Shown: positions 1 to 64,000 of the stretch, one piece after another
Numbering within the stretch: the stretch's first letter is position 1
Layout of the letters: every line of letters begins with the position of its first letter
From: an uncultured Gammaproteobacteria bacterium
GTDB taxonomy: Bacteria > Patescibacteriota > Microgenomatia > UBA8517
Direction: 5' to 3'
NCBI GenBank assembly: GCA_964502815.1
Contig: CAZCXV010000001.1
Span: forward strand, 71,907 to 135,906
Length of the DNA stretch: 64,000 nucleotides
Notes under the pieces: generated by a model
What the model was told of the DNA's origin: nothing
Database searches by the model: none
Seen by the model: the letters and a program-made list of their open reading frames with translations, nothing else
Program-made: the position numbers and the translations under genes

Positions 1-1
1 C

Positions 2-739
2 CTGACGGCAGGACTTGACAATTGTGTTGGTGACTATGCAATTATTTTTTCTCTCTATCTTGATCCAATCGAAATACTTCCTGAATTAATCGCAAAACTT
101 AAATCGGGGTCAAACCTGGTTATTGGCAAAATGAAAAAAAATCCTGTCAAACTTTATGGCCCATCAAAGCTAATTGTCTCGATTGCTGAAAAATTTTCCA
201 CGACCGGCTGGATATATCGGAGTAATTATACTCTTGCTTTAGATAGAAAAGCCCTAAATTCTGTCATTAGAACCAGGAGAAAAAGTAGAAATTTTAGCTA
301 TATTAATTCTCTAATTGGTCTTAAGAAATCAACATTAAGATATATGCCAATCACAAAATATAAAAACCTGATTAGACGTGAAGATTTCTTCTCACTCATC
401 ACTACTATTCTTAATACTGCCATATCAAATTCATTTAAGCCAATAAGATATCTTAGTTTAATTGGCATGCTTTTTTCTTTTTTGTATATTTTATATGTAA
501 TCATTATTCTTATCTTGTATTTTTTCTTTGACCAAAAACAACTAATTCCAAAGGGTTGGGTAACCATATCAGTAGTACTAGGAAGTATGTTTTTCCTACT
601 CTTCTCAACTCTGTCTGTAATTTCTGAATATGTAATTAGAACCCTAATTGAAACAAGACAAGAACCATTTTACTTCATCTCAGAGGAAATAAATAAAACT
701 GAAATTTTGCCTAAAAAGAAAAGATTAAATATCATTTAA
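2..739 (+). CDS. GT2 polyprenyl-phosphate glycosyltransferase (GtrB/ArnC/DPM1-like), 5'-truncated by window edge
   Basis: The frame is open from nt 2 upstream of the listed ATG, with no stop. The translated C-terminal region shows two TM helices and a …SVISEYVIRTLIE tail, typical of GtrB/CsbB-like GT2 enzymes. Only the C-terminal ~245 aa are in the window. Confidence 0.55.
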   Translation: MTAGLDNCVGDYAIIFSLYLDPIEILPELIAKLKSGSNLVIGKMKKNPVKLYGPSKLIVSIAEKFSTTGWIYRSNYTLALDRKALNSVIRTRRKSRNFSYINSLIGLKKSTLRYMPITKYKNLIRREDFFSLITTILNTAISNSFKPIRYLSLIGMLFSFLYILYVIIILILYFFFDQKQLIPKGWVTISVVLGSMFFLLFSTLSVISEYVIRTLIETRQEPFYFISEEINKTEILPKKKRLNII

Positions 740-784
740 CACTTTCACTATTGGGTTCAAATCGGGTTCTTTACATTTAATATT

Positions 785-1291
785 ATGGAAGTAAAATTTA
801 TTACAAATATGTCTATCGAAATAGTACAAAAAGTTGAAAAGAAAATTCTCTCAGGGAATTTTCAGAATGCCGAAAACGGAGAAATCATAATGAACCAACT
901 TTTCTATTTAGGTCCAAATACAATTCTCCAAACTCATTTACACACTGGTATGGATGAACATGTTGGACTCGTAGAAGGAGATAGAGTTCTTCTTTACATT
1001 CAAAATGGTAACAACAAAGCTAAAAGAATTGAACTCATAAATGGTCAAACCATTCTCATAAAAGCTAATGTAAAACATACTATAGTCAATCCAAGTAAGG
1101 AAAAAGCCACATTGGCAGCAATAGGAGTTAAGAGAAGAAAAAATGGTGTAACCGAAATGCTTAATACTGAAAACCTTGCTATTACAGATAGCTATTGGCG
1201 ATTGATTGCAGATATTGACCCATACGTTGCTGAAGAAAATTTCAACAATTACATGGAGTCATTTTCCCCTCTCAATAGTGATAGAATCTAA
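785..1291 (+). CDS. cupin-fold protein (possible sugar ketoisomerase/epimerase)
   Basis: 168 aa, His-rich β-barrel-like core (…THLHTGMDEHVGLVEGDRVLL…). Sits in a sugar-modification context. Fold assignment is by pattern only. Confidence 0.3.
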   Translation: MEVKFITNMSIEIVQKVEKKILSGNFQNAENGEIIMNQLFYLGPNTILQTHLHTGMDEHVGLVEGDRVLLYIQNGNNKAKRIELINGQTILIKANVKHTIVNPSKEKATLAAIGVKRRKNGVTEMLNTENLAITDSYWRLIADIDPYVAEENFNNYMESFSPLNSDRI

Positions 1292-1294
1292 ATT

Positions 1295-2884
1295 ATGAAG
1301 ACAGCTGTCATAGGTTACACAGGATTTGTAGGAAGTAACCTAATTAGACAACACAAATTTACAGATTTATACAACTCCCAAAACATAAATTCAATAAGAA
1401 ATAAAGCTTACGATCTAATTGTAAGTGCTGGCGCGACTGCAGACAGGAACATTGCAAATCAAAATTCCAATAAAGACTGGAGAAAAATTAAAACACTTCT
1501 GGATAATTTAAGATACGTTAAAGTCAAACATTTTATTCTGATATCCACTATCGATGTGTACCCAGACAAATCAAATGCCAATGAAGATACTCCAATAAAA
1601 GCAAAAAATTTAAAAGAAGCATATGGTAGAAATCGTTTAAAAATGGAGTTATTTGTTAAACGGAATTTTCCTAAAGTAACAATAATTCGCTGCCCAAACC
1701 TTTATGGAATAAATTTGAAAAAGAATGTGGTATTTGACTTAATTCACAATACGAACTTAGAAAAAAGGCATCGGGACAGCATGCTCCAATATTACAATTT
1801 GGATAACTTATGGAATGACATACAAGAAGCGATAAAAAACAACATTTCTACTATAAATTTATCAGTAGAACCAGTAACAATACGTGAGATCGCCAAAGCA
1901 ACAATGAATACGAAATTTACTAACATTTCCAAAGAGGCTCCCATGTTTTTAAATTTCAAATCTAAGTATGCAGACCTCTGGAAAGGTAAAAACGAATATC
2001 TATACAACAAGAAGGAAACACTTAGAGGACTCAAGAATTTTGTTTTGCAAGAAATAAAACAACTAAAGCGACCAAAGATAGCAATCTCAAATCTCGCCTG
2101 GGATCATTCAGAAGATGTGAAGGTTGTCCCTATACTGCAAAAATATAACATCAATGCAATTGAAATAGCTCCATCAAAAATTTGGCCAGATCCATCAAAA
2201 GCAAAAGTAAGCCAAATTAAAGATTATCGACAATTTTGGAATAAAAGAGGGATAGAAATAATTGCAACTACCCACCTATTATCACCTCACCCTGAGTTAA
2301 CACTTTTTGAAAACAACAAGACAAGAATAAAAAGTCTGAAATACTTAAAGAGTTTAATTAAAATATCCTCAATCCTTGGTGCCAAAGTAATGAATTTTGG
2401 TTCTCCAAAGAATCGTAGAAAAGGATCCCTAACAAACAAAGAAGCGTTTGCAATTTCTCAAAATTTTTTTTCACAAATAGCAAGGGAATGTGAGAAATAT
2501 AACATTAACTTCGCCTTTGAGCCAAACCCACCGATTTACGGAGGTGATTTTATCCATACAACCAAAGAGGCAGTATATTTAGCAAAAAAAGTAAAACATC
2601 AAAACTTTGGAGTGAACATAGATTTAAGCACAATGATTGAAAATAGGGAAGATTTCGAAAATACTATAAAACTTGCAATGCCTTACGCTAAACATTTACA
2701 TATAAGTGAACCTTATTTGGTCGCTATGCCTAAGAAAATATCTGCACATAAAATTCTTTCTCGCGCCATTGACAAAACTGGATTCACAAAATATCTGTCA
2801 ATTGAGATGGCTTTGGATAAGAAAACCAATCATCCTTTGCAAATTGAAAAGACATTAAAATTTATAACAAAAGTATATAATTAA
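1295..2884 (+). CDS. fusion protein: N-terminal NAD(P)-binding epimerase/reductase-like Rossmann domain + C-terminal xylose-isomerase-like TIM-barrel (sugar phosphate isomerase/epimerase) domain
   Basis: N-terminus MKTAVIGYTGFVGSNL carries a GxxGxxG dinucleotide-binding motif. The C-terminal ~270 aa (…ISNLAWDHSED…FAFEPNPP…NIDLSTM…) resembles TIM-barrel sugar isomerase/AP-endonuclease-2 family. 529 aa. Confidence 0.45.
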   Translation: MKTAVIGYTGFVGSNLIRQHKFTDLYNSQNINSIRNKAYDLIVSAGATADRNIANQNSNKDWRKIKTLLDNLRYVKVKHFILISTIDVYPDKSNANEDTPIKAKNLKEAYGRNRLKMELFVKRNFPKVTIIRCPNLYGINLKKNVVFDLIHNTNLEKRHRDSMLQYYNLDNLWNDIQEAIKNNISTINLSVEPVTIREIAKATMNTKFTNISKEAPMFLNFKSKYADLWKGKNEYLYNKKETLRGLKNFVLQEIKQLKRPKIAISNLAWDHSEDVKVVPILQKYNINAIEIAPSKIWPDPSKAKVSQIKDYRQFWNKRGIEIIATTHLLSPHPELTLFENNKTRIKSLKYLKSLIKISSILGAKVMNFGSPKNRRKGSLTNKEAFAISQNFFSQIARECEKYNINFAFEPNPPIYGGDFIHTTKEAVYLAKKVKHQNFGVNIDLSTMIENREDFENTIKLAMPYAKHLHISEPYLVAMPKKISAHKILSRAIDKTGFTKYLSIEMALDKKTNHPLQIEKTLKFITKVYN

Positions 2885-2893
2885 CAAATAGAA

Positions 2894-3682
2894 ATGAAAA
2901 TATATACCGCCGACTGGCAATTGCCAAAACATAAAGTAGTTGAACTACACCCAAAAAAGACACGGTACTGTATAGAAATCCCAGTAGTAAACGAGGGTAA
3001 TAAAATTAGAAAGCAGCTTGCAAAAATGAGGAACTATGCAAGACTTGCAGATATTGTGATTTTGGATGGTGGAAGCACAGATAGTTCAACTGACATAAAA
3101 TATCTCAAAAAAGTAAAAGTTAGAAGCCTACTTTTAAATACTGATACTAGTCCAGGAAAGCAAGGCAGAGATTTGAGAATGGGTTTTGCTTACGCACTTA
3201 AGCAAGGTTATGATGGAGTAATAACAATTGACGGCAACAACAAGGATGGCGTTGAAGCTATACCAAAATTTATTAAAGCACTAGATCAAGGATATGACTT
3301 TATTCAAGGCTCAAGATATATAAAAGGAGGTAAACACGAAAACACACCGATTGAGAGATATCTAGGAGGTAGATTCCTATTAACACCGATACTGAATCTT
3401 GGATCAGGGTATTTGTACACTGATACAACAAATGGATTTCGGGCTTATAGCAGAAAATACTTACTTCACCCTCAACTCAGGCCATTTAGGAAAATTTTTG
3501 TAACTTACGATCTGCTCTTTTATCTAACTGTCAGAGCTAACAGGCTCAGATTAAAAACAAAGGAAGTTCCAGTAACTAGAATCTATCCGCCTGGCAGGGT
3601 ACCAACAAAAATCATTGGGATTAAACTTCTGAATTTTGTTTTAACCGCTTTTAGAGCAGCACTTGGCGCATATAACCCTTGA
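2894..3682 (+). CDS. GT2 family glycosyltransferase (DPM1-like)
   Basis: Motifs …VILDGGSTDSSTD… and …ITIDGNNKDG…FIQGSRY… are typical of GT2 dolichyl/polyprenyl-phosphate sugar synthases. 262 aa. Confidence 0.6.
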   Translation: MKIYTADWQLPKHKVVELHPKKTRYCIEIPVVNEGNKIRKQLAKMRNYARLADIVILDGGSTDSSTDIKYLKKVKVRSLLLNTDTSPGKQGRDLRMGFAYALKQGYDGVITIDGNNKDGVEAIPKFIKALDQGYDFIQGSRYIKGGKHENTPIERYLGGRFLLTPILNLGSGYLYTDTTNGFRAYSRKYLLHPQLRPFRKIFVTYDLLFYLTVRANRLRLKTKEVPVTRIYPPGRVPTKIIGIKLLNFVLTAFRAALGAYNP

Positions 3683-3690
3683 GTAACTTT

Positions 3691-4551
3691 TCAAAGACCA
3701 AGATGTTTTTTTGTTAAAGTCCACCTCGGAATATTAGCTACATGTTTCACATATATAGCGCTTTCTGATAACTTTCCATACACAATGTAACTCTTGAGTG
3801 GACCATAGGGAGTTTCATCCAAGCACAGCTGATCCATTTCAGTTAATGGAACCGCAAGAGTACAACTTGATTCCTTTTTATCTTCTGCGTTTTCTCTGGC
3901 TTTGAGAATCTCTGTCACAGTTAGGCCTACTTCGATCAGACAATAGGCAGAAACATAGGCCATGTTAAACGCTCTCCCAAACCCCAATACTGTTATCCTG
4001 TCATTTGAGACTTTAGCACCATACTCTTCTTCAAAACCTCTAGATGCAGTTACTACAGGATTCGGATCTTCGGGTTCCGATTGTTCTTCAAAGCCAAAAG
4101 AGAGTCTTCCTTGATTTAATCCACCACTTTGAGAAATAACATTCAATAACACCTTTTTATCAGCAGTTACAATCAAACAAGCTGCGTAAAGACCGCTAGG
4201 AATCTTTGATTCCCGTGTTTTGACAAAATCCATATTCGTTTTTTGGAATAATTCAGGAGCAACGTGAGGAAAACCCCACAAGGTAAAATAATCAGTCAAT
4301 CGGGTTATAATCCTTACCTTACCATCTGCTCTTTTAATTTTCATTACAGATAATTTGTCGCCGTTAAAATCAGTAGGACGCTTCTCTTTGGTGAGCTCAT
4401 ACGCTTGTCTGAGAATTAAATTCAGCTTTAAATCAGAGATTCCCTTGATTTCAGGATTACCGGTGAGCTTTGGGTCATCTGAAATAAAAATTGAGATGTC
4501 GTTTTCTTTCCAACCAGAAATATTCTTAGTTACTATCTTTTCGTTTTTCAT
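3691..4551 (-). CDS. hypothetical protein, possibly divergent Nudix-fold hydrolase
   Basis: 286 aa. The segment G-x5-E…RGFEEEYGA partially resembles the Nudix box (REuxEExGu) but with an insertion. 26-bp overlap with the upstream galU-like gene. Confidence 0.25.
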   Translation of the reverse strand: MKNEKIVTKNISGWKENDISIFISDDPKLTGNPEIKGISDLKLNLILRQAYELTKEKRPTDFNGDKLSVMKIKRADGKVRIITRLTDYFTLWGFPHVAPELFQKTNMDFVKTRESKIPSGLYAACLIVTADKKVLLNVISQSGGLNQGRLSFGFEEQSEPEDPNPVVTASRGFEEEYGAKVSNDRITVLGFGRAFNMAYVSAYCLIEVGLTVTEILKARENAEDKKESSCTLAVPLTEMDQLCLDETPYGPLKSYIVYGKLSESAIYVKHVANIPRWTLTKKHLGL

Positions 4552-5377
4552 GCTTATTTTTAAATAGGTCCTTAAACAGCTGATTATAACTCAAGTCACT
4601 CCGATATTCAAAGAGTTCAACAAAAGTTTTGGCATAATCATATTTATTACCAGATTCAAAAAATGGTTTCCGATAAATCATTCCATAGGCCAGGTTTTTC
4701 TGACAATATGCATCAACCGCATCTTCCAATACAAATTCCCCTTTACTATTTCGAGTGCTCTTTTCAATATACTCAATAATGTCAGACTCAAGTAGATATC
4801 CATTGCCAAAACAATATGGTGAAACGGGGCCTTTATCACCCGGTTTTTCAAATATTCTTTTAACTTTAACCACATCTTTTGATATTTGTTCAACCTCAGG
4901 AACAGCATACAAATATCTTGCCCTATCAAAAAATGGAAACAAACATATAATTGGCTGATGCATTTTTTTGTATAATTTGATCATCTTTCCTATTCGATTG
5001 TCCTTTCTTAGTCCAAAACTATCCGCCCAAACTATGACAAACGGGTCATTTCCTATGTATTTTTTTGCATCAAGAATTCCTGCAGCGTTACCAATAAAGT
5101 CGTTTTTGTAAGCAACTGAGACTTTTATATTCTTTAGAATCTTTTTTAGATTCTCATCTTTAGTATTTGTAATGTAATCAAGAAGCAGTTGTTTATCTTT
5201 GCTGATAGCCAATATTAACTCTTCAATACCGTTTACCAAAGCCTCTTCCAACACATAATGAATTATTGGTTTATCAATCAAGGGAAACATTTCTTTAGGT
5301 AAAACAGAAGTAATGGGTAAGAATCGAGTTCCCAAACCACCGGCGGCAACAACTAATTTTTTCACTTTCTTTGTCAT
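4526..5377 (-). CDS. galU: UTP--glucose-1-phosphate uridylyltransferase (GalU-like sugar nucleotidyltransferase)
   Basis: N-terminal VVAAGGLGTRFLPITSVLPKEMFPL matches the GalU/sugar-1-P nucleotidyltransferase signature (AAGxGTRxLPxTKxxPKEM). 283 aa. Confidence 0.65.
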   Translation of the reverse strand: MTKKVKKLVVAAGGLGTRFLPITSVLPKEMFPLIDKPIIHYVLEEALVNGIEELILAISKDKQLLLDYITNTKDENLKKILKNIKVSVAYKNDFIGNAAGILDAKKYIGNDPFVIVWADSFGLRKDNRIGKMIKLYKKMHQPIICLFPFFDRARYLYAVPEVEQISKDVVKVKRIFEKPGDKGPVSPYCFGNGYLLESDIIEYIEKSTRNSKGEFVLEDAVDAYCQKNLAYGMIYRKPFFESGNKYDYAKTFVELFEYRSDLSYNQLFKDLFKNKHEKRKDSN

Positions 5378-5449
5378 AATGGCTATTTTTCTGCTTTACT
5401 CAACATTTTTAAACATGCTTCACAATTAAATCAACTTAATAGAAAAGAT

Positions 5450-6583
5450 TCAGTAATCTTGTTGAGTATATTCTTCAATTCCTTCCAGGATATCATAAAC
5501 ATTGTCGATCTTTCCTCCCATCACAACATGGAATCCTTTTATGCCATAATCTTTTTTAAAAAGTATTGGCCTACCATCGTTAACCTCATACTCTCTAAGC
5601 ACCGTTCGAACTTCAAAGAGAGATTGTTTATTTTCTATTCCTTTGAGTAGCGGTAAATATCTTTGAGCATCTTTAATCATAAAAATAGCATTTGACTTCT
5701 TTGTAAATTTTTCCAAATCCGGCCATTTGTCGGTCTTGCCATCATCATACCAAGTCTCGTGAACTGTATATCTGACATGATAGAGCGAATGCATATTTTT
5801 GTCCGGAAATGGTAGGGTGCCCCAAAACGGCCCGTCCATGACAGTTATGCCAATGTTTCTTAATTCCTTAGGTGCCTCATATAAAAGCATCTCTGTGAGT
5901 TCATATTTAAAGGAAAACGGTTCAAGTTTTGATGCTTTCAGAATTTTATTTATTTGTGAATAAGTACAATTGTAAACATTTTTTGCTGAAAAATTTCTAC
6001 CATTTTTTGTATTTACCAAAACTCCTTCTTTATATTGTGAAACATTTTCAACCGCATTGTTATAGAGTACTTCTATTTTTGTCTTTTCGATCCTTTCTTT
6101 TAGGATAGCTCTTAATTTTCCTGCATCGAATATTGCTTCATCGACATCAAACACATTCTCAATCAAACTTTGATTAAACAGCTTTCTGAATTTTTCATCA
6201 CTTTGTTTTATCTCACAACCAACTTGGTCACAAAACTTAACAAATTGACTGGCTGTTGTTTTCGAAATAGAAGCTCCAATTGCATATTTCATTGTCACCT
6301 TATCTGCTATAGCTTTTTTGAAGTCTTTTAAAAATAGTGGATAATTGGCATGTGATCTTGCAGCTGTCAAAAAGTTTCTGGGATAGTGATAGCCATTATG
6401 AACTCTTGCTTGATTATTGTATGAGGCTCTCTTAATTAAGTCTTCTGTCTTTTCGATTAAAAGTACCCTCGTAAAATACTTTTTGAGATAGATGGCAATC
6501 ATTGATCCAAACAAGCCACCACCGATAATTATGGCATCATAAATTTGAGCATCACTTTTTCTCACTAAACAAAAATATAACAA
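5450..6583 (-). CDS. FAD-dependent oxidoreductase
   Basis: N-terminal YDAIIIGGGLFGSMIAIYL…RVLLIEK is a Rossmann FAD-binding βαβ motif (GxGxxG followed by an acidic residue). 377 aa. Confidence 0.5.
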   Translation of the reverse strand: MLYFCLVRKSDAQIYDAIIIGGGLFGSMIAIYLKKYFTRVLLIEKTEDLIKRASYNNQARVHNGYHYPRNFLTAARSHANYPLFLKDFKKAIADKVTMKYAIGASISKTTASQFVKFCDQVGCEIKQSDEKFRKLFNQSLIENVFDVDEAIFDAGKLRAILKERIEKTKIEVLYNNAVENVSQYKEGVLVNTKNGRNFSAKNVYNCTYSQINKILKASKLEPFSFKYELTEMLLYEAPKELRNIGITVMDGPFWGTLPFPDKNMHSLYHVRYTVHETWYDDGKTDKWPDLEKFTKKSNAIFMIKDAQRYLPLLKGIENKQSLFEVRTVLREYEVNDGRPILFKKDYGIKGFHVVMGGKIDNVYDILEGIEEYTQQDY

Positions 6584-6606
6584 GCGAGAAGAAAATGCAA
6601 AACTAG

Positions 6607-7077
6607 TTAAATCGAAGTTAACTTGTCTATGTAAATTTTTAGTGAATTAATGTCGTCCTGTAAAAATCTCCACTCAGCACTATCAGAAGAAAAATTTTCT
6701 TGCAATTTTTCGATTTGAGGTATGTAAGCCTCCATTTGTTCTTTTGCACTACCAGCTTCACTTTTTAAACTCTTAGCCACTATCACCTCTGATAACTGAC
6801 CAGCAGTAGCTGAATACCTTAAAGTTGCCTTTTCAAAATAAAACATTTTTTTGTTTTCAACTATATAGGTTAATTCATCCATTCTCTTTGCAAGTAATTT
6901 ACTTAAATGAGCTGATTTTGCTTTAGCAGAGAATTTGAAGATTAATGTTACCTTTTCTTTTAATCTTTTAACTTTATAGCTCGAAGAATTATCTGGATTC
7001 ACATTTTCCTTTGCCTGAACCACTGGAGCGAAAAATAAAGGTAATAAAACCAACATTAATATCAAAAACCTTTTCAC
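6607..7077 (-). CDS. secreted hypothetical protein (signal peptide, coiled-coil; DUF5667-like)
   Basis: N-terminus MKRFLILMLVLLPLFFAPVVQA looks like a cleavable signal peptide. The rest is charged and helical. 156 aa. Confidence 0.4.
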   Translation of the reverse strand: MKRFLILMLVLLPLFFAPVVQAKENVNPDNSSSYKVKRLKEKVTLIFKFSAKAKSAHLSKLLAKRMDELTYIVENKKMFYFEKATLRYSATAGQLSEVIVAKSLKSEAGSAKEQMEAYIPQIEKLQENFSSDSAEWRFLQDDINSLKIYIDKLTSI

Positions 7078-7086
7078 AATCTTAAT

Positions 7087-7821
7087 TTACACTTTTTGAC
7101 ACGAAAACACAATATGGCTGAAGGGTTTACCTTGATGTGGATGCACAATCTTCTTAATTATATAACCGTTCTGTTTTAGTGTCTTTGTCCACCCCTTCTC
7201 ACTTCGGTACTTAATTTTTGTATCAATTAACTTCCTTTCAAAAATAACAGGTACAGTAAAAATGTCAGTCAGCCAAGTAAAAATAAATTTCCACAATGGC
7301 TTCTCTATAATCTCAGCCACTACCAACAAACCACCTTTTTCCAACTTTGTTGAAATTATCTTAAGCATTTTTTCCTGTAACTTTCTTTGGGAAAGGTGAT
7401 GCAATACATGAATTAGTAAAAAACAGTCTGCTTTTGGCAAATCTACATCTAAAATGTCAGCATTCTGGAAAGACACATTTTTAATACCCTTATGCGCCTC
7501 CTTTATTCGTTTAATGTTCAATTCGATTCCCAGTACTTTTCTCTTATTTTCAAGAATCCCTAAGTAATTTGCCAGCAGTCCGTCTCCACTACCCAAATCC
7601 ACAATGAACCCTTTTTTAGGAACTAACTCAGCGATCTCCTCAAAAGGCATATCCCAAAGTCTGATTGTTTGGAAAAGTGACGTAAATTTATCTGGAGAAT
7701 CATCATATAGCGCAAGTATGCTTTGGATTTCCCCGCTGTAAGCTGGCCTGCCAAAAAAGAAAAAGTAAACCTGAAAAAACAGTCCAACTAAAAATTTCAG
7801 AGTTTGCCCCACAAATCCCAT
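7087..7821 (-). CDS. class I SAM-dependent methyltransferase
   Basis: Motif I VDLGSGDGLLANYLG and a downstream acidic motif (…GIELN…) are present. 244 aa. Confidence 0.6.
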   Translation of the reverse strand: MGFVGQTLKFLVGLFFQVYFFFFGRPAYSGEIQSILALYDDSPDKFTSLFQTIRLWDMPFEEIAELVPKKGFIVDLGSGDGLLANYLGILENKRKVLGIELNIKRIKEAHKGIKNVSFQNADILDVDLPKADCFLLIHVLHHLSQRKLQEKMLKIISTKLEKGGLLVVAEIIEKPLWKFIFTWLTDIFTVPVIFERKLIDTKIKYRSEKGWTKTLKQNGYIIKKIVHPHQGKPFSHIVFSCQKV

Positions 7822-7868
7822 ATGTCTAGTTTACTTCAAAGTCGAAAAAGATTAAACTTCAATCCAAA

Positions 7869-8789
7869 ATGGATATTTCTGTAGTTATTCCAGTTTACAA
7901 CGAAGAGAGAAACTTAGCTCCTCTTTGCAGGAGGTTGAAATCCACATTATCAAGATTTAGCAAAAGTTATGAGGTAATTTTTATAAATGACGGTAGTAGC
8001 GACTCTTCCCTACCGGAACTGAAAAAATTAAGAAAAGCAGATCGTAAAATTAAAATTGTTAGTTTTTCAAGAAATTTCGGTCATATGGCTGCTGTCAGTG
8101 CCGGCTTAAAGGCGGCAAGCGGTAAAAAGGTAGTCGTTATGGATGCCGATTTACAAGATCCTCCTGAAGTTATTACTAAAATGTACAGCAAAGCCAAGAC
8201 AGGATATGAAGTTGTCTATGGGATAAAAGAAAAACGCAAAGAAGGCATATTTAAAAGACTTGCATTTAACCTTTTTTATCTAATTCTTGACAAAGTAACA
8301 CATCTTAAAATGCCACTCAATGCAGGCACCTTTAGTCTACTTGACCGCAAAGTGGTTGATATCTTAAACGCTCTACCTGAAAGAAACAAATACTTCAGTG
8401 GTATGCGTATTTGGGCAGGATTTTCTCAAACAGGAATTACTTACGAACGCCAAGCAAGAAAAGGTGGTAAAGCGTCGTCCTTAGGTAAATTAATAAAGCT
8501 AGCTCTTGACGGACTTCTATCATTCTCGTTTCTACCACTCAGACTAGCCAGTATGTTAGGTTTTCTTTTTTCGATTATTGCATTCATATTCATCTTCTTT
8601 GTCGCCTTTGGTAGAGTAATTCTTGGAATTGGCGTTATTGGTTGGGCATCTACCATATCAGTAATTCTTCTACTTGGAGGGATACAACTAATTACTTTGG
8701 GTATTATCGGTGAATACTTAGCACGGATATTTGATGAAGTAAAGGCCAGACCAGAATATGTAATTAAAGAAAAAATTGGTTTTAAATAA
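7869..8789 (+). CDS. GT2 polyprenyl-phosphate sugar synthase (GtrB/ArnC/CsbB-like) with C-terminal TM helices
   Basis: Motifs SVVIPVYNEE, FINDGSSDSS and MDADLQDPPE, followed by two C-terminal TM helices ending …IGEYLARIFDE. 306 aa. Confidence 0.7.
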   Translation: MDISVVIPVYNEERNLAPLCRRLKSTLSRFSKSYEVIFINDGSSDSSLPELKKLRKADRKIKIVSFSRNFGHMAAVSAGLKAASGKKVVVMDADLQDPPEVITKMYSKAKTGYEVVYGIKEKRKEGIFKRLAFNLFYLILDKVTHLKMPLNAGTFSLLDRKVVDILNALPERNKYFSGMRIWAGFSQTGITYERQARKGGKASSLGKLIKLALDGLLSFSFLPLRLASMLGFLFSIIAFIFIFFVAFGRVILGIGVIGWASTISVILLLGGIQLITLGIIGEYLARIFDEVKARPEYVIKEKIGFK

Positions 8790-8793
8790 ACGC

Positions 8794-9813
8794 TTATTTT
8801 TTCCTTAGATCATCAGATACTCTTTTAAAATCTAATATGAATTTTCTTATATTTGTCGGCTTTGAAAGATTTGTGAATACTTGTTGATCTGATACTGCTC
8901 TCAGTTTTTGAACTATAGTTCTATTTTTAAGAGTATTTGTAATGTTTGTGAGATTCCAGAAAACGGCTTTTGCGATCATTTTTGCACTCTTTAACTGTCC
9001 CTTAAGCAAAAAGGCTATAGATATACCAACAGAAAAAACAAGGTGAAGAGGTAATATATATAATAGATTTGGAAAAGATAAATTTTTAATAAGTGAAATA
9101 ATTCTATTTTTATAGTAGTGGAAGTTAATGTTACCAACGTCAAGCCTTTTAATTGTAAAACCAACTTTATGTTTTATTTTCGCTTCTGGAAAAAAGAGCA
9201 CTCGCCAACCAGCAAGCCAGACTCTCCAGCAAAAGTCACTTTCTTCAAAATATGAAACAAAATAATCGTCAAATAAACCAAGTTTATCTACAACGCTTTT
9301 TCGAATAAGCATACAAGCGCCTTTCGCAGAGAAAATTTCTTTTTCTTTCCCAAATTCAGGTGAGTCTTTTTGGCCAAAACCCCAATGCTCTAAAAAACCA
9401 ATTTTAGTAAAATACGATCCTGCGTTATCAAGGTATCCTGGTTTATCCATCATAAATATCTTTGGTTGCAAAACTCCGATTGTTTTATCGGATTCCATTT
9501 TAGAAACCAAAATATTAAGGAAATTTTTACTTACCTTAGTATCATTATTTAAAAGAAGAACATACTTCCCAGATGTTTTTTTGACACCCTGGTTGTTCGC
9601 AGGCGCAAATCCCAAGTTGTCTCTATTTTTTATAGTAACAGTTTTAATGTTTTTAGCTCTAAAGTTATCGCTCCCATCAGTAGACCCATTATCAACAACA
9701 ATAAGTTCACAATTTTTGTAGGCAATCTCTTCAAGTGAAGAAAGGCAGTCCTTAAATATCTGTCCTCCATTCCAGTTAACAATAATAATTGAAACCAATG
9801 GGTTATTTGTCAT
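8794..9813 (-). CDS. GT2 family glycosyltransferase
   Basis: Motifs VSIIIVNWNGG, VVDNGSTDGS and LLNNDT, the rhamnosyl/WcaA-like GT2 pattern. 339 aa. Confidence 0.6.
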   Translation of the reverse strand: MTNNPLVSIIIVNWNGGQIFKDCLSSLEEIAYKNCELIVVDNGSTDGSDNFRAKNIKTVTIKNRDNLGFAPANNQGVKKTSGKYVLLLNNDTKVSKNFLNILVSKMESDKTIGVLQPKIFMMDKPGYLDNAGSYFTKIGFLEHWGFGQKDSPEFGKEKEIFSAKGACMLIRKSVVDKLGLFDDYFVSYFEESDFCWRVWLAGWRVLFFPEAKIKHKVGFTIKRLDVGNINFHYYKNRIISLIKNLSFPNLLYILPLHLVFSVGISIAFLLKGQLKSAKMIAKAVFWNLTNITNTLKNRTIVQKLRAVSDQQVFTNLSKPTNIRKFILDFKRVSDDLRKK

Positions 9814-10657
9814 AACTTTTAAACATTCTGAAAAAAGTATTTAGAGTTTCAAGAACACCCACTGCACTCATAAAGCCAAATCCGGCAGCAAAGGTTTCTA
9901 AAGTACGTACAAAGAGAAATGGTATAGAGACAAAAGGATTGGTTAAAAATTTTTTCCAATTCTTAAGATAGGCACGTCGTACAATCAGTATACCCTGTTT
10001 TCTGATTAACTCTGGGTGTTTTTGAGCATACGTCGCACTTTTATTCGCGTAATAATACTTTTTTGCTAACTGCTTTAACAGTGTAAGCTGGTGTTCGTGG
10101 TGAAGAATATATTTTTTAGCCCATCCAATCGAATGCTTTTTGGCTATTCGATGTGGTAAATCATAATCCTCTGTCCCAGTTAAATTCTTGTCATATCCAC
10201 CAAATTGCTCAAAAACTTTCTTTTCAAAAAACCTCGCTACTTCGATTGTCTGATCTCCCATATACATTTCTCTTTCAAACCGTCTTATTTTTGCCATGAA
10301 ATTATTCCCAACTGTTTTTTCTGGAACAATTAATGCTTTATTAGCATTGATGTTTGTAATACAACTTTCCACAACCTCTGGTGTTAACTCCATATCTGCG
10401 TCGAGAACGAGAACATATTTACCATTTGCTCTCGAGACTCCAAAATTCCTCTGGACGCTCCTTTCCGCATGCTTTCTGGCAAACACTTGATCAGCTAGTT
10501 TTCTGGCAATCTCTACAGTTCTATCGCTTGATCCGTCATCAACTACAATAGATTCAACATACGGGTACGTCTGTCTTTGAACAGATTCCAAAAATCTTTT
10601 GATGTTTTTCTCCTCATTGAAGGCTGCAACAACGATTGAAACGAGCGGTTTATTCAT
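9803..10657 (-). CDS. GT2 family glycosyltransferase
   Basis: Motifs VSIVVAAFNEEKNI, VVDDGSSDRT and LDADME. 284 aa. Confidence 0.6.
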   Translation of the reverse strand: MNKPLVSIVVAAFNEEKNIKRFLESVQRQTYPYVESIVVDDGSSDRTVEIARKLADQVFARKHAERSVQRNFGVSRANGKYVLVLDADMELTPEVVESCITNINANKALIVPEKTVGNNFMAKIRRFEREMYMGDQTIEVARFFEKKVFEQFGGYDKNLTGTEDYDLPHRIAKKHSIGWAKKYILHHEHQLTLLKQLAKKYYYANKSATYAQKHPELIRKQGILIVRRAYLKNWKKFLTNPFVSIPFLFVRTLETFAAGFGFMSAVGVLETLNTFFRMFKSYDK

Positions 10658-10699
10658 CTTATGCTATTTTACATTAAAGTTGTAGTATAATTCGACCAG

Positions 10700-11647
10700 A
10701 TGACAACTACTACCCCAAACATTTCCTTTATTATCCCAGCCAAAAATGAGGCAGAATCACTTCCGAAGTTATATAGCGAGATTATTTTAGAAGTAAGAAG
10801 ACTGAAGGAAAGCTATGAAATCATCTTTATTGACGACGGGTCAACCGATGAGACCTTTGCAGTTCTTAAAAAGCTTTATGCAAAAGACAAACAAGTAAGA
10901 CTAATTCGCCACAGAGGAAACTGGGGAAAGGCTGCTGCCTTACAAAACGGGTTTCAGATGTCTAGAGGTAACATTTTAATTACCCTTGATGCTGACTTAC
11001 AAGATAATCCCGCTGACATCGAAAAGTTTCTGAAAAAACTTGAGGCAGGTTATGATTTAATCGTTGGTTGGAAAAAAACAAGACATGATCCAATAAGCAA
11101 AATTATATCGTCAAGAGTTTTTAACAAAACTGTAGCCCTATTAACCAAAACCAATCTTCACGATATCAACTGCGGATTCAAGGCTTTTAGAAGGCAAGTT
11201 GTCGAAAATATTGACCTTTACGGAGAACTTTTCCGTTTCTTTCCAATATTGGCAGCTAAACAAAACTTTAAAGTCGGTGAAGTTATTGTTCATCACCGTC
11301 CAAGAAAATTTGGTAAATCCAAATTTGGCTTCGAAAGAAGCATTAAAGGCTTTTTAGACCTCTTAACTATTATATTCTTGACCAATTATACCAAAAAACC
11401 GGGACATTTCTTTGGCATGTTTGGTATGGCGTCATTTGGTTTAGGATTCTTGATCGGTCTTTACATTGTCTATCTTCGTGTCATAACTGGAACTATCCAA
11501 TACAGACATCCACTACTTTTTCTAGGAATGCTTCTTATGATAATAGGTGTGCAGTTGGTTTCAACTGGTCTTCTAGCTGAAATGTTTACCAGCTTCTCAC
11601 AAAGAAGAGGTAATTCTAAAAACTACATTAGTGAAATATTAAAGTAG
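10700..11647 (+). CDS. GT2 polyprenyl-phosphate sugar synthase (GtrB/ArnC-like) with C-terminal TM helices
   Basis: Motifs ISFIIPAKNE, FIDDGSTDET and LDADLQDNP, followed by two C-terminal TM helices. 315 aa. Confidence 0.7.
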   Translation: MTTTTPNISFIIPAKNEAESLPKLYSEIILEVRRLKESYEIIFIDDGSTDETFAVLKKLYAKDKQVRLIRHRGNWGKAAALQNGFQMSRGNILITLDADLQDNPADIEKFLKKLEAGYDLIVGWKKTRHDPISKIISSRVFNKTVALLTKTNLHDINCGFKAFRRQVVENIDLYGELFRFFPILAAKQNFKVGEVIVHHRPRKFGKSKFGFERSIKGFLDLLTIIFLTNYTKKPGHFFGMFGMASFGLGFLIGLYIVYLRVITGTIQYRHPLLFLGMLLMIIGVQLVSTGLLAEMFTSFSQRRGNSKNYISEILK

Positions 11648-11657
11648 GTATAGAAAT

Positions 11658-12365
11658 ATGATCATCTCTCACAAGCACAAGTATATTTTCATAAAGCCAA
11701 AAAAAGTTGCTGGAACAAGTATTGAAATTGCATTTAGTAAGTATCTAGGAGAAAAGGATATCATGCCTGCGCTTACCAGCTATTCCAAATCCCACGACAA
11801 AGATGAATATGATCATAAAGCTCGAAACTCAAACGGATTCTATGACCATACGCCACCAGAGAGAATAAAAAAGCAAATAGGCGAAAAGCTTTGGAACAAG
11901 TACTTCAAAGTTACTGCTATTAGAAATCCCTGGGATCTTGTGGTTTCCAGTTATTTTTGGGAATTAAACAAGAAAGTTAGTTTAAAGGATTATTTCAAAG
12001 TAGTAAATTTGAAAGCTTTAATTTTTGATTATTTAAAGGACTTTAGAAAAATCAGAAGACCAATGAACTTTACAAGTTACATCAAAAATCTGCCCAAATC
12101 ATACGTTAATACAAATTACTACTTTGACTCTAAAGGCAAACCGCTAGCAAACTACTTCATTCGATACGAAAATCTAGAAAACGATTTCAAAAAAGTTTGC
12201 AAAAAAATTGGCATTCCAGCAGAGACGCTTCTTTCCTTAAAATCTAAAACCAGAAACTCTAAGAAACACTACTCGGTCTATTATACAAAAGAAACCAGAG
12301 ATATAGTAGCCAAGATATTTGAAAAAGAAATAACTTACTTTAAGTACAAATTCGAGGCTAAGTGA
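11658..12365 (+). CDS. PAPS-dependent sulfotransferase family protein (putative carbohydrate sulfotransferase)
   Basis: A 5'-PSB-like P-loop KPKKVAGTSIE (PKxGTT-type) and a 3'-PB-like VTAIRNPWDLVVSSYF (RDPxxRxxSxY-type). Both motifs in the correct order and spacing for Sulfotransfer_2-type enzymes. 235 aa. Confidence 0.5.
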   Translation: MIISHKHKYIFIKPKKVAGTSIEIAFSKYLGEKDIMPALTSYSKSHDKDEYDHKARNSNGFYDHTPPERIKKQIGEKLWNKYFKVTAIRNPWDLVVSSYFWELNKKVSLKDYFKVVNLKALIFDYLKDFRKIRRPMNFTSYIKNLPKSYVNTNYYFDSKGKPLANYFIRYENLENDFKKVCKKIGIPAETLLSLKSKTRNSKKHYSVYYTKETRDIVAKIFEKEITYFKYKFEAK

Positions 12366-12375
12366 ACTAGCCATA

Positions 12376-14778
12376 TTACCAAAACTTTTTTATTCTTGCC
12401 TTATAAATATCGACTTCTACAGGATAAGCAAGACAGCCAAGTTTGAATACCGGATTTTTTAATCCTAGAGTGGGCAGTTTGATTGCATATTCTCTAGATA
12501 TTCCATCTGGAATAAGTTGAAATTTTTTCTGATCCCTACCATGACTTTGACTTTCCCAAATAACACAAGCAGAGATACCCTCTTTCATGTAATTTGCCAA
12601 TGAGTCTCGCTCTCTAGAGTTGTTAATATACTTATAGGGACTGTTCATTACATAACCGAGTTTATCAAGATCTAGCTGGACATACTTCGGATCTAAAAGG
12701 ATAATTTCTTGAATTCGTGGTGCGTCAGATTGTGTTTCAGTAACTGTCAGGGTTAGAGTTTTTACCCGCTGTGAAGGAAAAAATATTTTAGCCAAACCAT
12801 CCATGCCCTTGGCATATACATATTCTGTCGGTTTACCATTTATAGCAATATCAAAACCGGTAGGTTTATGGGGTGAATTTTGGAAAAACGCAAATCCTCT
12901 CAAAGTCACTGGATTATTAAACTCAACGTCTATTTTGGGGTAATTTCCGTCGTACCAACTAGCCCGATCATACTCCCAATAGGTTGAATCATCTGCATCA
13001 AAGGCCGCTGAAATTTCATGTTTGAATTTGAAATCCCCTGACAATTTACTAATTTTTTGCCTTATTTTTTTAGAGTCAGTCAAAAGATCGTAATAATAAT
13101 TGATATCTGGAATATAATTGCCTACTCCTCCGTGGCTATATGGCAACGGGAATTCAAACATACTAGCCTTTAGTGTCAAATATACTGTTGAGGGTATATT
13201 TGAATTAAATTTCTGGAGTTTAAATTCTGGTTCTGTGTTTTTGCCAACCCAAGTGCCGCTATTTGCATCCTGGAAAATTTCGGTTTCATAATGCTTACTT
13301 ATATCTTCTACCACCTCATTTTCACTATCCTCAGAAAACAACTCTTTTTTTAGATTTTCAGTTGTATCTATTAAATTGTTTTTCTGATAATAGTAACTAA
13401 AAAACTTATCTCGGACAATGCTTCCTCGTTTCCAATAGTCTATTAGTGTTTCGCTATCTGTTAATAATTCAAAATCGTCTATGTTAGCTTTAAGCGCGTA
13501 ACCAATAGAGGCTTTTGACGGGTAATGACCCACCCTTGTCAGCTCTCCGATTCCTCCAGGACCACGAGGGCCATCCAAAAAAATTACACTGCCCTTAGAT
13601 AACGTTGGGGAATATTTTTTCAACCCTTCGAAAAAATTATGCTTATTTATGCTTATTTGGGTGAGAGTATCTAGATATCTTGAAGTTAAAAAAACATTAG
13701 TTATTACTATTACAATCAATAGCCATTTAGTAATTTCTCTATGCTTGAAGGAAAACGCTCCAAGCAAAAATAAAAAACCGGGATAGAAATAGTAAAAATG
13801 CCTATCCTCTCTACCGATCCACGAAGGTGTTACCATTGCCTTAGGAATAAATTGACCAATAATCCACACTAAGGAAAAAAGTGATAACAATAATATCCTT
13901 TTATTGTTTCGGTTAACAAATGCATAGATAGCACCAGTCAACATTAAAGTTAGTCCTACCAAATATCTCAACCTTTCTGTATATAAAAAACTTAATACCT
14001 CAGGGGTATAGTCTTGCAACCTTTCGGGAATAAGGAAAAAGCTAACAGACGCAAGAAGGTGCTTGAATTTGAGAAATAAATAACTAAACGTTATTTCAGT
14101 ACTTGGCACACTCTTTGTAAAAGTCAGTATTTCTCCACTTTCTGTGTAGGGTAGATATAAATACGTGCGAAAAGTTAATAAACAAAATATCACAATCAAC
14201 AATAACTTGTTTTTCTGCTTAATCTTAAAATCAAGGAGTAACAGCAAGAAGGGGAAAATCAGCAATATATGCCCAGTCGAAAAAACTGTAAAGTATTCCA
14301 AGGAGAAGAAATATACACCAACAGCAACCAAATGATAAAACACTCTCTTATCTTTTGGAAATGAAAGGAACATTAAACTTAAGAGCGACAAGCTAATAGC
14401 AACATTGGCAAGCAAAGCATAGTATCCCAAGACAACATCCTCTCCTCCCATACTCACTAAACCTAAAGCCAATAAAAGTGCAATTGTCTGATTAAAATAT
14501 TTTTTTGAAAAAAGATAAAAAGTAAAACCAAGGACAATTCTAGACAAAAAAGAAAGAGTAAAAAATATCCTGGGCTCATCACCAAAAAATGAATACAAAC
14601 TATTTAGTACAGGACAGATAGTTTTAAAAGGCCAGAGGAACGGACAAATTTGATGTACACCATTGTAGGCCATAGTAAAGGCATCTCCAAAATAATAAAA
14701 GTCTAAAGATTTGTTAATAGCCATGAAGGCAACAACAGCTATTAGTATCGGGGCCAACAGTCTCTTAACCAAATACAT
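12376..14778 (-). CDS. large polytopic membrane protein (GT-C-like) with C-terminal discoidin/F5-8 type C-like carbohydrate-binding domain
   Basis: 800 aa. The N-terminal ~400 aa is multi-TM. The C-terminal soluble part contains …NPVTLRGFAFFQNSPHKPTGFDIAINGKPTEYVYA…, resembling discoidin domains. Confidence 0.35.
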   Translation of the reverse strand: MYLVKRLLAPILIAVVAFMAINKSLDFYYFGDAFTMAYNGVHQICPFLWPFKTICPVLNSLYSFFGDEPRIFFTLSFLSRIVLGFTFYLFSKKYFNQTIALLLALGLVSMGGEDVVLGYYALLANVAISLSLLSLMFLSFPKDKRVFYHLVAVGVYFFSLEYFTVFSTGHILLIFPFLLLLLDFKIKQKNKLLLIVIFCLLTFRTYLYLPYTESGEILTFTKSVPSTEITFSYLFLKFKHLLASVSFFLIPERLQDYTPEVLSFLYTERLRYLVGLTLMLTGAIYAFVNRNNKRILLLSLFSLVWIIGQFIPKAMVTPSWIGREDRHFYYFYPGFLFLLGAFSFKHREITKWLLIVIVITNVFLTSRYLDTLTQISINKHNFFEGLKKYSPTLSKGSVIFLDGPRGPGGIGELTRVGHYPSKASIGYALKANIDDFELLTDSETLIDYWKRGSIVRDKFFSYYYQKNNLIDTTENLKKELFSEDSENEVVEDISKHYETEIFQDANSGTWVGKNTEPEFKLQKFNSNIPSTVYLTLKASMFEFPLPYSHGGVGNYIPDINYYYDLLTDSKKIRQKISKLSGDFKFKHEISAAFDADDSTYWEYDRASWYDGNYPKIDVEFNNPVTLRGFAFFQNSPHKPTGFDIAINGKPTEYVYAKGMDGLAKIFFPSQRVKTLTLTVTETQSDAPRIQEIILLDPKYVQLDLDKLGYVMNSPYKYINNSRERDSLANYMKEGISACVIWESQSHGRDQKKFQLIPDGISREYAIKLPTLGLKNPVFKLGCLAYPVEVDIYKARIKKFW

Positions 14779-15571
14779 ATTCTTTGAATCTGAAGAAATA
14801 CCTTCCTAAGGATCTAAATTCTTTAACTGCCTTTCTTGTTGGAAACGAGAAATATCTTCCTCCTTTGTTGGTTATTGTTTTAGTTTTCTTGTTTGCAATT
14901 TCTTCAATCGCTTCACTTAGGATGGTAGATCCGACTTCAACACAACGCCAATAAAGCGAATCTTCCGTATCGGTTTTGCTAATTTCAACTTTTTTCCTTT
15001 TTATAATTTCTCCCGTATCTATGCCCTTATTTATATAGTGAACACTTATCCCAGAATATTTTTCTTTATTCACGATTGACCAAAATATCGGACTTATTCC
15101 TTTATAATCTGGTAAGTATGCTGGGTGAACATTAATCACTCCCAACTTTGGAATCCTAATAACTGGCTCCTTTAAGATTTGACTAAAAAGTACTGATATC
15201 ACCAGATCTGGCTTCTGTTTTCTAATTAGTTTGATTGACTCAATTGAGTTAATATTTGCAATCGATATCACTTTTATACCTTTATTGCTCGCTTGAGATT
15301 TATAGCTAAAAAATTTATTAGCCTTCAAAAATCCAAATAAGGAGATCATTGATGATAACTGTCTATATATTTGCAGCTTAATCAATTGATTAATAACATA
15401 ACTAAACCCAGATGTTTTCAAATAAAAAGCTAGGGTCTGAAAATTACTTTTATTCTTCAGTTGTGTTGACGGTTCGATTATTAGTTTTATCTGCGTTCCA
15501 TAAGTAGCAATCAAATCCTTCAGAATCTTGTTCGCATAAACATGGTTTACTGTTAATACTATTATTTTCAT
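14765..15571 (-). CDS. formyltransferase family protein (sugar N-formyltransferase / ArnA-FT / Fmt-like)
   Basis: …GVINVHPAYLPDYKGISPIFWSI… matches the formyl_trans_N HxSLLPxxRG-type motif. 268 aa. Adjacent to a GT2 gene. Confidence 0.6.
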   Translation of the reverse strand: MKIIVLTVNHVYANKILKDLIATYGTQIKLIIEPSTQLKNKSNFQTLAFYLKTSGFSYVINQLIKLQIYRQLSSMISLFGFLKANKFFSYKSQASNKGIKVISIANINSIESIKLIRKQKPDLVISVLFSQILKEPVIRIPKLGVINVHPAYLPDYKGISPIFWSIVNKEKYSGISVHYINKGIDTGEIIKRKKVEISKTDTEDSLYWRCVEVGSTILSEAIEEIANKKTKTITNKGGRYFSFPTRKAVKEFRSLGRYFFRFKEYVFG

Positions 15572-15574
15572 TGT

Positions 15575-16303
15575 CTATCTAGGCAAATTCTTACTAAAAA
15601 GCCACAGTTTTTTAAAATAATCAATACTATCAGATACTAAATTGACAGAAGATTGCTTCTCAGGTTTTCTTAGATATATTACTGGAATTTCTGAAACGAC
15701 AAGTCCAGCCCAAACGCTTCTGGTTACGATTTCAGTATCAAAAAACCAACGCCGGTCTTCAATTTTCGAAAGTATCGGGAGAATTTTTTTCCTATTAAAA
15801 AATTTAAATCCTGCCTCGGTATCCTTAAGCTTTATTCCAAGCAACTTATGAACGAGAAAAACATAGCCCTTGCTTAAAACAGCACGGATCAAGTTTGTAG
15901 CACCAACTGTATATATTCGTGTTGCAACAGCTAAATCAGCTCCAGATTTAATATCTGAAACAAACTCTGGAATATGTACTGGAGCTAACTCTAAATCAGT
16001 ATCAATATAACCTACAATCTCACCGCGAGCTTTCTCAATCGCGTCAATTACCGTTCCCCCTCTACCTTTGTTTCGTTTGTGAAAAAACGCTCGCACTCGC
16101 TTATCAGTTTTTGCAAAATCTGAAAATACTTCTGGTGTTGAATCTTTGCTTTTATCATCAAAAAGTATCATTTCCCAAGAGTACCTTGTACTTTCAAGAA
16201 TTCTTTTAACTTTATTAAGATTTTCCAAAAGTCCATCACCTTCATTGTAACCAGTTAATATCACTGAAAGATCTATTATTTTTGTCTTGCTCTTACTCCG
16301 CAT
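15575..16303 (-). CDS. GT2 family glycosyltransferase (DPM1/ArnC-like, short form)
   Basis: Motifs LSVILTGYNEGDGL, LFDDKSKDST and YIDTDLE. 242 aa with no predicted C-terminal TM helix. Immediately downstream of the formyltransferase. Confidence 0.55.
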   Translation of the reverse strand: MRSKSKTKIIDLSVILTGYNEGDGLLENLNKVKRILESTRYSWEMILFDDKSKDSTPEVFSDFAKTDKRVRAFFHKRNKGRGGTVIDAIEKARGEIVGYIDTDLELAPVHIPEFVSDIKSGADLAVATRIYTVGATNLIRAVLSKGYVFLVHKLLGIKLKDTEAGFKFFNRKKILPILSKIEDRRWFFDTEIVTRSVWAGLVVSEIPVIYLRKPEKQSSVNLVSDSIDYFKKLWLFSKNLPR

Positions 16304-16325
16304 GTCAGGTTATTATACACTAAAC

Positions 16326-17150
16326 ATGAAATGCTTTGTCTGCAAGAAAAATAGCTGGGAAAGTCACTACAAGGATCTTTTCCGATGTAGTAACTGCGGC
16401 TTTATAAGAGCTAAAGAAATATATTTTAAGATTAAACCTGAAGAGGTTTATGGCAAGGATTACTTTGACAAAGGACAATATGCAAATTACAAAAAAGAGA
16501 GACTGGCACTGGAACAAAATTTTAAGAACCGCTTGAAGGATATCATAAAACATAAAAGGGAAGGAAAACTTTTGGAAATAGGTTGTGCATATGGATATTT
16601 TCTAAATTTGGCCAAAAAAAATTTCATAATTAGCGGTATTGATGTAAATTCTCAAACAACTAACATTGCTAGTAAATTAACAGGGATAAAAACCCTAACT
16701 GGTGATTTTTTAACTCAAAAATTTTCTAAAAATACCTTTGATGTTGTTTCTCTTTTTGATACAATTGAACACCTTCAAAAACCAAAAGCATATCTTGAGA
16801 AAATACATACACTGTTAAAACCTGGTGGAATTGTGGCAATAGAAACGGGAGACATTGACAGTTTATTAGCTAAAGTTCAAAAAGAGAGATGGAGATTAAT
16901 AGATCCAAGTGTCCACCTTACTTACTTTAGTACCAAAACACTTAGAAATTTACTCGAAAACACCGGCTACCGTATTTTGTCAATAAAAAAAGTTTCCTTT
17001 GCAAGGTCACTTATTCAAATAACCTATCGACTCGGAATAAATAATATATTACGTCATTTAAAATTGAATTTTTTAGAAAAGTTTATTAGTAATAAAAACA
17101 TTAGCATTAATACTTATGACATCATTTTTGTAATCGCACAAAAACAATGA
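16326..17150 (+). CDS. class I SAM-dependent methyltransferase with N-terminal CxxC…CxxC zinc ribbon
   Basis: MKCFVCKK…CSNCGF zinc ribbon, then LLEIGCAYGYFLNL (motif I). The track ORF begins at 16287 but would overlap the divergent GT2 gene. The start at 16326 (MKCFVC) is more plausible. Confidence 0.55.
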   Translation: MKCFVCKKNSWESHYKDLFRCSNCGFIRAKEIYFKIKPEEVYGKDYFDKGQYANYKKERLALEQNFKNRLKDIIKHKREGKLLEIGCAYGYFLNLAKKNFIISGIDVNSQTTNIASKLTGIKTLTGDFLTQKFSKNTFDVVSLFDTIEHLQKPKAYLEKIHTLLKPGGIVAIETGDIDSLLAKVQKERWRLIDPSVHLTYFSTKTLRNLLENTGYRILSIKKVSFARSLIQITYRLGINNILRHLKLNFLEKFISNKNISINTYDIIFVIAQKQ

Positions 17151-18052
17151 AAGCAATTTTTCACAATGATGACTTTGGCCTAACCTATGGTTTTACTGAC
17201 GCCATAAAAGATAGCTTTCAAAATGGCGTTACAACAAGTACAAGCTTAAGAACAAATGGCTTTGCTTACAAATACGCAGTTAAACTTTCCAAAGGACCGC
17301 TTAGAAAAATTGGCTTGGGTTTGCACGTTAATATTACCCAAGGAAAAGCACACACTAAAGGCGAAGTAGAAAAATTTGGTGTATATAAGTATAACTTTCG
17401 AAAACTATTTTTGAAGTTATTTGTTATGAACCTACTTAAAATGAAGCAGGGTGTTTTGCTCAAAGATCTTGAGCGAGAAATTGAAGCTCAGTTTGTAATA
17501 GTACTCAAGAAAGACAAGTTAAAAATTTCCCGAGTTGATGGCCACGATCATATACACATGATCCCTGAAGTCTTTCATATAGTTTGTAAGTTATGCAAAA
17601 AATACAACATCGGCTATATTCGCATCCCAAGAGAACCTTTTTATTTTACAGGTTTTCTGAAACAGGATCTTAAAATGATATTCAGCGACAACCTCTTGAA
17701 AGCTCTTATTTTGACTATTTTGTCTGCGGTAAACATTAAGATTGCCAAATCTTATAAACTTAAAACTGTTGACGCCTATTACGGGCTTCTTAATTCAAAC
17801 AATATGAGCTTTTTGGCCATCAATGCAGCTCTTTTGAATGCTTCAAGAAATAATTACGATACTATAGAAATTAATTCACATCCTGCAATAATTAACGATC
17901 CAAGAGATGTAAACTACGTTGACAATTTTATATCCAAATATGCCAATCTAAACACTAGAGAAATTGAACATCTAGGTCTTAAAAGTCAGTTAGTAAAGAA
18001 AACAATTAAGAAATATAAAATTAAACTGACGAACTGTGAAAATATTATTTGA
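17147..18052 (+). CDS. YdjC/ChbG/HpnK-family carbohydrate deacetylase
   Basis: N-terminal HNDDFGLTYGFTDAIKDSFQNGVTTSTSL and the later DGHDHIHM match YdjC-family metal-binding motifs. 301 aa. Confidence 0.55.
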   Translation: MKAIFHNDDFGLTYGFTDAIKDSFQNGVTTSTSLRTNGFAYKYAVKLSKGPLRKIGLGLHVNITQGKAHTKGEVEKFGVYKYNFRKLFLKLFVMNLLKMKQGVLLKDLEREIEAQFVIVLKKDKLKISRVDGHDHIHMIPEVFHIVCKLCKKYNIGYIRIPREPFYFTGFLKQDLKMIFSDNLLKALILTILSAVNIKIAKSYKLKTVDAYYGLLNSNNMSFLAINAALLNASRNNYDTIEINSHPAIINDPRDVNYVDNFISKYANLNTREIEHLGLKSQLVKKTIKKYKIKLTNCENII

Positions 18053-18665
18053 TAATATGTTCTACGAAATAATTAGAAAACTGCTTTGTCCTTTTGGAGA
18101 AATCGAAAAATTTGTTCCAGACTCTGGAAAAATACTTGACGTTGGTTGTGGACACGGAACATTTGCCAGGATTCTTTCTAGGGGCCACTATAATAGAAAA
18201 ATATTAGGAATAGACCCATCTGGTCATAAAATAGCTCTTGCCAAAAAATACTCTAATGGTTTCAAAAATGTTAAATTCGAAAAAAAGTATCTTTCACAAG
18301 TTAGAGGTAAGTACGATTGTATACTATTCATAGATGTATTGTATCTATTTCCTGATAGCGAGAAACTCGAGAGATTGAAGGAGGCTAACAAGGTTCTTAA
18401 AAAGGGTGGTACTTTATTAGTCAAGACTTCCAGTACTGAACCAAAAATACTATTCAAACTACTTCAACTTGAAGAAACCATTATGGTAAAAATTTTAGGC
18501 TATACTTATTCAGACAGGAAAGCGTTTTACTTTTCAACGATCAAGAAGCATAAAAATATAATACAACAGGCGGGATTTAAATTAATGAACTTTTCAATAT
18601 TCAAAAGCACTTTTCCCTATCGTCACCCAACTTATGTTGCACAAAAAACTAGTCAAATTAATTAG
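18036..18665 (+). CDS. class I SAM-dependent methyltransferase
   Basis: Motif I ILDVGCGHGTFARIL. 209 aa. Confidence 0.55.
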   Translation: MKILFDNMFYEIIRKLLCPFGEIEKFVPDSGKILDVGCGHGTFARILSRGHYNRKILGIDPSGHKIALAKKYSNGFKNVKFEKKYLSQVRGKYDCILFIDVLYLFPDSEKLERLKEANKVLKKGGTLLVKTSSTEPKILFKLLQLEETIMVKILGYTYSDRKAFYFSTIKKHKNIIQQAGFKLMNFSIFKSTFPYRHPTYVAQKTSQIN

Positions 18666-20094
18666 CCCAACTCTTATTATCGCTATTAGCTGGCAGATTA
18701 TACTTTTTTTTAGAATACCTACCTTTGTCTGGGAAAATGGCCTAGTTACCCCGTGGTTTATAAAAAATGGCTTAGTCATGCATAGAGATTTCGATCCTGG
18801 GGCATATTTGCCCCTTCCACAGCTTATTATTATAATTTTGGACAGAATCTTCAAAGGAAATATTCTTTTGACGGTATATATTTCCTTAATACAACCCTTA
18901 ACAGCTCTTTTTGTAGTCTACGCTATTAGCTATAAATTTATTTCAAAGAAAGCCGCATCAATAGCAAGCATCTACTTTGCAATCTGGTTTGGTTTCATTC
19001 TGAAACAAAATGTTTTTGACATTAATCTGCTAATCGGAATATTGGTATTGTTAATGATGGCCATTTTCTACATTTGGCTTGAGAAACGAAGCAACAAGCA
19101 TCTTTTCTTATTGGGATTTGTATCGTCCATAGCCTTATTTTCTCAACAGATGACTTTAGTTCCAATTAGCATTCTCTTTCTTTTAGTAATCTTTAATCTT
19201 TGGAGAAAGGTCAGAAATTATAAAAAGGTTGTCATGTCGAGTGTATGGCTTGTAGTAGGACTTGTTCCGATTACTTGTGTAGTAGTCGCGTACTTTCTTC
19301 TAAATGGGGTTTTTCGCGAATTCTTAGACGCAACAGTTCTGTATTATTTTGATACATCCCGATATCCCGCTTTCGAATTTAGTTTCAATCCACGTGATCT
19401 TATCATGCTTACAACAATGTCTATGCCTAGCTTACTTTTGCTACTAATCAATCTTAGAAAAAATAAAGAGAAAAAAACTGGCCTTTTACTGCTTATTTTC
19501 TTAACTACCTTCTCAATTTTCTTTGCAGTTTTTCACCCAAGGCGCTTTCTCTATTTATTGCCACTACAATCATTTGCAGCTGGCTGGATATTTCAACACC
19601 TCTCTGAGCTCAGAAATTGGAAAAAGAACATTACCATAATCAGTCTCATATTATTTAGCGTGTATTTAGTAATAAATATTTATCCTTGGTACAGAACTAC
19701 TATTAGTAGGGGTAGAATATATAAAAACTATGGATTGCCAGAACCAGGAGATTATGTATACGAAGCAAGTAAGTGGATCAGAGACAACTCTTCAACCAAC
19801 AGCAAAATTCATATATTAGGTCCTAACATTCTTTATTGGCAAACACAAAGACTGCCTGCAAACAAAAAAACATACTCTGCTCTTCCTTGGACATATGAAC
19901 CTTTTGAGGAAACAAAAAATCTTTTCACTCAAAATCCAGCTGATTATTGGCTTGTTGATGAGCGACTATTCGTAAGATTTACCAATTGGGGATATGAATA
20001 TCAATCCAAATTCCTCCGTGAGTTTCTTGATAATCAATATGAAAAAGTATTTAATAAAGACTGGATGTCTGTATATCAACATAAAACTCCGTGA
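18634..20094 (+). CDS. polytopic membrane protein, putative GT-C-like glycosyltransferase (paralog of 20091-21539)
   Basis: 486 aa, about 10 predicted TM helices and a C-terminal soluble domain. Shares the C-terminal YSALPW(T/H)… motif with the next gene. Confidence 0.3.
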   Translation: MLHKKLVKLISPTLIIAISWQIILFFRIPTFVWENGLVTPWFIKNGLVMHRDFDPGAYLPLPQLIIIILDRIFKGNILLTVYISLIQPLTALFVVYAISYKFISKKAASIASIYFAIWFGFILKQNVFDINLLIGILVLLMMAIFYIWLEKRSNKHLFLLGFVSSIALFSQQMTLVPISILFLLVIFNLWRKVRNYKKVVMSSVWLVVGLVPITCVVVAYFLLNGVFREFLDATVLYYFDTSRYPAFEFSFNPRDLIMLTTMSMPSLLLLLINLRKNKEKKTGLLLLIFLTTFSIFFAVFHPRRFLYLLPLQSFAAGWIFQHLSELRNWKKNITIISLILFSVYLVINIYPWYRTTISRGRIYKNYGLPEPGDYVYEASKWIRDNSSTNSKIHILGPNILYWQTQRLPANKKTYSALPWTYEPFEETKNLFTQNPADYWLVDERLFVRFTNWGYEYQSKFLREFLDNQYEKVFNKDWMSVYQHKTP

Positions 20095-21539
20095 GCAAAA
20101 CTAAACTACCCACAATTACTCTTGTTGTAGCTTTATTCTGGCACACCATGTTTTTTTTAAATTCTCCGAAGCTAACCTGGATACCAGCTTTTCTAAACAC
20201 CTGGTTTTTCGAAAAAGGACTTACCTACTATAAAGATTTCATTCAATTACATTTTCCGCTCCCCCATTTAATTGCTTATCCACTTTATAGGTTTACTAAT
20301 TGGAACATCTTGGTAGAACCACTTATGGCCTATATCATAGTCATTACCACTACTTACTTGGTATATATTCTTACAAAGAATAAAATTGGAGACATTGGTA
20401 GATCTTTAAGCTTAATATTTTTTTCTTTAACTTTCTGGAAAGCAAGTACCTGGATTCAGTATTCTGGTGAGTCAGTGATTGGAATTTTCTTAGTTGCAAG
20501 TGTCTTCTGCCTGTATACATTCTGGAAAAGTAGTAAAAGACTAAGTATTGTTTCATTCCTGTTTGGGTTTCTCTTTTCACTAAGCGTCTTGTCAGGACAA
20601 ATTGTTATTCCCACCATTACCTCGCTTGTAGTTTTATACATTCTTTTGCTTCTTAAAAAAGATCTAACGAAAAAGGAAACAATAATGACTTTTCTTAGTT
20701 TGTGCCTCGGGTTAATAATTCCATTTACAATAATCTCGCTATATTTTGTGAGTAAAACTGCATTTAATGACTTCTTTTTCTGGAACATACCTTATTATTT
20801 AACTTACGCCAAACTAGCTCGAGAAAACAGTTCCAGCTTACCCTGGGCTGAAATATTCTTTTTCTTTTCACCAGCTATTCTCTTGACAATTTTAGCGATC
20901 ACTTCAAAAAAGAAAGATTTTTTAAGTATTATTTTGATTTGCGCTTCTCTTCCTTCAATTTACTTTATAGTCAAAAGTATTTTTCATCCCCACCACCTTC
21001 TTTTCGTTCTACCAATCCTAGCAATTTGTTTAGGAAAATCAATAGATCTAATTGAACAAAAAAAACAAATTATCATTTCTGCCATTTTTTTATTATTCAT
21101 TTTTGCCTATGCAGTACTCAATTTACTTCCTTGGCATATATATCGAATCAAACAAGGCGACAGGAATTATAATGATATCTCAACAGAAAAAAATACTGTT
21201 GAATTTACTCTTTGGCTAAAAGCGAATATCGGTAATAAAAAAACAACTGTTGTCGGTGACCCGATGTTATACTACTATGCAAACTTAACGCCTGCTAATA
21301 AGTACTATTCTGCCCTACCTTGGCACTTCTTGCCCATTGAAAAGACAGCCAAGGAGTTTGAATACAAACCTCCAGAGTATTGGATTATAGATATAAACTA
21401 CTTAAAGCGTTTTGATGGTCCCTGGAAAGCAACCAAAGTAAGACAATTTATTTCTAACAAGATAGATGACTGTTGCAGCTTAATTTACGAAAATCCACCT
21501 TGGCAAGTCTGGAAAGCTAATCCAAATACCAAACTTTAA
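20091..21539 (+). CDS. polytopic membrane protein, putative GT-C-like glycosyltransferase (paralog of 18634-20094)
   Basis: 482 aa. Same architecture and shared motifs (…HFPLPHLIAYPLYRF… and YYSALPWHFLP). 4-bp overlap with the upstream gene. Confidence 0.3.
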   Translation: MSKTKLPTITLVVALFWHTMFFLNSPKLTWIPAFLNTWFFEKGLTYYKDFIQLHFPLPHLIAYPLYRFTNWNILVEPLMAYIIVITTTYLVYILTKNKIGDIGRSLSLIFFSLTFWKASTWIQYSGESVIGIFLVASVFCLYTFWKSSKRLSIVSFLFGFLFSLSVLSGQIVIPTITSLVVLYILLLLKKDLTKKETIMTFLSLCLGLIIPFTIISLYFVSKTAFNDFFFWNIPYYLTYAKLARENSSSLPWAEIFFFFSPAILLTILAITSKKKDFLSIILICASLPSIYFIVKSIFHPHHLLFVLPILAICLGKSIDLIEQKKQIIISAIFLLFIFAYAVLNLLPWHIYRIKQGDRNYNDISTEKNTVEFTLWLKANIGNKKTTVVGDPMLYYYANLTPANKYYSALPWHFLPIEKTAKEFEYKPPEYWIIDINYLKRFDGPWKATKVRQFISNKIDDCCSLIYENPPWQVWKANPNTKL

Positions 21540-23478
21540 CACTCTTTTTGTTCAAACAATTGAGGTTGTCGTCAACAGGGAATAAACTAACTTGTTTTGC
21601 TTTCACTCCAGCGAAGAAATAGCTAAACTTTTTCTCAATAAAGTTATTATCTCTTCCGATCTGAGGCGAACCAATCCAATCTTTTTGACGGTACCAATTT
21701 TTGCCATCTGTAGTTGTTTGAACAAAAATCGGAATTTTAGTTTCGCAGCTTGTGTTTAAATTTGCCTCTAACCTAGACAAAACGACTTCTTGGGCTAAAT
21801 TTATAATCAACTTATCTTCATTAATTTCAATTGTCACATTGTTTAACGGTTTCTCAAGCTTTTTATACTCTTCTTTAGTGTGTTCCATGTCATTTTTCCA
21901 TATTTTCAAAACCGGTACTTCATCAACTTTTACCTCGTAGACAGGGATTAATAATTTATCAACATATTCCCACGCATAATGATAATCTCTAGTCTCAAAT
22001 CGATAATAAACTTCCATCAGATATTCACCTTTTCTTTGGATACCAGAAAAATAAGCGTTATTGTAATCAATATCTTTCCTCAGCTTGAACAGGGGAATGT
22101 TTGAGGTCGCTCCTTGAATTAGTGCCAACTTTTCTCCAGAAGAGGAGTTTTTATTAATCCATTCAATTCCTTCCTTGTAAGCATTCCCGAATGTATTTCC
22201 TGAAGCAGGTATGTTTTTTTTGTATGCTCCCGATAATCCACCTATCAAAAAATTAAAATAAGTATTTTCATACGGATGGTATTTTACGAGCGGAAGGACT
22301 AAAACAACACTGCTTATACAAAGCAATAAGATACCTCCAATCAGGCCAGCTCTCCTTAACATCTTTACTCTTAACCACTCTGCTCCCAATCCGGCCAACA
22401 AGGTCATTGGAGGAATATATTCCAATATTTGTCTTGCTCCACCATAAATAGCAAATCGCGACCAGGTTACTCGAGCTATTGGAGCAATAAGCCAGAAAAT
22501 TAGGAGGGTCAGAATTGCCCTTTTGCTTTCAAGATGTTTCTTGATAGTAAACAAACCAAACGCAAGAAAAAGAAGAGTTAAGAGATTTGTTGTCAATATG
22601 ATCCATACAAATGGGTAAAGGTTAACAGGACCAAATGTAAAGCCTGGTTGGTAAACGATATTCGTTCCCTCAGTTTCGTAATATTGTAATGTTTTTGCGA
22701 TATTACCAAGAGGATCGCTCCAAAGATACGGCCATGATAAAATAAATATCCCAATGATTACCAGAGAGGAAATAATTAGATAAGATATTGTTTTTTTTGA
22801 AATAATAAAATCGAATTTATTCTTATCTTTCAAAAAAAGGTATAAAATCCAAGGCCCGAGTATAAATACTGTAAACAAGATGTTTAACTTTATGCTCATA
22901 GATATGCCTGCACATATCGCCCCCAGCAACAACAAGGTAGCCTTTCTTTTTTTAACAGCGTTAAACAGAAAATATAAAAAACCGACAAAAAAGGCAGTTT
23001 GTGGGACATCTTTCACATTAAAATGCGACTCTGCCCAAAAAAGTGGGTACGTAAACAACAACAATGAGGAGAAAATTGCTGGCCAGACACCAAAATTTTC
23101 ATAAGCGAAAAGAAAAGTAAAAAAGACTATCAATGCTGCCGTAAATACTATAAATAAGTTGTATGCTTCAATGTCACCTATAATTCTTAACTCCTGGAAA
23201 AAGACTCTATTGAAAGTAGCCATAAGAATATCTCCTAGTGGGGGATGTCCCATATCTTGGTCTTTTAGCTTTTTTCCAGTATGCAAAACGTCATTGGTTT
23301 GATAAAAACTATATGTATTTTTAAACGTTTCTTCACCCGTTAAATAATATTGTAGATAGGTTTGCCCTCTTCTAAAATGAACAGGTGAATCCCAAGATAT
23401 CCAATAATCGTTGAGGGTTGCAATACCAACAATCAAAAAAATAGACGAGATACAAAATGCCAGAGCAACTTTTTTCAT
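21517..23478 (-). CDS. GT-C-like membrane glycosyltransferase with C-terminal discoidin-like domain (paralog of 28724-30691)
   Basis: Conserved GHPPLGDIL…IGDIEAYNLFIV block shared with 28724-30691. Multi-TM. The C-terminal ~200 aa is soluble. Start placed at MKKVALAF (ATGA overlap with the upstream stop) rather than the track ATG at 23526. Confidence 0.4.
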   Translation of the reverse strand: MKKVALAFCISSIFLIVGIATLNDYWISWDSPVHFRRGQTYLQYYLTGEETFKNTYSFYQTNDVLHTGKKLKDQDMGHPPLGDILMATFNRVFFQELRIIGDIEAYNLFIVFTAALIVFFTFLFAYENFGVWPAIFSSLLLFTYPLFWAESHFNVKDVPQTAFFVGFLYFLFNAVKKRKATLLLLGAICAGISMSIKLNILFTVFILGPWILYLFLKDKNKFDFIISKKTISYLIISSLVIIGIFILSWPYLWSDPLGNIAKTLQYYETEGTNIVYQPGFTFGPVNLYPFVWIILTTNLLTLLFLAFGLFTIKKHLESKRAILTLLIFWLIAPIARVTWSRFAIYGGARQILEYIPPMTLLAGLGAEWLRVKMLRRAGLIGGILLLCISSVVLVLPLVKYHPYENTYFNFLIGGLSGAYKKNIPASGNTFGNAYKEGIEWINKNSSSGEKLALIQGATSNIPLFKLRKDIDYNNAYFSGIQRKGEYLMEVYYRFETRDYHYAWEYVDKLLIPVYEVKVDEVPVLKIWKNDMEHTKEEYKKLEKPLNNVTIEINEDKLIINLAQEVVLSRLEANLNTSCETKIPIFVQTTTDGKNWYRQKDWIGSPQIGRDNNFIEKKFSYFFAGVKAKQVSLFPVDDNLNCLNKKSVKVWYLD

Positions 23479-24014
23479 CTTAAGTATTGTATTTCTGGAT
23501 ATTTGTTTTCTCCCAAACCAGAACAAAGAACTGGAATTTCGGCACGTGGATAGTAAGAAACATTTGAGGAATTCTCCTGAACATTATTCAGCCAAAAATA
23601 CTGTGCTTTTGAAAGGCACTTTTCTGCTTCAGTAAGATTTGTCATTTTCGAGTGGTAAAATCCTGAAACTTTGCCGTTTTCCAAGTTGAATTGTGCAACT
23701 GCTACATCAACGGTTACTCTGGCAAAATCTAAATTTTCATTATCGATACCAATTACAAATATCTTGCTGCCGTCTTTGATAATTTGCACATCTTGCAAAT
23801 CTACAGTTTCACTTCTTTGGCTCCCGTCAACACGCCAAAAAACTTGAAGATTTGAAATACCAAGAACTTGAAATCCATATAACGTTAATGGAATTTCAAT
23901 TCTTTTGTCGTCAACAATTGCATTATATTCGATCTTTGCCCCAGGCCAGCCTTGGTGTTTTCCAGCATAGGCAGATTTTAACGTGTCCTCCAAAAAACTA
24001 GTCTGTCGATTCAT
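23475..24014 (-). CDS. hypothetical protein
   Basis: The track ORF is 23475-24137, but its first 41 codons overlap the SGNH hydrolase gene. An ATGA overlap at 24011-24014 suggests a start at MNRQTSF. No recognisable domain. Confidence 0.25.
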   Translation of the reverse strand: MNRQTSFLEDTLKSAYAGKHQGWPGAKIEYNAIVDDKRIEIPLTLYGFQVLGISNLQVFWRVDGSQRSETVDLQDVQIIKDGSKIFVIGIDNENLDFARVTVDVAVAQFNLENGKVSGFYHSKMTNLTEAEKCLSKAQYFWLNNVQENSSNVSYYPRAEIPVLCSGLGENKYPEIQYLR

Positions 24015-25090
24015 ATTATCGTACAAAAATATCTTTTGGGTAGCCAAACCGTTTTTAATGTCAAAATAAGCCCAGCTAAGTGGTAAACGAGTAATAGCGC
24101 TATACCTTTCAAGGTTTGAATCTTCTGCAAGTACCATTGAAGAAAGTTCAATCGCTGGCTCTTTTGGGTTAGTAGTTTTCTTTCCATTAAAGTATCTGAA
24201 ACATATTCCCCAGCAAGTTTGTTTGCATAAAATGATGGATGCTGGTCATTCGGATTTAAAACCAATAGTTTTTTATCTTCTACTCCTTTGAATTTCTCAT
24301 ACAAATCGATTACTTTGATGTTGTTATTGCTTGCTAAGGTTGATATCGTTTCGTGAAAAAAACTGAATTGATAATTACGATTAGGATTCAATGCATCATA
24401 TTGAGGAAAAACAACTAAAACCGGTGTTGCATTTATTTTCTTTACAGAATTGGAAAACATTTCCAGAAGTTGTTTAGTACGGTCATATTCCCCACTGCCC
24501 AAAGTATATGCTTTTTTAACCTCTGACATAGTTTTGTTTCCAGATTTAACCTTTTCTATCATGCCATGTGTCAACCAATAGATTCGCAGTGAACGAACTA
24601 ATTTACTTTTTACATATTTTGGTGGAAATTCTTTAAACACAAAATCTTGAGCATTTATCCCAATTAGCACCAAATCTGGATTAAAAGCAAGGCCTTCATC
24701 ATTAAGACGAGTCAGTTCGGTTTCAAAATTAAAGCCTGGTCTAGCTGCGTTAATTATCTCAACATTTGAAAATCCATACTGTTTCACAAGATATTCCTTC
24801 ATTACCTCAGGAAATGACTGCCCTTTTTCAAGATACCATCCGTAAGTATATGAATCGCCTAAGATATATATTCGGATCGTATCCTTATTTTTTTCTATTT
24901 TTACCTCTTTCTCCCAATAGCCAAAATTATTTAAAACTACGTTTTTCGACAACCAGTCAAAATCGTTTCTTTTGTACCTGGGATCAAGAAATGGTGGGTG
25001 CCAAAATATCCTCAGTAGAACCTCTACAAACAGAAGAACTGCAAGTGTAACTCCAAATATTTTCAAAAGTTTCAAATAGAGAGCTTTCAT
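24011..25090 (-). CDS. membrane-anchored SGNH/GDSL-family hydrolase
   Basis: An N-terminal TM helix, then the block I motif IYILGDSYTYG and a C-terminal DQH (DxxH) catalytic motif. 359 aa. Paralog of 32118-33209. Confidence 0.5.
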   Translation of the reverse strand: MKALYLKLLKIFGVTLAVLLFVEVLLRIFWHPPFLDPRYKRNDFDWLSKNVVLNNFGYWEKEVKIEKNKDTIRIYILGDSYTYGWYLEKGQSFPEVMKEYLVKQYGFSNVEIINAARPGFNFETELTRLNDEGLAFNPDLVLIGINAQDFVFKEFPPKYVKSKLVRSLRIYWLTHGMIEKVKSGNKTMSEVKKAYTLGSGEYDRTKQLLEMFSNSVKKINATPVLVVFPQYDALNPNRNYQFSFFHETISTLASNNNIKVIDLYEKFKGVEDKKLLVLNPNDQHPSFYANKLAGEYVSDTLMERKLLTQKSQRLNFLQWYLQKIQTLKGIALLLVYHLAGLILTLKTVWLPKRYFCTII

Positions 25091-26169
25091 TTGATTAAGA
25101 ATGGCTTGACTAACCTTGCCACCTTAATTACCTCACTGTCAGTTACAACAGCGTCCAGTGGCAATGTGGCTACTTTATCTCCGACGTATTCTGTAACAGG
25201 CAATTTTTTAGTCCGATATTTCTCAAAAGCTGGCTGCAGGTGTAAAGGTGTAAAATGAAATGAACAACCAACTCCATTCTTTTTCATATGCTCAAAAAAT
25301 TTATCTCTATCTTTAACCAATACAGGGTACAAATGCAGACCTTTGTTATCAAGATCTAGCAGTTTATTATATAAATTTACAACATGAGTTCTCCTTTTCA
25401 GAAACCCGTTAAGCCTTTTCAACTGTACTCTGCCTAAAGCCGAGTTAATATCCGTCGTGTTAACCTTATATCCTGGAAATTCGACTGTGTAAATCCATTT
25501 TGAATTAAGATTGTATCGTTTCCAAGCATCTTTAGATAATCCATGCAATCTCGCTTTCCGAAACCAATCTGCAACTTTATCATCTGATGTAGTAAGCATT
25601 CCACCTTCACCAGTGGTCATGTTTTTTGTTGCATAAAATGAGTATGCAGTTGCAAACGCCTTGTTATTGTCACAACCACTTTCTGTCAAATGTGCACTAT
25701 CTTCAATTACTGGAATCTCTGTCTTTATTTTTGCTTTATTTGCTGCGTAATGGACTGGGATTACCGCCTTGGTTTTTCGAGATAATACCGATTCAAGTGA
25801 TTTCTGGTCCATAGTAAAGGTATCTTCATTGATATCAGCAAAAACAGGTGTCGCTCCAACATGGACAATAACACTTACGGAGGAAGCAAAAGTAAACGAA
25901 GGCACTATTACCTCATCACCTGGCCCAACGTTCAAAGCTTTCAAAGCAAGGAATAGAGCAGAGGTAGCACTGTTAACCGCCACTGCGTGTTTAGCGCCAA
26001 CATATCTTGCAAATTCATCCTCAAATTTTAACGTCTCATGTCCCATGGTCAACCAACCGCTTTTGAGCACTCTAGTAACGGCATTTATCTCTGCCTTTCT
26101 TATAGAAGCTCTGGTCAATGGTATTTGCTTCATATTCTTTACGATAAACCTCATTAACTTGCCACCCAT
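25087..26169 (-). CDS. DegT/DnrJ/EryC1/StrS-family PLP-dependent sugar aminotransferase
   Basis: …FEDEFARYVGAKHAVAVNSATSALFLALKAL… plus the PLP-lysine region SFYATKNMTTGEGGM. 360 aa. Confidence 0.7.
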   Translation of the reverse strand: MGGKLMRFIVKNMKQIPLTRASIRKAEINAVTRVLKSGWLTMGHETLKFEDEFARYVGAKHAVAVNSATSALFLALKALNVGPGDEVIVPSFTFASSVSVIVHVGATPVFADINEDTFTMDQKSLESVLSRKTKAVIPVHYAANKAKIKTEIPVIEDSAHLTESGCDNNKAFATAYSFYATKNMTTGEGGMLTTSDDKVADWFRKARLHGLSKDAWKRYNLNSKWIYTVEFPGYKVNTTDINSALGRVQLKRLNGFLKRRTHVVNLYNKLLDLDNKGLHLYPVLVKDRDKFFEHMKKNGVGCSFHFTPLHLQPAFEKYRTKKLPVTEYVGDKVATLPLDAVVTDSEVIKVARLVKPFLIK

Positions 26170-27569
26170 TTAAGATAAGGTGTGTATTTCTTTAATATTT
26201 GATAAATCTTTCTATTATCTCCAATTTCTGACGCCATTAATAGATCTGTCAAGTCCTCATCTTGAAAAATTTTACCATTTTTGTTTTTTGCCATTCTAAT
26301 TCTATCAATTGACGTTTTAACAACATTTTCCTCATCGTTAAACAACTCTTCTGACATCTTTTCTCCTGGCCTAACACCAGTATAGTTGATTTTTATTTCT
26401 TCGTCCGGAATAAAACCAGCAAGTCTAATCATTGTTCGCGCGAGATTATCTATCTTTATTTGTTCACCCATATCTAGAACAAAAACTTCTCCACCTGTAC
26501 TTAAAATCGAAGCATGCAACACTAGCTGAACCGCCTCAGGAATAGACATAAAATAACGGATCATTCTTTTATCTGTGACAGTTACTGGTCCTCCCTTTGC
26601 TATTTGTCTTTTAAACGTCGGGACAACACTTCCTACGCTTCCAAACACATTACCAAATCTAACAGCACAGTATTGAGTTCTATTTTTGTTATTAAACCCG
26701 GAAATAATCTTTTCACCCACTAGTTTCGTCGCTCCCATAATACTTGTTGGATTAACGGCTTTATCTGTTGATAAGTAAACAAATTTCTCTACTCCCCTTT
26801 CATATGCCGCTCTAGCTACATTGTGGGTACCAGCGACATTGTTTTTGATGGCTTCTTCGGGAAATATTTGCATCAGTGGTACATGTTTGTAGGCCGCAGC
26901 ATGAAAAACAATTTCAGGATTGTATTCTCTCATGACTTCGTACAACTTTTTATAGTCTCGAATGTTTGCAATTGAGTAATAAATACGATCTTTGTATTCC
27001 TTGAGTTCGACTCCAAGCTCATATAAACCATTTTCAGACCAATCAAGCGCAATAATCTTTTTTGGATTGCAAGATACTAGTTGCCTGCAGATCTCAGACC
27101 CAATCGATCCAGCTGCTCCAGTTATTAGGATTGTTTTGTTTTTAAATTTCTTTTTGAATAACTCTACACTTGATTTCAAAATAGCTCTACCTAAAATGTC
27201 TTCTACTTGTATTTCTCTTACTTGCTGTAGTTTTACTTTGCCTTCAACTATTTCCGAGAGTCTAGGAATGATTTTGAACTGTACTTTAACTTCCCTGCAC
27301 AAATCTATGATTCTCCTGACCGTTTCACCCTCACCTGAAGGAATAGCTATAAACACTTCGTTAATATGATATTTACTAATAAGCTGTGGAAGTTCGTTTG
27401 TATTACCCAAGACATTAAAGGAATTAATTTTTTGCTTTTGTTTTTTTGGGTCGTCATCAACAAGGCCAATTATTTCGTAAAAGTTAGGTAAATTCTTTAC
27501 TATTTCATCAACCAATTCTTGACCAGCAACTCCTGCACCAACAATTAATATTTTTTGTTTTTCTCTCAT
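26154..27569 (-). CDS. polysaccharide biosynthesis protein, NDP-sugar 4,6-dehydratase (CapD/PglF/WbpM-like)
   Basis: Two Rossmann motifs (ILIVGAGVAGQELV and KTILITGAAGSIGSEICRQLV). 471 aa, the size and architecture of CapD-like dehydratases. Confidence 0.65.
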   Translation of the reverse strand: MREKQKILIVGAGVAGQELVDEIVKNLPNFYEIIGLVDDDPKKQKQKINSFNVLGNTNELPQLISKYHINEVFIAIPSGEGETVRRIIDLCREVKVQFKIIPRLSEIVEGKVKLQQVREIQVEDILGRAILKSSVELFKKKFKNKTILITGAAGSIGSEICRQLVSCNPKKIIALDWSENGLYELGVELKEYKDRIYYSIANIRDYKKLYEVMREYNPEIVFHAAAYKHVPLMQIFPEEAIKNNVAGTHNVARAAYERGVEKFVYLSTDKAVNPTSIMGATKLVGEKIISGFNNKNRTQYCAVRFGNVFGSVGSVVPTFKRQIAKGGPVTVTDKRMIRYFMSIPEAVQLVLHASILSTGGEVFVLDMGEQIKIDNLARTMIRLAGFIPDEEIKINYTGVRPGEKMSEELFNDEENVVKTSIDRIRMAKNKNGKIFQDEDLTDLLMASEIGDNRKIYQILKKYTPYLKWVAS

Positions 27570-28720
27570 ATCTTCCTTGTCAACGTTAGAAATTTATCAA
27601 CACTACCCTCTACACTAAAATCCCTAGCCGCTTCTTTTGTATTACTGGAAAATTCTTGAATTTTCTCTTTTGACTCCAACAATTCTACTATGATTTTTGC
27701 CAAATCACTAGAGTCTTCTTTCTTAAAGGTGTAACCCACTTTATATTTACGAACTAAATAACTTAAATCTGGTAGATCTGAGGCGATAATAGGCGTACCA
27801 CTCTTCATAGCTTCCGAGAAAACAAGCGGTATGCTATCGCTTCTTGATGGAATGACTAACATATGAGCTTCTGAAAGTATATCCGAAATTTTCTTTGGTT
27901 CCGAAATATTTCCGTAAAAATCGACAAAGGCTGTAATTTTTTGTTTTCTTGCCTCCTCTTTCAGGGAATTTAGAAGTGATCCGTCACCAATGAAATTTAT
28001 CTTGAATCTGTAAAGCTGTGTTTTTATTTTCAATATTGCTGCTAAAAATACATCCGGACCTTTTACTCTTTCCATTCGGCCAAGAAAAGTTAGAACTATC
28101 TTCTTCTTAAACGTTTTTTTCTTATTTATTTCGGAAGAAGGCATTTTGCTAGCCGACGGAAGGAAAATAACTTCCCTATTTGCAAGTTCCTCGGTCCTTT
28201 GTTTAAGATCAATACCGTCTGCAAACACATATTCCGCCTGTTTGAGAATAAGTGCTATAACTTGACGAACAATCGGAAACTTTCCATAAACATATATATC
28301 TGACCCTAGAACCCACACACTATATGGTAAACCAAACCGTATCCTTAACCATAACGTAAACAATCCAGCCGGAAATGCCCACATAGCTAAGGTAGTTTTA
28401 ATATTTCGATTAGTCTTAATGAATTTTTCTGCTTTAACAAAACCATTTAAGAATGAGAAAACATAGTTAAAATAATCGACAGGATTATAAAATGAAAAAT
28501 ATCCAAGTTTTTTTTTGCCTAACCAAGTAATAAAAGTTGTATTAACATTACCCACTCTATTGACGTGTGTATCGCCACCTAAACAAAAGATGTTTACTTT
28601 TATGTATTTTGCCAGCTCCGAAGTAAAATCATAAACAAAAATTCCAGCGTCCTTTCTTTCTTTCGGATTCGATGGAAAATTATGTGTGACAACTCCGATT
28701 TCAACTACTTTTTGTTTCAT
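27566..28720 (-). CDS. GT4 family glycosyltransferase (GT-B)
   Basis: C-terminal …PSRSDSIPLVFSEAMKSGTPIIASD… is an EX7E-type motif. 384 aa. Confidence 0.55.
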   Translation of the reverse strand: MKQKVVEIGVVTHNFPSNPKERKDAGIFVYDFTSELAKYIKVNIFCLGGDTHVNRVGNVNTTFITWLGKKKLGYFSFYNPVDYFNYVFSFLNGFVKAEKFIKTNRNIKTTLAMWAFPAGLFTLWLRIRFGLPYSVWVLGSDIYVYGKFPIVRQVIALILKQAEYVFADGIDLKQRTEELANREVIFLPSASKMPSSEINKKKTFKKKIVLTFLGRMERVKGPDVFLAAILKIKTQLYRFKINFIGDGSLLNSLKEEARKQKITAFVDFYGNISEPKKISDILSEAHMLVIPSRSDSIPLVFSEAMKSGTPIIASDLPDLSYLVRKYKVGYTFKKEDSSDLAKIIVELLESKEKIQEFSSNTKEAARDFSVEGSVDKFLTLTRKI

Positions 28721-28723
28721 TTC

Positions 28724-30691
28724 TTACTCGAGAGTCCAAAGATAAATCTTATTGCTCCTTAAAATGCAAGAATTTACTTTTGGTGCTTTGATTCTAACAT
28801 ATCTAGCTTTCTTTGCTGCTAAGAATAATGTCTCAGTAGAATCAATAGGTTCGTAATTAGTTACCTGATTTCCTGGTATAGTATCTGGTTCAGATTTCCA
28901 ATTTACTAAATCGCTTGACAGTTCAACAACTGAAAAATTGTTACTACAATCAACGATAGAAGGAATCTCTGCATATAATCTAGTAATCCTTTTTTCACTT
29001 CCCAAATCAATATAAATAGTGTTATCTATATTCTTAGGCAACAATTCATGTCTAGTTTCATTTTTACGCAATTCTTCCACTACATGGTCGGGATCATTCT
29101 TCCATATCTTAGCTAAAGCGACACCATCTACTGAAACTTCGTGGACGGGGGTCAAAAATGTTTCGATATAATCCCAACCATATGGATAAAGCCTAACTGG
29201 GTCATTATGAGTCAACTCTACCATGTATTCACCTTTTTGAAATATTCCACTCCAATTTAAGTTAGAAAAATCAATATCTTGCCTTAATTGTATAGTTGGT
29301 ATATTAGTCATCGTCCCTTGAACCAGAGCTATTCTCGCATTTTGCTCAGCATTATTATTCAACCATTGTGCTGCCTGAAAATAAGCGTTACCGAAACTGT
29401 TTCCCCAGTAAGGTATATTCCTTTGTACTGCTCCACGAATTCCCCCCACCAGAAAATTAAAGTAGACGTTCTGATTTGGATGAAGTTTGAAAAGTGAATA
29501 TACGGTAGGTAAAAAAAGAGAAGACAAAAGTATGGCGGCTAGAATAACAGTTTTTTTATAGGCTTTAACTCGAGCAAATATTTCGCTAATCCCAAATCCT
29601 ACCATTAATGCTAGCGCTGGAATAAACTCCATTATTTGCCTCACCCCTCCATAAATTGAGGCTCCAGGGACAGAAACCCGTAATATTGGTATTACCATCC
29701 ACAAAAGCCACAATACTGTCGCCTTGTTTTTACCCTTATCTTTTAAAACACAAACCATGCCAATTAATGCCAATGGCAATAACACTGGCGGAGTAGTGAT
29801 AATAATCCAGATCAAAGGATAACCATTGAACCCACCAGGTAAGATAAACCTGCTTTGGACATTTGATTCGGTTCCAATTTCTTTATAGTAACTCACAACA
29901 GACAACAAATTACCCAATGGGTCTTGCCATAAATATGGCCAAAAAAGAAACAGTATTGCCAGAGAAATTGCAGGAATTACTAAAAGTGAAATGATATATT
30001 TTTTAGCACTACGAAAGTTTTTCTTAAAGTAAAATAGCAAAAAGGGAAATATAATAAACGGCAGAAAAACAATATTAAACTTTATCCCTAAGGCTAATCC
30101 AGACGTCATAGCCGCAATAAACAGTAGATATGGTTTTCTTTTTTTAATAGCACGCCAAATTATAAATATTGTCAGAGAGTAAAACAGCGTCTGCGGCGGA
30201 TCTTTGATATTAAAGTGTGACTCAGCAAAAAATAACGGATAAGTTGACAATGCTATCTGGGAAAATATTGCTCCAATTAACCCAATCTCTTGATAAGCAA
30301 ATATCCCAATAAGGAGTACTAACAAAGCTGATGACAAAACAATAAACAAGTGATGGGCTTCAATATCACCCATAAGTCCTAGTTTCTGATAAAAAACTAT
30401 ATTAGTAAAAGCTGAAAGTATGCCATTTATTGGTGGATGACCCCCATCATCCTCTAAAAAATAACTTGCATTTTGAATATCACTTTGAAAATAACCTCTC
30501 TCCCCTTGTAAATCCTTGTAATCTTTATTGCCAGTTGTTAATAAATGAAAGTAAGCATGTCCTCTACGTAGGTGAATTGGGGTGTCCCAAGATATTCCAT
30601 AGTCAGATAACGTTCCAACACTAACTATGAAGAACAACAATGGAATAAGAAAAACTAAAAACTTGCTTTTGAGTTTTAGTATTGAATTCAC
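28724..30691 (-). CDS. GT-C-like membrane glycosyltransferase with C-terminal discoidin-like domain (paralog of 21517-23478)
   Basis: GHPPINGIL…MGDIEAHHLFIV block. Multi-TM with a C-terminal soluble domain. 655 aa. Confidence 0.4.
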   Translation of the reverse strand: MNSILKLKSKFLVFLIPLLFFIVSVGTLSDYGISWDTPIHLRRGHAYFHLLTTGNKDYKDLQGERGYFQSDIQNASYFLEDDGGHPPINGILSAFTNIVFYQKLGLMGDIEAHHLFIVLSSALLVLLIGIFAYQEIGLIGAIFSQIALSTYPLFFAESHFNIKDPPQTLFYSLTIFIIWRAIKKRKPYLLFIAAMTSGLALGIKFNIVFLPFIIFPFLLFYFKKNFRSAKKYIISLLVIPAISLAILFLFWPYLWQDPLGNLLSVVSYYKEIGTESNVQSRFILPGGFNGYPLIWIIITTPPVLLPLALIGMVCVLKDKGKNKATVLWLLWMVIPILRVSVPGASIYGGVRQIMEFIPALALMVGFGISEIFARVKAYKKTVILAAILLSSLFLPTVYSLFKLHPNQNVYFNFLVGGIRGAVQRNIPYWGNSFGNAYFQAAQWLNNNAEQNARIALVQGTMTNIPTIQLRQDIDFSNLNWSGIFQKGEYMVELTHNDPVRLYPYGWDYIETFLTPVHEVSVDGVALAKIWKNDPDHVVEELRKNETRHELLPKNIDNTIYIDLGSEKRITRLYAEIPSIVDCSNNFSVVELSSDLVNWKSEPDTIPGNQVTNYEPIDSTETLFLAAKKARYVRIKAPKVNSCILRSNKIYLWTLE

Positions 30692-30713
30692 GATTAATAT
30701 TATAGCTTAAAAC

Positions 30714-31280
30714 TTAGCGAAGCTTCTCAAGAAGTGATGCTATGTGTTCCAAGTCAGAATTAAGTAAAGACTTTTGATTCTCTGGAACTTTACCATTTAT
30801 GAATTTTAACAAAGCCGCTTGTTTTTCGAGTGATGAAATAAACCTATCTTTAAGGTTACTATTAGATTGTCCTGATTCTTCAACCTTCTTCAACAAAGAA
30901 ATCACTTTATCTCTTTTTTGACGCGCATCACTTAATGTTTCTTTTGCGTTTGCATAATCTGCATCATTAATCAACTTTTCCGCTTCGACAATTCTTTTTT
31001 CCACTAAAACTATATTGTAGTCAGTTTTTTTATAATTACTAAAAATCACTAACTCTCTCAATTGCTCTTTAAGTAGCTTGAGAGGATAGATTGCGTTCCC
31101 TCTAGTTTTGCCTGCTGCAATAGGCCAAAACATCTCAAAAGAGCTAACTTCTGCCTTTTTTTCTTCGGGGGTTGGTGATTGAGAAAAAACCAAACTATAG
31201 TTAGGAACTACAACTAAAGCAATAAATCCAAACAGTAAAAGTAAACTTAGCAAACCTCTAACTCTTAACATAAAGACCAT
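30714..31280 (-). CDS. hypothetical secreted/membrane-anchored coiled-coil protein (DUF5667-like)
   Basis: N-terminal hydrophobic anchor, then a charged helical region. 188 aa. Confidence 0.3.
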   Translation of the reverse strand: MVFMLRVRGLLSLLLLFGFIALVVVPNYSLVFSQSPTPEEKKAEVSSFEMFWPIAAGKTRGNAIYPLKLLKEQLRELVIFSNYKKTDYNIVLVEKRIVEAEKLINDADYANAKETLSDARQKRDKVISLLKKVEESGQSNSNLKDRFISSLEKQAALLKFINGKVPENQKSLLNSDLEHIASLLEKLR

Positions 31281-32052
31281 TATAGGAGATGTAGAGAGAA
31301 GGTGTCAATATACGGAAAAAGAAACTATTATCCAAATAATTAACCATTTTCAGTAAACTCTTGATTCCAGAAGGAAACAATTTACCGATTAACATCAAAA
31401 CTGGAAAGAGCAATGTAAAAATGGGTATTGCTTCTTTTTTTACAATTTTAATACCAACTGACTTTGCCAATATTTCAATATCTTTTGGTGAAAAACTTAC
31501 AGCCGGAATTTCCCTATTTTTTTTTCCTCTTAACTTACTTACCAAACCTCCAAGGGTAACCAAGAAATAACCAAATGGTTCCCTTTCAATGATTACTATT
31601 TTTCCACCAGGCTTTAGCACTCTGGCTATTTCTGAAAAGACTTTCTTCTGTTCCTTTTTTTTCACTACATACATCAGTACAGTAACAATATATATTTGAT
31701 CAAACACGGAATTCTTAAAAGGCAGTGAAACAGCACTTGCTACGTAAGCTTTTCCTCTGGGGGACAATTTTCTATTAAAAATAGAGACATAATTTGAAGC
31801 AACGTCTACACCCACAACTTGAGAGCTGGGAAATTTCATTAAGATCTTCTCTGCAAGTCTTCCGTAACCACAACCAATTTCTAAAACTTTAGATTTTTTA
31901 GCCTTAATCGGTGCCATGACCTTTTTGGCCATCCAATCATCAAGATACATATTAACTTCCTTAGGAAACGACTTTGGCAGTACTCCTTCAATCAAGTCTT
32001 TATACTTTCTGCTTCTTTCTTCCCAAGCTGTTTTAATTTCAGTACTCTGCAT
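31258..32052 (-). CDS. class I SAM-dependent methyltransferase with C-terminal TM segment
   Basis: Motif I VLEIGCGYGRLAEKIL. A C-terminal hydrophobic helix. 264 aa. Confidence 0.55.
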   Translation of the reverse strand: MQSTEIKTAWEERSRKYKDLIEGVLPKSFPKEVNMYLDDWMAKKVMAPIKAKKSKVLEIGCGYGRLAEKILMKFPSSQVVGVDVASNYVSIFNRKLSPRGKAYVASAVSLPFKNSVFDQIYIVTVLMYVVKKKEQKKVFSEIARVLKPGGKIVIIEREPFGYFLVTLGGLVSKLRGKKNREIPAVSFSPKDIEILAKSVGIKIVKKEAIPIFTLLFPVLMLIGKLFPSGIKSLLKMVNYLDNSFFFRILTPSLYISYNGLYVKS

Positions 32053-32067
32053 TTATGAAAAGTGTCC

Positions 32068-32097
32068 TTGAATATCTGTGGACAACTAAAATATAAT
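32068..32097 (+). promoter_or_regulatory. candidate sigma70-like promoter (TTGAAT-18 nt-TATAAT) for the SGNH hydrolase gene
   Basis: TTGAAT at 32068-32073 and TATAAT at 32092-32097, with an 18-nt spacer, about 20 nt upstream of the ATG at 32118. Chance matches are frequent in AT-rich DNA. Confidence 0.25.
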
Positions 32098-32117
32098 TCA
32101 AAAAACCACAAGATACA

Positions 32118-33209
32118 ATGGTGTTAAGAATAATCAGAAATTGCTTGATCTGGGTAGGCAGAGTAACAACTAAAATAGTTTTAATTAGTTTGCCTTCTTT
32201 TTTTATTGCTTTCATATTTCTTGAGGTTATTACTAGACTCATTTTGACCGCCAGCGATTCTCCAAAAGTAGCTTTTAACCCAACGCTAGGAATGATATAT
32301 AAGCCAAGTCAAAATGGGAAATATATAAAAGGTACAGAAATGAAAGCTATCTATAAAATAAATAACGAAGGCTGGAATTCCACACACAATTACAAAACTG
32401 ACAAAGCCAGTGAAACTTTAAGAGTTGCAGTTGTGGGGGATTCTTTTGTCGAAGCGTTTCAGGTTGATTATGACAAATCATATCCTTATGTTCTGGAAAA
32501 TCATTTAAAAGAAAGCGGCATAAAAAGCGAAATTTATTCATTTGGACATTCAGGGTCAAACCTGGTTCACTATTTAGAAACCTTAAAATATGTCGATCAA
32601 CATTTCAAACCCGACTTGTACATCGTCAATATTGTTGACAATGATTTTAAAGAAAGTTTCTATGGCATAGCTAGAAAAGATAATTGGTCTGTAACCCTAG
32701 CAAATACAAAAATAGATCAGATTTCTCCCCAGGAAAGCAAAAATTTGCTTGTTAAACAAATTGCCAGAACTTCAGCTTTTATAAGATATCTAACTATCAA
32801 TCTTGATGTTATCAATAACTCAAAAATCGCAAACAAAATATTTTATTCTGATTTGAAAAATTACAAACAGGATGTTTATCGTCCTGATATCCATGATATG
32901 GAAATTGTCGTTTCCTGGGTTTTGGACGAATACAAAAAGGCAAGTAATTCAAACTTGGTCCTAGTTCTGGATGCAAACACTAAATACCAAGATCCAGAAT
33001 ACCCAGCATATCGAGCACTTATCACTAAGCTCTCAAGAGAAAAACAAATAGATCTGATCGACCTTGAAGGTCCCTTTAAGCATGACCAAAACCCAGATGA
33101 TTTTATATGGAAAGGTGACTACCATTGGACAGAAAAAGGGCATAAATTAGTTGCAGATAGTTTATTCAACTGGATGACTACCACTAAATATCTTACTAAT
33201 CAGCACTAA
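32118..33209 (+). CDS. membrane-anchored SGNH/GDSL-family hydrolase
   Basis: An N-terminal TM helix, then VAVVGDSFVEAF (block I) and a C-terminal DYHW (DxxH). 363 aa. Paralog of 24011-25090. Confidence 0.5.
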   Translation: MVLRIIRNCLIWVGRVTTKIVLISLPSFFIAFIFLEVITRLILTASDSPKVAFNPTLGMIYKPSQNGKYIKGTEMKAIYKINNEGWNSTHNYKTDKASETLRVAVVGDSFVEAFQVDYDKSYPYVLENHLKESGIKSEIYSFGHSGSNLVHYLETLKYVDQHFKPDLYIVNIVDNDFKESFYGIARKDNWSVTLANTKIDQISPQESKNLLVKQIARTSAFIRYLTINLDVINNSKIANKIFYSDLKNYKQDVYRPDIHDMEIVVSWVLDEYKKASNSNLVLVLDANTKYQDPEYPAYRALITKLSREKQIDLIDLEGPFKHDQNPDDFIWKGDYHWTEKGHKLVADSLFNWMTTTKYLTNQH

Positions 33210-34298
33210 ACTCAGTTGTCTAGACTTTTCCCAAGTAAAGTTCTTACTCCAGGCTAGCGCCCCTTTGGCTAAGAATGCAAATCTATTTTTGTCAGTTACT
33301 AGGTCATGTATTTGTTGCGCTAACATCTGAGGTGTATTTTCTCTACAAATTATCCCGCTTAATCCATCTTTTATTGAATCAATAAGTCCTTGGGAATTGT
33401 AGGCAACGACAGGAGTTCCAACAGCATTGGCTTCAATGTTAACCAAACCCCAGCCTTCACGAATTGATGGATTCACCATAACATGACTTTTAGCCAAAAG
33501 AACAAACTTGTCCTCCTGATTAACAAAGCCAAAAAATTTAACCCGCTTGGTTAATCCTAAGCTTGCAGTCATTTTTTTGAGAAATTCAACATAGTCACGA
33601 TCTCCCTTGCCAACAACCCAAAACTGATAATCATCGTTTTTACCAAGAATGGAAAATACTTTTATGGCATCTTCAATACCTTTATCTTTTGCCAAAGCTC
33701 CCAGAAAAATGATTGTTTTCTTTTTTTCTTTTGCAGGTAATTTTTTCGGCAAATTCAAAATAACTCCATGTGGAACTATGATAATATTTTTTTCTTCAAT
33801 ACCCACATTTAGTAATTCCTTTTTGGCTGATTCAGATCCAGTCATAAACGGAACATCTTTATAAAAAAGAAAGAATAATGGTTCAACAATAAAACCTATT
33901 GGTCCCAAAATATAATTTAGGCCCAAGGGTAATGGGTATTTAAACCATACCTCTCTGGTTAGTTCTTGAATAACGGCCAACTTTGGCTTTCTTACATATA
34001 GTGGCGTAAAGAATGACCAACCATGGAATTGATCAATCACCAAATCAAATCTTTCGTGTTTACTAAATGAGTACCAAAAAAATGCCATCAGTTGAACAGT
34101 CAAATATTGACTTCCTTTTCTGAGAATTTTCACGCCGTCTAAATTTTCCTTATCTAAAGCTCCTGGAAAAGTTGAAGTAAACAAAGTTACACTATGTCCT
34201 GCCTCGATCCAACCCTTCATGTGTTCATGCATCACCTGCTCTGCTCCCCCTGCAAGGGGGTGCTTCGGATCACGCCAGGAAAAAACTAAAATATTCAT
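33162..34298 (-). CDS. GT4 family glycosyltransferase (GT-B)
   Basis: N-terminal GGAEQVMHEHMKGWIEAGHSV and a C-terminal GT4 motif …PSIREGWGLVNIEANAVGTPVVAY…. 378 aa. Confidence 0.6.
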   Translation of the reverse strand: MNILVFSWRDPKHPLAGGAEQVMHEHMKGWIEAGHSVTLFTSTFPGALDKENLDGVKILRKGSQYLTVQLMAFFWYSFSKHERFDLVIDQFHGWSFFTPLYVRKPKLAVIQELTREVWFKYPLPLGLNYILGPIGFIVEPLFFLFYKDVPFMTGSESAKKELLNVGIEEKNIIIVPHGVILNLPKKLPAKEKKKTIIFLGALAKDKGIEDAIKVFSILGKNDDYQFWVVGKGDRDYVEFLKKMTASLGLTKRVKFFGFVNQEDKFVLLAKSHVMVNPSIREGWGLVNIEANAVGTPVVAYNSQGLIDSIKDGLSGIICRENTPQMLAQQIHDLVTDKNRFAFLAKGALAWSKNFTWEKSRQLSLVLISKIFSGSHPVE

Positions 34299-34299
34299 C

Positions 34300-35070
34300 T
34301 TAGTTTACTAACCAATTCTCTCTGTTCCTATCATCATAATAATGAAGAATTTTAAGTCTATAAAAAACAGCCAATGTATCCCAAGCCATTTTAAAAATTG
34401 TTGACCATCTGATGTGCGACGTTCTCTCATCAAAATGAACTTCTATCGGTCCTTCAAAAATGCGTTTGAAACCTAAATATTTAGCAACAGCCAATATTTC
34501 TATATCCATCGCATATCTTTTAACCAATAACCTTGGAAGAATTTTTTCGATTACTTCCCTGCGAAAAATCTTTATTCCACTTTGAGTGTCAGTTAATGGT
34601 AATCCGAAGAGTATTTTCACCCCAAAATGATAACCAATACTAAAAATATGCCTTAAAGGCGGATAATTCACCTGTGACACTGGGTGTCTTTTGGAACCAA
34701 CAATGATGTCAGCATTATACCAATCCATATGTGCCATGAGCATCATTATACCCTTAGGAGAAATATCCATCCCAGCATCTAAAAATGATATTAAACTTCC
34801 CTGTGCCTTACTCATTCCATATCTGACAGCATAACCTTTACCAGCATTATCTGGGTATGCAAATATTTTTATGTGCTGTGATTTTACTTTTCTGGCCTCT
34901 TTGTCTGACTGGTCCAGTCTACCGTCAACCACACAAATGATCTCATAATCATAGTCACGGGCTAATCCTTTCGCCACAGTTCTATCAATATTCTCAAGAT
35001 CTTTCTTAATTGTTTTTTCTTGTTTATATGTGGGGACAATTATTGACAATAATTTCTTATTTTCCACCAT
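34300..35070 (-). CDS. GT2 family glycosyltransferase
   Basis: Motifs LSIIVPTYKQEKTI, VVDGRLDQSD and LDAGMD. 256 aa. Confidence 0.55.
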   Translation of the reverse strand: MVENKKLLSIIVPTYKQEKTIKKDLENIDRTVAKGLARDYDYEIICVVDGRLDQSDKEARKVKSQHIKIFAYPDNAGKGYAVRYGMSKAQGSLISFLDAGMDISPKGIMMLMAHMDWYNADIIVGSKRHPVSQVNYPPLRHIFSIGYHFGVKILFGLPLTDTQSGIKIFRREVIEKILPRLLVKRYAMDIEILAVAKYLGFKRIFEGPIEVHFDERTSHIRWSTIFKMAWDTLAVFYRLKILHYYDDRNRENWLVN

Positions 35071-36322
35071 ATACCTTTACCCTTCTTTTTTGCATTTGAG
35101 AAAAAATTAGATAGAGTATCAAAAACACTAATAATACCGATACGCTAGTCAATGATATTTGAATTATTTGTAATATACTACCATGAAAGAACCATATTCC
35201 TACAACCTGTGCAATAACGGCGAGTAGTGGCAACAGTACGATTTTCGTACGATTAACCGAAAGTAAAAAATTCACAAGTATATAGCAGGTTGTATAGACA
35301 CCAATAAACATCCCCATCCAAACCAACTCACGACTTGCAGCTAAGTATTTTTGGCCATATAAAGTTCCAATTGCAATTTCTGGGAAAAACTTATAAAAGA
35401 GAACTATAATTCCTGATATACTTGCCGTTGCGATAAATGAAACAATAAAAATAAGCCGATATTTCTCCCCTCTTGACCTGTTGCCTACTACAATTGGAAA
35501 CATAGTTGCTGTTATGGGTTGAGCCGCAAAATAGACAATTTTGCCCAACATTGAAAGCGAAGCAAAGAGACCAGCTTCAAATTCTGGTAGAAAATGTCTG
35601 GCAAGCATAATATCAACAGAAAAAATAGCTGTGAACGCTAATGCTTGAATAAGAACAGGAAGCGCGTACTTCAAGAACCTCACAATCTCAAAGTTTGCTT
35701 TGATCTTCTTTGAACTAAAAGTATTTCCTTTCAATTTAACTGTAACAATATAAGTAATCAAAAGTCCTAGAAGCATTCCTCCCATTGCGCCAGAAACCGA
35801 AAACCCCAATAGGACAAAGATAACGCCAAATGCTAATTTTAGAAATGCTGAAACGAAATTTGGGATAACAACACCTCTAAATCTAAGTATCCCCTGCATT
35901 GAGGCTTGCTCAACCAATATTATTAAGGAAAAAAAGAGCATTGGCCCAACAAATATAATGTTAACTATATCCTTTACATGTAAAAACCAAGCTATGAGGG
36001 GTGAAATAAAAACTGTCAATAGTGATGAACTAATTGCCAATTTCCACACAAACTGTCTAATGGTTACATAAATATTGGCTCTCTCTTTATTATCTTTTGC
36101 CTCAGATATAAATTTAACGATTGCAAAACTTGAGGAAATCGGCACGATCGCAATTAAATAAAGGATTGAAAATATACTAGCAAGTATTCCATATTCTCCC
36201 ACGCTTAAAAGCCTTCCCATGACAAAATGGTAGGTAAAACTCAAGACATTAGTCGCCATTCCACCAACAAACATGACAAAACTACCCGAAAACAATGGAT
36301 GAGAAATTATTTTTTTGATCAT
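35057..36322 (-). CDS. MOP-superfamily oligosaccharide flippase (Wzx/MurJ-like polysaccharide biosynthesis protein)
   Basis: 421 aa, about 12 predicted TM helices. The N-terminal FVGGMATNVLSFTYHFVMGRLLSVGEYGIL is typical of the Wzx/PST family. Confidence 0.5.
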   Translation of the reverse strand: MIKKIISHPLFSGSFVMFVGGMATNVLSFTYHFVMGRLLSVGEYGILASIFSILYLIAIVPISSSFAIVKFISEAKDNKERANIYVTIRQFVWKLAISSSLLTVFISPLIAWFLHVKDIVNIIFVGPMLFFSLIILVEQASMQGILRFRGVVIPNFVSAFLKLAFGVIFVLLGFSVSGAMGGMLLGLLITYIVTVKLKGNTFSSKKIKANFEIVRFLKYALPVLIQALAFTAIFSVDIMLARHFLPEFEAGLFASLSMLGKIVYFAAQPITATMFPIVVGNRSRGEKYRLIFIVSFIATASISGIIVLFYKFFPEIAIGTLYGQKYLAASRELVWMGMFIGVYTTCYILVNFLLSVNRTKIVLLPLLAVIAQVVGIWFFHGSILQIIQISLTSVSVLLVFLILYLIFSQMQKRRVKVYGGK

Positions 36323-36325
36323 AAG

Positions 36326-37462
36326 TTAGCTTAACCAAAAGCCTCTGGCAAACAGACTTAATGATACAGCTTGAAGTAAAATTAACAAAGCCACAACTAG
36401 ATAGCTAAGGTATTTTGGCCACCTTATTAAGTAGATAGTCATCATCATAAATAGAGGAAAGGCAGCTAAAACATACCTCGGCATCGAAGAAAAACTTCCC
36501 GAAAAAGTCGGAATTAAATAAGTTAAGAAAGAAAATACAACATAATCAAGCCTGACCTTTTTAAAAGACACAATTATAAGTAATAAAAACAAGTTTGCTA
36601 TTCCAAATTCCAATACAGTTGTAAATACAACCGGGAAGTAGCCCCATGACAAATTAGGGAGAATCTTAAAAATGTATCTGTAAAAAACTTGGGGGAGAAA
36701 AATCAAACTTGCAGATCTTTGATCTCCAAAAATGGAAATTGTATTCAAGAAGTTTATTGGGTCTCCAGTTATCCTATATAGGTAAATCATATATATTCCC
36801 AAACCTAAAGGAATTAAAAAAAGAGTAACTAAATACCTTGGGTCTTTCTTTTTAAGAAAATCAAAAAATAAACTAGGAAATAAAGATAGGCCTACGATTC
36901 TGGTTGCAGACAAAAGCCCTCCAAAAATACCAGCAAGCAAATATTTTTGCTTTCTAAAAAAATAAAAAGACCACACTGAAAGTAGCAAAAACAAACTTTC
37001 TGTGTAGAAAGCTGCAAAATAAAATGCGGTTGGAAAAGCCAAAAGCAAAACTATTGTAAGCTTTGCAGTTTTCTCATCAAATTCAAGCTTTATTAGTTTC
37101 CATAAGCCAATTAAGGCTACGAGAAACGCTAGATTAGAAACTACTAAGCCAGTAAAGGCTATATTTCCTAAAGATTTTGGTAGTAGGTTACTAATAAAAC
37201 TTACTATTTTTGGATATAAAGGAAAATAGAAATATTGCAAATTTTTGTATCCATTCTGAGAAATGGATAGATAATGTTCACCATCAAAATTTACCCAACT
37301 CCAAAAATATGGTTTCGCTTGGTAATTATTTTTTCCTCCTCCCAAAAAATTAGCCTGCAATGGCACAAAATTGACTGCTAAAAACAAAACTGCAAACAAG
37401 GCCAGTCGCCAAAAAAGAAATGAAAACAGTGGAAATTTGTAATTATTTAGAAGCTTTTTCAT
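36326..37462 (-). CDS. GT-C mannosyltransferase, PIG-V/Gpi18-like (Mannosyl_trans2 family)
   Basis: …WVNFDGEHYLSISQNGYKNLQYFYFPLYP… matches the PIG-V family signature (WDxxHYxxIAxxGY…AFFPL.P). Multi-TM. 378 aa. Confidence 0.45.
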   Translation of the reverse strand: MKKLLNNYKFPLFSFLFWRLALFAVLFLAVNFVPLQANFLGGGKNNYQAKPYFWSWVNFDGEHYLSISQNGYKNLQYFYFPLYPKIVSFISNLLPKSLGNIAFTGLVVSNLAFLVALIGLWKLIKLEFDEKTAKLTIVLLLAFPTAFYFAAFYTESLFLLLSVWSFYFFRKQKYLLAGIFGGLLSATRIVGLSLFPSLFFDFLKKKDPRYLVTLFLIPLGLGIYMIYLYRITGDPINFLNTISIFGDQRSASLIFLPQVFYRYIFKILPNLSWGYFPVVFTTVLEFGIANLFLLLIIVSFKKVRLDYVVFSFLTYLIPTFSGSFSSMPRYVLAAFPLFMMMTIYLIRWPKYLSYLVVALLILLQAVSLSLFARGFWLS

Positions 37463-38534
37463 AGGTCAAATATGTTTGTTTGGCAGTTTTTTCCCAGGAA
37501 AATTGCTTCAATCTCTCTTTTCCTTTGGCTATAAGCTCATTTCTAAGTTTTTTGTCACTTGCTAGCTGCTTAATTTTATCAGCTAAATCCTTATAGTCAT
37601 TTGGATCTGCATATAGGCAGGCTTGTCCTCCTACTTCAACCAAGACTTGAGTTTTACTGGCAACTACCGGTAAATCCATAGAGAAAGCTTCCAACAAAGG
37701 CAAACCAAAGCCTTCATATAAGGATGGCTGACAGTAAAGAGTTGCAAGCTGCATTACCGCGCCTAAATCATTAACTGAAACAAAACCAAGCCTGTAGACC
37801 TCTTTATTGTTTTTTATTGCTTTAAAAATACTCTTGTAGTGAGCTAGTTGGGGGTGAGGCTTATTTAGAACAAATCTAAGGTAGTCCATTGGTCCTTTTA
37901 GAAGTCTTAAGTCTTGACCAAGGTTTTCAATTTCCCTGGCCTGCTTGCCAACAATAACTAGGGAAATATGCGCAAATTTACAAGCTTTTATTAAGTTAGG
38001 GATATTTTTATTGTAATTAATATCTCCTATATAAAGGACAAATTTTTCTGGCAAATTGAATTTCTTCTTAACTTCCTGAAGTTTCTCTGGAGAATGTTTT
38101 TTTAGGCCCTTTTGGGGACCTAAATAAACTACCTCAACCTTATTTGGGTCAACTCCCATAAATCTAACAATATCTTTCTTGGAAGTTTGGGAATCAGTCA
38201 AAATGATTTTTGCGCCTTGGGCTTTTTTCTTTTGAGACATGAATCTTAATTTCCCCTTTAGTCCTGGTGGGTAGTTTTTGGGGTAGATAAGGGGGATTAG
38301 GTCGTGGATAGTTATTACATAATTTACACTTTCAATATTGTTTGGAAAAGTGTTTACAAAGGGATTAAAGTGAGGGATGTGAATTAAGTCATATTTCATA
38401 AGGTCTGCAAAGTCCACATCTATCTCCTCTACCCTTGACCCTAAGGCCGAAATTAAGTTTTTGGTGTAAAAACCTACCCCCCTGATGGCATGGCCAGACT
38501 TTGTTGGTCCTGCATCAATGGCAACTTTCAGCAT
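37443..38534 (-). CDS. GT4 family glycosyltransferase (GT-B)
   Basis: …QPSLYEGFGLPLLEAFSMDLPVVASKT… is an EX7E motif. 363 aa. Confidence 0.6.
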   Translation of the reverse strand: MLKVAIDAGPTKSGHAIRGVGFYTKNLISALGSRVEEIDVDFADLMKYDLIHIPHFNPFVNTFPNNIESVNYVITIHDLIPLIYPKNYPPGLKGKLRFMSQKKKAQGAKIILTDSQTSKKDIVRFMGVDPNKVEVVYLGPQKGLKKHSPEKLQEVKKKFNLPEKFVLYIGDINYNKNIPNLIKACKFAHISLVIVGKQAREIENLGQDLRLLKGPMDYLRFVLNKPHPQLAHYKSIFKAIKNNKEVYRLGFVSVNDLGAVMQLATLYCQPSLYEGFGLPLLEAFSMDLPVVASKTQVLVEVGGQACLYADPNDYKDLADKIKQLASDKKLRNELIAKGKERLKQFSWEKTAKQTYLTYEKASK

Positions 38535-38539
38535 ATTTT

Positions 38540-39223
38540 TTATTTGTCCATCTCCTTGGCGTAATCTGGGGAATAAATTTCAATTTCACCTTGATAGCTA
38601 CCTTCCTTAATAATTTGCACTAACTTACTTGCCACCCATTGGGGAGTTAAGTAAGCCTTACCTTGCAGACTCTCCTTTTCTTTTTGGCTTAAAGTCATTG
38701 GGCCAAATTCTGTCAACACACTACCAAGAGTTATCAAAACAACATGGATATTTGTCCCATCAAACTCTTTTGCTAAAGTTAAAGACATTCCCCGAAGGCC
38801 AAATTTAGATGTACAGTAAGGTAGTCTATCTGCAACTGCAGTTACACCCATACCTGAGCCAAGATTAACCACAACAGCTTCCTTCGACTTAGTTAGTCCT
38901 GGAAGTAAATACTTAGTTGTCAAAAATGGCGCTGTTAAATTAAGTTTTAGCGATATATTCCAATCTTCCAAATTAGTATCCTCTATCGTTTTATATATTC
39001 CAACACCAGCAGCATTAATCAAGCCATCTATGATTGGATACTTAGTTAAGATTTGTTCACAAACTTGAGCAATTTGGCTCGGGTCAGTTAAATCACACTT
39101 AAACTCTGAACTCCTAGATATGGGGATTATAAAGGCACCCTCTTGTTGTAAAACCTTGGCAATTTCACTACCTATTCCTCCAGTCGCCCCCGCCAAAACT
39201 ATTTTCTTGCCTTTAAGGTCCAT
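38540..39223 (-). CDS. SDR-family oxidoreductase (short-chain dehydrogenase/reductase)
   Basis: KKIVLAGATGGIGSEIAKVL (TGxxxGxG). 227 aa. Confidence 0.55.
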   Translation of the reverse strand: MDLKGKKIVLAGATGGIGSEIAKVLQQEGAFIIPISRSSEFKCDLTDPSQIAQVCEQILTKYPIIDGLINAAGVGIYKTIEDTNLEDWNISLKLNLTAPFLTTKYLLPGLTKSKEAVVVNLGSGMGVTAVADRLPYCTSKFGLRGMSLTLAKEFDGTNIHVVLITLGSVLTEFGPMTLSQKEKESLQGKAYLTPQWVASKLVQIIKEGSYQGEIEIYSPDYAKEMDK

Positions 39224-39226
39224 AAA

Positions 39227-40132
39227 TTATTCTCCCCCAATATTATTAGTATAATACTTAAAATAGGCTAGAGGAAAATGCCAAGCAGAGAGAACTGACC
39301 ACAAAAATCCTCTTATGCCATCCTTAAAGCCTGCATGCCTTATATAAAGACTTAAAAAAGTGGTTGTTGACTTTATTAGCATAAAGAAAATTAGATTTCC
39401 TAGATTCTTTTTTAGTTTTTGCTCTTTCCACTGCAAGGCTGTAAAAGAAGTGTATCTATTCGCCCGGTCAAAATACCTTTTTAGGCTTGGTGAATCATAA
39501 TGCAGCAAGTCATGTGTCAACCAACCAACTTCTCCTTTCATCCACATTATTTGTTCATGAACTGACCTAGCTGGAAGTCCTGCCTTGCCGTTTTTAATTA
39601 GCCTAATTACAGCATCAGGGTAAACACCAGCATGAATAAGGGGCTTACCTAAAAACATGTTTCTTCTTGGCACAAAGAACGCTACTATTTCACCCGTCTT
39701 TTGTCCTAATGTTCCATATTTTTCCTCAATAACTTTTTGATGCCTCATAAAAAGCTGCCATTTCTTTTTGTTTTCTTGTTTTTTTGTCTTTATTTGCTGA
39801 TAATCCATACTGATTACCCCAAGTATCTCTTTAGCTAGTTCTGGGCTAACTACTTCATCTGCATCAAGCTGCAAGATCCATTCTCCGTTTGCCTTATCAA
39901 TGGCTATCTGCTTAGTTATATGAAAGTTTTCATGGTGTGGTTCTTCAAATACTTTAGCGCCATAAGTTTTGGCAATCTCTACTGTCTTATCTTCAGAATA
40001 TTCATTAACAACAATTAGCTCGTCAGCAATGTCTTTGACTGCCTCAAGACATCTACCAAGATTTTGCTCTTCGTTTCTAACAGCCAAAACTACCGAAAGT
40101 TTTATTTTTTTAACTTCATTGTCTTTATTCAT
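39227..40132 (-). CDS. GT2 family glycosyltransferase
   Basis: Motifs LSVVLAVRNEEQNL and LQLDADEVV. 301 aa. Confidence 0.55.
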   Translation of the reverse strand: MNKDNEVKKIKLSVVLAVRNEEQNLGRCLEAVKDIADELIVVNEYSEDKTVEIAKTYGAKVFEEPHHENFHITKQIAIDKANGEWILQLDADEVVSPELAKEILGVISMDYQQIKTKKQENKKKWQLFMRHQKVIEEKYGTLGQKTGEIVAFFVPRRNMFLGKPLIHAGVYPDAVIRLIKNGKAGLPARSVHEQIMWMKGEVGWLTHDLLHYDSPSLKRYFDRANRYTSFTALQWKEQKLKKNLGNLIFFMLIKSTTTFLSLYIRHAGFKDGIRGFLWSVLSAWHFPLAYFKYYTNNIGGE

Positions 40133-40137
40133 GTTTT

Positions 40138-41805
40138 TTAATTTACAACTATTTGAAAATACAAATGGCCGTTTGAGCCATAGATATTTTTAACAATATT
40201 TGCTTCATCAGGAATTTCCTCATCAGTGCCAATAATTAAACTATTTGGGTTTTCTGGACGCATTTGGTCAAAATCTATTGAAGTAAACTCATATTTGTCG
40301 AATTTTCTGACAGTTGAAAAACCATAGCCATCTCTAGATGTTAAGCTGTGATCTTTTTGAAATTTCTGGGGAGAATACTTCTGGTAAAAAAGAAAGAGGA
40401 TATATGGTTGGTCATATCTATCGGTAATCATCACTTTATTGTATTTGTCCTGATTTTTAGAAACATAATCAACTAATTCTTCCAAACCATACTGGGAAGA
40501 GAAAGTATATTCTTTGGCTAAGTGAACATAATACATATGAAGGTATCTGGCAAAACTCCATACAAGTATCAATACTAATGCAGCGTAACTTAAACTGAGA
40601 ATTTTTTTATTTTTTAGAACAACTCTCAACCATCTTCCTATACTAAAGAAACCAAAAGCACTAATAATAGTTATCGGAAGAACCATATTTTGTGACCTTA
40701 AGGCATGCGGCGACTGGAAAGTTAAAGCAGCAGCACTCGGAGCAACCAAAAACCAATAAATAACAAATAACCAGCCTTTGGTATTTTTCTTAGCACTAAT
40801 GCTTTTAACAATTGCAGTCAAACCAACTAAGATGAAAACAACTTCAACAAGATACAACTGCCCCGTTTCTGGTACTCTATTTCTCTGTATCTCATCCCCT
40901 GACAAAAACAAAAATTCACCATAATAATGTTGACTCCAATTATAGAAAAAGGCCAAGCCATAATTAACCAACTTATTGTGTGTCAATTTAGCAAATTTGC
41001 TTTGATAGCTGGTGTGTTCTCCCCGCTGTTCTTCTACTCTGGCAATGGGGCCACTATCTGCAAACAAACCAACACCACTAACTCTGGATGTAATTGCCGG
41101 TTTGGTTAAATCCAAGGCCAAAGGTAGCAAAAGAATTATTCCAACAATCACACCAATAACTAATTTCTTAATGTTTGGCCAGATATTTTTGAAGTAAATT
41201 ACAAACAGGCCCAAGCCCAAAAGAGGAACAATTATTCTGGCAGAATGATAGGTATATAAAGAGAGAACAAAGAAAAGGACCGACAGCAGCAAATATTTGA
41301 GATTTAACTTTCTAGACACTGCTTCTAAAAAGAAATACACTCCCGAGGCCATCAGAAAGCAGGCAAAGTTTACTTCCCAGCCACCTCTAGAAAAGTGAAT
41401 ATGCCAAGGAGAAATGGCCAAAAATAAAGCAGACATTAAAGCCAGATTCTCATTATCAAAAAGTCTTTTAACAAGACGGTAAAGCACAAAAACGGTCAGT
41501 ACTCCGGCAAGTGCCCCAGGTATTCTTACCGCCCAAATATTTAAGCCAAAAAGCTTCACAAATGGCATGACTACATAGAAGAAAAACCCCGGCTTGTAGT
41601 CATTAAAAGATTGGAAATGTACTGGCCAAGAGTTGCCGTGCTCATCTTTGCTAGTTTCCAAAAGCGAGTAAACATTGTAGCCAATCGCTACTTCATCGGC
41701 GTTTAAAGCAGGCAAACTGCCTAGACTATAAAACCTCAAGACAAAAGCAAGCATTAAGATACAAATTAAAAGTAGTTTTTGGTTAGCAAATATTTTTTTA
41801 AACAT
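40138..41805 (-). CDS. GT-C glycosyltransferase, PMT/ArnT-like (GT39/GT83, PMT_2 family), paralog 1 of 7
   Basis: Loop-1 DE motif …LNADEVAIGYNVYSLLETSKDE…. Second motif ISPWHIHFSRGGWE. About 11 TM helices and a C-terminal periplasmic domain. 555 aa. Confidence 0.6.
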   Translation of the reverse strand: MFKKIFANQKLLLICILMLAFVLRFYSLGSLPALNADEVAIGYNVYSLLETSKDEHGNSWPVHFQSFNDYKPGFFFYVVMPFVKLFGLNIWAVRIPGALAGVLTVFVLYRLVKRLFDNENLALMSALFLAISPWHIHFSRGGWEVNFACFLMASGVYFFLEAVSRKLNLKYLLLSVLFFVLSLYTYHSARIIVPLLGLGLFVIYFKNIWPNIKKLVIGVIVGIILLLPLALDLTKPAITSRVSGVGLFADSGPIARVEEQRGEHTSYQSKFAKLTHNKLVNYGLAFFYNWSQHYYGEFLFLSGDEIQRNRVPETGQLYLVEVVFILVGLTAIVKSISAKKNTKGWLFVIYWFLVAPSAAALTFQSPHALRSQNMVLPITIISAFGFFSIGRWLRVVLKNKKILSLSYAALVLILVWSFARYLHMYYVHLAKEYTFSSQYGLEELVDYVSKNQDKYNKVMITDRYDQPYILFLFYQKYSPQKFQKDHSLTSRDGYGFSTVRKFDKYEFTSIDFDQMRPENPNSLIIGTDEEIPDEANIVKNIYGSNGHLYFQIVVN

Positions 41806-41813
41806 ATCTTAAG

Positions 41814-43514
41814 TTATTCTTTCACCTCCACTATCTTGAAAGCTGTATCTTTACCATTCAAGTATTTTATCTCTTTTATAAGCTTAAACTCTGTTTGACT
41901 TACAGAGTCTGCATCTGGAATTCTAACAGTATCCCCCACTATCAGATTTCCCTTGTCACCTCTATTTACTGACCAATCAATGGCTCCAAAAACAATATTC
42001 TCAAGTTTTTCCACTTGGCCAACATCCCCTGTTTCACTTTCTATAAGCTTTGAAATTGCCTGATATTTGGCGGGATCATATTTTTGGTAGAAAAGAAAAT
42101 AAATATATGGCTGGGCATAGCTTTGTTGCACCAAAACTTTCTGGTAGTTATTTTGAATAGGTATTACTGTTTCAACAATTTGCTTGTAGCCATATTCCCA
42201 GTATTTAGAATCATGTTTTGGCAAATGGACAAAGTAGGCATCTATAAAGTAAACAAAATTGCCTACATAAAAGAATATTGCAAAAACAAAGACTAAGCTC
42301 CTAAGGACAGGTAACTTTAAGCTTTTAAGTGCATTAAAAATCCAAACCAAACCAAAGCTGTTTATTACTATCATTGGAATCAACATATTGAAAGATCTGA
42401 CTGCATGCACCTGATCCCGCGACAGGGCTGCAGACAAAGGCGCCAGAAGCATCCACAGGAGAATAAATAGTTTTTCCCGACTCATTTTCTCTCTCAAGAA
42501 AAAGATTAAGCCAGAGATCAATAAAAACATGTCGGCAATTAAAAATTCTCCCTGATTAGGTGGAGAATGTCTGGGATTTTGCCAGTCTCCATAGAAAAAT
42601 AAAAATCTGGCTGAAAAATGATTGAAATATCTTCCCAATACCCCTCTTAAAAAGTTATAGCCTTCTGAGTGAAAAAGATAATAGTCTAAACTCCCAATTT
42701 TTTCTCCTCCTTGATGCAAAAATGTCTGGATGTATTCTTGTGGTCTTGGATATGAAAAGACACTAAAAACAGCCAATCTCCCAGTCTTACCTGAAAAAAG
42801 ACTTAGAATAATTGGTAAGGAAACTAAAAATCCAATGAAAACTGGAACGAGTAAGCCTTTGGCTTTTAACTTGAACAAATCTCTCCAATACAAAAGCGTT
42901 AACACTATAATCACAATGCCAGTAGAAAGCTTTGCGCCTTGATAGGTAACAAATGTTAAGGCAAAAAAAGCTGCCGAGAGCATTAGATATTTTTGCTTGT
43001 CTAAACCGGCGAAGAAGAAATAAATACCTGCTAAAGTAAGCGTTAAAGCCAAATTTATTTCCCAAGCACCTCTGGAAAAATGAATATGCCAAGGAGAAAT
43101 GGCCAAAAGCAATCCTACCACCAATGAATAAACATTTTTAGCCTTTTGGTCTTCGTTTGCAAAAAGCTTTCTAACTATTAAATACACTAAATAGACAGCA
43201 ACAATTCCAGAAATGGCACTAGGAAGTCTAACTGCTGTTTCATTTAAGCCAAAAATAACCACAAAAGGAACAGTTGCATAAATATATAGCCCTGGCTTAT
43301 AGTCGCCAAATGACTTAAAAATAATTGGCATGAACTTTCCATATTCATCTTTGCCAGTTTTTAAAATCGAGTAAGCATTATAACCAAGAGAAGCCTCATC
43401 GGGCGTCAGATGTGGAGGAACATTTGCTAAGTTATACAATCTTAAAAAAGATGCCAATAAAATAATTACAACCAGAAGAGTTTTACTGTCCGCAAATTTC
43501 TTAAGTTTAATCAT
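41814..43514 (-). CDS. GT-C glycosyltransferase, PMT/ArnT-like (GT39/GT83), paralog 2 of 7
   Basis: Motifs …LTPDEASLGYNAYSILKTGKDE… and ISPWHIHFSRGAWE. 566 aa. Confidence 0.6.
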   Translation of the reverse strand: MIKLKKFADSKTLLVVIILLASFLRLYNLANVPPHLTPDEASLGYNAYSILKTGKDEYGKFMPIIFKSFGDYKPGLYIYATVPFVVIFGLNETAVRLPSAISGIVAVYLVYLIVRKLFANEDQKAKNVYSLVVGLLLAISPWHIHFSRGAWEINLALTLTLAGIYFFFAGLDKQKYLMLSAAFFALTFVTYQGAKLSTGIVIIVLTLLYWRDLFKLKAKGLLVPVFIGFLVSLPIILSLFSGKTGRLAVFSVFSYPRPQEYIQTFLHQGGEKIGSLDYYLFHSEGYNFLRGVLGRYFNHFSARFLFFYGDWQNPRHSPPNQGEFLIADMFLLISGLIFFLREKMSREKLFILLWMLLAPLSAALSRDQVHAVRSFNMLIPMIVINSFGLVWIFNALKSLKLPVLRSLVFVFAIFFYVGNFVYFIDAYFVHLPKHDSKYWEYGYKQIVETVIPIQNNYQKVLVQQSYAQPYIYFLFYQKYDPAKYQAISKLIESETGDVGQVEKLENIVFGAIDWSVNRGDKGNLIVGDTVRIPDADSVSQTEFKLIKEIKYLNGKDTAFKIVEVKE

Positions 43515-45222
43515 ATTTGTAATTTTTTAGTATTTCAAAAGCCGGCTTGCCATTTAGAAAATTGATTGTTTTAATGTCTATCCAACTGCCCCCGATGTCA
43601 CTTCCAGGTGATGTAATTAATAAACACCTAAGGTGTTCACAGTTTACTTCAACTTTACTCTCGGTAACAAACTTTTGACCAACTTCAGAGCCGATATCCC
43701 AGTCATTTACAAAGTAAAATTTATCAAAACTATCAACCCAATACCAATTGGATTGATAGAAACGATTTAGATTCAAATCAGATCTATATTTAGCAGGATC
43801 CCAAGGCCAGTAAAAAAGAATAAATTCGTGTGGCTCACCATATTTTTTAGTAATAATTATTTTATCGTAATTTTGATAGTTCTCCTTTAAATAAGTAGTC
43901 AGTTCTTTGTATCCATACTGCCATGACCAAGAATAATCATTAGCATAGCTTGTTATGTATTTTGCAGAATAAAGACCCAGGCTAATTAGTAAAATACCTA
44001 AATAAGTAGCTGTAAAAAGTTTAACTTTCAAGTTGTTCCTTTTCACCAAAAAATCTACAATTCCAAAAAAACCAAATGCAGATAAGATCTCTGGAAGAGG
44101 TAGCAGAGCAGAAGATCTCAACACTGCATATCTTTCTTGAGTAATACTAGCTGGAATTGGAGCCAGAAGAAGCCAGATTAGAACTAAACGATAATCTTTA
44201 TTTATTCTTGCTTTCTTAAATAGAATTACTAAACCAAAATAGAAGAAAGGTAAGTTTATAAGATACAAAAGACCATGACCCGGTAAACTAAATTGATACT
44301 GTGTTCCGCCTGTCAAAAACAAAAACTGGGGCGAGAAATAATCCAGATAGTTTTTGCCAAATTCTTTTAAAAAATAGACTGGCCGGTTGTAAATTAGTTT
44401 ACTTACCTCACTCGGCAACTTTGACTGTTGTCTATTCTCGATAATTTTGGCAACTGCGCCTTCATCAATCAAAAAAACCATATTGGATCTAGCCCTAGCG
44501 GTTGGCGAGAAAAGAATAAAAGGCAGTGGAATGAAAAATAGTGCCAATAAAACAATCATTGGAAGTATACCTCTTGCCTTAGTTTTTAACTGGGATAATA
44601 TTTCTTGACGATATGTAAAGATCACAAGAAATAACAGAAGTGGAGAAAATATCCTAGTTGTATGATATGAAAAAAGTGTTAAGCCAAAGCTTAGGGCAGC
44701 CAAAAGTAAAAAGATTCTATTTTTACTTCTCTGTACAAATAAAGCTGCCGCAGTGGTCAAAAAGAAAATTGCCAAGTTTGATTGCAGGACAAATCTTGAT
44801 GTAAACAAAGTCCAGGGGTCAACTGCAACAAGCAAACTTGCGAGAAATCCATACTTTTTTTTCTTAGTTAAGCCTACTGTAAAGAAATAAGTTCCCAAGA
44901 CTGTCCCTACTCCTAAAAGCGCATGTGGGAATCTAATCCCAAACTCGTTTAGGCCAAAAACTACAATTGAGGGAATTGTTAGATATAAATTTAGAGGCAA
45001 AGGATAGTCCCCATACGCACGAAAATTAGTAATAGGTAAAGTTTGTCCCCATTCATCTTTACCCGTTTTTAAAATTGAGTAAGCATTATATCCATGGCTT
45101 ACTTCATCCCAATTCAGGCTTACCGGAAATTTTCCTAAAAAGGTGAATCTCAAGATACCGGCCAAAATAATAATTAAAACTAACAGACTATTGTTGTTAA
45201 TTAAGTTTCTTATATTTTTCAT
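43507..45222 (-). CDS. GT-C glycosyltransferase, PMT/ArnT-like (GT39/GT83), paralog 3 of 7
   Basis: Motifs …LNWDEVSHGYNAYSILKTGKDE… and VDPWTLFTSRF. 571 aa. 8-bp overlap with the upstream paralog. Confidence 0.55.
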   Translation of the reverse strand: MKNIRNLINNNSLLVLIIILAGILRFTFLGKFPVSLNWDEVSHGYNAYSILKTGKDEWGQTLPITNFRAYGDYPLPLNLYLTIPSIVVFGLNEFGIRFPHALLGVGTVLGTYFFTVGLTKKKKYGFLASLLVAVDPWTLFTSRFVLQSNLAIFFLTTAAALFVQRSKNRIFLLLAALSFGLTLFSYHTTRIFSPLLLFLVIFTYRQEILSQLKTKARGILPMIVLLALFFIPLPFILFSPTARARSNMVFLIDEGAVAKIIENRQQSKLPSEVSKLIYNRPVYFLKEFGKNYLDYFSPQFLFLTGGTQYQFSLPGHGLLYLINLPFFYFGLVILFKKARINKDYRLVLIWLLLAPIPASITQERYAVLRSSALLPLPEILSAFGFFGIVDFLVKRNNLKVKLFTATYLGILLISLGLYSAKYITSYANDYSWSWQYGYKELTTYLKENYQNYDKIIITKKYGEPHEFILFYWPWDPAKYRSDLNLNRFYQSNWYWVDSFDKFYFVNDWDIGSEVGQKFVTESKVEVNCEHLRCLLITSPGSDIGGSWIDIKTINFLNGKPAFEILKNYKYD

Positions 45223-46828
45223 TTGTTTTAAACTTTGTATATAAAGCCAAGAAAAGTAAAATTGAGAACAGGCTTAGGTAATTACCAATTTTTCTGTATA
45301 GCGTATCTTCAAATTTTAAAACAATCTCACCTTCTGTTTCTTCGATTTCAATCAATCCATCCCTTGCTGGAGTCGTTTTAAGTTTTTTGCCATTTGAATA
45401 TGCCTGCCAACCTGGAAAGTAGTTGACCGGAAATGCTATTTTTCCGTAAGAATCAGAAACATTGTAAACAATCTCGTTTGATTTTTTGTCAACCAGTGTC
45501 TGGCCGCCAAAACTCTCAGGTGCGATCTTGTTAGGTATGACCGGAGAATATATTGGCCAGTAATCGCCTACCGAAGCGTGTTTTTGTTCTTCCAAGAGTC
45601 CTCCTGATGATAAATCAGTATCTGAATAATTGTGCCAAATATCCGGCCTGAAGTAAGAGGAGTTCAAAACAAAAAGCCCAACCATAATTGCAACCAGACT
45701 TGGAATTGTAAGTTTTCTTGGCAGTACTTTTATAAATACGCCTGATGCTAAACTCAAAGCAAAAACTAAGATACCCAAGAATCGCCATGGGAACTGAATA
45801 AAAGACATTTGGTAGATATAGTCCCAAACGACAATAGATCTATTGTTAATTAGAAAGACAATTACAATACTTATTAGTATTAAAACAACAAAATCTTTGT
45901 ATTCCCAGAGCTTTCTTTTGAAGAATAAGACTATTCCAGTTGCAGCTGGAATAAGCCACTGGAAAAAGCCGATTGAAATATTTAGGTCATCATCTGATCC
46001 AAATAAAGAAGCGCCATAACCCCAATTAACTGAAAAAAGAAGCTGTTTTATGCCTGCAAAATGACCTCTAAAGTTAAAATAGCCTTTAATGGTGTTATCA
46101 AGCGAAACATATTTTGACTCAAAGACAATCGGTAAAACGTAAAAACTCACTATTCCAAGAGACAGTAATCCCGCCAAAAAAATTGCACCTACAGTCTTGA
46201 TCTTTCTATATATAACCAATCTGTAAATCATCCAAATTGTCAAGAAAGGCATAAATAAAACAAATGAGAGATTGTGGTTAAGTATTAGAAATGCCAAAAA
46301 CAAACTAAACAACATTAGATCACTTTTCTTCTTCGCCTTTAGATATTTTTCCAAAAACAAAATAATCAATGGATAGAAAACAAAGCTCAGACTTTCTGGA
46401 AGCGCTCCTCTGACCCAAACATCAACTGCTCTATAGGGCGCATAAAGATATATAGCAGCACTTAAGAATGCCGAATATTTACTACCCCACATTTCACGAG
46501 CCAAAAAATACATCGCTACAGCAGAACCTATTAAAGAAAAAATAAAGAGAAGCTTAAGACTATCAACCAAGGAAAAGCCCAATAAGTGAAAAATTTCCCC
46601 GAAAGCATATGACAATTGACCATAGAAGACAAACAGTGGTTCGCCGTAACCCAGACCTACATCAGGTGACCAACGGCAAGGCAGTTGTAAGTCCTTGACA
46701 CATTTATCAAACTCAAAAAGCCTAAAAAAGTGAAAGTCTTGCATGGAAAATATGCCTGGCTTAAGCATTAAGTAAAACGTTGGAATAGACAAAAGAATAA
46801 TTAGTCCAAAAAATAAAAACTTTTTCAT
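45197..46828 (-). CDS. polytopic membrane protein, GT-C-like (family distinct from the PMT-like paralogs)
   Basis: 543 aa, about 13 TM helices. No DE…LKTGKDE motif. Embedded inside the PMT-like tandem array with 26-bp and 4-bp overlaps. Confidence 0.3.
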   Translation of the reverse strand: MKKFLFFGLIILLSIPTFYLMLKPGIFSMQDFHFFRLFEFDKCVKDLQLPCRWSPDVGLGYGEPLFVFYGQLSYAFGEIFHLLGFSLVDSLKLLFIFSLIGSAVAMYFLAREMWGSKYSAFLSAAIYLYAPYRAVDVWVRGALPESLSFVFYPLIILFLEKYLKAKKKSDLMLFSLFLAFLILNHNLSFVLFMPFLTIWMIYRLVIYRKIKTVGAIFLAGLLSLGIVSFYVLPIVFESKYVSLDNTIKGYFNFRGHFAGIKQLLFSVNWGYGASLFGSDDDLNISIGFFQWLIPAATGIVLFFKRKLWEYKDFVVLILISIVIVFLINNRSIVVWDYIYQMSFIQFPWRFLGILVFALSLASGVFIKVLPRKLTIPSLVAIMVGLFVLNSSYFRPDIWHNYSDTDLSSGGLLEEQKHASVGDYWPIYSPVIPNKIAPESFGGQTLVDKKSNEIVYNVSDSYGKIAFPVNYFPGWQAYSNGKKLKTTPARDGLIEIEETEGEIVLKFEDTLYRKIGNYLSLFSILLFLALYTKFKTNEKYKKLN

Positions 46829-48438
46829 TTTGAAACTATGACAACGGCTGGATCACCATTTGGATAATTAATTGTCTCTAGCGTGGTCACTGTCATACCT
46901 TGAAAATCATCTATCTTGCCAATCAAGTAGGTATCTTCAGCCAAGTCGTCGCCTTCAATATCTTTAAAGGTGTACTTGCCAAGTTTATATTCAGGCATTT
47001 GATCTACCCAATTAACGTCGCTTTCTTTATACCTCCAATCTTTGGAATAGTTTTGATAAACAGCTGGATCAATTCTTTGTGCAAAAGCTGTATATATGTG
47101 CGGCTCGGACAAAGATTTATCAACAATTACCTTATTGCCGTCATTTGGCAGTTTTTCCAGAGCTTCGAGTCGGCCATACAACATAGCTTTTGCAGTTTTA
47201 TGTTGTGATTCAATAAAGTAATCTTCCAAGAAGAATACAACAGAAATAAACATTACTAAGCTAAAGACATAGATTACTAACTTATATTTCTTGAGGAAAG
47301 TGAAAAAATAATAAGCTCCGACTCCCAATAAAATCTCAATAGACGGCATCATAATTGCTGCTCTATTGGCAGAATAGCCCACGCCAGTTGCCAATGAAGT
47401 TGGTATCACAGAGAGAAGCATCCAGAGAACAAGAAATACCAACCACTTTCTTGCGCTTTTGTTGTCATCTTTGGAAAATGCCTTCCCTAAAAACAAAACA
47501 AAGAGAATACTAAACCAATACAACACACCCCTACCTGGAATCATGCCATATGTGGCTTCGTTTGGACCATTAGCAAATAGAAATTGGGGGGATAAATAAG
47601 TGACATAGTTGCCAGCAAACCTTTCCACAAAAACCAAGTATTTATTGTGAAAAATCCTCGACAGTGCATAAACTTGTGTTCCATACAAACTCTTTCTTTG
47701 GTTAAAAGCTTCTTCCAAAGCACCTTGCGTAATGCTTCTTTCAGCAACCCTTGCCCCAGCACCTGCAAAAAAAGTATAAACAGTGAGTAGTATAAAGCCA
47801 GAAAAGGCAATTATTGCAACAAGTATGTCTTTGTTTGGTTTTATTAGATAACCTTTCAATTCTTGCCATTGAAGTACTACCAAAGTTAAAAGAATAAAAG
47901 GTGTAACAACTTTTGCCGAGTGGTAGCTAAACAAATTCAAACCCATAATAATAGCAGCAAGGCTAAATTTCTTGTTTAAGAAAAAAAGTACCCCAAGCGG
48001 CAGAAAGAAGGTTGTTAAATTTGCTTCAAATGCCCCTCTTGAGAGCATGATATGCCATGGAGAAATGGCTAACATTAGGCTTGCAAAAAGAGCGACACCT
48101 TCTTTTTTGAAGAGTTTTTTAGATAGTAAATAGACAACTACTACTGCAAATGATCCCAAAAGTGCATTTGGCAGCCTAACTGCAAATTTAGTCAAGCCAA
48201 AAAGAAAAATAAAAGGAACTGTCAAATAGGTATATAAAGGTGATTTATAGTCTCCGAAAGATTCAAAAACCAAAGGCCAAGATTTTCCCCATTGATCTTT
48301 GCCTGTTTTCAAAAGTGAATAGGCATCGTAGCCAAAAGAAGCCTCGTCAGGTGTAAAGCCAGTTGGGTGAGTTGTCAAGCCAATAATCCTTGCCACCAAG
48401 CCAACTATACATATGCCAATCAAAAGCCACTTGTGCAT
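46825..48438 (-). CDS. GT-C glycosyltransferase, PMT/ArnT-like (GT39/GT83), paralog 4 of 7
   Basis: Motifs …FTPDEASFGYDAYSLLKTGKDQ… and ISPWHIMLSRGAFE. 537 aa. Confidence 0.6.
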   Translation of the reverse strand: MHKWLLIGICIVGLVARIIGLTTHPTGFTPDEASFGYDAYSLLKTGKDQWGKSWPLVFESFGDYKSPLYTYLTVPFIFLFGLTKFAVRLPNALLGSFAVVVVYLLSKKLFKKEGVALFASLMLAISPWHIMLSRGAFEANLTTFFLPLGVLFFLNKKFSLAAIIMGLNLFSYHSAKVVTPFILLTLVVLQWQELKGYLIKPNKDILVAIIAFSGFILLTVYTFFAGAGARVAERSITQGALEEAFNQRKSLYGTQVYALSRIFHNKYLVFVERFAGNYVTYLSPQFLFANGPNEATYGMIPGRGVLYWFSILFVLFLGKAFSKDDNKSARKWLVFLVLWMLLSVIPTSLATGVGYSANRAAIMMPSIEILLGVGAYYFFTFLKKYKLVIYVFSLVMFISVVFFLEDYFIESQHKTAKAMLYGRLEALEKLPNDGNKVIVDKSLSEPHIYTAFAQRIDPAVYQNYSKDWRYKESDVNWVDQMPEYKLGKYTFKDIEGDDLAEDTYLIGKIDDFQGMTVTTLETINYPNGDPAVVIVSK

Positions 48439-50084
48439 TAATTAAGTATAGCTTGGGTTCTGATGATATAAAAGGCTGGTTCCCCACTAGGAGCAAAAAT
48501 CGTTTTATCCAGCCTAAGTTTAGGATCTCCGGAGAATTCTGATGGATACAGTCTAGCTGCAGGAAAAATGAAAATCGTGCCTGTGCTTCCACGTTCACTT
48601 GGCCAATCAACTTGTCTAAATTCAAACCGACCAACTTTTTCTGGCCTTATTTCAGCAGGATTTTGATAATAATCTTTGCTAGGAAGTAAATTAGCAGCCT
48701 GTGTTTGGTAAGCTTTCATTGGCACTATCTGATAGAAAAGCAGATTAATATAACTTTCAGTACGGGCATCGTCGATAACGACTCTTAAATTATCTGGTTG
48801 AGTTTTTAGATAGCCAGCAATTTGCTTGTAGCCATAATCCCAATCACGCCAGTAAAATACTGGTGTAAACTTTAGTAAGCTAAACATAAAGGTAGAAACT
48901 GAAAACAAAGTCACGATAACGTAAGAAATGGTTGCAAGTTTTTTCAGTTTAGTTGTCATTTGTAGCGCTTGATAAATACCAATTGCAATTATTATTGAAA
49001 CAGGCAACCAGAAAAGAATTGACCTATAAGTATGGAAAGGGTCACGCGTTAGGGCAGCAGGCAATGGTCCAAGAAAAAGCCAAATCAGTAAATACTTCTT
49101 GTTTTGCAAAAAACTATGCTTTATACCAAACTTGTTTTTGAGAATTGTCCACAAGCCGATAATGAAAAAAGGCAATTGCCAGAAATAGAAGACACTGAAG
49201 TTTGGCAACCTTCTTTGAACATTATAGTCTCCCTGCCAAAAAATATTTGCTGGAGAAAAATAATGCAAATATAAAGATAGGATTTCCCTGGGTACCAGGT
49301 AGAACTTTTGCCAATCTCCCGAATCGCTTCTGTAGCCAGGAACTGGCATGCTACTAGAAAAAATACTTACTCCCACTGCCCGGTGATAACCTGCAGCTTT
49401 AGTGGTCAAGCTCAAAACTGGAAGGTAGAGAACTATTGCCAAAACCGCTCCAACTATCCAAAGCTTCCACTTTTTCCACCAAGCTTTTTCTAGAATTATT
49501 GATATGGCAATAAATAAAGGTGCCACCGGTCTTGGAGCTTGATAACTATACATTGACAAAACAAAAGCAATAATGCTTAGTAAAAACCATTTATTTAGGT
49601 TTGACTGCTTAAACTTCAGCCAAAGATAAACTCCAAAAGCAAAAAACAGTAGTGATAAATTACCTTCAAAAGCCCCTCTACTATAAAAAATTGCCCACGG
49701 AGAAGTGGCTACAATCAAGGCAGAAATTAGACCAATTACTGGATTGTTAGTAATTTTCTTGGTCAACAAATAAGCAAGGTAGGTAAGTGCCACTCCAGAC
49801 AGGGCTGATAAAAATATGGCCGAAAATTCATTTGGTCCAAAGATGGCAAAAATAGGAACTGAAAGATAAACATAGGCAGGCATAAAAAATACTTCAAACG
49901 ACCTAAAAATGATTGGGTATTTTTGGCCAAACTCATCCGCTCCGGTTTTTAAGATCGACCAACTGTTAAAGCCCAAGGCAGCTTCATCTCTAAAAAAACC
50001 TAAGTCTGCAGACCCAAGATGGTAAAAACGCAAAACAATAGCCAGTGAAATAATTAGAAGTAATAACTTATTGTTAGACATCAT
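48438..50084 (-). CDS. GT-C glycosyltransferase, PMT/ArnT-like (GT39/GT83), paralog 5 of 7
   Basis: Motifs …FFRDEAALGFNSWSILKTGADE… and TSPWAIFYSRGAFE. 548 aa. TAATG 1-nt stop/start overlap with the downstream paralog. Confidence 0.6.
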   Translation of the reverse strand: MMSNNKLLLLIISLAIVLRFYHLGSADLGFFRDEAALGFNSWSILKTGADEFGQKYPIIFRSFEVFFMPAYVYLSVPIFAIFGPNEFSAIFLSALSGVALTYLAYLLTKKITNNPVIGLISALIVATSPWAIFYSRGAFEGNLSLLFFAFGVYLWLKFKQSNLNKWFLLSIIAFVLSMYSYQAPRPVAPLFIAISIILEKAWWKKWKLWIVGAVLAIVLYLPVLSLTTKAAGYHRAVGVSIFSSSMPVPGYRSDSGDWQKFYLVPREILSLYLHYFSPANIFWQGDYNVQRRLPNFSVFYFWQLPFFIIGLWTILKNKFGIKHSFLQNKKYLLIWLFLGPLPAALTRDPFHTYRSILFWLPVSIIIAIGIYQALQMTTKLKKLATISYVIVTLFSVSTFMFSLLKFTPVFYWRDWDYGYKQIAGYLKTQPDNLRVVIDDARTESYINLLFYQIVPMKAYQTQAANLLPSKDYYQNPAEIRPEKVGRFEFRQVDWPSERGSTGTIFIFPAARLYPSEFSGDPKLRLDKTIFAPSGEPAFYIIRTQAILN

Positions 50085-50088
50085 TAAT

Positions 50089-50664
50089 CTACCTATTAAG
50101 GGTAATTACGATAAATAAAACTATTTCAAGCGCTGAAAATAACCCCAAAGCGATTTTTCCCTTTAAAGGCCAGGTAAAAACTCTTTGCAATCCCAATGCC
50201 ATAACCAAAATAAACGGAAGAGAAAGAAAAATTGTTTGATTAAAGTCCCGCCACTTGAACAAAAAAACAAACAGAAGTAAAACACTAGTAGTAGTTAAAA
50301 GAAAATTTTTATATTTTTTTATACTTTTACTTGTAAAACCAACCATCATCAAAACTAATTGAAAAACAAAGAACTTTTGTTTTTCTTCAATGCCAACTCT
50401 TTCTCTCGGATGACCTATAAAAAAATAGTTGCCAATGTCCAAGTTCTCCATAACAACAGCAAGTCTTTGGGCAACAAACTTTGTCGGCCAATTAATGAAA
50501 ATGGAATTTAGTGGACCAGGTTGTACTTTCCCCCTTTCCCAAACCACCTCAGTTCTAGCTTGTTGAATATCTTTGTTGAGTTCTAAATTAAACATCTCCT
50601 TTGGAATAGGAGCATACCAAAACCAAGGCGTCAAAAGAATCACTAATAAAGTAGCCAATATCAT
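50089..50664 (-). CDS. small polytopic membrane protein, paralog of the C-terminal half of 52644-53480 (GT39-associated accessory protein)
   Basis: 191 aa. Shares the …NYFFIGHPRE… / …NYFFGFQPRQ… motif and following TM helices with 52644-53480. Directly upstream of a PMT-like gene. Confidence 0.35.
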   Translation of the reverse strand: MILATLLVILLTPWFWYAPIPKEMFNLELNKDIQQARTEVVWERGKVQPGPLNSIFINWPTKFVAQRLAVVMENLDIGNYFFIGHPRERVGIEEKQKFFVFQLVLMMVGFTSKSIKKYKNFLLTTTSVLLLFVFLFKWRDFNQTIFLSLPFILVMALGLQRVFTWPLKGKIALGLFSALEIVLFIVITLNR

Positions 50665-50683
50665 CTAACAATTATGATACGAT

Positions 50684-51370
50684 ATGTGGATGAAATTGTC
50701 TGTAGTTATTCCAGTTCTCAACGAAGAAAAAACGATAAATAAAATACTCATTAAAGTTCTAAAACAAAAAAGCGCTGTTGAAGTAATTGTTATAGATGAT
50801 GGATCGACGGATAGGACGCTAGAAGTTTTAAAGAACTTCAGCAAAACAAATAAAAAAATAAAACTTCTTCGCCACAAAAAAAACTTAGGCAAGGGAGCGG
50901 CAGTGATCAACGGATTGAAAAAAGTAAGTTCGGACTATCTATTAATTCAAGATGCCGATTTAGAGTACAATCCTGATGAGTATATCAAGCTTGTGTCTAA
51001 GGTTAGTGCCGACACAGTTGTCTATGGATCAAGAATGATAAAAAAGAACACCCATGCTTATGAAAGAACATATATCGGAAACCTTGTTCTCACTTATATC
51101 TGCAATTTTCTTTTTGGAACAAAGCTAACGGATTCTTATACTTGCTACAAACTGTTGCCCACAAAGATTGCAAAAAAACTAAATCTTAAATCTCAAGGGT
51201 TTGAGTTGGAAGCAGAGATTACTGCTAAGCTTGCCAAAAAGAAAATTAATATATTTGAAGTCCCAATTTCATACTCACCACGAAAATACGAAGAAGGCAA
51301 AAAAATAAAAGCGCTTGATGCCCTTAAGGGAGTATTTACCTTATTAAGGATTAAGTTTACAAATTACTAG
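50684..51370 (+). CDS. GT2 polyprenyl-phosphate sugar synthase (DPM1-like, soluble short form)
   Basis: Motifs LSVVIPVLNEEKTI, VIDDGSTDRT and QDADLEYNPDEY. 228 aa. The start may be the second ATG (MKLSVVIP, 50690). Confidence 0.6.
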   Translation: MWMKLSVVIPVLNEEKTINKILIKVLKQKSAVEVIVIDDGSTDRTLEVLKNFSKTNKKIKLLRHKKNLGKGAAVINGLKKVSSDYLLIQDADLEYNPDEYIKLVSKVSADTVVYGSRMIKKNTHAYERTYIGNLVLTYICNFLFGTKLTDSYTCYKLLPTKIAKKLNLKSQGFELEAEITAKLAKKKINIFEVPISYSPRKYEEGKKIKALDALKGVFTLLRIKFTNY

Positions 51371-52620
51371 TATTTACTTCTTTTCCAAATGACCAAAATA
51401 GCTACAAAGACTATTAAGTTTATACTCGCCAAAATATAAGACAACGGAGAGTTTATCAAAATATTCTCCAAAAAAGGCAATGGTGGTACCCAGAAAAGAT
51501 GATATAAGTTAACTAAGTTTGAAAGTGACAAAAAGACAAGTGGAATCAGCCAAATCGGATTCAAACCAACTAACAGCGTTACATAGGGGAAAAATGGATA
51601 AAGATAGCGTTCATGAATTCTGGTCATAAAAAGAAATGAAGTTAATGAAATCACTACTAAAATAGTAAATACTTTTTTTTCACTAATTTTTTTCATTAAA
51701 TAAAAAGAAGAAAATGCAATTACTGAAAGAAGGGTTATTATTCCCCAAACTCTTGCCGACAAGCCAAGATACGCGGCGGAATCCAAAGTCTTTCCTGAGT
51801 CGACCAGCCACCAAAAATTGAAGGTATTGGCCGTTAGTGAGCCAATTTCGCCTGGGAAAAATTTCTGGGTATACAGGTTGTATAAATAGATTGGCAGGTC
51901 AAAAGCGGGATGAAACCAAACAGCAATTGCAATCACAACCAAACAACTTAAAGCACATGCTTTCAGCCAAGTGTTAAATTTGTATTTTTGGAGTAAAGCA
52001 ATTGCAAAAATACTTGGAACAAAAATAGCCAATGAACCTTTAAACAGCAAAGATAAGACAGTGAAAACACCAGCTTTGACCAGTTTTTTATCCATTAAAG
52101 CAACAATTGCAACAAGTCCCAGTAAGTTAACTGTTGCATCAGTTTGACCCCAAAGAGCTGAGTTGTACCAAATTACTGGATTAAAAAGCCAAAGAAGGGA
52201 GATCTTCTCCCCTATTTTTTTCTTCCCCTTTTTAGAAAAAAATTTATATAAAACCACAGCTATTAAAAAGTCAGCGATTATTGCCGGGGTTTTAACCAAC
52301 AAATCCATGCCTTTCAGTTCCCAAAACCAAATAAATGAAGATGGAAAAAATGCAAGCTTGGCATTAAGATCCCAAGAGATATCGGCAACTGTTTTATAAA
52401 CAAACGACGTTAGAGAAAAAAGCAAAATATAGAGTGGTGGCTGATTGGGAGCCGAAAATGGCCAGGCTTTACCATCGTAATAATTTACCAACCCTCTTGA
52501 AACCGCCTCATTCCCCCAGGAGATGTTATTGTTTAAATCACCATGATGAGCTTGAAAAACAAGCCAAATTCGAAAGATGAAGGCAAGTATCACTAAAAAC
52601 AGCAGCAATTTTCTATTCAT
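51367..52620 (-). CDS. polytopic membrane protein, GT-C-like (DUF2029/GT87-like?)
   Basis: 417 aa, about 11 TM helices. N-terminal loop with HHGDLNN…YYDGKAW… and a WGQTD segment. Family assignment is tentative. Confidence 0.3.
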   Translation of the reverse strand: MNRKLLLFLVILAFIFRIWLVFQAHHGDLNNNISWGNEAVSRGLVNYYDGKAWPFSAPNQPPLYILLFSLTSFVYKTVADISWDLNAKLAFFPSSFIWFWELKGMDLLVKTPAIIADFLIAVVLYKFFSKKGKKKIGEKISLLWLFNPVIWYNSALWGQTDATVNLLGLVAIVALMDKKLVKAGVFTVLSLLFKGSLAIFVPSIFAIALLQKYKFNTWLKACALSCLVVIAIAVWFHPAFDLPIYLYNLYTQKFFPGEIGSLTANTFNFWWLVDSGKTLDSAAYLGLSARVWGIITLLSVIAFSSFYLMKKISEKKVFTILVVISLTSFLFMTRIHERYLYPFFPYVTLLVGLNPIWLIPLVFLSLSNLVNLYHLFWVPPLPFLENILINSPLSYILASINLIVFVAILVIWKRSKY

Positions 52621-52643
52621 CTGCTAAAATTGTATCATTATCC

Positions 52644-53480
52644 ATGTTTAAAAAACGATTTTTTATAATCTCTCTAATACTGATTTATTGGCCTTTAAGT
52701 ATCTTTTTTGCCAACACTCCAAAGGATTTCCTAAATTATCTCTTGCCAACCTTATTAATTCTGATAGCCTATCTACTCTACAGAAGAAAAAACCAGTATT
52801 ATCTTGTTCCCACACTAGCTATTCCTTTTATTCAACCAAAATTAGCTGTTTTACCTTTAGTATTTGTGATAATTGATGGTATTTATTCTTTTAAATCGAA
52901 AAAGAAAATCAATAAATTTGTTATTATTGCTTCTCTAATTATTCTAATGCTCTTTTTTAAGCCTTTTAGAAACCAAAGCATCTTTGTAACTGACAATAAT
53001 TCTAAACAAGAAGTTATTCAAAAAATACATTTATATCCAAACATTCCACTAGCCAGACTATTTCAAAATAAAGCCAGAATTTACCTTGATAAATTAAACA
53101 ACAATTTTTTCTCCCTGACTGACCCAAGCAATTACTTCTTTGGCTTCCAACCAAGACAAATTAGCCTAAACAATCAAAATTTGGATAAATATCCATTTTT
53201 AACACTCATTCCTTTTCTTTTTGGCACCTATTATTTTGGCAAAAATAAAAACTTAAAGTTTATTTTAATAACTTTTATAGGATCAATCCTCACTCTATCT
53301 CTACTAACAAATTTTGACCGGCATGACTTTATCTTATGGCTACCAATAAGCTTAGTTATTATCTTTGGCTTAGACAAACTGGAAAGTAAACTGGCTAACA
53401 AAACTAAATATTTCAATTTTATTTTTGTTCTTTTCGGCATCGCCCAGTTACTCAGATTATTTGTCCAATATTTGAAATAA
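52644..53480 (+). CDS. polytopic membrane protein; C-terminal half paralogous to 50089-50664 (GT39-associated accessory protein)
   Basis: 278 aa. Shared NYFFG.QPR motif and TM topology. Stop is 1 nt before the start of the PMT-like gene 53482. Confidence 0.35.
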   Translation: MFKKRFFIISLILIYWPLSIFFANTPKDFLNYLLPTLLILIAYLLYRRKNQYYLVPTLAIPFIQPKLAVLPLVFVIIDGIYSFKSKKKINKFVIIASLIILMLFFKPFRNQSIFVTDNNSKQEVIQKIHLYPNIPLARLFQNKARIYLDKLNNNFFSLTDPSNYFFGFQPRQISLNNQNLDKYPFLTLIPFLFGTYYFGKNKNLKFILITFIGSILTLSLLTNFDRHDFILWLPISLVIIFGLDKLESKLANKTKYFNFIFVLFGIAQLLRLFVQYLK

Positions 53481-53481
53481 T

Positions 53482-55137
53482 ATGAAGAAACTATTCCCAC
53501 TATTTTTAGTATTCACAGCAATAGCAATTGCCACTGTTACCAGATTTTATCTCCTAGGCATTGCTCCAGCAGGCCTATATCTTGATGAAGCCGGTCAAGG
53601 TTATAGCGCCTACTCAATTTTAAAAACCGGTAAAGATGAATTTGGCAAAGCATTTCCAATTGTCTTTAGATCATTTACTGATTTTAAAACCCCTATTTAC
53701 ATTTATTTAATAGTTCCCCTTATAAATATCTTTGGACTTACAAAATTTACAGTTAGATTTCCATCTTTTTTCTTTAGCATCCTTACTTTTCCAATTCTAT
53801 ATTTCTTAATCAAAGAGATAACTGACAAGAAGATTTCGACAGTTGTTGCGGTAACTACCTCTTTTCTATTTGCCATCTCTCCTTGGCACATTCTTTTTGG
53901 CAGAACTAACTTCGAATGCAATGTGGCCTTGTTTTTCTTTCTGACAGGAGTTTTACTATTTTACAAAGCTTTAAAAAGACCTTATTTACTCATGTTATCG
54001 GCAGTCTTCTTTGCCATAGCCATTCCCGCCTACCATGCTCAAAGGATCATTACTCCTCTAATGCTTCTAGCTTTGTTTTTTAGATACAAAAGCACTCTTT
54101 TAACAAAAACACATTTCAAGTACTTGATAATTGGTTGTATCTTGGGGCTTATCATTAGTCTACCAACGCTTTCTATTGCCAACTCTTCTGGCTTTTTAGC
54201 TAGAGCTAGCGGCTTAAATATTGTTTCACATTCCAGACAAAAACCAGCAGGTTACCTGGAAGACTATCAAGGACTATTGTCACCTATTGTCAACAGTTCC
54301 CTACTTTTAACTACCAGGGAATTTCTAGCACTATATCTTTCCTATTTCTCCCCCAGAAATATGTTTATCTTGGGGGACTCGGGACTAAGAAGCTCCTTTC
54401 CCGAACTGTCAACTTTCTTTCTTTGGCAGTTTCCGTTCTATATTTATGGCTTATATCTTTTAGTTAAAAGAAAAGATTTAGGCGAGCTGAAGTTTTTCAC
54501 CCTTGCTCTTCTTTTAATCTCACCTCTTCCTGCAAGCTTAACCCGTGATCCTTATTCAACCATTAGATCTTTGCAGATGGTGATTCCACAAAACTTAGTT
54601 ATTGGCCTGGCAATAGCTGATGTTTATCACAGACTGACAAAAACCAAAAAACTGATTTTCTACACAGTTTCACTTCTGGTAATTATTTACTCACTAGCAA
54701 AACTGTATAGCTCTGTAATTGTCTTGAATGAGTACTACCGAGGCCAACTCTGGAATTATGGCTGGGAAGAGGCAATACAAACAATAAACACCTTAAACAA
54801 GAACCTTCCAATTATCGTAGATAATTCCAGAGATGAGCCATATATTCATCTTTTGTTTTTCCTAAAGTATGACCCAGCAAAATATCAGCAAGACAACAAC
54901 GAAGTAAAAGAAAGCGAATACTACACTAATATGGCCAACGACAAAGAAAAACAGATAGGTATGATCGTCACCAGGTCAATCAATTGGGAAAAGGATTTGT
55001 TGCAAGAACAATACTTAATTGGAGATGAACTGGCAATTTCGGTTGGCCAAATAAAAGAGCATAACCTAACTTTGATAAAAGAGATAAAATACCCAGATGG
55101 AAATGTTGCCTTGAGAATTACAAAAACCAATCCCTAA
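53482..55137 (+). CDS. GT-C glycosyltransferase, PMT/ArnT-like (GT39/GT83), paralog 6 of 7
   Basis: Motifs …LYLDEAGQGYSAYSILKTGKDE… and ISPWHILFGRTNFE. 551 aa. Confidence 0.6.
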   Translation: MKKLFPLFLVFTAIAIATVTRFYLLGIAPAGLYLDEAGQGYSAYSILKTGKDEFGKAFPIVFRSFTDFKTPIYIYLIVPLINIFGLTKFTVRFPSFFFSILTFPILYFLIKEITDKKISTVVAVTTSFLFAISPWHILFGRTNFECNVALFFFLTGVLLFYKALKRPYLLMLSAVFFAIAIPAYHAQRIITPLMLLALFFRYKSTLLTKTHFKYLIIGCILGLIISLPTLSIANSSGFLARASGLNIVSHSRQKPAGYLEDYQGLLSPIVNSSLLLTTREFLALYLSYFSPRNMFILGDSGLRSSFPELSTFFLWQFPFYIYGLYLLVKRKDLGELKFFTLALLLISPLPASLTRDPYSTIRSLQMVIPQNLVIGLAIADVYHRLTKTKKLIFYTVSLLVIIYSLAKLYSSVIVLNEYYRGQLWNYGWEEAIQTINTLNKNLPIIVDNSRDEPYIHLLFFLKYDPAKYQQDNNEVKESEYYTNMANDKEKQIGMIVTRSINWEKDLLQEQYLIGDELAISVGQIKEHNLTLIKEIKYPDGNVALRITKTNP

Positions 55138-55141
55138 ATTC

Positions 55142-55163
55142 ATTTAGTTCCAGTAAACTAAAT
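55142..55163. terminator. short AT-rich hairpin between convergent PMT-like genes (possible bidirectional terminator)
   Basis: atttagtt-ccagta-aactaaat, an 8-bp stem and 6-nt loop between the stops at 55137 (+) and 55163 (-). Weak, AT-only stem. Confidence 0.2.
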
Positions 55164-56884
55164 TATTCATTTTTCCCGGAAAAAATATAAAATGCTGGTT
55201 CTCCAGAAGGATAGGTAATGGCTTTAATAAGTTTTAAGTCTGCCGGTGTTCTTTCTGGTTCCAGTATCAAGTTAACATTCACTTCTTTTGCAGATGCCAG
55301 ATACAAAGTTTTACTATCCAATACTTTTCCCCAGTCATACAAACCACCAACAGGCGAGCCAAAGTAGAATTTATTAATATGCGATACCTTTCCAAAACCA
55401 GCAAGTTCTACATCCCGCCCTATTGGGAAATCTTTCTGCCAGGAAGATGGATCGTATTGATATAAACTTGCAAAAAATATCCATGGTGGTTCGCCTCTAG
55501 TTGAAATTGCAACTTTGTCATAGTTTCCATCAATCTCATTTACAGACTGGATTGCCTGTTTAAAGCCTGCATGCCACCACCTTTCACTATACGTAGGATT
55601 ATGCACCCAGTAATTGTGTTGATATGAGAAAAAGAATAAAGCGAAAATAAATACATAGCCAGCCATGGCAAGTTTTCTGTACTTTTTGTTTTTAACTAGG
55701 TTTAGGCCTTCCAGAATTCCATATGAAACTAATATTGCTAAGGCTGGCAACATCAAGATAAGTCTGGTGGCATGATTGCCACCATCTCTGGTAATTGCTG
55801 CTGGGACGATTGAGGCTAAGGCTAGAAAGCCAATAACCAATTTTAGTTTTGTACTTATACTTTTGCTAGCAAAGAAAAGCACTATACCAAAAAGCAAGGC
55901 CACTGCCTCTATTTTGTAAAATAACCCCATACCCTCAATAGTGTGCCTAGGGTTTGGATCCCCACTATTAAATAAGAAGTCAGCAGAAAAAGGCTGGAGA
56001 TAGTTATTTAATACCTTTTCTCCCCAGAAAGTAAATTTATTGTGCACAAGTCTATCTAGTTTGGTTGGATTTAGGCCAGTTCCAGTTTCTCCCCTGGCTC
56101 TGGCGTCAATTCCTCTGGCAGTTCCTACTTCTGGTTCAGTTGTTGGGTCGCTAAAAACACTAATATAGCCAAACCTTTGGGCTCCACCTCCAAACACTGT
56201 ACTGTAAGCAATTGGCCCTCCCACTACTAAAAAGGCAATCAAAGCAAAAACTAAGTATTTCACTTTTACCTTAAATATTTCTTGCCTGTAAAGAAGAAAC
56301 AAAAACACCAATAGAAGTGGTGTAAACAGTTTTGCAGTACTATAAACCCAAGGGGTGAGCCCAAAACAAACCGCCGAAAGCCAAAAATGCTTTCCATCTT
56401 CTTTTAAGCCTTTAAACAAGAAATACAATCCCAAAATCAAAAAAAATAGAAGTTGAGTTACTTCAAAACCGGCTCGGGAATATTGAATATGCCAAGGAGA
56501 AAAAGTTAAAACTACTGCAGCCAAAAGCGCCCACTTCTCACTGCCAAAAAGTTGTTTTACCAGTAAATAAAGTGCATAAATTCCAAGTATGCCAAAAATG
56601 GCAGCTGGCAGCCTTACACCATATTCACTTAAACCAAAAACAGCAACTGTTGGCACAGCAGAGTACAAATATAATGGTGTTCGCCACTCAGCCAGTGAAT
56701 GAAAATGAAGTGGCATAAAGTTGCCATAGTAGTCTTTTCCAGTTTTTAAAATTGAATAGGCTTGATAGCCAACATCCAACTCATCACCAAACATACTCAC
56801 TGGAACTTTATCTAGAGCAGACATTCTTAGGAAGGTTGCAATAACTAGAATAGTTAGAAGTATCCAAGAAGATTTAATTTTCAT
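55163..56884 (-). CDS. GT-C glycosyltransferase, PMT/ArnT-like (GT39/GT83), paralog 7 of 7
   Basis: Motifs …MFGDELDVGYQAYSILKTGKDY… and FSPWHIQYSRAGFE. Start placed at MKIKSSWILL (ATGA overlap with the upstream GT2 stop), which matches the N-terminal length of the paralogs. The track ATG is at 56917. Confidence 0.55.
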   Translation of the reverse strand: MKIKSSWILLTILVIATFLRMSALDKVPVSMFGDELDVGYQAYSILKTGKDYYGNFMPLHFHSLAEWRTPLYLYSAVPTVAVFGLSEYGVRLPAAIFGILGIYALYLLVKQLFGSEKWALLAAVVLTFSPWHIQYSRAGFEVTQLLFFLILGLYFLFKGLKEDGKHFWLSAVCFGLTPWVYSTAKLFTPLLLVFLFLLYRQEIFKVKVKYLVFALIAFLVVGGPIAYSTVFGGGAQRFGYISVFSDPTTEPEVGTARGIDARARGETGTGLNPTKLDRLVHNKFTFWGEKVLNNYLQPFSADFLFNSGDPNPRHTIEGMGLFYKIEAVALLFGIVLFFASKSISTKLKLVIGFLALASIVPAAITRDGGNHATRLILMLPALAILVSYGILEGLNLVKNKKYRKLAMAGYVFIFALFFFSYQHNYWVHNPTYSERWWHAGFKQAIQSVNEIDGNYDKVAISTRGEPPWIFFASLYQYDPSSWQKDFPIGRDVELAGFGKVSHINKFYFGSPVGGLYDWGKVLDSKTLYLASAKEVNVNLILEPERTPADLKLIKAITYPSGEPAFYIFSGKNE

Positions 56885-57678
56885 CCAAATAATTGTAGCA
56901 CTTTTTGCCTGGTCCAAAGAACGAAGTTAAACAAATAATGACCAAGTAAACCATGATAAATTTTACTTGAAGGAATTAATCTTCGCCATTGATTTTCACT
57001 GTCGGCCAGTTTCCTACCACTTGCTCCGTGATGATGAACAACTTCTGACGATGGCAGATAGTATATTTTCATACCTTTTCTTTTTATTTGCCTGCAGTAA
57101 TCAAAATCTTCAAAAAACATAAAGTATTTTTCATTCAGCCCGCCTACTTCTTTCAGCGTCTTTGGAGTAATTAAAAATGATGCCATGACAGCAACTTCCA
57201 CTTCTGAAGGACTTTCTCCCTCAGGGACATATTTATCCAAAATATGTTTTCGTCCCAACCAATATTGTTTTATTGCTCTTTCAACTGTTGGAAATCTAAA
57301 TATCGATGCCTGAAATGAGCCATCAATATTTAGTAGTCTTGAAGCCACAGCTCCAGCATCGGGAGTCCTTTTGGCAAAGTCTATTAGATTTTGTATTGAA
57401 TCTTTTTTTACTTCAGTGTCAGAATTCAAAAGTAGAACATATTCACCCTTGGCTTTTTTAATCCCCAAATTATTTCCCTTGGCAAAGCCCAAATTTTTAT
57501 CTGCTTCAATTAAGGTAATATTCCTGTTTTCTCTTAATTTTTCAAGTGATCCATCACTTGAGCCATTGTCTATAACTATCACTTCAAACTCTTCTTTTGG
57601 GGAAAACTTATAGATAGAAGTAAGGCAGGCTAGAGTTAGGTCTTTAGTATTAAAGTTGACTATTATGATGGAAACCAT
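56881..57678 (-). CDS. GT2 family glycosyltransferase
   Basis: Motifs VSIIIVNFNTKDLT, VIDNGSSDGS and LLNSDTEV. 265 aa. Confidence 0.6.
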   Translation of the reverse strand: MVSIIIVNFNTKDLTLACLTSIYKFSPKEEFEVIVIDNGSSDGSLEKLRENRNITLIEADKNLGFAKGNNLGIKKAKGEYVLLLNSDTEVKKDSIQNLIDFAKRTPDAGAVASRLLNIDGSFQASIFRFPTVERAIKQYWLGRKHILDKYVPEGESPSEVEVAVMASFLITPKTLKEVGGLNEKYFMFFEDFDYCRQIKRKGMKIYYLPSSEVVHHHGASGRKLADSENQWRRLIPSSKIYHGLLGHYLFNFVLWTRQKVLQLFG

Positions 57679-57687
57679 ACATCTAGT

Positions 57688-58584
57688 TTAACTAAATTTA
57701 GCAAAAATTGCTTCGTCTGAAATAGTTGCGTCTTTTTTCTCTCTTCTTCTAAGTTTTGACACTAAGCCAAATTTTAGAAGAGCGAGAAGAAAAATCCTCG
57801 CGTAACCTGGATGTCTTAATATTCTTTTTAGAAGTCCCTGAATATGTTTTCTAAATATTCGTTGGCTGGTTATGTTTTTCCAAATCGTTAGAAGCTCGTT
57901 TCTTTGCCTAATTGAAAGGACATAGCTTGTTTTAAGTTTCGAAATAACTGCTTCATGTTCATGGACTACTTTTGCATTTGGCTCCCACAAAAGCTTGTAG
58001 CCTCTTTTTTGAGCTCTATATGAAAGATCAACATCTTCCCAGTAAAAAGGCGACAGCAGTTTTTCATCTAACCCCCCAAGTTTCATCCAAATGCTTCTTT
58101 TAAAAACCCCGCTTCCTCCACTTATCCAAAAGGAATTAGTTGCCTTGTCTGTTTCCTTGCCTGGAATGAAATTAATAAAACCCCCTTTAAAACTGGCTCC
58201 AGCTGGACCAAAGCCTTTTTCGTGCAAAGAAACACCAAACACTTTTTCATTGCCAAAATGTGGCAAAACAAATTGCAGGAAATCTTCTGTCACCGAAACG
58301 TCGGTATTAAGAAGACACAAAAGCTCGCTCTTGGCAGCTCTAGCACCAGTATTGACTGTTGCAGAAAAGCCTCTGTTTTTAGTGTGCTTGATGAGCCTAA
58401 TTTTGTCTTTAAAGTTTTTAAGCAAAAAATCGAGCGAATTGTCTGTTGATTTATCATCAATAATAATTATTTCCTGAATATTATTTTTTTTGTTTTCCAA
58501 AGCTTTAACTACCGATAGCAGATGTTTTGGCATAATACTCTCGCCGTTAAAATTTGGGATAATTATTGACACCGAGTTAATCAT
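57688..58584 (-). CDS. GT2 family glycosyltransferase
   Basis: Motifs VSIIIPNFNGES, IIDDKSTDNS and LLNTDVSV. 298 aa. Confidence 0.6.
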   Translation of the reverse strand: MINSVSIIIPNFNGESIMPKHLLSVVKALENKKNNIQEIIIIDDKSTDNSLDFLLKNFKDKIRLIKHTKNRGFSATVNTGARAAKSELLCLLNTDVSVTEDFLQFVLPHFGNEKVFGVSLHEKGFGPAGASFKGGFINFIPGKETDKATNSFWISGGSGVFKRSIWMKLGGLDEKLLSPFYWEDVDLSYRAQKRGYKLLWEPNAKVVHEHEAVISKLKTSYVLSIRQRNELLTIWKNITSQRIFRKHIQGLLKRILRHPGYARIFLLALLKFGLVSKLRRREKKDATISDEAIFAKFS

Positions 58585-59246
58585 ATTTTTCTGGCCTTCA
58601 CTATGTTTAGCATACCCAAGATAAACTTATCGTCTCTTTCAACTTTTAAGCCCGACTTTGCAACCACCTTGGCTAAAGGGTTTTCTTTTGAAAAAGACTG
58701 AACATGACAGTCTTTCCAAATTCTAGCCCACCAAAACTTTGTTACAAAGCCCCAAATAATTGAGAACAATAAATTGTCAGAAGGTACTAAAAAAATTGCA
58801 TAACCACCTTTTTTCAAGACTCTTTTTACTTCTCTAAAAACAATTAAGGGCTCAAAAACATGTTCTAAAACTTCCAGGGCAAAAACAGCATCAAATGAAT
58901 TGGCTGGAAAATCCAATTCATGAGCGTCGCCCGTCTTAAATTGCATTTTTTTGTTTTTCTGCCAGTGATTATTGGCCCAGGAGACAGAAGATTTCAAGAC
59001 ATCAATACCAATCAAGCTTTTGGCCTTAGTTCTGTCTAAAATAACTTTACTAAAAACTCCATCTGCAGAACCAATATCCAAAACCTTCCCACTTTTAGTT
59101 ACCTCAATCAATTCTCCAACTTTCTTGAATCGTCTTTGATGCCAATATCTTTGCAAAATATTTCTTTTGATTGAAGCATAATACCAATCAGGCGGAACAT
59201 TTTCATGCAGCTGGCTTGCATTTCTGGTAGTTTTACTATTTGCCAT
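58581..59246 (-). CDS. class I SAM-dependent methyltransferase
   Basis: Motif I VLDIGSADGVFSKVIL. Downstream …ALEVLEHV…. 221 aa. Confidence 0.55.
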   Translation of the reverse strand: MANSKTTRNASQLHENVPPDWYYASIKRNILQRYWHQRRFKKVGELIEVTKSGKVLDIGSADGVFSKVILDRTKAKSLIGIDVLKSSVSWANNHWQKNKKMQFKTGDAHELDFPANSFDAVFALEVLEHVFEPLIVFREVKRVLKKGGYAIFLVPSDNLLFSIIWGFVTKFWWARIWKDCHVQSFSKENPLAKVVAKSGLKVERDDKFILGMLNIVKARKI

Positions 59247-59248
59247 CT

Positions 59249-60790
59249 TTAGTTTCTTTGTCTGTATTGAATAATTAGTTCTCCCCAGTTTTTCTCCTCA
59301 ATTAACTTGGAGTGAACATTTTCTTCTCCAACAGTTAAGCCTAGGTATTGTACTGGAATGCCCCCCATAGGTTCCAGTATCAAAAAGTATTTTTCAGTCG
59401 AGTCTTTTGTCTTTGCTAGTCCCCCAAGCTGACCTATTTGATCTCTGCCGTGCCACTCGGGCAGATAATCATATTTCTCTTGACCGTGCCATTTATACAA
59501 AAAATCCCAAACAATATTAACCCATAGTGGACTAGTCAAAGAGTTAATACTAAAAGATTCGCCTCCCGCCTTTTCATATGTGTAATCAACAGCATCTAAT
59601 TGCTTAGAGAGAAGCATATCTTTTTGGATGGCAAACAAAGTACTACCTCGGGAGTTTTCGCGAAGAATTAGAGATAAATTGCCAAAGATTAAAATAAGGA
59701 TAACTGCAATTGATACCAGTTTATATCTACTCCACCAGTTAGAAAGATAAATACCTAAAAGAATAGAAACGGCAGGACCTATGCCAACCATTAAAAATGG
59801 CGTACTCACCCCACCAACGGTCACGACCGTCAAGTGACTGAAAAGCCAGGTTGCCAAAAACGGCTGCCAAGAAACTAACTGGAGTTTCTCCTTTTTTCTA
59901 TCTTTGCTCCAACTAACTAAGCCAACAAGAATAAGGATAATTACAAATCCACCGCCATAGCCAATATTTCCAGGATAGCTATTAAAGGCAAAAATTCTAC
60001 CTACTTGGTTAAGGTATAAAGTAAGATAGTCGCCAAGAGATTTTGCATAGGCAAGATTTGTGTCACTGGAAACAACAAGTCCCTTCAAGCCTTCAATTCC
60101 TTTAAAGCCAAATTTAATTTCATTTAGGATCATTGTTGAAACTGAAATGAGCAATGTGAAGAGAAAGACAGAAATTTGCTTTCTGGAAATATTTTTTCTG
60201 GCAACATATGTCCAAATAGCAACTGGCACCATATGGTAAGCAAGAAAAATCTCTGACTGAATAGAAAGACCAAGACCAAGAGCGCAGAGAATTGACCCGA
60301 GGAGTTTTTTCTTTGAATCAGTTGACCAAAGCCAAAGACCTAAATACATTAAGGGGACTGTAAATACCGCTGGTGTTGGATTAGATAACCAAGTGGCATA
60401 TTGGCTTGCCTCAAAAGAGATAGCAAACAAAAAAGATGCCAAAAGCGCAGTCCAAACTTTTTTAGTCATCAAGTAAGCAAGCGCAAATATTAGTAAGACA
60501 GTTGCAGTATTTACAAAAGCTATCCAATAAGCTGCAACAATTGGACTACCTTTACCGACTAAATAGGCTGGAGCTAATAGATAATAATAAAATACGCCGT
60601 GATACAGCCCCGGCTGAGAAGCAGGTGGGCCTTGTATTTTTAGATCTCCGCCAAGAATTTGTCCGGTAATCGTTGCATCTCTTGCCTGGTCGTAGCCAAA
60701 AGTCAGTGCATTTTGGGGTAAAAACATAACCCTTAATAAATACGCCAGAATAAAAACGAAAAAAAGACCCAACCAGGCCAACCTAGTCAT
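59249..60790 (-). CDS. polytopic membrane protein, possible GT-C superfamily member
   Basis: 513 aa, about 12 TM helices. N-terminal loop …TFGYDQARDA… and a C-terminal soluble tail. No confident family match. Confidence 0.25.
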   Translation of the reverse strand: MTRLAWLGLFFVFILAYLLRVMFLPQNALTFGYDQARDATITGQILGGDLKIQGPPASQPGLYHGVFYYYLLAPAYLVGKGSPIVAAYWIAFVNTATVLLIFALAYLMTKKVWTALLASFLFAISFEASQYATWLSNPTPAVFTVPLMYLGLWLWSTDSKKKLLGSILCALGLGLSIQSEIFLAYHMVPVAIWTYVARKNISRKQISVFLFTLLISVSTMILNEIKFGFKGIEGLKGLVVSSDTNLAYAKSLGDYLTLYLNQVGRIFAFNSYPGNIGYGGGFVIILILVGLVSWSKDRKKEKLQLVSWQPFLATWLFSHLTVVTVGGVSTPFLMVGIGPAVSILLGIYLSNWWSRYKLVSIAVILILIFGNLSLILRENSRGSTLFAIQKDMLLSKQLDAVDYTYEKAGGESFSINSLTSPLWVNIVWDFLYKWHGQEKYDYLPEWHGRDQIGQLGGLAKTKDSTEKYFLILEPMGGIPVQYLGLTVGEENVHSKLIEEKNWGELIIQYRQRN

Positions 60791-63155
60791 ATAGCCAAGT
60801 ATACCCCAAAGCTAACAGCAAAATCAGCACTGAAAATAGACTAATTTTTAATCCCAGATAAAAAGAATTTGGTTGATATACAAATCTGACTATATGTTTT
60901 CCTGGGGGAATGACAACTGCCCTGTAATTATAATTTGCCTTATAGATTTCTGTTTCTTTGTCATCAACAAATGCTTGCCAATCAGGATAAAATGCTTCAG
61001 ACACAAATAATAGCCCCGCTTTTTCAGTTTCAACATTGAGAATACTTCTCTGAGGGGAATAATTTAGATATTCTACTGTTGATTTTGCAAACCGGAAATC
61101 CTTTGCTAGTTCGAGATCTTTTTCCAAAACTATCTTTTTGGAATAGGGATAGTTTACCTGAAGCAACTTTTCTAAAGCTTTCTTTCCATCCGATTCTATT
61201 TCCCAATCGTAAACCATAAAAGCCCTATTAAGAGCAGTTGTACTTTCTAAAACTGCAACGCTTTTGTCCTCAAAGGCAATATTAAATCTTTTAGTATCAA
61301 ACCTTTCAGGGATTTTTCCCTCAGGAGATGGTTTGCCACTAGAATCTTCTTTTAAAACTAAATAGTATTTGGTATTTACCAAATCAAGAAGTGGTGAGAC
61401 ATCATTATCTACTATGCCATATCTACCAACCGGATGAGACTCGGCAGTTCCACTATTGATAGCTGAAACAAATCTAGAAATACCCAGAGGATGAAAAGTA
61501 TCATAACCCTCTACCGTCTCCAAACCATATGCCATCCTGATATTTGAAGGAATTACTTTTGCCCCTGTTGTCCTAAAAGGTTTTTCTTGTGCCATCAAAA
61601 ATGAAATAACCGGAGTTTGTGGATAGATAAAGTCCCTTGGCGAGAATGGCGTGAACTTAAATGCAAAATAGAAAAGCTCCAAAATACAAAGGCCGATCAA
61701 CAATATTTTCAACCGTGTCAAAAACATAATTACAAAAAAAGACAAAACCAAGACACCAAAAGGCAAAAGCAAATTCCTGGCTGCGGTCCTAAAAACATCA
61801 ATTCCTCCGTGAGTAATAATTCCTTTTAAGCTAAAGGCATAAACTCCGAAGCCAACTAGCAATAAAAGAAGAACAGCAACAACCAAGATTTTGTATTTGT
61901 TTTTTATTTTTGCCTCAAGAACATCAAAACCGAAACCAGCCAACAGAGCACCAGCTGCAGTAAATAGTATAGTTGCCCGATGTGCAGAGTTTGCCTTCAT
62001 GCCAAGAATATCATTGGACCAAATAAACGTTGATAATGGAGTTGGAAAAGACAACAACAGGGAAACTACCATTAACAGAAAACTAAAGAATATTTCTTTT
62101 TTCATCTTTATTTTCACCAGAGAAACCATTGACAAAATAAAAGCTACAACGCCAATATAACCAGTATTTGAGGTGTAGTCTTGTGGCCCCCAATAATTTC
62201 TTGTCGAGTGATTACCAAAGAAGTCTGAAGAAATGAATGTAATAACCTTTTGCCAAGGCAGGAATGCCCAAGCAAAAGGATGGGGTTCAAAACTTCTTTG
62301 GGAATTTTTGATAAGTTCTAAAGAAGGTAATATTTGAACAGCAGAAAGTCCTAGAGAAAATAGACAAAATACTGCTAATAAAGCTGTTTTTGAAATTATT
62401 TGTTTATCTTTCCAAACTCTCACCAGCCACAAAAGTCCCATGGCAACAGCGGCATAAACACTGGTTTGGGTATAGCCAGAAAAAAATTGTAATGCCAAAA
62501 AGACAGACAACAATACTCCGTCAGAAAATTTCTTTTTTGTCAAAAGTCTGTCTTCAAACAATAAAACCAAAGGAATAAAGGCAGAAGCTAGAGTATGACC
62601 ATTCCACTGAGAAAAAATAATATTGTAGCCGGAAAAAGCAAAGACAATTCCTCCAAGAATTGCTCCAAGTTTTGATACTTTCCAATACCTTAAAAGAAAA
62701 TAGGTAAATGCTGCAGCCAATAGATGCTGCAATATTATCTGCATGCTCCAAGCAGTTGTTTTATCGAAAAGAAAGTACAAAAAACTGGTAGGTGAAAAGG
62801 GAGCTGACTGAAAATTGGCTAAAAGCGGCGAACCAGTCAAAATATAGGGATTCCACAAAGGCCAAATTCCTTGTTTGAAAAGTTCCATTGCAAATGTCTG
62901 CATTGGATAGGTATAAGAAACAACATCTGTAGTAATAGGGTTTTTTACAGGAACACCGGCAACATATCCCCATTTGTAGTCAAGCCAGGGGTAATAAACA
63001 CCAACAATAAAATCTCCAGGCAAAGGAACTTGGTTTTTTAAGATTACTTTCCAAAAGAAAGACAGGACTATTAAAATAAGTACAAAGATTGGAAGTAGAA
63101 ACTTAAAGAAGCGCGAGTAGTTCTTTTTCAAATCTTGCATAGCTAAATTTATCAC
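60783..63155 (-). CDS. YfhO-family membrane glycosyltransferase (GT-C-like)
   Basis: 790 aa polytopic protein. N-terminal …GDFIVGVYYPWLDYKWGYVAGVPVKNP…FAMELFKQGIWPLWNPYILTGSPLLANFQSAPFSP… resembles the conserved YfhO N-terminal region. Recognition is from memory, so moderate. Confidence 0.45.
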   Translation of the reverse strand: MINLAMQDLKKNYSRFFKFLLPIFVLILIVLSFFWKVILKNQVPLPGDFIVGVYYPWLDYKWGYVAGVPVKNPITTDVVSYTYPMQTFAMELFKQGIWPLWNPYILTGSPLLANFQSAPFSPTSFLYFLFDKTTAWSMQIILQHLLAAAFTYFLLRYWKVSKLGAILGGIVFAFSGYNIIFSQWNGHTLASAFIPLVLLFEDRLLTKKKFSDGVLLSVFLALQFFSGYTQTSVYAAVAMGLLWLVRVWKDKQIISKTALLAVFCLFSLGLSAVQILPSLELIKNSQRSFEPHPFAWAFLPWQKVITFISSDFFGNHSTRNYWGPQDYTSNTGYIGVVAFILSMVSLVKIKMKKEIFFSFLLMVVSLLLSFPTPLSTFIWSNDILGMKANSAHRATILFTAAGALLAGFGFDVLEAKIKNKYKILVVAVLLLLLVGFGVYAFSLKGIITHGGIDVFRTAARNLLLPFGVLVLSFFVIMFLTRLKILLIGLCILELFYFAFKFTPFSPRDFIYPQTPVISFLMAQEKPFRTTGAKVIPSNIRMAYGLETVEGYDTFHPLGISRFVSAINSGTAESHPVGRYGIVDNDVSPLLDLVNTKYYLVLKEDSSGKPSPEGKIPERFDTKRFNIAFEDKSVAVLESTTALNRAFMVYDWEIESDGKKALEKLLQVNYPYSKKIVLEKDLELAKDFRFAKSTVEYLNYSPQRSILNVETEKAGLLFVSEAFYPDWQAFVDDKETEIYKANYNYRAVVIPPGKHIVRFVYQPNSFYLGLKISLFSVLILLLALGYTWLYD

Positions 63156-64000
63156 TTTCTTGTCTTACCTGCCTGGCAAGATCACGCATTTTTTTGTTAT
63201 CTGCTAATAGTTTCTCAGTTAATTGGGTCAATTCTCCTTCTTTTTGCCAAAGAAATCCTGAGTAATTATTTTTGACAATCTCCTTGTGACCACCTGCTGT
63301 ATAAACCAGAGGGATACAACCTGCTGCCATTGCTTCAACTAAAGAAATGCCAAAGTGCTCAACTTGCTTTGGATTTCTGTGTTCGTCAACGCCGAAGCCA
63401 GCTGCAGACCAAAAAAAAATAGAACTGCCTACTAAGCTTTTCAAGTCTTTAAAACTTGGACTTTCAATTATTTTAATAGGATAAGTTTTGGCAGCTTCCT
63501 TCAATTTGGTAAGAAAATCTCCCGCACCAACCTCTACTCCACCAGCAAGAATTAGTTTCCAATCAATATGACCATTGTCATGAAACCTTTTAAAAGCTTC
63601 AATTAAGATATCTTGTCTTTTTGACTGAGTTAGTTGGGAAAACCTACCGACATAAATTATTTGGTTTTCCTTTTTCAAAGCTTTAAATTTGGCTACATCA
63701 ACAGGAGGATATAGGACAACACTATCAATGTTGTATTCTTCATCAACTATTTTCTTGGTGAAGTTTGAATTGCAAATAATTTTGTTTATCCTAAAAAACT
63801 TCATTTTATTGAGGAGAGTATTACCATTGACATCGTTAAATGGAAATTGAAAGTGTAGAAAGTTTTTGCGAGCTTTTAAAGTTGGCACACTGCCATCAGA
63901 CACCCAAAACATCAGATCATAGCCATCTCCTCTTTTAGTATCAGGAACAATATTAATATTAGAAAGATTCAAACCAAATCTATCCTCAAGCTTCTTTTTG
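63103..64000 (-). CDS. GT4 family glycosyltransferase (GT-B), 5'-partial (N-terminus beyond window end)
   Basis: C-terminal GT4 motif …GISLVEAMAAGCIPLVYTAGGHKEIV…. The frame stays open upstream of the listed ATG to the window edge (…KKKLEDRFGLNLSN…), so the gene likely continues past nt 64000. Confidence 0.5.
   Translation of the reverse strand, partial: KKKLEDRFGLNLSNINIVPDTKRGDGYDLMFWVSDGSVPTLKARKNFLHFQFPFNDVNGNTLLNKMKFFRINKIICNSNFTKKIVDEEYNIDSVVLYPPVDVAKFKALKKENQIIYVGRFSQLTQSKRQDILIEAFKRFHDNGHIDWKLILAGGVEVGAGDFLTKLKEAAKTYPIKIIESPSFKDLKSLVGSSIFFWSAAGFGVDEHRNPKQVEHFGISLVEAMAAGCIPLVYTAGGHKEIVKNNYSGFLWQKEGELTQLTEKLLADNKKMRDLARQVRQESDKFSYARFEKELLALL

Follow-up and report, generated by a model that had tools for sequence, protein, structure and literature searches.

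In a Microgenomates bacterium of the candidate phyla radiation (CPR), two coupled genes likely direct the synthesis of a rare 4-amino-6-deoxy sugar nucleotide. The genes conserved around them suggest export of the amino sugar on a lipid carrier in a manner resembling the polymyxin-resistance (Arn) pathway, rather than a role as the primer of a Campylobacter-type glycan. The genes lie in a 64 kb stretch of a contig that is 180 kb or longer; this stretch (the window) contains 57 open reading frames (ORFs), all of which were scanned with Pfam. New here are a clade of dehydratases without transmembrane (TM) segments, a conserved order of genes in the cassette, the local absence of a phosphoglycosyltransferase (PGT), and the presence in the same island of a formyltransferase and of GT2 glycosyltransferases resembling ArnC, GtrB and DPMS. 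The dehydratase, aminotransferase, GT4 and two GT-C ORFs of an initial annotation are all present, with the coordinates given there, on the minus strand, and in transcription order the cassette and its upstream neighbours are as follows.

31258–32052, minus strand: SAM-dependent methyltransferase, head of the co-directional run (PF13649, PF08241)
30714–31280, minus strand: DUF5667 protein with an N-terminal anchor (PF18915, E = 2.9e-7)
28724–30691, minus strand: GT-C of the PMT_2/ArnT-like family (655 aa; PF13231, E = 1.2e-10)
27566–28720, minus strand: GT4 (GT-B, retaining; PF00534 Glycos_transf_1, E = 2.5e-31)
26154–27569, minus strand: soluble (TM-less) UDP-GlcNAc 4,6-dehydratase of the PglF/WbpM class (471 aa; PF02719)
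25087–26169, minus strand: DegT-family PLP sugar 4-aminotransferase of the ArnB/Spr1654-like subfamily (360 aa; PF01041)
23475–25090, minus strand: membrane-anchored SGNH/GDSL hydrolase gene, frameshifted (PF13472, E = 2.3e-12)
21517–23526, minus strand: paralogous GT-C that closes the cassette (PF13231, E = 5e-8), with its ATG start probably at 23478

The dehydratase had been described as of the CapD/PglF/WbpM type, and this holds. Its Polysacc_synt_2 domain (PF02719, E = 5.8e-114) is preceded, as in Campylobacter jejuni PglF (WlaL) and Pseudomonas WbpM, by a Rossmann-like domain (CoA_binding_3 in Pfam), GxGxxG and TGxxGxxG motifs are found at residues 11 and 150, and the top PDB match is PglF (5BJU, 269 bits). 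Judged by its sequence, the signature T268-D269-K270...M278xxxK282 (TDKxnMx3K) is that of the retaining PglF/WbpM class. Enzymes of this class naturally carry methionine in place of the SDR tyrosine and use Thr-Asp-Lys instead (PMC8987622), so that the lack of a catalytic Tyr, which the initial annotation had offered as a refutation, was misconceived as a test; the window protein has the exact TDK signature. It differs from PglF and WbpM in its length (471 versus ~590–665 aa) and in lacking their N-terminal anchor of ~130–140 aa (roughly four TM helices), with no TM segments predicted. Such proteins of ~470 aa without a membrane anchor form a clade that occurs in Microgenomates, and a neighbour-joining tree splits the TM-less dehydratases cleanly from TM-bearing forms. 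The anchor of PglF and WbpM is thought to position the enzyme beside a membrane PGT.

The dehydratase and aminotransferase genes overlap by 16 nt, as first reported, when the longest aminotransferase ORF is taken; the overlap falls to 1 nt (TAATG) if translation begins at Met6 (26154), which may be the true start since a Shine–Dalgarno-like GGTGG motif lies 7 nt upstream of its ATG. Whichever start holds, the arrangement implies translational coupling. In some relatives, again unlike PglF and WbpM, the dehydratase is fused to the aminotransferase: four natural fusion proteins of 821–823 aa have DegT halves 66–70% identical to the window enzyme. The dehydratase would convert UDP-GlcNAc to UDP-2-acetamido-2,6-dideoxy-4-hexulose with the C5 configuration retained, and the DegT enzyme would then transaminate C4 with glutamate and PLP. 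Enzyme assignments, gene overlap and fusion together make UDP-4-amino-4,6-dideoxy-HexNAc the likely product, in line with the product class originally proposed.

Within that class the aminotransferase (DegT_DnrJ_EryC1, PF01041, E = 2.1e-91) offers some guidance. Its closest PDB relatives are ArnB (208 bits) and then Streptococcus pneumoniae Spr1654 (189 bits), the UDP-AATGal aminotransferase of teichoic acid synthesis, with PglE (1O61) at 71 bits. Among NCBIfam models ArnB is best at 272 bits, followed by PseC at 254 bits (cut-off 423.5), and all model scores fall below the equivalog cut-offs. The key residues are the PLP lysine Lys182, Asp157, Phe94 and Lys235, the first two of which align with catalytic residues of ArnB. 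Unlike ArnB, where Trp89 reportedly excludes N-acetylated sugars, the window enzyme has Phe94 at this position, a replacement that fits an N-acetylated hexose substrate. It resembles Spr1654 in this respect, having an aromatic residue smaller than Trp where the N-acetyl group fits, and in its proposed substrate, UDP-4-keto-6-deoxy-GlcNAc. It is shorter than Spr1654 (360 aa versus the 427-aa 6EWJ chain), for which insertions at residues 150–164 and 212–217 have been described as specific (PMC5936713). Pneumococcal UDP-AATGal enters the first membrane step as substrate, and its sugar starts the teichoic acid repeat unit (PMC5936713); in the window, by contrast, no PGT accompanies the module. Being far from PglE and nearest to ArnB and Spr1654, the enzyme does not make bacillosamine the best guess among the types named earlier (bacillosamine, QuiNAc4N or AAT-Gal). 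The AATGal configuration is slightly favoured over that of bacillosamine, a weak inference from the axial (galacto/L-arabino) amine that both of the nearest characterised relatives produce.

The two flanking GT-C genes are paralogues, as the initial annotation had it, with 40% identity over their full length (E = 1e-156). The discoidin-like domains that it described are sub-threshold in Pfam (E = 4.7e-4, in one paralogue only) but are confirmed by a predicted structure: in a high-confidence AlphaFold model of the 28724–30691 protein (pLDDT 91.8, pTM 0.91), Foldseek matches the C-terminus (~residues 545–655) to CBM32/F5-8 type C domains with probability 1.0. A W35-D36(E37) motif following TM1 is invariant. 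The membrane part matches STT3/PglB, ArnT, ALG12 and Emb, STT3/PglB being best with a score only marginally different from that of ArnT, and Pfam assigns the protein to PMT_2, not STT3 or Wzy_C. The family has 821 members, and Microgenomates are named in every source that gives an organism.

The order GT-C, GT4, dehydratase, DegT, (SGNH), GT-C is kept in five of six sampled relatives (loci L081–L085), and this synteny, which persists at identities as low as 49%, supports the proposed functional tie between the module and its flanking GT-Cs; the orthologue of the 21517–23526 GT-C in L081 is itself 49% identical. At least 12 pairs of dehydratase and GT-C clusters have longest contigs identical in size. 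The GT4 had been said to follow the dehydratase: its identity as a GT4 stands but the order is true of the coordinates only, the gene being upstream in transcription and overlapping the dehydratase start by 4 nt, an arrangement that makes it, from sequence, translationally coupled. Its orthologues (35–49% identity) keep the same position in L081–L085. The DUF5667 gene, directly upstream of the first GT-C, keeps this place in both L083 and L089, is GT-C-adjacent in L084, and orthologues of the methyltransferase (49–51% identity) are found in L081, L085 and L089.

Further genes relevant to the fate of the sugar lie elsewhere in the window.

15575–16303, minus strand: small soluble GT2 of the type of polyprenyl-phosphate sugar synthases, consistently paired with the formyltransferase on its upstream side (242 aa)
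14765–15571, minus strand: stand-alone N-formyltransferase, candidate N4-formyltransferase for the amino sugar (268 aa; PF00551, E = 4.3e-29)
12376–14778, minus strand: polytopic membrane protein encoded downstream of the formyltransferase, its C-terminal region weakly discoidin-like (800 aa)
10700–11647, plus strand: ArnC-like GT2, candidate polyprenyl-phosphate amino-sugar synthase (315 aa)

The formyltransferase revises the earlier statement that no acetyl- or acyltransferase was obvious in the window. It is without the Fmt C-terminal domain, matches Fmt (76 bits), ArnA (65 bits) and WbkC (65 bits) in the PDB and lies 9.5 kb from the DegT gene. It is absent from five sampled cassette neighbourhoods and its family is small (39 clusters), so formylation would be lineage-specific at best. 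The seven best PDB matches of its GT2 partner are to GtrB, DPMS and ArnC (39–56 bits), its NCBIfam matches are to PgfS and ArnC, and its orthologues (54–58% identity) stand directly ahead of the formyltransferase at two loci. One of these, L088, has orthologues of DegT (63% identity), the small GT2 (58%) and the formyltransferase (57%) in immediate succession; at the other, L089, the order is DegT, GT-C, GT2, formyltransferase, ArnC-like GT2. The 10700–11647 GT2 matches ArnC (9HWJ) over its full length at 145 bits and has two C-terminal TM helices (241–259 and 272–290); its orthologues (53–62% identity) are immediate neighbours of the cassette GT-C at three loci (L082, L085 and L088), and in L089 the neighbour is the formyltransferase. 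In total the window encodes five GT2s resembling polyprenyl-phosphate sugar synthases.

The local absence of a PGT, the ArnC/GtrB/DPMS-like GT2s and N-formyltransferase of the island and the DegT–GT2–formyltransferase order in L088 lead us to prefer, with roughly even confidence, an Arn-like three-component route, from UDP-sugar to polyprenyl-phosphate sugar to GT-C, a reading built on homology and synteny. In the window organism the amino sugar would optionally be N-formylated by the 14765–15571 enzyme, loaded onto polyprenyl phosphate by one or both of the GT2s listed above, flipped across the membrane and attached outside it by the flanking GT-Cs to a glycan or glycoprotein of the cell surface; the CBM32-like domains of the GT-Cs would hold the glycan acceptor. 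Of the two roles first suggested for the sugar, substrate and primer, that of a GT-C substrate agrees with the formyltransferase and the polyprenyl-phosphate sugar synthases. Against this route, the GT4 has no role in the scheme although no other gene is so tightly coupled to that of the dehydratase, the top Foldseek matches of the GT-C (STT3/PglB) use PP-linked oligosaccharides, and there is a gene for a Wzx-like flippase at a distance of 5 kb (35057–36322). Neither a deformylase nor a flippase for the route was identified.

The proposed logic of UDP-amino sugar, formylation, Und-P-sugar and GT-C is that of the Arn lipid A modification pathway, of which the island has an ArnC-like GT2, an ArnA-N-like formyltransferase and ArnT/PMT_2-like GT-Cs. 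The 4-keto sugar, however, would come from 4,6-dehydration of UDP-GlcNAc and not from decarboxylation of UDP-GlcA by ArnA-C, and homologues of ArnD and ArnE/F were not found. CPR bacteria are believed to have no lipid A, which calls for a different acceptor. Other three-component systems (GtrA/B/C, CsbB–GtcA–YfhO and Citrobacter youngae ORF12–15 (GT136)) likewise pair a polyprenyl-phosphate sugar synthase with a GT-C whose acceptor glycan lies outside the membrane, and a GT-C with a C-terminal carbohydrate-binding module has a precedent in one of this type (PMC11127046). The present case would differ in its donor, a 4-amino- or 4-formamido-4,6-dideoxy-HexNAc from a dedicated coupled module, in the integral and conserved GT4, and in the two paralogous GT-C genes that bracket the module; a small 4-TM flippase was not identified in the cassette.

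Unlikely, in our view, is a Pgl-like primer, in which a PglC/WbaP-type PGT encoded elsewhere in the genome would move the UDP-4-amino sugar as sugar-1-phosphate to undecaprenyl phosphate, the GT4 would extend it in the cytoplasm (like PglA/PglJ/PglH), the Wzx-like flippase would export the product and the GT-C would act as oligosaccharyltransferase or ligase. The combination of GT-C, GT4, PglF-like and DegT genes does resemble a minimal pgl cluster, the GT-C has STT3/PglB as its best structural matches, and the flippase gene is retained in the vicinity of the cassette in L082, L083 and L085. PglH/WlaC is also the top PDB match of the GT4, but at only 41 bits, and the PDB matches of this protein are uninformative (BshA scores 37 bits, and PimA is also among them). 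Outside the CPR, the closest relatives of the two enzymes are encoded in clusters ordered DegT, PglC-like PGT, dehydratase, and a Bac_transf PGT is present in 28 of 42 loci (each of at least 15 kb) around TM-anchored dehydratase homologues from other phyla. By contrast, a six-frame scan (E ≤ 10) of the window and eight further Microgenomates loci (nine loci, 232 kb) recovered none, and no PglC/WbaP/WecA-type enzyme is found among the 57 window ORFs, in keeping with the earlier remark that none was obvious; this counts against the Campylobacter/Neisseria-style primer suggested there, which needs such an enzyme. The contig is 180 kb or longer, of which the window takes in 64 kb, so a PGT gene may lie elsewhere. 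The loss of the dehydratase anchor, the assignment of the GT-C to PMT_2 and the absence of a PglD-type acetyltransferase also speak against this reading. The likeness of the DegT enzyme to ArnB cannot tell the routes apart, as 19 of 35 large metagenomic loci have a member of this subfamily beside a PglC-type PGT.

Equally doubtful is direct use of the nucleotide sugar, with the coupled GT4 as its sole consumer, transferring it in the cytoplasm to a lipid (such as a diacylglycerol or glycolipid anchor), a protein or a growing glycan, and the GT-Cs using other lipid-linked sugars and being merely co-located. GT4 enzymes take NDP-sugar donors directly and some have lipid acceptors, and the 4-nt overlap and the constant position of the GT4 in all five cassette loci favour this reading. 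At three more loci (L086, L088 and L089) a GT4 adjoins DegT or the dehydratase, but the DegT-adjacent GT4s of L088 and L089 are not orthologous to the cassette enzyme (23% identity). Left unexplained are why the module is so strictly accompanied by a pair of paralogous GT-C genes and why DegT, small GT2 and formyltransferase are linked. This reading does not conflict with the Arn-like route if the GT4 builds the acceptor.

A PglF-like or PseB dehydratase and a DegT aminotransferase also open the nonulosonic (legionaminic/pseudaminic) acid pathways, and PseC is the second-best NCBIfam model, but that origin is very improbable here, given a PseC score well under the cut-off, a retaining Mx3K rather than inverting PseB Yx3K signature, and Pfam scans of the 57 window ORFs and eight related neighbourhoods that recognised no NeuB/PseI/LegI synthase, NeuC/LegG/PseG hydrolase or CMP-sugar synthetase.

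Two further genes deserve brief mention. The SGNH gene is split by a frameshift in the window (24011–25090 and 23475–24137): residues 5–317 of a single 540-aa L081 protein align to frame -1 and residues 332–540 to frame -3. The 12376–14778 protein has eight TM segments within residues 1–313 and weak F5_F8_type_C and CBM_AftD matches; PF00754 proteins of similar size follow the formyltransferase in L088 and L089, their similarity to the window protein being marginal (E = 6e-6).

The following genes all lie on the minus strand, and the ORF positions of the initial annotation are borne out:

28724-30691, minus strand, PMT_2-type GT-C protein (Pfam)
27566-28720, minus strand, GT4
26154-27569, minus strand, dehydratase of 471 amino acids; Pfam Polysacc_synt_2 (E=5.8e-114) plus an N-terminal CoA_binding_3 Rossmann-like domain
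25087-26169, minus strand, aminotransferase of 360 amino acids; DegT_DnrJ_EryC1 (E=2.1e-91)
21517-23526, minus strand, second PMT_2-type GT-C protein (Pfam)

The stop codon of the GT4 gene overlaps the dehydratase start by 4 nt and, if the longest DegT ORF is used, the dehydratase and DegT genes overlap by 16 nt. An internal ATG (Met6) is at least as plausible a DegT start, since it gives a 1-nt overlap (TAATG) and has a GGTGG motif 7 nt 5' of it. The eight genes between 32052 and 21517 share one direction, overlap or lie no more than 22 nt apart, and so look like one operon. In four protein clusters (P0023, P0028, P0052 and P0062; 821-823 amino acids), dehydratase and DegT form one polypeptide, the C-terminal halves being 66-70% identical to the window DegT and the N-terminal halves 52-54% identical to the dehydratase; these fusions occupy at least two places in a neighbour-joining (NJ) tree of the dehydratases. 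The existence of natural fusions, together with the gene overlap, strongly supports the prediction that the two enzymes act consecutively.

Between the DegT and second GT-C genes lies an SGNH/GDSL gene (23475-25090, minus strand) that is apparently split by a frameshift near 24100-24125. Residues 5-317 of its 540 amino acid orthologue in L081, one of the gene neighbourhoods retrieved from relatives, align to ORF 24011-25090 and residues 332-540 to the overlapping ORF 23475-24137, in a different frame. No homopolymer run was seen at the frameshift site; the split may reflect a pseudogene or a mistake in the assembly.

By its fold and by Lys182 and Asp157, the 25087-26169 product is predicted to be a DegT/DnrJ/EryC1 sugar aminotransferase: the PLP Schiff-base Lys182, the PLP-N1 Asp157 and the glutamate-binding Lys235 align to catalytic residues of ArnB. 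A histidine at the PLP-lysine position would indicate a ColD-type dehydratase. In a PDB search the nearest solved relatives were ArnB (208 bits) and 6EWJ (189 bits), with PseC (115) and PglE (71) lower; the PglE (bacillosamine) type of aminotransferase, one of the affiliations entertained in the initial annotation, is not borne out, C. jejuni PglE (1O61, 70.6 bits) ranking 53rd of 56 PDB matches. 6EWJ is Spr1654, which has been proposed to act as the UDP-AATGal aminotransferase when pneumococcal teichoic acid is made (PMC5936713). None of the NCBIfam equivalog cut-offs was reached by DegT (PseC, 254 against 423.5; ArnB, NF008658, 272 against 631), and it also departs from ArnB at Trp89, a residue that shuts out N-acetylated sugars and is Tyr in Spr1654 and Phe in PseC (PMC5936713). 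The window DegT has Phe94 at this position, with which a HexNAc substrate fits. Both ArnB and Spr1654 install an axial amine (L-arabino/galacto), giving a weak hint that the product has the AATGal configuration, stereochemistry itself being beyond the reach of homology.

Metagenome scans with DegT gave no matches to single-sequence patterns; alignment patterns recovered only relatives of 33-45% identity and no additional cassette loci. Alongside these relatives lay a PglC-type phosphoglycosyltransferase (PGT) in 19 of 35 large loci and an ArnC-like GT2 in 7 of 35. The ArnB-likeness of DegT was rejected as evidence of route, because the same subfamily adjoins PglC-type transferases.

The best solved relative of the dehydratase (PDB search) is C. 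jejuni PglF/WlaL (5BJU, 269 bits), ahead of CapD (6BWC, 183), PseB/FlaA1 (161) and CapE (157). The catalytic SDR domain (PF02719, E=5.8e-114) spans residues 147-428, with TGAAGSIG from residue 150 as the TGxxGxxG NAD-binding motif. A T268-D269-K270...M278-G-A-T-K282 signature aligns with ISTDKAV...IMGCTK of PglF, and [ST]DK...Mx3K is common to 117 of 120 dehydratase homologues. Enzymes of the WbpM/PglF class are marked by TDKxnMx3K, with Thr/Asp as the base, and those of the inverting PseB class by [ST]DKxnYx3K, the absent Tyr of PglF being replaced by Thr395/Asp396/Lys397 (PMC8987622, a review of nucleotide-sugar dehydratases). On its sequence, we assign the dehydratase to the PglF/WbpM class. 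The initial annotation held that lack of the catalytic Tyr would count against the enzyme. Met occupies the SDR Tyr position here, as it does throughout the PglF/WbpM class, and since the class carries Met together with the TDK signature, such a test would wrongly reject a genuine member. Conversion of UDP-GlcNAc to UDP-4-keto-6-deoxy-GlcNAc, and of this to UDP-4-amino-4,6-dideoxy-HexNAc, is strongly supported as the predicted activity of the pair. The first of these conversions is predicted to leave the C5 configuration unchanged.

No transmembrane (TM) or hydrophobic segments are predicted in the dehydratase, whose ORF begins at the GT4 stop codon and encodes no N-terminal multi-helix membrane anchor. 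Homologues from other phyla are about 608-640 amino acids long with a mean of 3.4 N-terminal hydrophobic segments. WbpM catalysis is possible without the membrane anchor (PMC8987622), and so the anchor-less enzyme would be an architectural variant still within the class. A search of 5.8 billion proteins placed approximately 100 clusters nearest (46-64% identity), almost all of them TM-less proteins of 462-508 amino acids, and in addition the four fusions; the few with a source name came from Woesebacteria, Levybacteria or Microgenomates. A scan of species-representative genomes returned only relatives of 42-48% identity, from other phyla, which served as a contrast set but were of no use for statistics on the cassette described next. 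In the NJ tree the 15 TM-bearing sequences form a single clade with no soluble members inside it.

The arrangement is conserved in the neighbourhoods L081 (64% identity), L082, L083 (which has a fusion), L084 (49%, a Levybacteria genome) and L085. In each, the order is GT-C (~650-710 amino acids), GT4, dehydratase, DegT, an optional SGNH gene and a second GT-C, each member of this cassette being orthologous by reciprocal BLAST. In at least 12 pairs of dehydratase and GT-C clusters the longest contigs are equal in size (e.g. 36308, 52404, 215126, 64748 and 609565). A sixth relative, L086, differs in having the dehydratase followed by a 313 amino acid GtrB/ArnC-like GT2 and then GT4, with DegT absent. 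All cassette components are members of known families. Nothing on the cassette was found in the literature on CPR/Microgenomates glycosylation, and the following appear undescribed: a clade of PglF-type enzymes that lack TM segments and are in some cases fused, the constant association of this clade with GT4 and two GT-Cs bearing carbohydrate-binding modules (CBMs), and the absence of a PGT.

A DUF5667 gene frequently adjoins one of the cassette GT-C genes, and both the window and its relatives repeatedly encode small, N-terminally anchored DUF5667 proteins beside genes for GT-Cs or other glycosylation functions:

window, 6607-7077 and 30714-31280 (minus strand), DUF5667 proteins
L082, 15548-16048, DUF5667 protein
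L083, 6261-6824, DUF5667 protein
L084, 12482-13063, DUF5667 protein
L089 (a formyltransferase neighbourhood), 4190-4744, DUF5667 protein

The DUF5667 gene directly abuts GT-C in the window (30714-31280), L083 and L084. These proteins might be acceptors or accessory subunits.

The two flanking GT-C copies are 40% identical. An AlphaFold model of the cassette GT-C (42 homologues; pLDDT 91.8, pTM 0.91) matched STT3/PglB (E ~1e-8, TM-score 0.41-0.46) and ArnT (E=3e-7, ArnT-normalised TM-score 0.52) in a Foldseek search of the PDB, with further matches to ALG12, Emb, AftD and AftA. As modelled, the fold resembles STT3/PglB and ArnT about equally and leaves OST-like and ArnT-like donor preference unseparated. 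In Pfam the family is PMT_2/PMT, not STT3. TM1 is followed directly by an invariant W35 and D36 and a nearly invariant E37, reminiscent of the PMT 'DE' motif. The discoidin-like domain read from the sequence alone is upheld by Foldseek on the model, its C-terminal beta domain matching CBM32/F5-8 type C modules with a Foldseek probability of 1.0.

The density of such proteins between 12376 and 63155 is extraordinary: approximately 17 polytopic proteins of GT-C size (PMT_2, PMT, YfhO, or without a Pfam match), six of them in tandem at 40138-50084, are interspersed with at least nine GT2, five GT4 and seven SAM methyltransferase genes.

A pgl-type locus, with the amino sugar in the primer role favoured by the initial annotation, needs a PglC-type PGT initiating on Und-P. 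None was found among the 57 window ORFs: Pfam gave no Bac_transf (PF02397) or Glycos_transf_4 match in any of them, nor in the unannotated membrane proteins at E<=5. Where homologues from other phyla carry the TM anchor, a PglC-type PGT (Bac_transf E<=1e-53) is encoded between DegT and the dehydratase. An HMM built from three of these found a PGT in 44 of 80 other-phyla loci, and in 28 of the 42 that are at least 15 kb long; searched in six frames at E<=10, the window and eight loci from Microgenomates, nine loci totalling 232 kb, yielded none. Loss of the anchor thus goes together with loss of the PGT beside it. The window also differs from pgl loci in having no hexapeptide acetyltransferase, where those have a PglD-type N-acetyltransferase, and in GT-Cs that match only PMT_2 in Pfam rather than STT3 (PF02516) or PglL (Wzy_C). 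A Pgl-like primer route with its PGT encoded elsewhere would accommodate GT4 and the STT3/PglB structural matches, and the window takes in 64 kb out of a contig measuring 180 kb or more; we consider this route rather unlikely.

Also encoded in the island are five GT2s that resemble polyprenyl-phosphate sugar synthases. Two of these are listed here with a formyltransferase:

10700-11647, ArnC-like GT2 of 315 amino acids with two C-terminal TM helices; its best match is ArnC (145 bits, full length), followed by GtrB and DPMS
15575-16303, small GT2 of 242 amino acids whose top seven PDB matches are GtrB, DPMS and ArnC
14765-15571, stand-alone N-formyltransferase without the Fmt C-terminal domain, directly downstream of 15575-16303

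The formyltransferase scores alike against Fmt, ArnA-N and the sugar N-formyltransferase WbkC, and its family is small (39 clusters). Both formyltransferase neighbourhoods retrieved, L088 and L089, have a linked DegT gene. In L088 the small GT2 (58% identity) and then the formyltransferase (57%) come directly after a DegT orthologue (63%); L089 has the order GT4, DegT, GT-C, small GT2, formyltransferase, ArnC-like GT2. Orthologues of the ArnC-like GT2 (53-62% identity) abut the cassette GT-C in L082, L085 and L088. None of the cassette neighbourhoods L081-L085 contains the formyltransferase, so formylation would be an accessory step of some lineages, that of the window organism included.

The 800 amino acid protein at 12376-14778 (single-sequence AlphaFold pLDDT 37) showed no similarity to the GT-C profile by hhalign. 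A conserved trio of GT2, formyltransferase and this protein was downgraded to a GT2-formyltransferase pair because orthology to the ~800 amino acid proteins of L088 and L089 is only marginal (E=6e-6).

Homology and synteny, the basis of every functional assignment given here, suggest a route in which our confidence is evenly balanced. The UDP-4-amino sugar would optionally be N4-formylated, an ArnC/GtrB/DPMS-like GT2 would move the sugar onto polyprenyl phosphate, the product would be flipped, and the flanking GT-C enzymes would transfer the sugar extracytoplasmically, their CBM32 domain binding the glycan acceptor. Direct use of the amino sugar by the coupled GT4, whose PDB matches are too weak for functional assignment, is comparatively improbable, on a par with the Pgl-like route. 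A nonulosonic acid pathway was rejected as highly improbable because Pfam showed no synthase, hydrolase or CMP-transferase in the 57 window ORFs or in eight related neighbourhoods, and the dehydratase signature is of the retaining type.

By analogy, the lipid-linked route would parallel both the Arn (polymyxin-resistance L-Ara4N) pathway and the Citrobacter three-component system. Homologues of ArnC (145 bits, full length), ArnA (65 bits) and ArnT (TM-score 0.52) are present, all below equivalog thresholds; the ArnA C-terminal UDP-GlcA decarboxylase, the deformylase ArnD and the flippase ArnE/F were not found among the window ORFs (Pfam on all 57, NCBIfam on a subset). The window has the core of a three-component system, namely a polyprenyl-phosphate sugar synthase and a GT-C, which in such systems may or may not bear a CBM, with DegT linkage in L088 and L089; the Citrobacter GT-C carries a CBM, as the window GT-C does (PMC11127046). 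Pfam gave no match to a small flippase (GtrA, ArnE/F or EmrE-like) in the window, where a 191 amino acid protein (50089-50664) and a Wzx-like protein (35057-36322) are no more than candidates.

More tentatively, Microgenomates may build surface glycans without PGT-primed pathways, through an enlarged repertoire of three-component systems, this 64-kb island encoding ~17 membrane proteins of GT-C size. The cassette would then be an undescribed Arn analogue in which a PglF-type dehydratase freed from the membrane, and in some cases joined to its aminotransferase in one protein, supplies polyprenyl-phosphate 4-amino- or 4-formamido-4,6-dideoxy-HexNAc to CBM-bearing GT-Cs. If so, a cationic or formylated sugar would be placed on the envelope of an organism that presumably lacks lipid A. 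Should the Arn-like route hold, lipid-linked amino-sugar donors would reach beyond Ara4N and GalN to 6-deoxy-HexNAc sugars. To our knowledge, CPR bacteria are mostly uncultured episymbionts whose surface chemistry is essentially unknown. A lineage-wide cassette joining a rare amino sugar to dedicated GT-Cs offers a testable entry to CPR cell-surface display, and it is experimentally tractable in that the soluble enzymes are all expressible. Loss of the anchor, loss of the adjacent PglC-type PGT and occasional fusion bear on why PglF and WbpM are membrane-anchored.

Several other genes deserve mention. For the 191 amino acid protein, which has no match in Pfam, four TM helices are predicted; its gene forms a divergent pair with that of a soluble AglJ/PpgS-like GT2 (50684-51370), and the protein could be a flippase of the GtrA/ArnE type that has diverged beyond the reach of Pfam. 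At 34300-36322 (minus strand) and 36326-37462, a soluble GT2 of 256 amino acids, unusually conserved (50-72% identity in L082-L085 and L089), partners a Wzx-like MOP flippase; beside them is a 378 amino acid GT-C-like protein whose relatives match Mannosyl_trans2. All three are conserved ~5-8 kb upstream of the cassette and might constitute a three-component unit in their own right. The sole candidate deacylase in the window is a YdjC-family protein (17147-18052, plus strand) of the carbohydrate deacetylase type, which might remove formyl or acetyl groups from the amino sugar; its gene, with a methyltransferase on each side, is kept beside the cassette in L081 and is absent from L088 and L089. 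In L088 (13928-17448), two carbamoyltransferase genes (Carbam_trans_N/C) and a Methyltransf_21 gene, with no counterparts in the window, follow the GT2-formyltransferase unit and suggest that this lineage decorates its sugars further, for example by O- or N-carbamoylation. The island also encodes a sulfotransferase-family protein (11658-12365, plus strand). Finally, the 529 amino acid ORF at 1295-2884 (plus strand) joins an NAD-dependent epimerase-like N-terminal half to a xylose-isomerase-like TIM barrel (AP_endonuc_2), and is taken to be a fusion because the two halves are separate adjacent genes in L084 (18134-18901 and 17316-18137).

Follow-up and report, generated by a model that had tools for sequence, protein, structure and literature searches.

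Introduction

The GT-C_A polytopic fold is common to STT3/PglB, ArnT, PMT and ALG enzymes. ArnT, the undecaprenyl-phosphate-L-Ara4N:lipid A transferase (GT83; Cupriavidus metallidurans, 5EZM/5F15), is encoded by a single-copy gene. Yeast has multi-paralogue PMT families of GT39 (Pmt1-7) with distinct substrates, and Pmt-bearing bacteria normally have one Pmt copy. The mycobacterial GT-C set consists of the tandem embC-embA-embB together with AftA-D, PimE and the Mpt enzymes. Together these paralogues, part of which are encoded in tandem, make a single envelope polysaccharide on the outer side of the membrane, with polyprenyl-phosphate sugars as donors; they differ from one another in linkage or acceptor, and their C-terminal outer domains bind the acceptor. 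GT39 also includes the actinobacterial Pmt. Bacterial GT39 enzymes have been described as little studied (PMC11727336). In three-component systems (GtrA/GtrB/Gtr-type, CsbB-YfhO and the GT136 system, PMC11127046) a polyprenyl-phosphate-sugar synthase of the GT2 type, a small membrane flippase and a GT-C act together, and the GT-C modifies a finished glycan outside the cell.

Here we present an analysis of a 64 kb stretch of DNA (the window) from an uncultured ultra-small bacterium of the Microgenomates (CPR), in which seven GT-C copies sit in a sugar-building gene island. S-layers and pili have been reported on CPR cells, and sortase is nearly always found in Microgenomates (PMC13293708, PMC6744442). 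Lipid A, to which ArnT transfers its sugar, is not expected in such bacteria. One CPR genome was found to lack lpxC, kdsA and other genes for the synthesis of lipid A/LPS (PMC5220378).

Results

Organisation of the GT-C genes

A reading of the window made from the sequence alone (hereafter the sequence-only reading) had proposed seven PMT/ArnT-like GT-C genes, and all seven were recovered as reading frames of 537–584 aa, here named A to G. Five of them, A (40138-41805, 555 aa), B (41814-43514, 566 aa), C (43507-45222, 571 aa), D (46825-48438, 537 aa) and E (48438-50084, 548 aa), lie on the minus strand and had been taken for a single array. The tight junctions of this array, including a TAATG at the E/D boundary at 48438, were found as described, but the five genes are not contiguous, as a YfhO-family GT-C gene missing from the earlier list (45197-46828, minus strand, 543 aa) is located between C and D, sharing 26 nt with C and 4 nt with D. 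The minus-strand run is made up of six GT-C genes, five PMT_2 and one YfhO. The YfhO protein passed Pfam PF09586 (gathering threshold 28.5 bits) with 48.6 bits in two stretches within residues 67-398, and a YfhO gene was also found between D and C in eight loci of relatives (L004, L006, L007, L010, L014, L020, L042 and L044). The overlapping or near-abutting junctions suggest one operon.

F (53482-55137, plus strand, 551 aa) and G (55163-56917, minus strand, 584 aa from a TTG start) are placed further upstream of the array. For G, an ATG at 56884 (573 aa) fits the paralogue alignment better than the TTG at 56917, which adds 11 N-terminal residues beyond all other paralogues. Upstream of G two GT2 genes follow on the minus strand (56881-57678 and 57688-58584; Pfam Glycos_transf_2). 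On the other side of the array the conserved downstream part of the cluster spans 33162-40132 on the minus strand and contains, according to Pfam, a GT2 (39227-40132), an SDR (38540-39223), a GT4 (37443-38534), a Wzx-type flippase (35057-36322), a further GT2 (34300-35070) and a further GT4 (33162-34298), with m378 (36326-37462) between the first GT4 and Wzx. The Wzx, GT4 and GT2 genes thus belong to the same gene run as the array. At least four further GT-C genes were seen elsewhere in the window, and Pfam identified two YfhO-family proteins in it.

Family assignment and fold

All seven paralogues scored above the gathering threshold of PMT_2 (PF13231, 26.1 bits), with values between 30.7 and 59.3 bits (A 57.5, B 40.1, C 31.0, D 30.7, E 55.1, F 34.1 and G 59.3). 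The PMT family (PF02366, cutoff 22.7 bits) was passed by five of the seven, A (33.2 bits), C (39.9 bits), D (30.6 bits), E and G, and was absent from B and F in the Pfam scan. B was the sole paralogue modelled with AF2 (pLDDT 91), and Foldseek searches with this model returned ArnT as the top match (E 3e-7). Its closest fold neighbours were ArnT, STT3, ALG12 and Pmt, with AftD, AftA, AftB and EmbA also among the neighbours, and the GT-C fold of the GT-C_A type is confident. The earlier assignment to GT-C/PMT_2 with ArnT-like architecture was therefore supported by the Pfam scores, the model of B and the Foldseek matches.

The model of B resembles ArnT in fold and domain architecture. The family differs from ArnT by an identity of 14%, by 11 inferred membrane helices compared to 13, and by its occurrence as a conserved array of five to seven paralogues; the NCBIfam ArnT equivalog PRK13279 gave 16.1 bits, in A only, against a cutoff of 567. 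The NCBIfam Pmt equivalog NF058602 was similarly far below its cutoff of 800 (28.4 bits, C only), and neither the MIR nor the PMT_4TMC domain known from eukaryotic PMTs was matched in any of the seven in Pfam. The C-terminal domain is small and of the alpha/beta type rather than a beta-trefoil. The large C-terminal carbohydrate-binding module and the Emb signature, which together mark the Emb/Aft enzymes (GT53 and relatives), were not found in the seven.

Conserved motifs and topology

A conserved DE block and a second SPWH loop had been described for all seven proteins. The core residues of both are indeed invariant (B numbering: D39-E40, G44, S49, L51, T53 and D56 in the first, P141, W142 and R148 in the second), but the exact strings vary, the second loop reading DPWT..SRF in C and SPWA..SRG in E, and the trailing KDE being KDQ in D, KDY in G and ADE in E. 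The loop-1 Asp-Glu pair is not only invariant in the seven but also conserved across orthogroups: among 229 sequences, D39, E40, D56, R96, P141, W142, R148, Y191, R246, G309 and R373 reached a conservation of 90% or more in every one of the five orthogroups described below. The density of Lys and Arg in short loops was 0.30 for loops assigned inside and 0.08 for loops assigned outside, and by the positive-inside rule this difference puts the C-terminal domain and all conserved motifs on the outer side, in agreement with the outer-face location proposed earlier for that domain. The proteins probably have 11 membrane helices, with the N-terminus inside and the small alpha/beta domain outside. 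D39-E40 would have the catalytic role, and catalysis would take place at the outer face of the cytoplasmic membrane.

Divergence of the paralogues

Over their full length the seven paralogues share 26–37% pairwise identity. DNA repeats among them were limited to motif-coding blocks of 60–90 nt with 60–89% identity, and an assembly duplication of a single gene was excluded by these two observations. The reading frames of all copies are intact, each copy has its own orthologues, and an independent Logan contig contains the same gene order at 100% identity. Considering all this, we give practically no weight to the idea that a single gene was multiplied by faulty assembly or by duplication into decaying pseudogenes.

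The C-termini had been regarded as the diverged part of the proteins. This was not borne out, as the soluble C-terminal domain (mean pairwise identity 25.5%) is at least as well conserved as the remainder of the C-terminal 60%, namely the large outer loop (24.9%) and the C-terminal membrane half (23.9%); the one region that stands out is that of the N-terminal catalytic loop, with 44.5%. Within orthogroups, identity in the outer loop (241-325) and in the C-terminal domain was 35–56%, compared to approx. 25% between paralogues, and these two regions are the best-conserved parts within an orthogroup relative to between orthogroups. Such a constraint, as read from the alignments, is compatible with paralogue-specific acceptor recognition.

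Conservation across Microgenomates

The genes were compared with 80 loci of other Microgenomates, approx. 21 kb each. These loci were chosen by similarity to B, which biases cluster-wide frequencies, and all counts are per locus. Nearly all of the loci contained two to seven family members in tandem (overall range one to seven), in some cases with extra copies of low identity. In a neighbour-joining (NJ) tree five orthogroups, A, B, C, D and G, were resolved with about one member per locus: orthogroup A with 51 sequences from 48 loci, C with 47 from 47, D with 39 from 38 and G with 30 from 30. A orthologues at 38% identity or more were present in 69 of the 80 loci. Core orthologues are 40–67% identical, well above the values between paralogues. 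Sequence comparison thus indicates that A, B, C, D and G are ancient, non-redundant orthogroups.

The five core paralogues keep their order in most sampled relatives. The recurrent order G-m417-D-(YfhO)-C-B-A-GT2-(SDR)-GT4-m378-Wzx-GT2-GT4 was found in Woese-, Shapiro-, Ames-, Collier- and Blackburnbacteria loci; the block after A keeps its order in most loci, and the two GT2 genes stand next to G in the order gt2d-gt2c-G in at least 15 loci. The GT-C-like membrane protein m417 (51367-52620, minus strand) is syntenic between G and D in most loci. It had no Pfam match itself; JGI gives its homologues the name 'Gpi18-like mannosyltransferase', and PF03155 or PF13231 is present in a few of them. 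Because the five copies keep their order in most relatives, they appear to represent a conserved cell-envelope pathway rather than a one-off or strain-variable expansion. Two proposals of the sequence-only reading, an expansion unusual for this genome and a candidate variable surface-glycosylation system, were not supported: as the 80 loci show, such tandem arrays occur in synteny throughout the lineage, and variation in presence or position is confined to E, F and some additional copies in other genomes.

The accessory paralogues E and F

E and F group together in a small clade of the NJ tree, and E is the closest paralogue of F in the window (33.5% identity). Orthologues of E (53–68% identity) were found in unrelated genomic contexts, and an orthologue of F (62% identity) in locus L007. 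Directly upstream of E lies m191 (50089-50664, minus strand), a small polytopic membrane protein with no Pfam match and a weak match of 20.8 bits to family profile positions 219-412, the middle and C-terminal membrane part. The m191-E pair is kept in two unrelated contexts, L082 and L083 (50–57% and 58–61% identity). Divergent from this pair is a GT2 of 228 aa (50684-51370, plus strand; Glycos_transf_2 122.8 bits), of which L083, one of the two loci checked, contains a 59%-identical orthologue in the same divergent position. Against NCBIfam it scored 117.8 bits for AglJ, 82.7 for PgfS and 60.5 for PpgS, all below the curated cutoffs, and by similarity it is a candidate polyprenyl-phosphate-sugar synthase (DPM1/AglJ/PpgS-like). 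F is directly preceded by a second small polytopic membrane protein, m278 (52644-53480, plus strand), which weakly matches family profile positions 125-417 (10.8 bits) and is without the DE loop or C-terminal domain. The m278-F pair was also found in L007 and L029.

With the GT2 as candidate synthase, the unit of GT2, m191 and E resembles three-component systems in its layout, to which the two YfhO-family proteins in the window are a further likeness. In contrast to these systems neither m191 nor m278 could be assigned to a family, m191 having instead a faint similarity to a portion of a GT-C, no flippase of the GtrA, MATE or ArnE/F families was recognised among the scanned window reading frames of at least 150 aa, and the core five do not come with one synthase apiece. 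E is probably a later add-on and the GT-C of a portable unit whose other members are the DPM1/AglJ-like GT2 and the small m191, an arrangement reminiscent of three-component glycosylation; F, with m278, likewise has a small membrane partner.

Donor supply

Two full-length ArnC/GtrB/PgfS-like GT2 genes on the plus strand (7869-8789 and 10700-11647) encode candidate polyprenyl-phosphate-sugar synthases; their matches in NCBIfam extend over the whole protein and scored 246.9 bits for PgfS and 173.1/174.5 bits for ArnC, below the equivalog cutoffs. Two other GT2 genes lie in the same region (7869-11647) on the minus strand. The GT2 most tightly linked to A (39227-40132) gave no informative NCBIfam match. 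With ArnC/GtrB/PgfS/AglJ-like GT2 genes in the window, the earlier suggestion of lipid-linked donors is plausible, and the donor would be a polyprenyl-phosphate-linked sugar. An initiating phosphoglycosyl transferase, a Wzy-type polymerase and a GtrA-type flippase were not recognised in Pfam scans of the window.

These scans showed sugar-nucleotide and glycan-modifying enzymes encoded across the whole 64 kb. With regard to the L-Ara4N pathway (ArnA-D), the window has a DegT aminotransferase, a formyltransferase, a YdjC-family protein and an ArnC-like GT2, which lie 20–30 kb away and are not linked to the seven genes. The window also encodes methyl-, sulfo- and formyltransferases and SGNH enzymes, with few counterparts in the flanks of the relatives' loci.

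Discussion

We consider it somewhat probable that the five core GT-Cs carry out non-redundant extracytoplasmic steps of a conserved envelope-glycan pathway. The cluster comprises A, B, C, D and G, the YfhO-type and Gpi18-like GT-Cs, two to four Leloir GT2/GT4 enzymes and Wzx. In the cytoplasm an oligosaccharide would be assembled on a lipid carrier, Wzx would flip it, and the paralogous GT-Cs would extend or decorate it, or an envelope polymer made from it, outside the cell, each adding a different residue or linkage. We tentatively infer a glycan rather than a protein as acceptor and, by analogy, one step or linkage per enzyme.

Instead of acting on a shared glycan, the paralogues could act as protein O-glycosyltransferases in the manner of yeast Pmt1-7 or bacterial Pmt, with a separate set of surface or secreted proteins (S-layer protein, pilins, sortase substrates) for each. 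The PF02366 scores of five paralogues, the DE motif as the PMT loop-1 signature, a GT2 in the window that best matches PgfS, from a protein-glycosylation system, the surface structures and sortase known from these bacteria and the precedent of the yeast paralogues all agree with such a role. Against it stand the low Pmt equivalog score, the missing MIR and PMT_4TMC domains and the tight linkage to Wzx and Leloir glycosyltransferases, which suits oligosaccharide assembly better than single-sugar transfer to protein; we regard protein O-glycosylation as possible but doubtful. With either acceptor the paralogues might form hetero-oligomers as EmbA-EmbB or Pmt1-Pmt2 do, so that the array would encode subunits of one or a few machines. 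The junctions, the fixed gene order, the presence of about one copy of each orthogroup per locus, the truncated GT-C-like m191 and m278 adjoining E and F, and the precedent of dimeric GT-Cs (Pmt1-Pmt2, the Pmt4 homodimer and EmbA-EmbB are among the PDB titles of the fold matches) would fit. All paralogues keep the full catalytic set, however, so none looks purely structural, and hetero-oligomers seem unlikely to us. Still less probable is that strain-to-strain surface diversity is created by a variable surface-glycosylation system, through copy number and the divergence of the C-termini. The number of family members does range from one to seven per locus elsewhere, including the extra low-identity copies, E and F differ in presence and placement between genomes, and much of the remaining window has few counterparts in the relatives' flanks. 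The five core genes, though, are single-copy orthogroups in the same order across class-level diversity, orthologues are far more alike than paralogues, the C-terminal domain is constrained within orthogroups, and a search for repeats, phase-variable tracts and recent duplicates gave none.

Returning to the conserved envelope-glycan pathway, we tentatively put forward a broader possibility, which we hold to be rather uncertain. Microgenomates may possess a lineage-defining extracytoplasmic assembly line, in which five ancient PMT_2 paralogues together with the YfhO-type and Gpi18-like GT-Cs, possibly as hetero-oligomers, would make an undescribed envelope glycopolymer on a Wzx-flipped primer, and in which the truncated GT-C-like m191 and m278 might represent a new kind of partner subunit or flippase. 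If true, this assembly line would be the functional counterpart of mycobacterial arabinogalactan/lipoarabinomannan synthesis.

Seven intact paralogues of the PMT_2 family

Seven paralogous genes, here designated A to G, had been proposed from the sequence alone to encode proteins of approx. 540–570 aa. Intact open reading frames of 537–584 aa were found for all of them: A (40138–41805), B (41814–43514), C (43507–45222), D (46825–48438), E (48438–50084) and G (55163–56917, or up to 56884 with an ATG start) on the minus strand, and F (53482–55137) on the plus strand. The proposed GT-C family was confirmed by the Pfam search, in which all seven exceeded the gathering score of PMT_2 and five also passed that of PMT. 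Scores against the curated NCBIfam models were far under the cutoffs (ArnT, 16 vs 567; Pmt, 28 vs 800), which places A–G outside the curated ArnT and Pmt families. In public records homologues are already labelled 'glycosyltransferase family 39 protein' or 'ArnT family'.

Pairwise identity among the seven proteins was 26–37%, and they could be aligned end to end. At the DNA level repeats among the copies were confined to two motif-coding blocks of 60–90 nt with 60–89% identity. The segment D-YfhO-C-B-A, which includes a YfhO-family gene, was also present on an independent Logan contig with 100% identity. Together with the intact frames, these observations ruled out pseudogenes and the assembly duplication that had been named as a danger to the claim of an expansion. 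We concluded from the low identity, the motif-limited DNA repeats and the Logan contig that A–G are real, old paralogues.

Between A (41363–41423) and B (43048–43108), whose proteins are approx. 35% identical overall, the 61 nt encoding the SPWHIHFSRG loop were 89% identical. Gene conversion over a short tract could account for this likeness, as could very strong constraint.

Fold, topology and conserved residues

A search of the PDB by sequence gave just weak matches to ArnT and STT3, and a comparison of folds was therefore needed. The AlphaFold2 model of B, calculated with 62 input sequences, had a pLDDT of 91 and a pTM of 0.91. When it was compared with the PDB by Foldseek, ArnT ranked first (5F15/5EZM, E approx. 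3e-7, TM 0.5), followed by AglB/STT3/PglB, ALG12/ALG9, Pmt4, Pmt1/2 and AftD/A/B. Structure prediction, modelled on B, thus yielded a confident GT-C fold with ArnT as the nearest structure, as the sequence-only reading had expected, and we conclude that A–G are GT-C enzymes with an ArnT-like layout.

For the topology, helices were taken from the structure model and the K+R density of the short loops was compared between the two sides, giving 0.30 for loops assigned to the cytoplasm vs 0.08 for those assigned to the outside. We infer that A–G are N-in, C-out proteins with 11 membrane helices. In this predicted topology every conserved motif, the large loop 241–325 (numbering of B) and the C-terminal domain are placed on the outer face.

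The seven-way alignment contained, numbered as in B, the invariant residues D39, E40, G44, S49, L51, T53, D56, P141, W142, R148, Y191, F306, G309, R373 and G442. The conserved DE...GY..YS.LKTGKDE block described earlier is real, with minor deviations from the string first written for it; the second loop, read as 'SPWH', is likewise conserved as a loop, but is DPWT in C and SPWA in E. The C-terminal approx. 150 aa had been read as having diverged. This divergence is not special to them, as the mean pairwise identity of the C-terminal soluble domain was 25.5%, compared with 23.9% in the C-terminal membrane half and 24.9% in the outer loop. Residues 1–75 were the sole region that stood out as better conserved (44.5%).

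The genes in a minus-strand run

On the minus strand a run of genes extends from 50664 down to 33162 in the order m191-E-D-YfhO-C-B-A-GT2-SDR-GT4-m378-Wzx-GT2-GT4, where m191 and m378 are membrane-protein genes named by their length in aa. At the junctions in this run the genes overlap by up to 26 nt or are separated by up to 8 nt. The five-gene array reported earlier therefore stands as to its tight junctions, including the TAATG at 48438, but a gene between C and D had been overlooked. This gene (45197–46828, minus strand) overlaps both neighbours and encodes a YfhO-family GT-C protein of 543 aa (48.6 bits vs 28.5). A promoter consensus scan detected fewer promoter-like sites than shuffled sequences (38 vs 56.5) and a terminator consensus scan gave no informative pattern; the operon structure was for this reason read from the gene junctions only. 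When the family alignment was compared by hhalign with m417, m378, m513 and the YfhO gene as single sequences, probabilities were 1–3.5%; without alignments for these proteins the values are uninformative.

A tandem array shared across Microgenomates

Homologues of B number in the thousands. The best were 58–65% identical, and the named sources were Candidatus Woesebacteria, Microgenomates and 'Patescibacteria group' MAGs. A profile of the seven paralogues matched 6,744 clusters (50% identity) at E ≤1e-30 among 1.84 billion representatives, and most of the best 150 matches covered essentially the whole profile. The window itself has 35% GC and no tRNA, and its homologues identify the source as a Woesebacteria-like bacterium of the Microgenomates (CPR).

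One genome per GTDB species was scanned, which resulted in 80 loci. Those named by taxon came from Woese-, Shapiro-, Ames-, Levy-, Collier- and Blackburnbacteria and other Microgenomates, and one was labelled Parcubacteria. Several family members in tandem were found in nearly all 80 loci, with a maximum of seven and typically 5–6 where a locus spanned the full 21 kb. Many of these records (L002, L004, L007, L009 and others) bear the title 'uncultured Gammaproteobacteria bacterium', whereas gene content and synteny with the window clearly show Patescibacteria; the titles on such MAG records are evidently a labelling error.

When each ORF of a locus was assigned to its best-matching window gene, a recurrent order emerged: [GT2 GT2] G - m417 - D - (YfhO) - C - B - A - GT2 - (SDR) - GT4 - m378 - Wzx - GT2 - GT4. 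When ≥38% identity was required, 69 of the 80 loci had A, 64 had B, 63 had the GT2 that follows A and 60 had C; for D (36/80) and G (26/80) the low counts are in part a result of incomplete loci and of this threshold. Five clades with about one copy per locus were resolved in a neighbour-joining tree built from 229 members of the family: orthogroup A (51 sequences, 48 loci), B (50 sequences, 50 loci), C (47 sequences, 47 loci), D (39 sequences, 38 loci) and G (30 sequences, 30 loci). Orthologues shared 40–67% identity and paralogues 26–37%, which indicates that the duplications are older than the radiation of these lineages.

The comparison with sister genomes thus showed the tandem array to be lineage-wide and not an expansion peculiar to the window genome. 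The term 'variable', which had been applied to the system, holds at most for E, F and extra copies in some genomes; the core five are single-copy, ancient and co-ordered.

Since synonymous sites are saturated at 26–37% amino-acid identity, constraint on the protein regions was gauged not by the suggested dN/dS per domain but as identity within orthogroups vs between paralogues. For the outer loop and the C-terminal domain these values were 35–56% and approx. 25%, respectively. D39, E40, D56, R96, P141, W142, R148, Y191, R246, G309 and R373 were kept at ≥90% in all five orthogroups, so that all five look catalytically competent as judged from these residues. Only 2 positions were orthogroup-specific under strict criteria (conservation of ≥80% within each group and three or more different residues), which was uninformative.

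Accessory modules around E and F

E and F formed a small separate clade in the tree and were seldom found flanking the core cluster in other loci. Orthologues of E were 53–68% identical, and in two other genomes (loci L082 and L083) they sit in unrelated neighbourhoods. In both, a protein of approx. 200 aa, 50–57% identical to m191, directly precedes the E orthologue. In the window, the polytopic m191 (191 aa, 50089–50664, minus strand) lies directly upstream of E, beside a divergently oriented, DPM1/AglJ-like GT2 (50684–51370, plus strand) that resembles AglJ, PgfS, PpgS and dolichyl-phosphate hexose transferases, all under the curated cutoffs. In L083 (6687–9620) the unit of GT2, m191 and E is intact, with identities of 59%, 57% and 61% to the window genes. 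A GT2, a small membrane protein and a GT-C enzyme make up the three-component systems by which glycans are modified on the outside of the membrane (PMC11127046), and the GT2-m191-E unit has this layout. Its position between D and m417 of the conserved core cluster appears to be the result of an insertion.

F is preceded directly by another polytopic protein, m278 (278 aa, 52644–53480, plus strand), and the m278-F pair was also found in L007 and L029. The family profile matched m191 with 20.8 bits and m278 with 10.8 bits; these weak matches were limited to the middle and C-terminal membrane part and included the 'FlFxxG..R' loop. Neither protein has the outer domain or the catalytic DE loop. 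Possible roles are those of partner subunits or flippases; alternatively, m191 and m278 may be remnants of GT-C genes.

The m417 protein (51367–52620, minus strand) has no Pfam match of its own. Its homologues are named Gpi18-like mannosyltransferase by JGI, a few of them carry PF03155 (ALG6/ALG8) or PF13231, and in most of the related loci the gene is likewise located between those for G and D. The m417 protein probably acts in the same pathway as a further GT-C enzyme.

A glycan-synthesis island

All 64 kb of the window form an island of glycan synthesis, with approx. 13 GT2, 5 GT4, one Wzx flippase, a nucleotidyltransferase, a sulfotransferase, six SAM methyltransferases and two SGNH enzymes. 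Two further PMT_2 proteins of 669 or 655 aa (21517–23526 and 28724–30691, both minus strand) are 40% identical to each other, and one of them has a weak sub-threshold match to F5/8 type C (discoidin-like) at its C-terminus. The pair represents a different GT-C subfamily with a likely carbohydrate-binding module. A second YfhO-family protein of 790 aa is encoded at 60783–63155 (minus strand). Up to five large polytopic proteins gave sub-threshold matches to PMT/PMT_2 or to the family profile, among them those at 59249–60790, 36326–37462 (m378) and 12376–14778 on the minus strand and 18634–21539 on the plus strand. In all, the window may encode 12–17 enzymes of GT-C type.

Two full-length ArnC/GtrB/PgfS-like GT2s (7869–8789 and 10700–11647, both plus strand) are plausible further sources of lipid-linked donors. 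An Arn-pathway-like set comprises a formyltransferase (14765–15571), an ArnC/PgfS-like GT2 (15575–16303), a YdjC-family protein (17147–18052), a DegT aminotransferase (25087–26169) and a PglF-like dehydratase (26154–27569), and is a hint that one donor could be a formylated amino sugar linked to lipid. These genes adjoin GT-C-like genes. The sulfotransferase (11658–12365, plus strand) and the methyltransferases (7087–7821, 16287–17150, 18036–18665, 31258–32052 and 58581–59246 among the six) suggest a heavily modified, sulfated and methylated glycan, which would be unusual for a bacterium with a genome of approx. 1 Mb. Small DUF5667 proteins, encoded at 30714–31280 and, as a second copy, at 6607–7077 (both minus strand), might be acceptors or accessory factors; the former is syntenic with the cluster in L002, L007, L028 and L030.

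Discussion

By comparison with established GT-C enzymes, a GT2 would make a polyprenyl-phosphate sugar on the inner face, the carrier would be flipped outward, and each GT-C enzyme would then move the sugar to an extracytoplasmic acceptor. The simplest interpretation is that the paralogues act on one common envelope glycan, which each of them extends or decorates in its own way. Such a multi-step pathway is indicated because the five core paralogues are ancient, single-copy genes with a common order, because they share a tightly packed run with a Wzx flippase and Leloir enzymes, and because their outer loop and C-terminal domain are much more alike within orthogroups than between paralogues. 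The nearest functional analogy is the mycobacterial GT-C set including the tandem embCAB paralogues, as an analogy and not as family membership. The main alternative is protein O-glycosylation, in which each paralogue would have its own protein substrates, as is the case in the PMT family; we consider it possible but less likely.

The A–G proteins belong to a known superfamily, and the novelty would lie in the array, the embedded GT-C genes and the portable unit. In the literature searched we found no description of the five-orthogroup array and its gene order across Microgenomates, of the embedded YfhO and Gpi18-like GT-C genes or of the portable GT2-m191-E unit, and nothing specific that linked Patescibacteria or Microgenomates with GT39, PMT_2, ArnT, GT-C, mannosyltransferase or S-layer glycosylation.

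Genomes of Microgenomates and other CPR bacteria are approx. 1 Mb in size and their metabolism is minimal. Despite this, at least 64 kb of the window genome is given over to glycan synthesis. As its relatives keep at least five paralogous outer-face glycosyltransferases in fixed order, the product should be central to their biology, and it is probably tied to the surface used for host attachment. The array is a concrete handle on the structure and biogenesis of the CPR/Patescibacteria envelope, and its possible targets are a three-gene portable module around E and five enzymes whose catalytic loop is defined.

Follow-up and report, generated by a model that had tools for sequence, protein, structure and literature searches.

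Two small polytopic proteins, A and B, encoded in the window (the whole stretch of 64,000 nucleotides analysed here) are identified by profile comparison as truncated, non-catalytic paralogs of the ArnT/PMT-like GT-C enzymes encoded just downstream of them. They are homologous to these enzymes and have lost the catalytic part, they are under purifying selection, and their genes are strictly coupled to the enzyme genes, with which they have co-diversified. Reasoning by analogy, we think it on balance probable that A and B serve as non-catalytic, enzyme-derived subunits that assemble with the downstream GT-C, broadly in the manner of PIG-U. The genes and landmarks concerned are, in window coordinates:

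50089..50664, minus strand: small protein A, an ORF of 191 aa with one N-terminal TM helix, an EL4-type outer loop and four TM helices.
52644..53480, plus strand: small protein B, an ORF of 278 aa with five N-terminal passes, an EL4-type loop and four TM helices.
48438..50084, minus strand: PMT_48438, a PA-type PMT_2/ArnT-like GT-C of 548 aa (PMT_2, 1.3e-14), partner of A.
53482..55137, plus strand: PMT_53482, a PB-type PMT_2/ArnT-like GT-C of 551 aa (Pfam PMT_2), partner of B.
50398..50439, minus strand: the loop motif of A, D76-IGNYFFIGHPRE-R89, invariant in the A family.
53121..53159, plus strand: the loop motif of B, D160-PSNYFFGFQPR-Q172, with D160, N163, Y164, F166 and P170 invariant in the B family.
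50684..51370, plus strand: GT2_50684, 228 aa, no TM helices, divergent from A (Pfam Glycos_transf_2, 1.8e-35).
51367..52620, minus strand: a polytopic ALG6-like membrane protein of 417 aa, divergent from B (weak Pfam Alg6_Alg8 match).
35057-36322: a Wzx-like protein, encoded elsewhere in the island.

Both small ORFs are present as the initial annotation gave them, and it was also right in placing each directly 5' of a PMT-like GT-C gene: the TAG stop of A is followed by ATTA (4 nt) and the ATG of PMT_48438, the TAA stop of B by a single T (1 nt) and the ATG of PMT_53482, and the PMT_2 (PF13231) match was confirmed for both enzymes. The family of the small proteins, which that annotation did not recognise, can now be named from hhalign comparisons and from 430-aa bridging forms. 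Against a profile of 161 GT-C sequences, hhalign gave a probability of 97.5% (E=2.8e-11) across the whole of A, 97.7% (E=6.9e-12) for B, with B 1-279 aligned to HMM 122-429, and 98.7% (E=3.4e-15) for the merged A+B alignment, all three being collinear with the GT-C profile over the full length of the small proteins. The seven GT-C paralogs of the window gave 92% and E=6.4e-7 for B and, in the same register, E=3e-4 for A, and A directly matched the HMM built from these seven paralogs at positions 219-412 (E=4.5e-5). The A/B family is not covered by any Pfam or NCBIfam model: neither A nor B has a Pfam match at E<=0.1, PMT_2 (PF13231) and PMT (PF02366) included, or an NCBIfam match, and the PF13231 and PF02366 models span an N-terminal part of the enzymes that is absent from A and B.

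In GT-C_A enzymes a variable module comes after a conserved one of seven TM helices and supplies most of the contacts to the acceptor (PMC13503287). The part retained in A and B is this variable module (EL4 and TM8-11). The alignment to the GT-C profile begins at about HMM position 122 for B and 211 for A; missing from both proteins are TM1, the C-terminal globular domain and EL1, the loop of the catalytic Asp-Glu, and the seven-TM conserved module is incomplete: the loop is preceded by a single TM helix in A and by five passes (matching TM3-7) in B, which brings the totals to 5 and 9 membrane passes. What remains in both is the second long loop on the outer face (EL4), with its amphipathic helices and the motif D-x-x-NYFF-x-x-(H/Q)-P-R, and then four TM helices. 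The loop motif of A is equivalent to S-P-x-N-x-F-x-x-G-D-x-x-x-R in the EL4 of GT-C enzymes; in the register obtained via the 430-aa proteins (10/10 concordant), N79...G84-H85 of A corresponds to N293...G298-D299 of PMT_53482, and R89 to R303. At the position of the Asp in the "GD" pair of the enzymes' EL4, A has His and B has Gln, the B family as a whole varying between His, Gln and Ala. The A family has 30 invariant residues overall, including a Glu (E180) in the middle of the last TM helix.

The resemblance between A and B had been described in the initial annotation as a shared motif followed by two to three TM helices. Compared directly, the two proteins are marginally similar (24% identity over 167 aa, E=0.03), but the profiles of the A family (n=31) and the B family (n=40) align in hhalign with a probability of 96.9% and E=1.3e-10 over 172 columns, pairing A 14-190 with B 103-278, and four B-family proteins from other loci match the A-family HMM in plain HMMER at E values of 1e-8 to 1e-10. 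The homology of A and B is settled by profile-profile comparison, which gives their relatedness statistical support. The likeness is thus real, but it takes in nearly all of A and reaches beyond the motif, and in the AlphaFold model of B the motif is followed by four TM helices. The NYFF motif is likewise present in both proteins (N79-YFFIGHPRE in A, N163-YFFGFQPRQ in B), but the pattern proposed for it was one position too long, the common pattern being NYFF[IG][GF][HQ]PR[EQ]; D160, N163, Y164, F166 and P170 (B numbering) are still invariant in the merged A+B alignment.

The A-family HMM (1e-20 to 1e-32) and the GT-C HMM (1e-14 to 1e-32) both recognise the bridging proteins of 430 aa, and do so collinearly. 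These proteins retain the N-terminal landmarks "LRFW.LG..P.GL" and "SPWH" but have lost some 35 residues of EL1, and in 14/15 another residue stands in place of the Asp of the DE pair. The 430-aa form also precedes a PMT_2 gene, with a 4-nt overlap, and that PMT_2 partner falls in the PA clade. The family probably originated when, in a tandem GT-C duplication, the upstream copy lost catalysis; this copy would later have shrunk along a size series leading from the full-length enzyme through the EL1-deleted form to B and finally to A.

AlphaFold modelled B with a pLDDT of 89.4 and a pTM of 0.87, and PMT_53482 with a pLDDT of 90.1. In these two independent models the helices match, with a nearly constant offset of about +130 through EL4 and TM8-11. 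Searching the PDB with the model of B using Foldseek returned GT-C enzymes as all of the top six matches, which were weak (best E=0.02, TM-score 0.3-0.44). The best PDB fold match of PMT_53482 was ArnT (5ezm, E=2.5e-7), followed by STT3, AglB, PglB and ALG9, and PIG-U chains were also among its matches.

A conserved and dedicated pairing of the small protein with a GT-C enzyme, which the initial annotation had proposed from the two pairs in the window, is strongly supported across relatives. Wherever 240 nt or more of sequence are available downstream of the small-protein gene, a PMT-like gene comes next on the same strand (79/79 informative loci, corresponding to 63/63 clusters at 90% identity), usually with an overlap of the two genes by 4 nt (45 cases). 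Reciprocally, a B-type gene lies directly upstream of all of the partner-clade enzymes picked independently of the small gene (4/4). The 47 partner enzymes fall in a single cluster that contains no others and divides into PA and PB sub-clades matching the A and B families, with PMT_48438 in the PA and PMT_53482 in the PB sub-clade. Mean distances of 0.87 for B and 0.49 for its partner show the faster evolution of B, and in a mirror-tree comparison (n=13) the correlation of B with its partner is r=0.83, that with its other neighbour being only slightly lower (r=0.77). The median dN/dS of 0.09 over 19 pairs indicates purifying selection, each family has 21-30 invariant residues at a mean column identity of 48-56%, and 466 clusters at 50% identity match the family at E<=1e-3 in a library of 1.84 billion proteins. 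The members that carry a precise name or a titled genome record are all Woesebacteria, except for two records labelled Gammaproteobacteria, and the hosts of the family have small genomes with tens of kilobases given to GT-C genes. At one locus, L074, the B-type gene is split over two ORFs.

The genes on the other side of A and B differ in type. The best solved relative of GT2_50684 is the Dol-P-Man synthase of P. furiosus (5mlz, 1.5e-17), followed by ArnC and GtrB. GT2_50684 is of the polyprenyl-phosphate sugar synthase type (DPMS/ArnC/GtrB-like) and probably makes the lipid-linked donor; it is without the TM helices of the 374-aa P. furiosus enzyme. Its orthologs (58-64% identical to the GT2 of L085 and 60-67% to GT2_50684) lie divergently upstream of the A-type gene at L001, L002, L004 and L055 and of the 430-aa form at L085 and L086, and the module of GT2, small membrane protein and GT-C is conserved in all A-type loci that have upstream sequence. 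B-type genes are mostly without a dedicated GT2 neighbour. The start codons of B and of the 417-aa ALG6-like gene are 23 nt apart, and homologs of the latter (45-59% identity) are encoded divergently 7-85 nt upstream of the B-type gene at 22 loci including the window, the ALG6-like protein thus being a common though not obligatory neighbour.

In the arrangement that we favour, the small gene and one specific GT-C clade would be co-transcribed and translationally coupled, so that both proteins would be made together. We infer that A and B form a physical complex with the enzyme, bind a lipid or an acceptor and affect activity: the small protein would assemble with its GT-C enzyme in the membrane and, at the outer leaflet, would keep the acceptor, the sugar donor linked to polyprenyl phosphate or the lipid carrier after its release in place, or alternatively would stabilise the enzyme. 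Its role would be a reduced version of that thought for the catalytically dead PIG-U in the GPI transamidase. Of the three roles that the initial annotation had put forward (a lipid-linked-donor flippase analogous to GtrA, a substrate-presenting partner, a stabilising partner), the latter two fit the ancestry best. Several points count against a subunit. The partner enzymes are complete, down to the DE motif, the full set of TM helices and the C-terminal domain (PMT_48438 keeps RDEA and the consensus retains DEA), and have nothing obvious that needs complementation, and tight gene coupling is also expected for a pathway partner that makes no contact, such as a flippase. The weak Foldseek matches of the B model, the small margin in the mirror-tree correlations and the faster evolution of B likewise weigh against it.

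A flippase or scramblase would move the polyprenyl-phosphate-sugar made by the GT2 from the cytoplasmic to the outer face for the downstream GT-C, A and B thereby taking the place of GtrA or ArnE/F in a three-component glycosylation system while being unrelated to these by descent; we consider such a role rather unlikely. Because a DPMS/GtrB-like GT2 is conserved beside the A-type genes, the idea gains some contextual support for A, the order of TM-less GT2, small membrane protein and GT-C being kept in A-type loci and with the 430-aa form, and the 64-kb window, outside its larger ORFs, encodes no further multi-TM protein of 60-199 aa. The motif retained in the small proteins aligns with the conserved, Arg-containing EL4 motif of the enzymes, the A family keeps E180 at the centre of its last TM helix, and there is a precedent in the PMT-like archaeal Agl23 (TIGR03663), which has reported flippase activity, the purified protein translocating lipid-linked glycan, and which links such proteins to the translocation of lipid-linked sugars (PMC11182771). 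The TIGR03663 model is weakly similar to the partner enzymes, which score 26-33 bits against it, well under the curated cut-off of 126 bits; it has about 435 positions and is not a fragment, unlike A and B, which do not match it at E<=0.01. Against a flippase, Pfam and NCBIfam show no kinship of A or B with GtrA, the SMR family, Wzx or MurJ, a dedicated GT2 is usually missing beside B-type genes, a Wzx-like protein is encoded elsewhere in the island, and the clade-for-clade match with the enzyme is stricter than a shared donor flippase would require. It is also conceivable, though unlikely, that polyprenyl-phosphate sugars are translocated or handed off in these bacteria by a stand-alone GT-C variable module (EL4 and four TM helices), a missing factor that would replace GtrA or ArnE/F in a three-gene system of DPMS-like GT2, GT-C fragment and GT-C; half a GT-C fold would then suffice for binding a lipid-linked monosaccharide and carrying it to the other side of the membrane.

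The same ancestry and tight co-expression that suggest a subunit would also suit a negative regulator, a dead fragment that competes with or caps the enzyme's variable module or substrate groove and so damps or gates its activity, and pseudoenzyme paralogs are often regulators. This is nevertheless quite improbable, as a stoichiometric, always co-translated inhibitor kept in more than 60 non-redundant loci and 466 clusters is less parsimonious than a required subunit. That the small protein anchors or activates the TM-less GT2, as DPM3 does for DPM1 or Ppm2 for mycobacterial Ppm1, would account for a GT2_50684 that has no TM helices of the P. furiosus DPMS kind and is conserved divergently beside A-type genes. 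Nearly all of the non-membrane mass of A is however in the loop 19-95, which is predicted from the EL4 homology and the positive-inside rule to face outward, away from a cytoplasmic GT2; the cytoplasmic loops of A are only 8-10 residues long, the GT2 neighbour is usually missing at B-type genes, and the invariant link is to the GT-C gene and not the GT2, making such an anchor highly improbable. Finally, A and B are GT-C fragments by ancestry, and one B-type gene is split, at L074, yet that the family consists of decaying remnants of tandem GT-C duplications, open by chance, is hardly credible: the dN/dS of about 0.09, the invariant residues (21-30 per family), the 466 clusters, the confident model of B and the conserved start-stop overlap with the partner gene stand against it, and the selection and conservation data effectively refute it.

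Returning to the enzyme-derived subunit, the closest relatives are the ArnT-like GT-C_A enzymes themselves (CAZy GT39/GT83-like; 5ezm), from the same gene cluster and lineage, with which A and B share the EL4 motif and the last four TM helices, and B also TM3-7; unlike these enzymes, A and B are without TM1, the Asp-Glu of EL1, the full seven-TM module and the C-terminal globular domain. In PIG-U (Gab1), also a GT-C homolog, the DxD motif is missing, and the protein is believed to bind the lipid substrate or to present it (PMC6056205, PMC12653191). It resembles A and B in being GT-C-derived, in having lost the acidic catalytic motif and in being a putative lipid-substrate scaffold beside a catalytic partner. 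Its 12-TM fold, however, is complete, against 5 and 9 passes and no EL1 in the fragments A and B, and its partner is a transamidase, whereas that proposed for A and B is the GT-C enzyme to which their genes are coupled. A relationship of A and B to GtrA was rejected, there being no match to PF04138 or to any other Pfam or NCBIfam model; GtrA proteins have about 120 aa and 4 TM helices, compared with 191 aa and 5 passes in A and 278 aa and 9 passes in B, both with a large outer loop. The gene-order logic of GtrA, ArnE/ArnF and GtcA (a GT2, a small polytopic protein and a GT-C) is found for A and mostly not for B, and these proteins have no sequence or family link to A and B, which are GT-C-derived and differ in size, TM count and their large conserved outer loop.

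Dedicated membrane partners of GT-C enzymes are also known, Gpi14 working with the membrane protein Pbn1 (PMC12653191). Pbn1/PIG-X with Gpi14/PIG-M and the OST accessory subunits are such partners, but they are unrelated to GT-C. Pmt1 and Pmt2 are paralogous partners that are both full-length enzymes; the partner is a paralog as here, but A and B are instead truncated and non-catalytic.

In every domain of life GT-C enzymes assemble the glycans of the cell surface, and they are usually seen as self-contained, with a conserved catalytic module and a variable module. Stand-alone variable modules that are under strong purifying selection and tied to one clade of enzymes suggest that the function of the variable module is separable from catalysis; this function may be, for example, the binding of a lipid carrier or acceptor, the stabilising of the enzyme or possibly the translocation of the donor. 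Defining the family would improve annotation and would make a compact GT-C fragment available for structural work. In its size steps of about 550, 430, 278 and 191 aa the family also documents how a paralogous enzyme may have become a small accessory protein.

The initial annotation drew attention to two small membrane proteins, A and B, each encoded directly 5' of a PMT-like GT-C glycosyltransferase gene. Both lie in a very large envelope-glycosylation island (window 35057-63972) that holds seven PMT_2 paralogs and several GT2 and GT4 genes, and neither matched any Pfam or NCBIfam model.

Features of the glycosylation island (window coordinates)
35057-36322, Wzx-like protein
36326-37462, 378-aa protein with a weak PMT_2 match
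40138, 41814, 43507, 46825, 48438, 53482 and 55163, the seven PMT_2 GT-C paralogs
45197-46828 and 60783-63155, two YfhO-like proteins
48438-50084, minus strand, PMT_48438, partner of A (Pfam PMT_2 match, ~550 aa)
50089-50664, minus strand, small protein A, 191 aa, directly 5' of a PMT_2 gene
50684-51370, plus strand, GT2 gene between the A pair and the B pair
51367-52620, minus strand, 417-aa polytopic protein with a weak ALG6-like match, also between both pairs
52644-53480, plus strand, small protein B, 278 aa, directly 5' of a PMT_2 gene
53482-55137, plus strand, PMT_53482, partner of B (Pfam PMT_2 match, ~550 aa)
58581-59246, ORF of 221 aa
59249-60790, polytopic protein of 513 aa with no family

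The stop and start codons nearly abut at both junctions (TAG-ATTA-ATG for A and its enzyme, TAA-T-ATG for B). Only two of the seven window PMT_2 genes have such a small partner, and a survey of ORFs of 60-199 aa outside larger ORFs across the whole window found none besides A with several TM segments.

Compared pairwise, A and B are only marginally similar (BLASTP, 24% identity over 167 aa, E=0.03), and their matches to the other window membrane proteins in pairwise BLAST and phmmer are likewise marginal, a lead and no proof. We therefore rely on their families. The relatives collected (49 proteins for A, 52 for B) are well conserved in both sets and belong to Candidatus Woesebacteria wherever the source names an organism. 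Invariant positions in the A family read TPW.W, F.NW and E..D..NYF.GHPR.R.G..E.QKFF, those of the B family LY..AR..NK...K..D..NYF.F...P..N.N..K. The two family profiles align with a probability of 96.9% and E=1.3e-10 over 172 columns (A 14-190 with B 103-278), which rules out a chance motif, and in plain HMMER four B-family proteins of other loci match the A HMM at E 1e-8 to 1e-10. This conservation and these two kinds of match confirm the proposed relationship of A and B, and the homology spans all of A. The shared motif is thus real, with the common pattern NYFF[IG][GF][HQ]PR[EQ]; the two to three TM helices said to follow it are four in the AlphaFold model of B.

How regular is the pairing with a GT-C gene? 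An A-family profile search of genome contigs gave only 4 loci. We seeded 84 loci with small proteins, called their ORFs and scored these with three HMMs, obtaining 89 small-protein ORFs, 79 of them with at least 240 nt of downstream sequence. In 79/79 the next gene downstream is a PMT-like ORF on the same strand, with a 4-nt overlap in 45 pairs and a spacing of -1 to +2 nt in most others. After collapsing at 90% identity, a partner was present in 63 clusters, another 8 lay at contig ends and 0 lacked one, so the pairing noticed in the window is conserved. PMT-like genes are abundant in these loci (224/694 ORFs of at least 150 aa), which is insufficient to account for 79/79. In the reciprocal direction, 4/4 partner-clade enzymes chosen from a homolog search of PMT_53482 have a B-family gene ending at the enzyme start (B HMM, E 1e-83 to 1e-108).

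The partners also form a group of their own. Average-linkage clustering of the 161 distinct full-length PMT-like proteins of the loci placed 47/47 partners in a single cluster with zero non-partners, and a stricter cut-off separated the 5 enzymes paired with A-type genes (PA) from those paired with B-type genes (PB, 41 and an outlier). The two-gene unit has therefore duplicated and diversified together. PA and PB enzymes alike are complete, with the DEA motif, every TM helix and the C-terminal domain, so the small protein is no substitute for a missing enzyme part. Compensation for an absent part of the partner was rejected, the PA clade showing only a short loop deletion, as was a single split or frameshifted GT-C, since the downstream gene is complete with its own TM1 and DE motif.

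A few loci deserve separate mention. L003 and L004 (CAYIDT010000075.1 and CAYITS010000005.1) carry A-type/PMT pairs with 51-53% identity to window A under record titles reading 'uncultured Gammaproteobacteria'; these contigs are probably mis-binned. In L074 (1-746) the B-type gene lies in two ORFs of 169 and 82 aa, through a frameshift or a sequencing error, and in the 678-1469 region of L077 the partner ORF has only 263 aa, though the contig runs ~8.8 kb further; both are possible rare instances of decay.

The origin of the small proteins can be traced to the GT-C enzymes themselves. By eye, the motif region resembles a 'YFSP.N.F..GD...R' stretch mid-way in the window PMT_2 paralogs. In hhalign against an alignment of these seven paralogs, B scored 92% with E=6.4e-7 (B 108-246 with PMT_48438 236-373) and A E=3e-4 in the same register; A also matched the seven-paralog HMM directly (E=4.5e-5). 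Against a larger profile of 161 PMT-like sequences gathered from related loci, A reached 97.5% and E=2.8e-11 (A 1-203 with profile 211-427), B 97.7% and E=6.9e-12 (B 1-279 with profile 122-429), and the merged A+B profile 98.7% and E=3.4e-15. Searching the PDB sequences with the A+B profile returned only chance matches (AMPK beta and ND4L, E>0.2). AlphaFold models built from separate alignments (B, pLDDT 89.4, pTM 0.87; PMT_53482, pLDDT 90.1, pTM 0.89) have helices corresponding at a nearly constant offset.

Corresponding helices in the AlphaFold models of B and PMT_53482
B 143-159, PMT_53482 273-287
B 162-165, PMT_53482 291-297
B 185-196, PMT_53482 314-329
B 204-219, PMT_53482 331-346
B 227-249, PMT_53482 360-385
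B 251-277, PMT_53482 390-424

The top six Foldseek PDB matches of the B model are all GT-C enzymes (STT3A, AftA, PglB), weak as they are (best E=0.02, TM-score 0.3-0.44). For PMT_53482 the best PDB match is ArnT (5ezm, E=2.5e-7), followed by STT3, AglB, PglB and ALG9.

We read the enzyme topology from the PMT_53482 model, requiring the catalytic loop and C-terminal domain to face outward. The enzyme is predicted to have seven TM helices (4-25, 88-113, 116-131, 145-163, 169-183, 187-201 and 209-231) before a second long outer loop, EL4, at ~236-313, then four TM helices and a globular domain at 428-551. This agrees with the published architecture of GT-C_A enzymes, in which a conserved module with seven TM helices precedes the variable module; ALG9 and ALG12 likewise combine four variable-module TM helices with a lumenal domain (PMC13503287). 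On this scheme A would consist of one TM helix, EL4 and TM8-11, and B of TM3-7, EL4 and TM8-11, both without TM1, the first outer loop with the catalytic Asp-Glu (EL1), TM2 and the globular domain. The short loops are positively charged ('KSIKKYK' in A; 'KSKKKINK', 'GKNKNLK' and 'KLESKLANKTK' in B), with which an outward-facing conserved loop would be compatible. In the middle of the last TM helix the A family has an invariant Glu, E180 (window 50125-50127), and the matching position carries Glu in the B-family consensus, Gln in window B itself and Ser in both window partner enzymes; a buried acidic residue peculiar to the small proteins could matter functionally.

Proteins intermediate between the enzyme and the small proteins were also found. 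The merged A+B profile, run against 1.84 billion representative proteins, matched 466 clusters at E<=1e-3, among them proteins of ~430 aa (including P0303, P0304, P0309 and P0310; L085 2530-3822). These match the A HMM at 1e-20 to 1e-32 (residues ~145-315) and the full-length GT-C HMM at 1e-14 to 1e-32 in three collinear stretches, and several have sub-threshold Pfam PMT or PMT_2 matches. Because hhalign to the large profile found the right region with a loop register ~12 residues off the motif-to-motif alignment, we took the loop register from these bridging proteins, which were 10/10 concordant: A N79-Y-F-F-I-G84-H85 corresponds to PMT_53482 N293-M-F-I-L-G298-D299, A R89 to R303 and A G109 to G323. 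In a local MAFFT alignment of their N-termini the enzyme landmarks 'LRFW.LG..P.GL' and 'SPWH' are kept, the first outer loop has lost ~35 residues, and 14/15 have another residue in place of the Asp of the catalytic Asp-Glu pair. TM1, the A-type loop motif and the C-terminal soluble domain are also retained. The 430-aa forms occupy the same slot as A, between a GT2 gene and a PA-type enzyme; a PMT_2 gene overlaps the end of the P0304 gene by 4 nt, and the enzyme downstream is PA-type, with 46% identity to PMT_48438 compared to 33% to PMT_53482. From these forms it would seem that, in a tandem pair, catalysis disappeared from the upstream copy before that copy became shorter. There is also a third, B-related short subtype of ~195 aa (P0093-P0100; L058, L060, L061; L088 1209-1796), likewise with a PMT-like gene directly downstream. 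It retains the first TM helix of B ('FWPLNL') and seems to have lost TM2-5 of B through internal deletion, which raises the possibility that the N-terminal 'LTPWFW' helix of A derives from the TM3/'SPWH' segment rather than TM7.

The small proteins are GT-C fragments incapable of catalysis and under purifying selection, co-expressed and co-diversified with one specific GT-C clade. Median dN/dS is 0.09 (Nei-Gojobori, 19 pairs of B-type genes) and each family has 21-30 invariant residues; together these exclude a pseudogene reading, and it is extremely improbable that the small proteins are decaying remnants. A mirror-tree analysis of only 13 loci gave at most a slight edge to B with its partner, at r=0.83 (partial r=0.65), over B with its ALG6-like neighbour, at r=0.77 (partial r=0.46). 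The latter gene often lies divergently upstream of B-type genes, though not universally (22 loci including the window, 7-85 nt away, 45-59% identity; for example L005, L008, L014, L016 and L017), and could be another conserved functional connection of the B module. The window copy, 51367-52620, has no NCBIfam match, and its sole Pfam match, Alg6_Alg8, is below threshold.

Every A-type or 430-aa locus with enough upstream sequence (L001, L002, L004, L055, L085, L086 and the window) has a divergent GT2 gene upstream. Among solved proteins the window GT2 comes nearest to P. furiosus dolichol-phosphate mannose synthase (5mlz, 1.5e-17), with ArnC and GtrB next, yet it has 228 aa and no TM helices, whereas the P. 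furiosus enzyme has 374 aa and TM helices. The small protein might then anchor the TM-less GT2, which we find very unlikely because its only sizeable loop is predicted to face outward. The gene order GT2, small membrane protein, GT-C parallels gtrB-gtrA-gtr and so recalls a flippase for a lipid-linked sugar; translocase activity has been reported for the PMT-like archaeal Agl23 (PMC11182771), and the partner enzymes weakly match TIGR03663. However, the small proteins have no homology to any known flippase and B-type genes lack a dedicated GT2, leaving a flippase role doubtful. Negative regulation of the enzyme is unlikely.

More probably, the small protein would assemble with its partner enzyme. 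GT-C enzymes commonly form dimers of paralogs, for instance Pmt1-Pmt2, the variable module is the portion that the small proteins retain, and their conserved D..NYFF..(H/Q)PR motif, predicted to face outward, lines up with a conserved enzyme motif containing Arg. Because of these features and the 430-aa forms, binding of a lipid phosphate or of the acceptor beside the enzyme appears the most economical reading, and one we hold to be somewhat favoured. Most contacts with the acceptor in solved GT-C_A enzymes come from the variable module, which also lines the groove where the two modules meet (PMC13503287). As a precedent PIG-U comes closest: this GT-C homolog has lost the DxD motif, and its proposed task in GPI transamidase is binding or presenting the lipid substrate (PMC6056205, PMC12653191).

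Our literature searches turned up neither a stand-alone GT-C variable module nor GT39-type genes in Patescibacteria. The small-protein family belongs to the known GT-C superfamily and is not a new kind of system; it would represent a widespread class of accessory proteins that arose from an enzyme in successive steps, and the small proteins, being compact, lend themselves to studying the function of the variable module alone.
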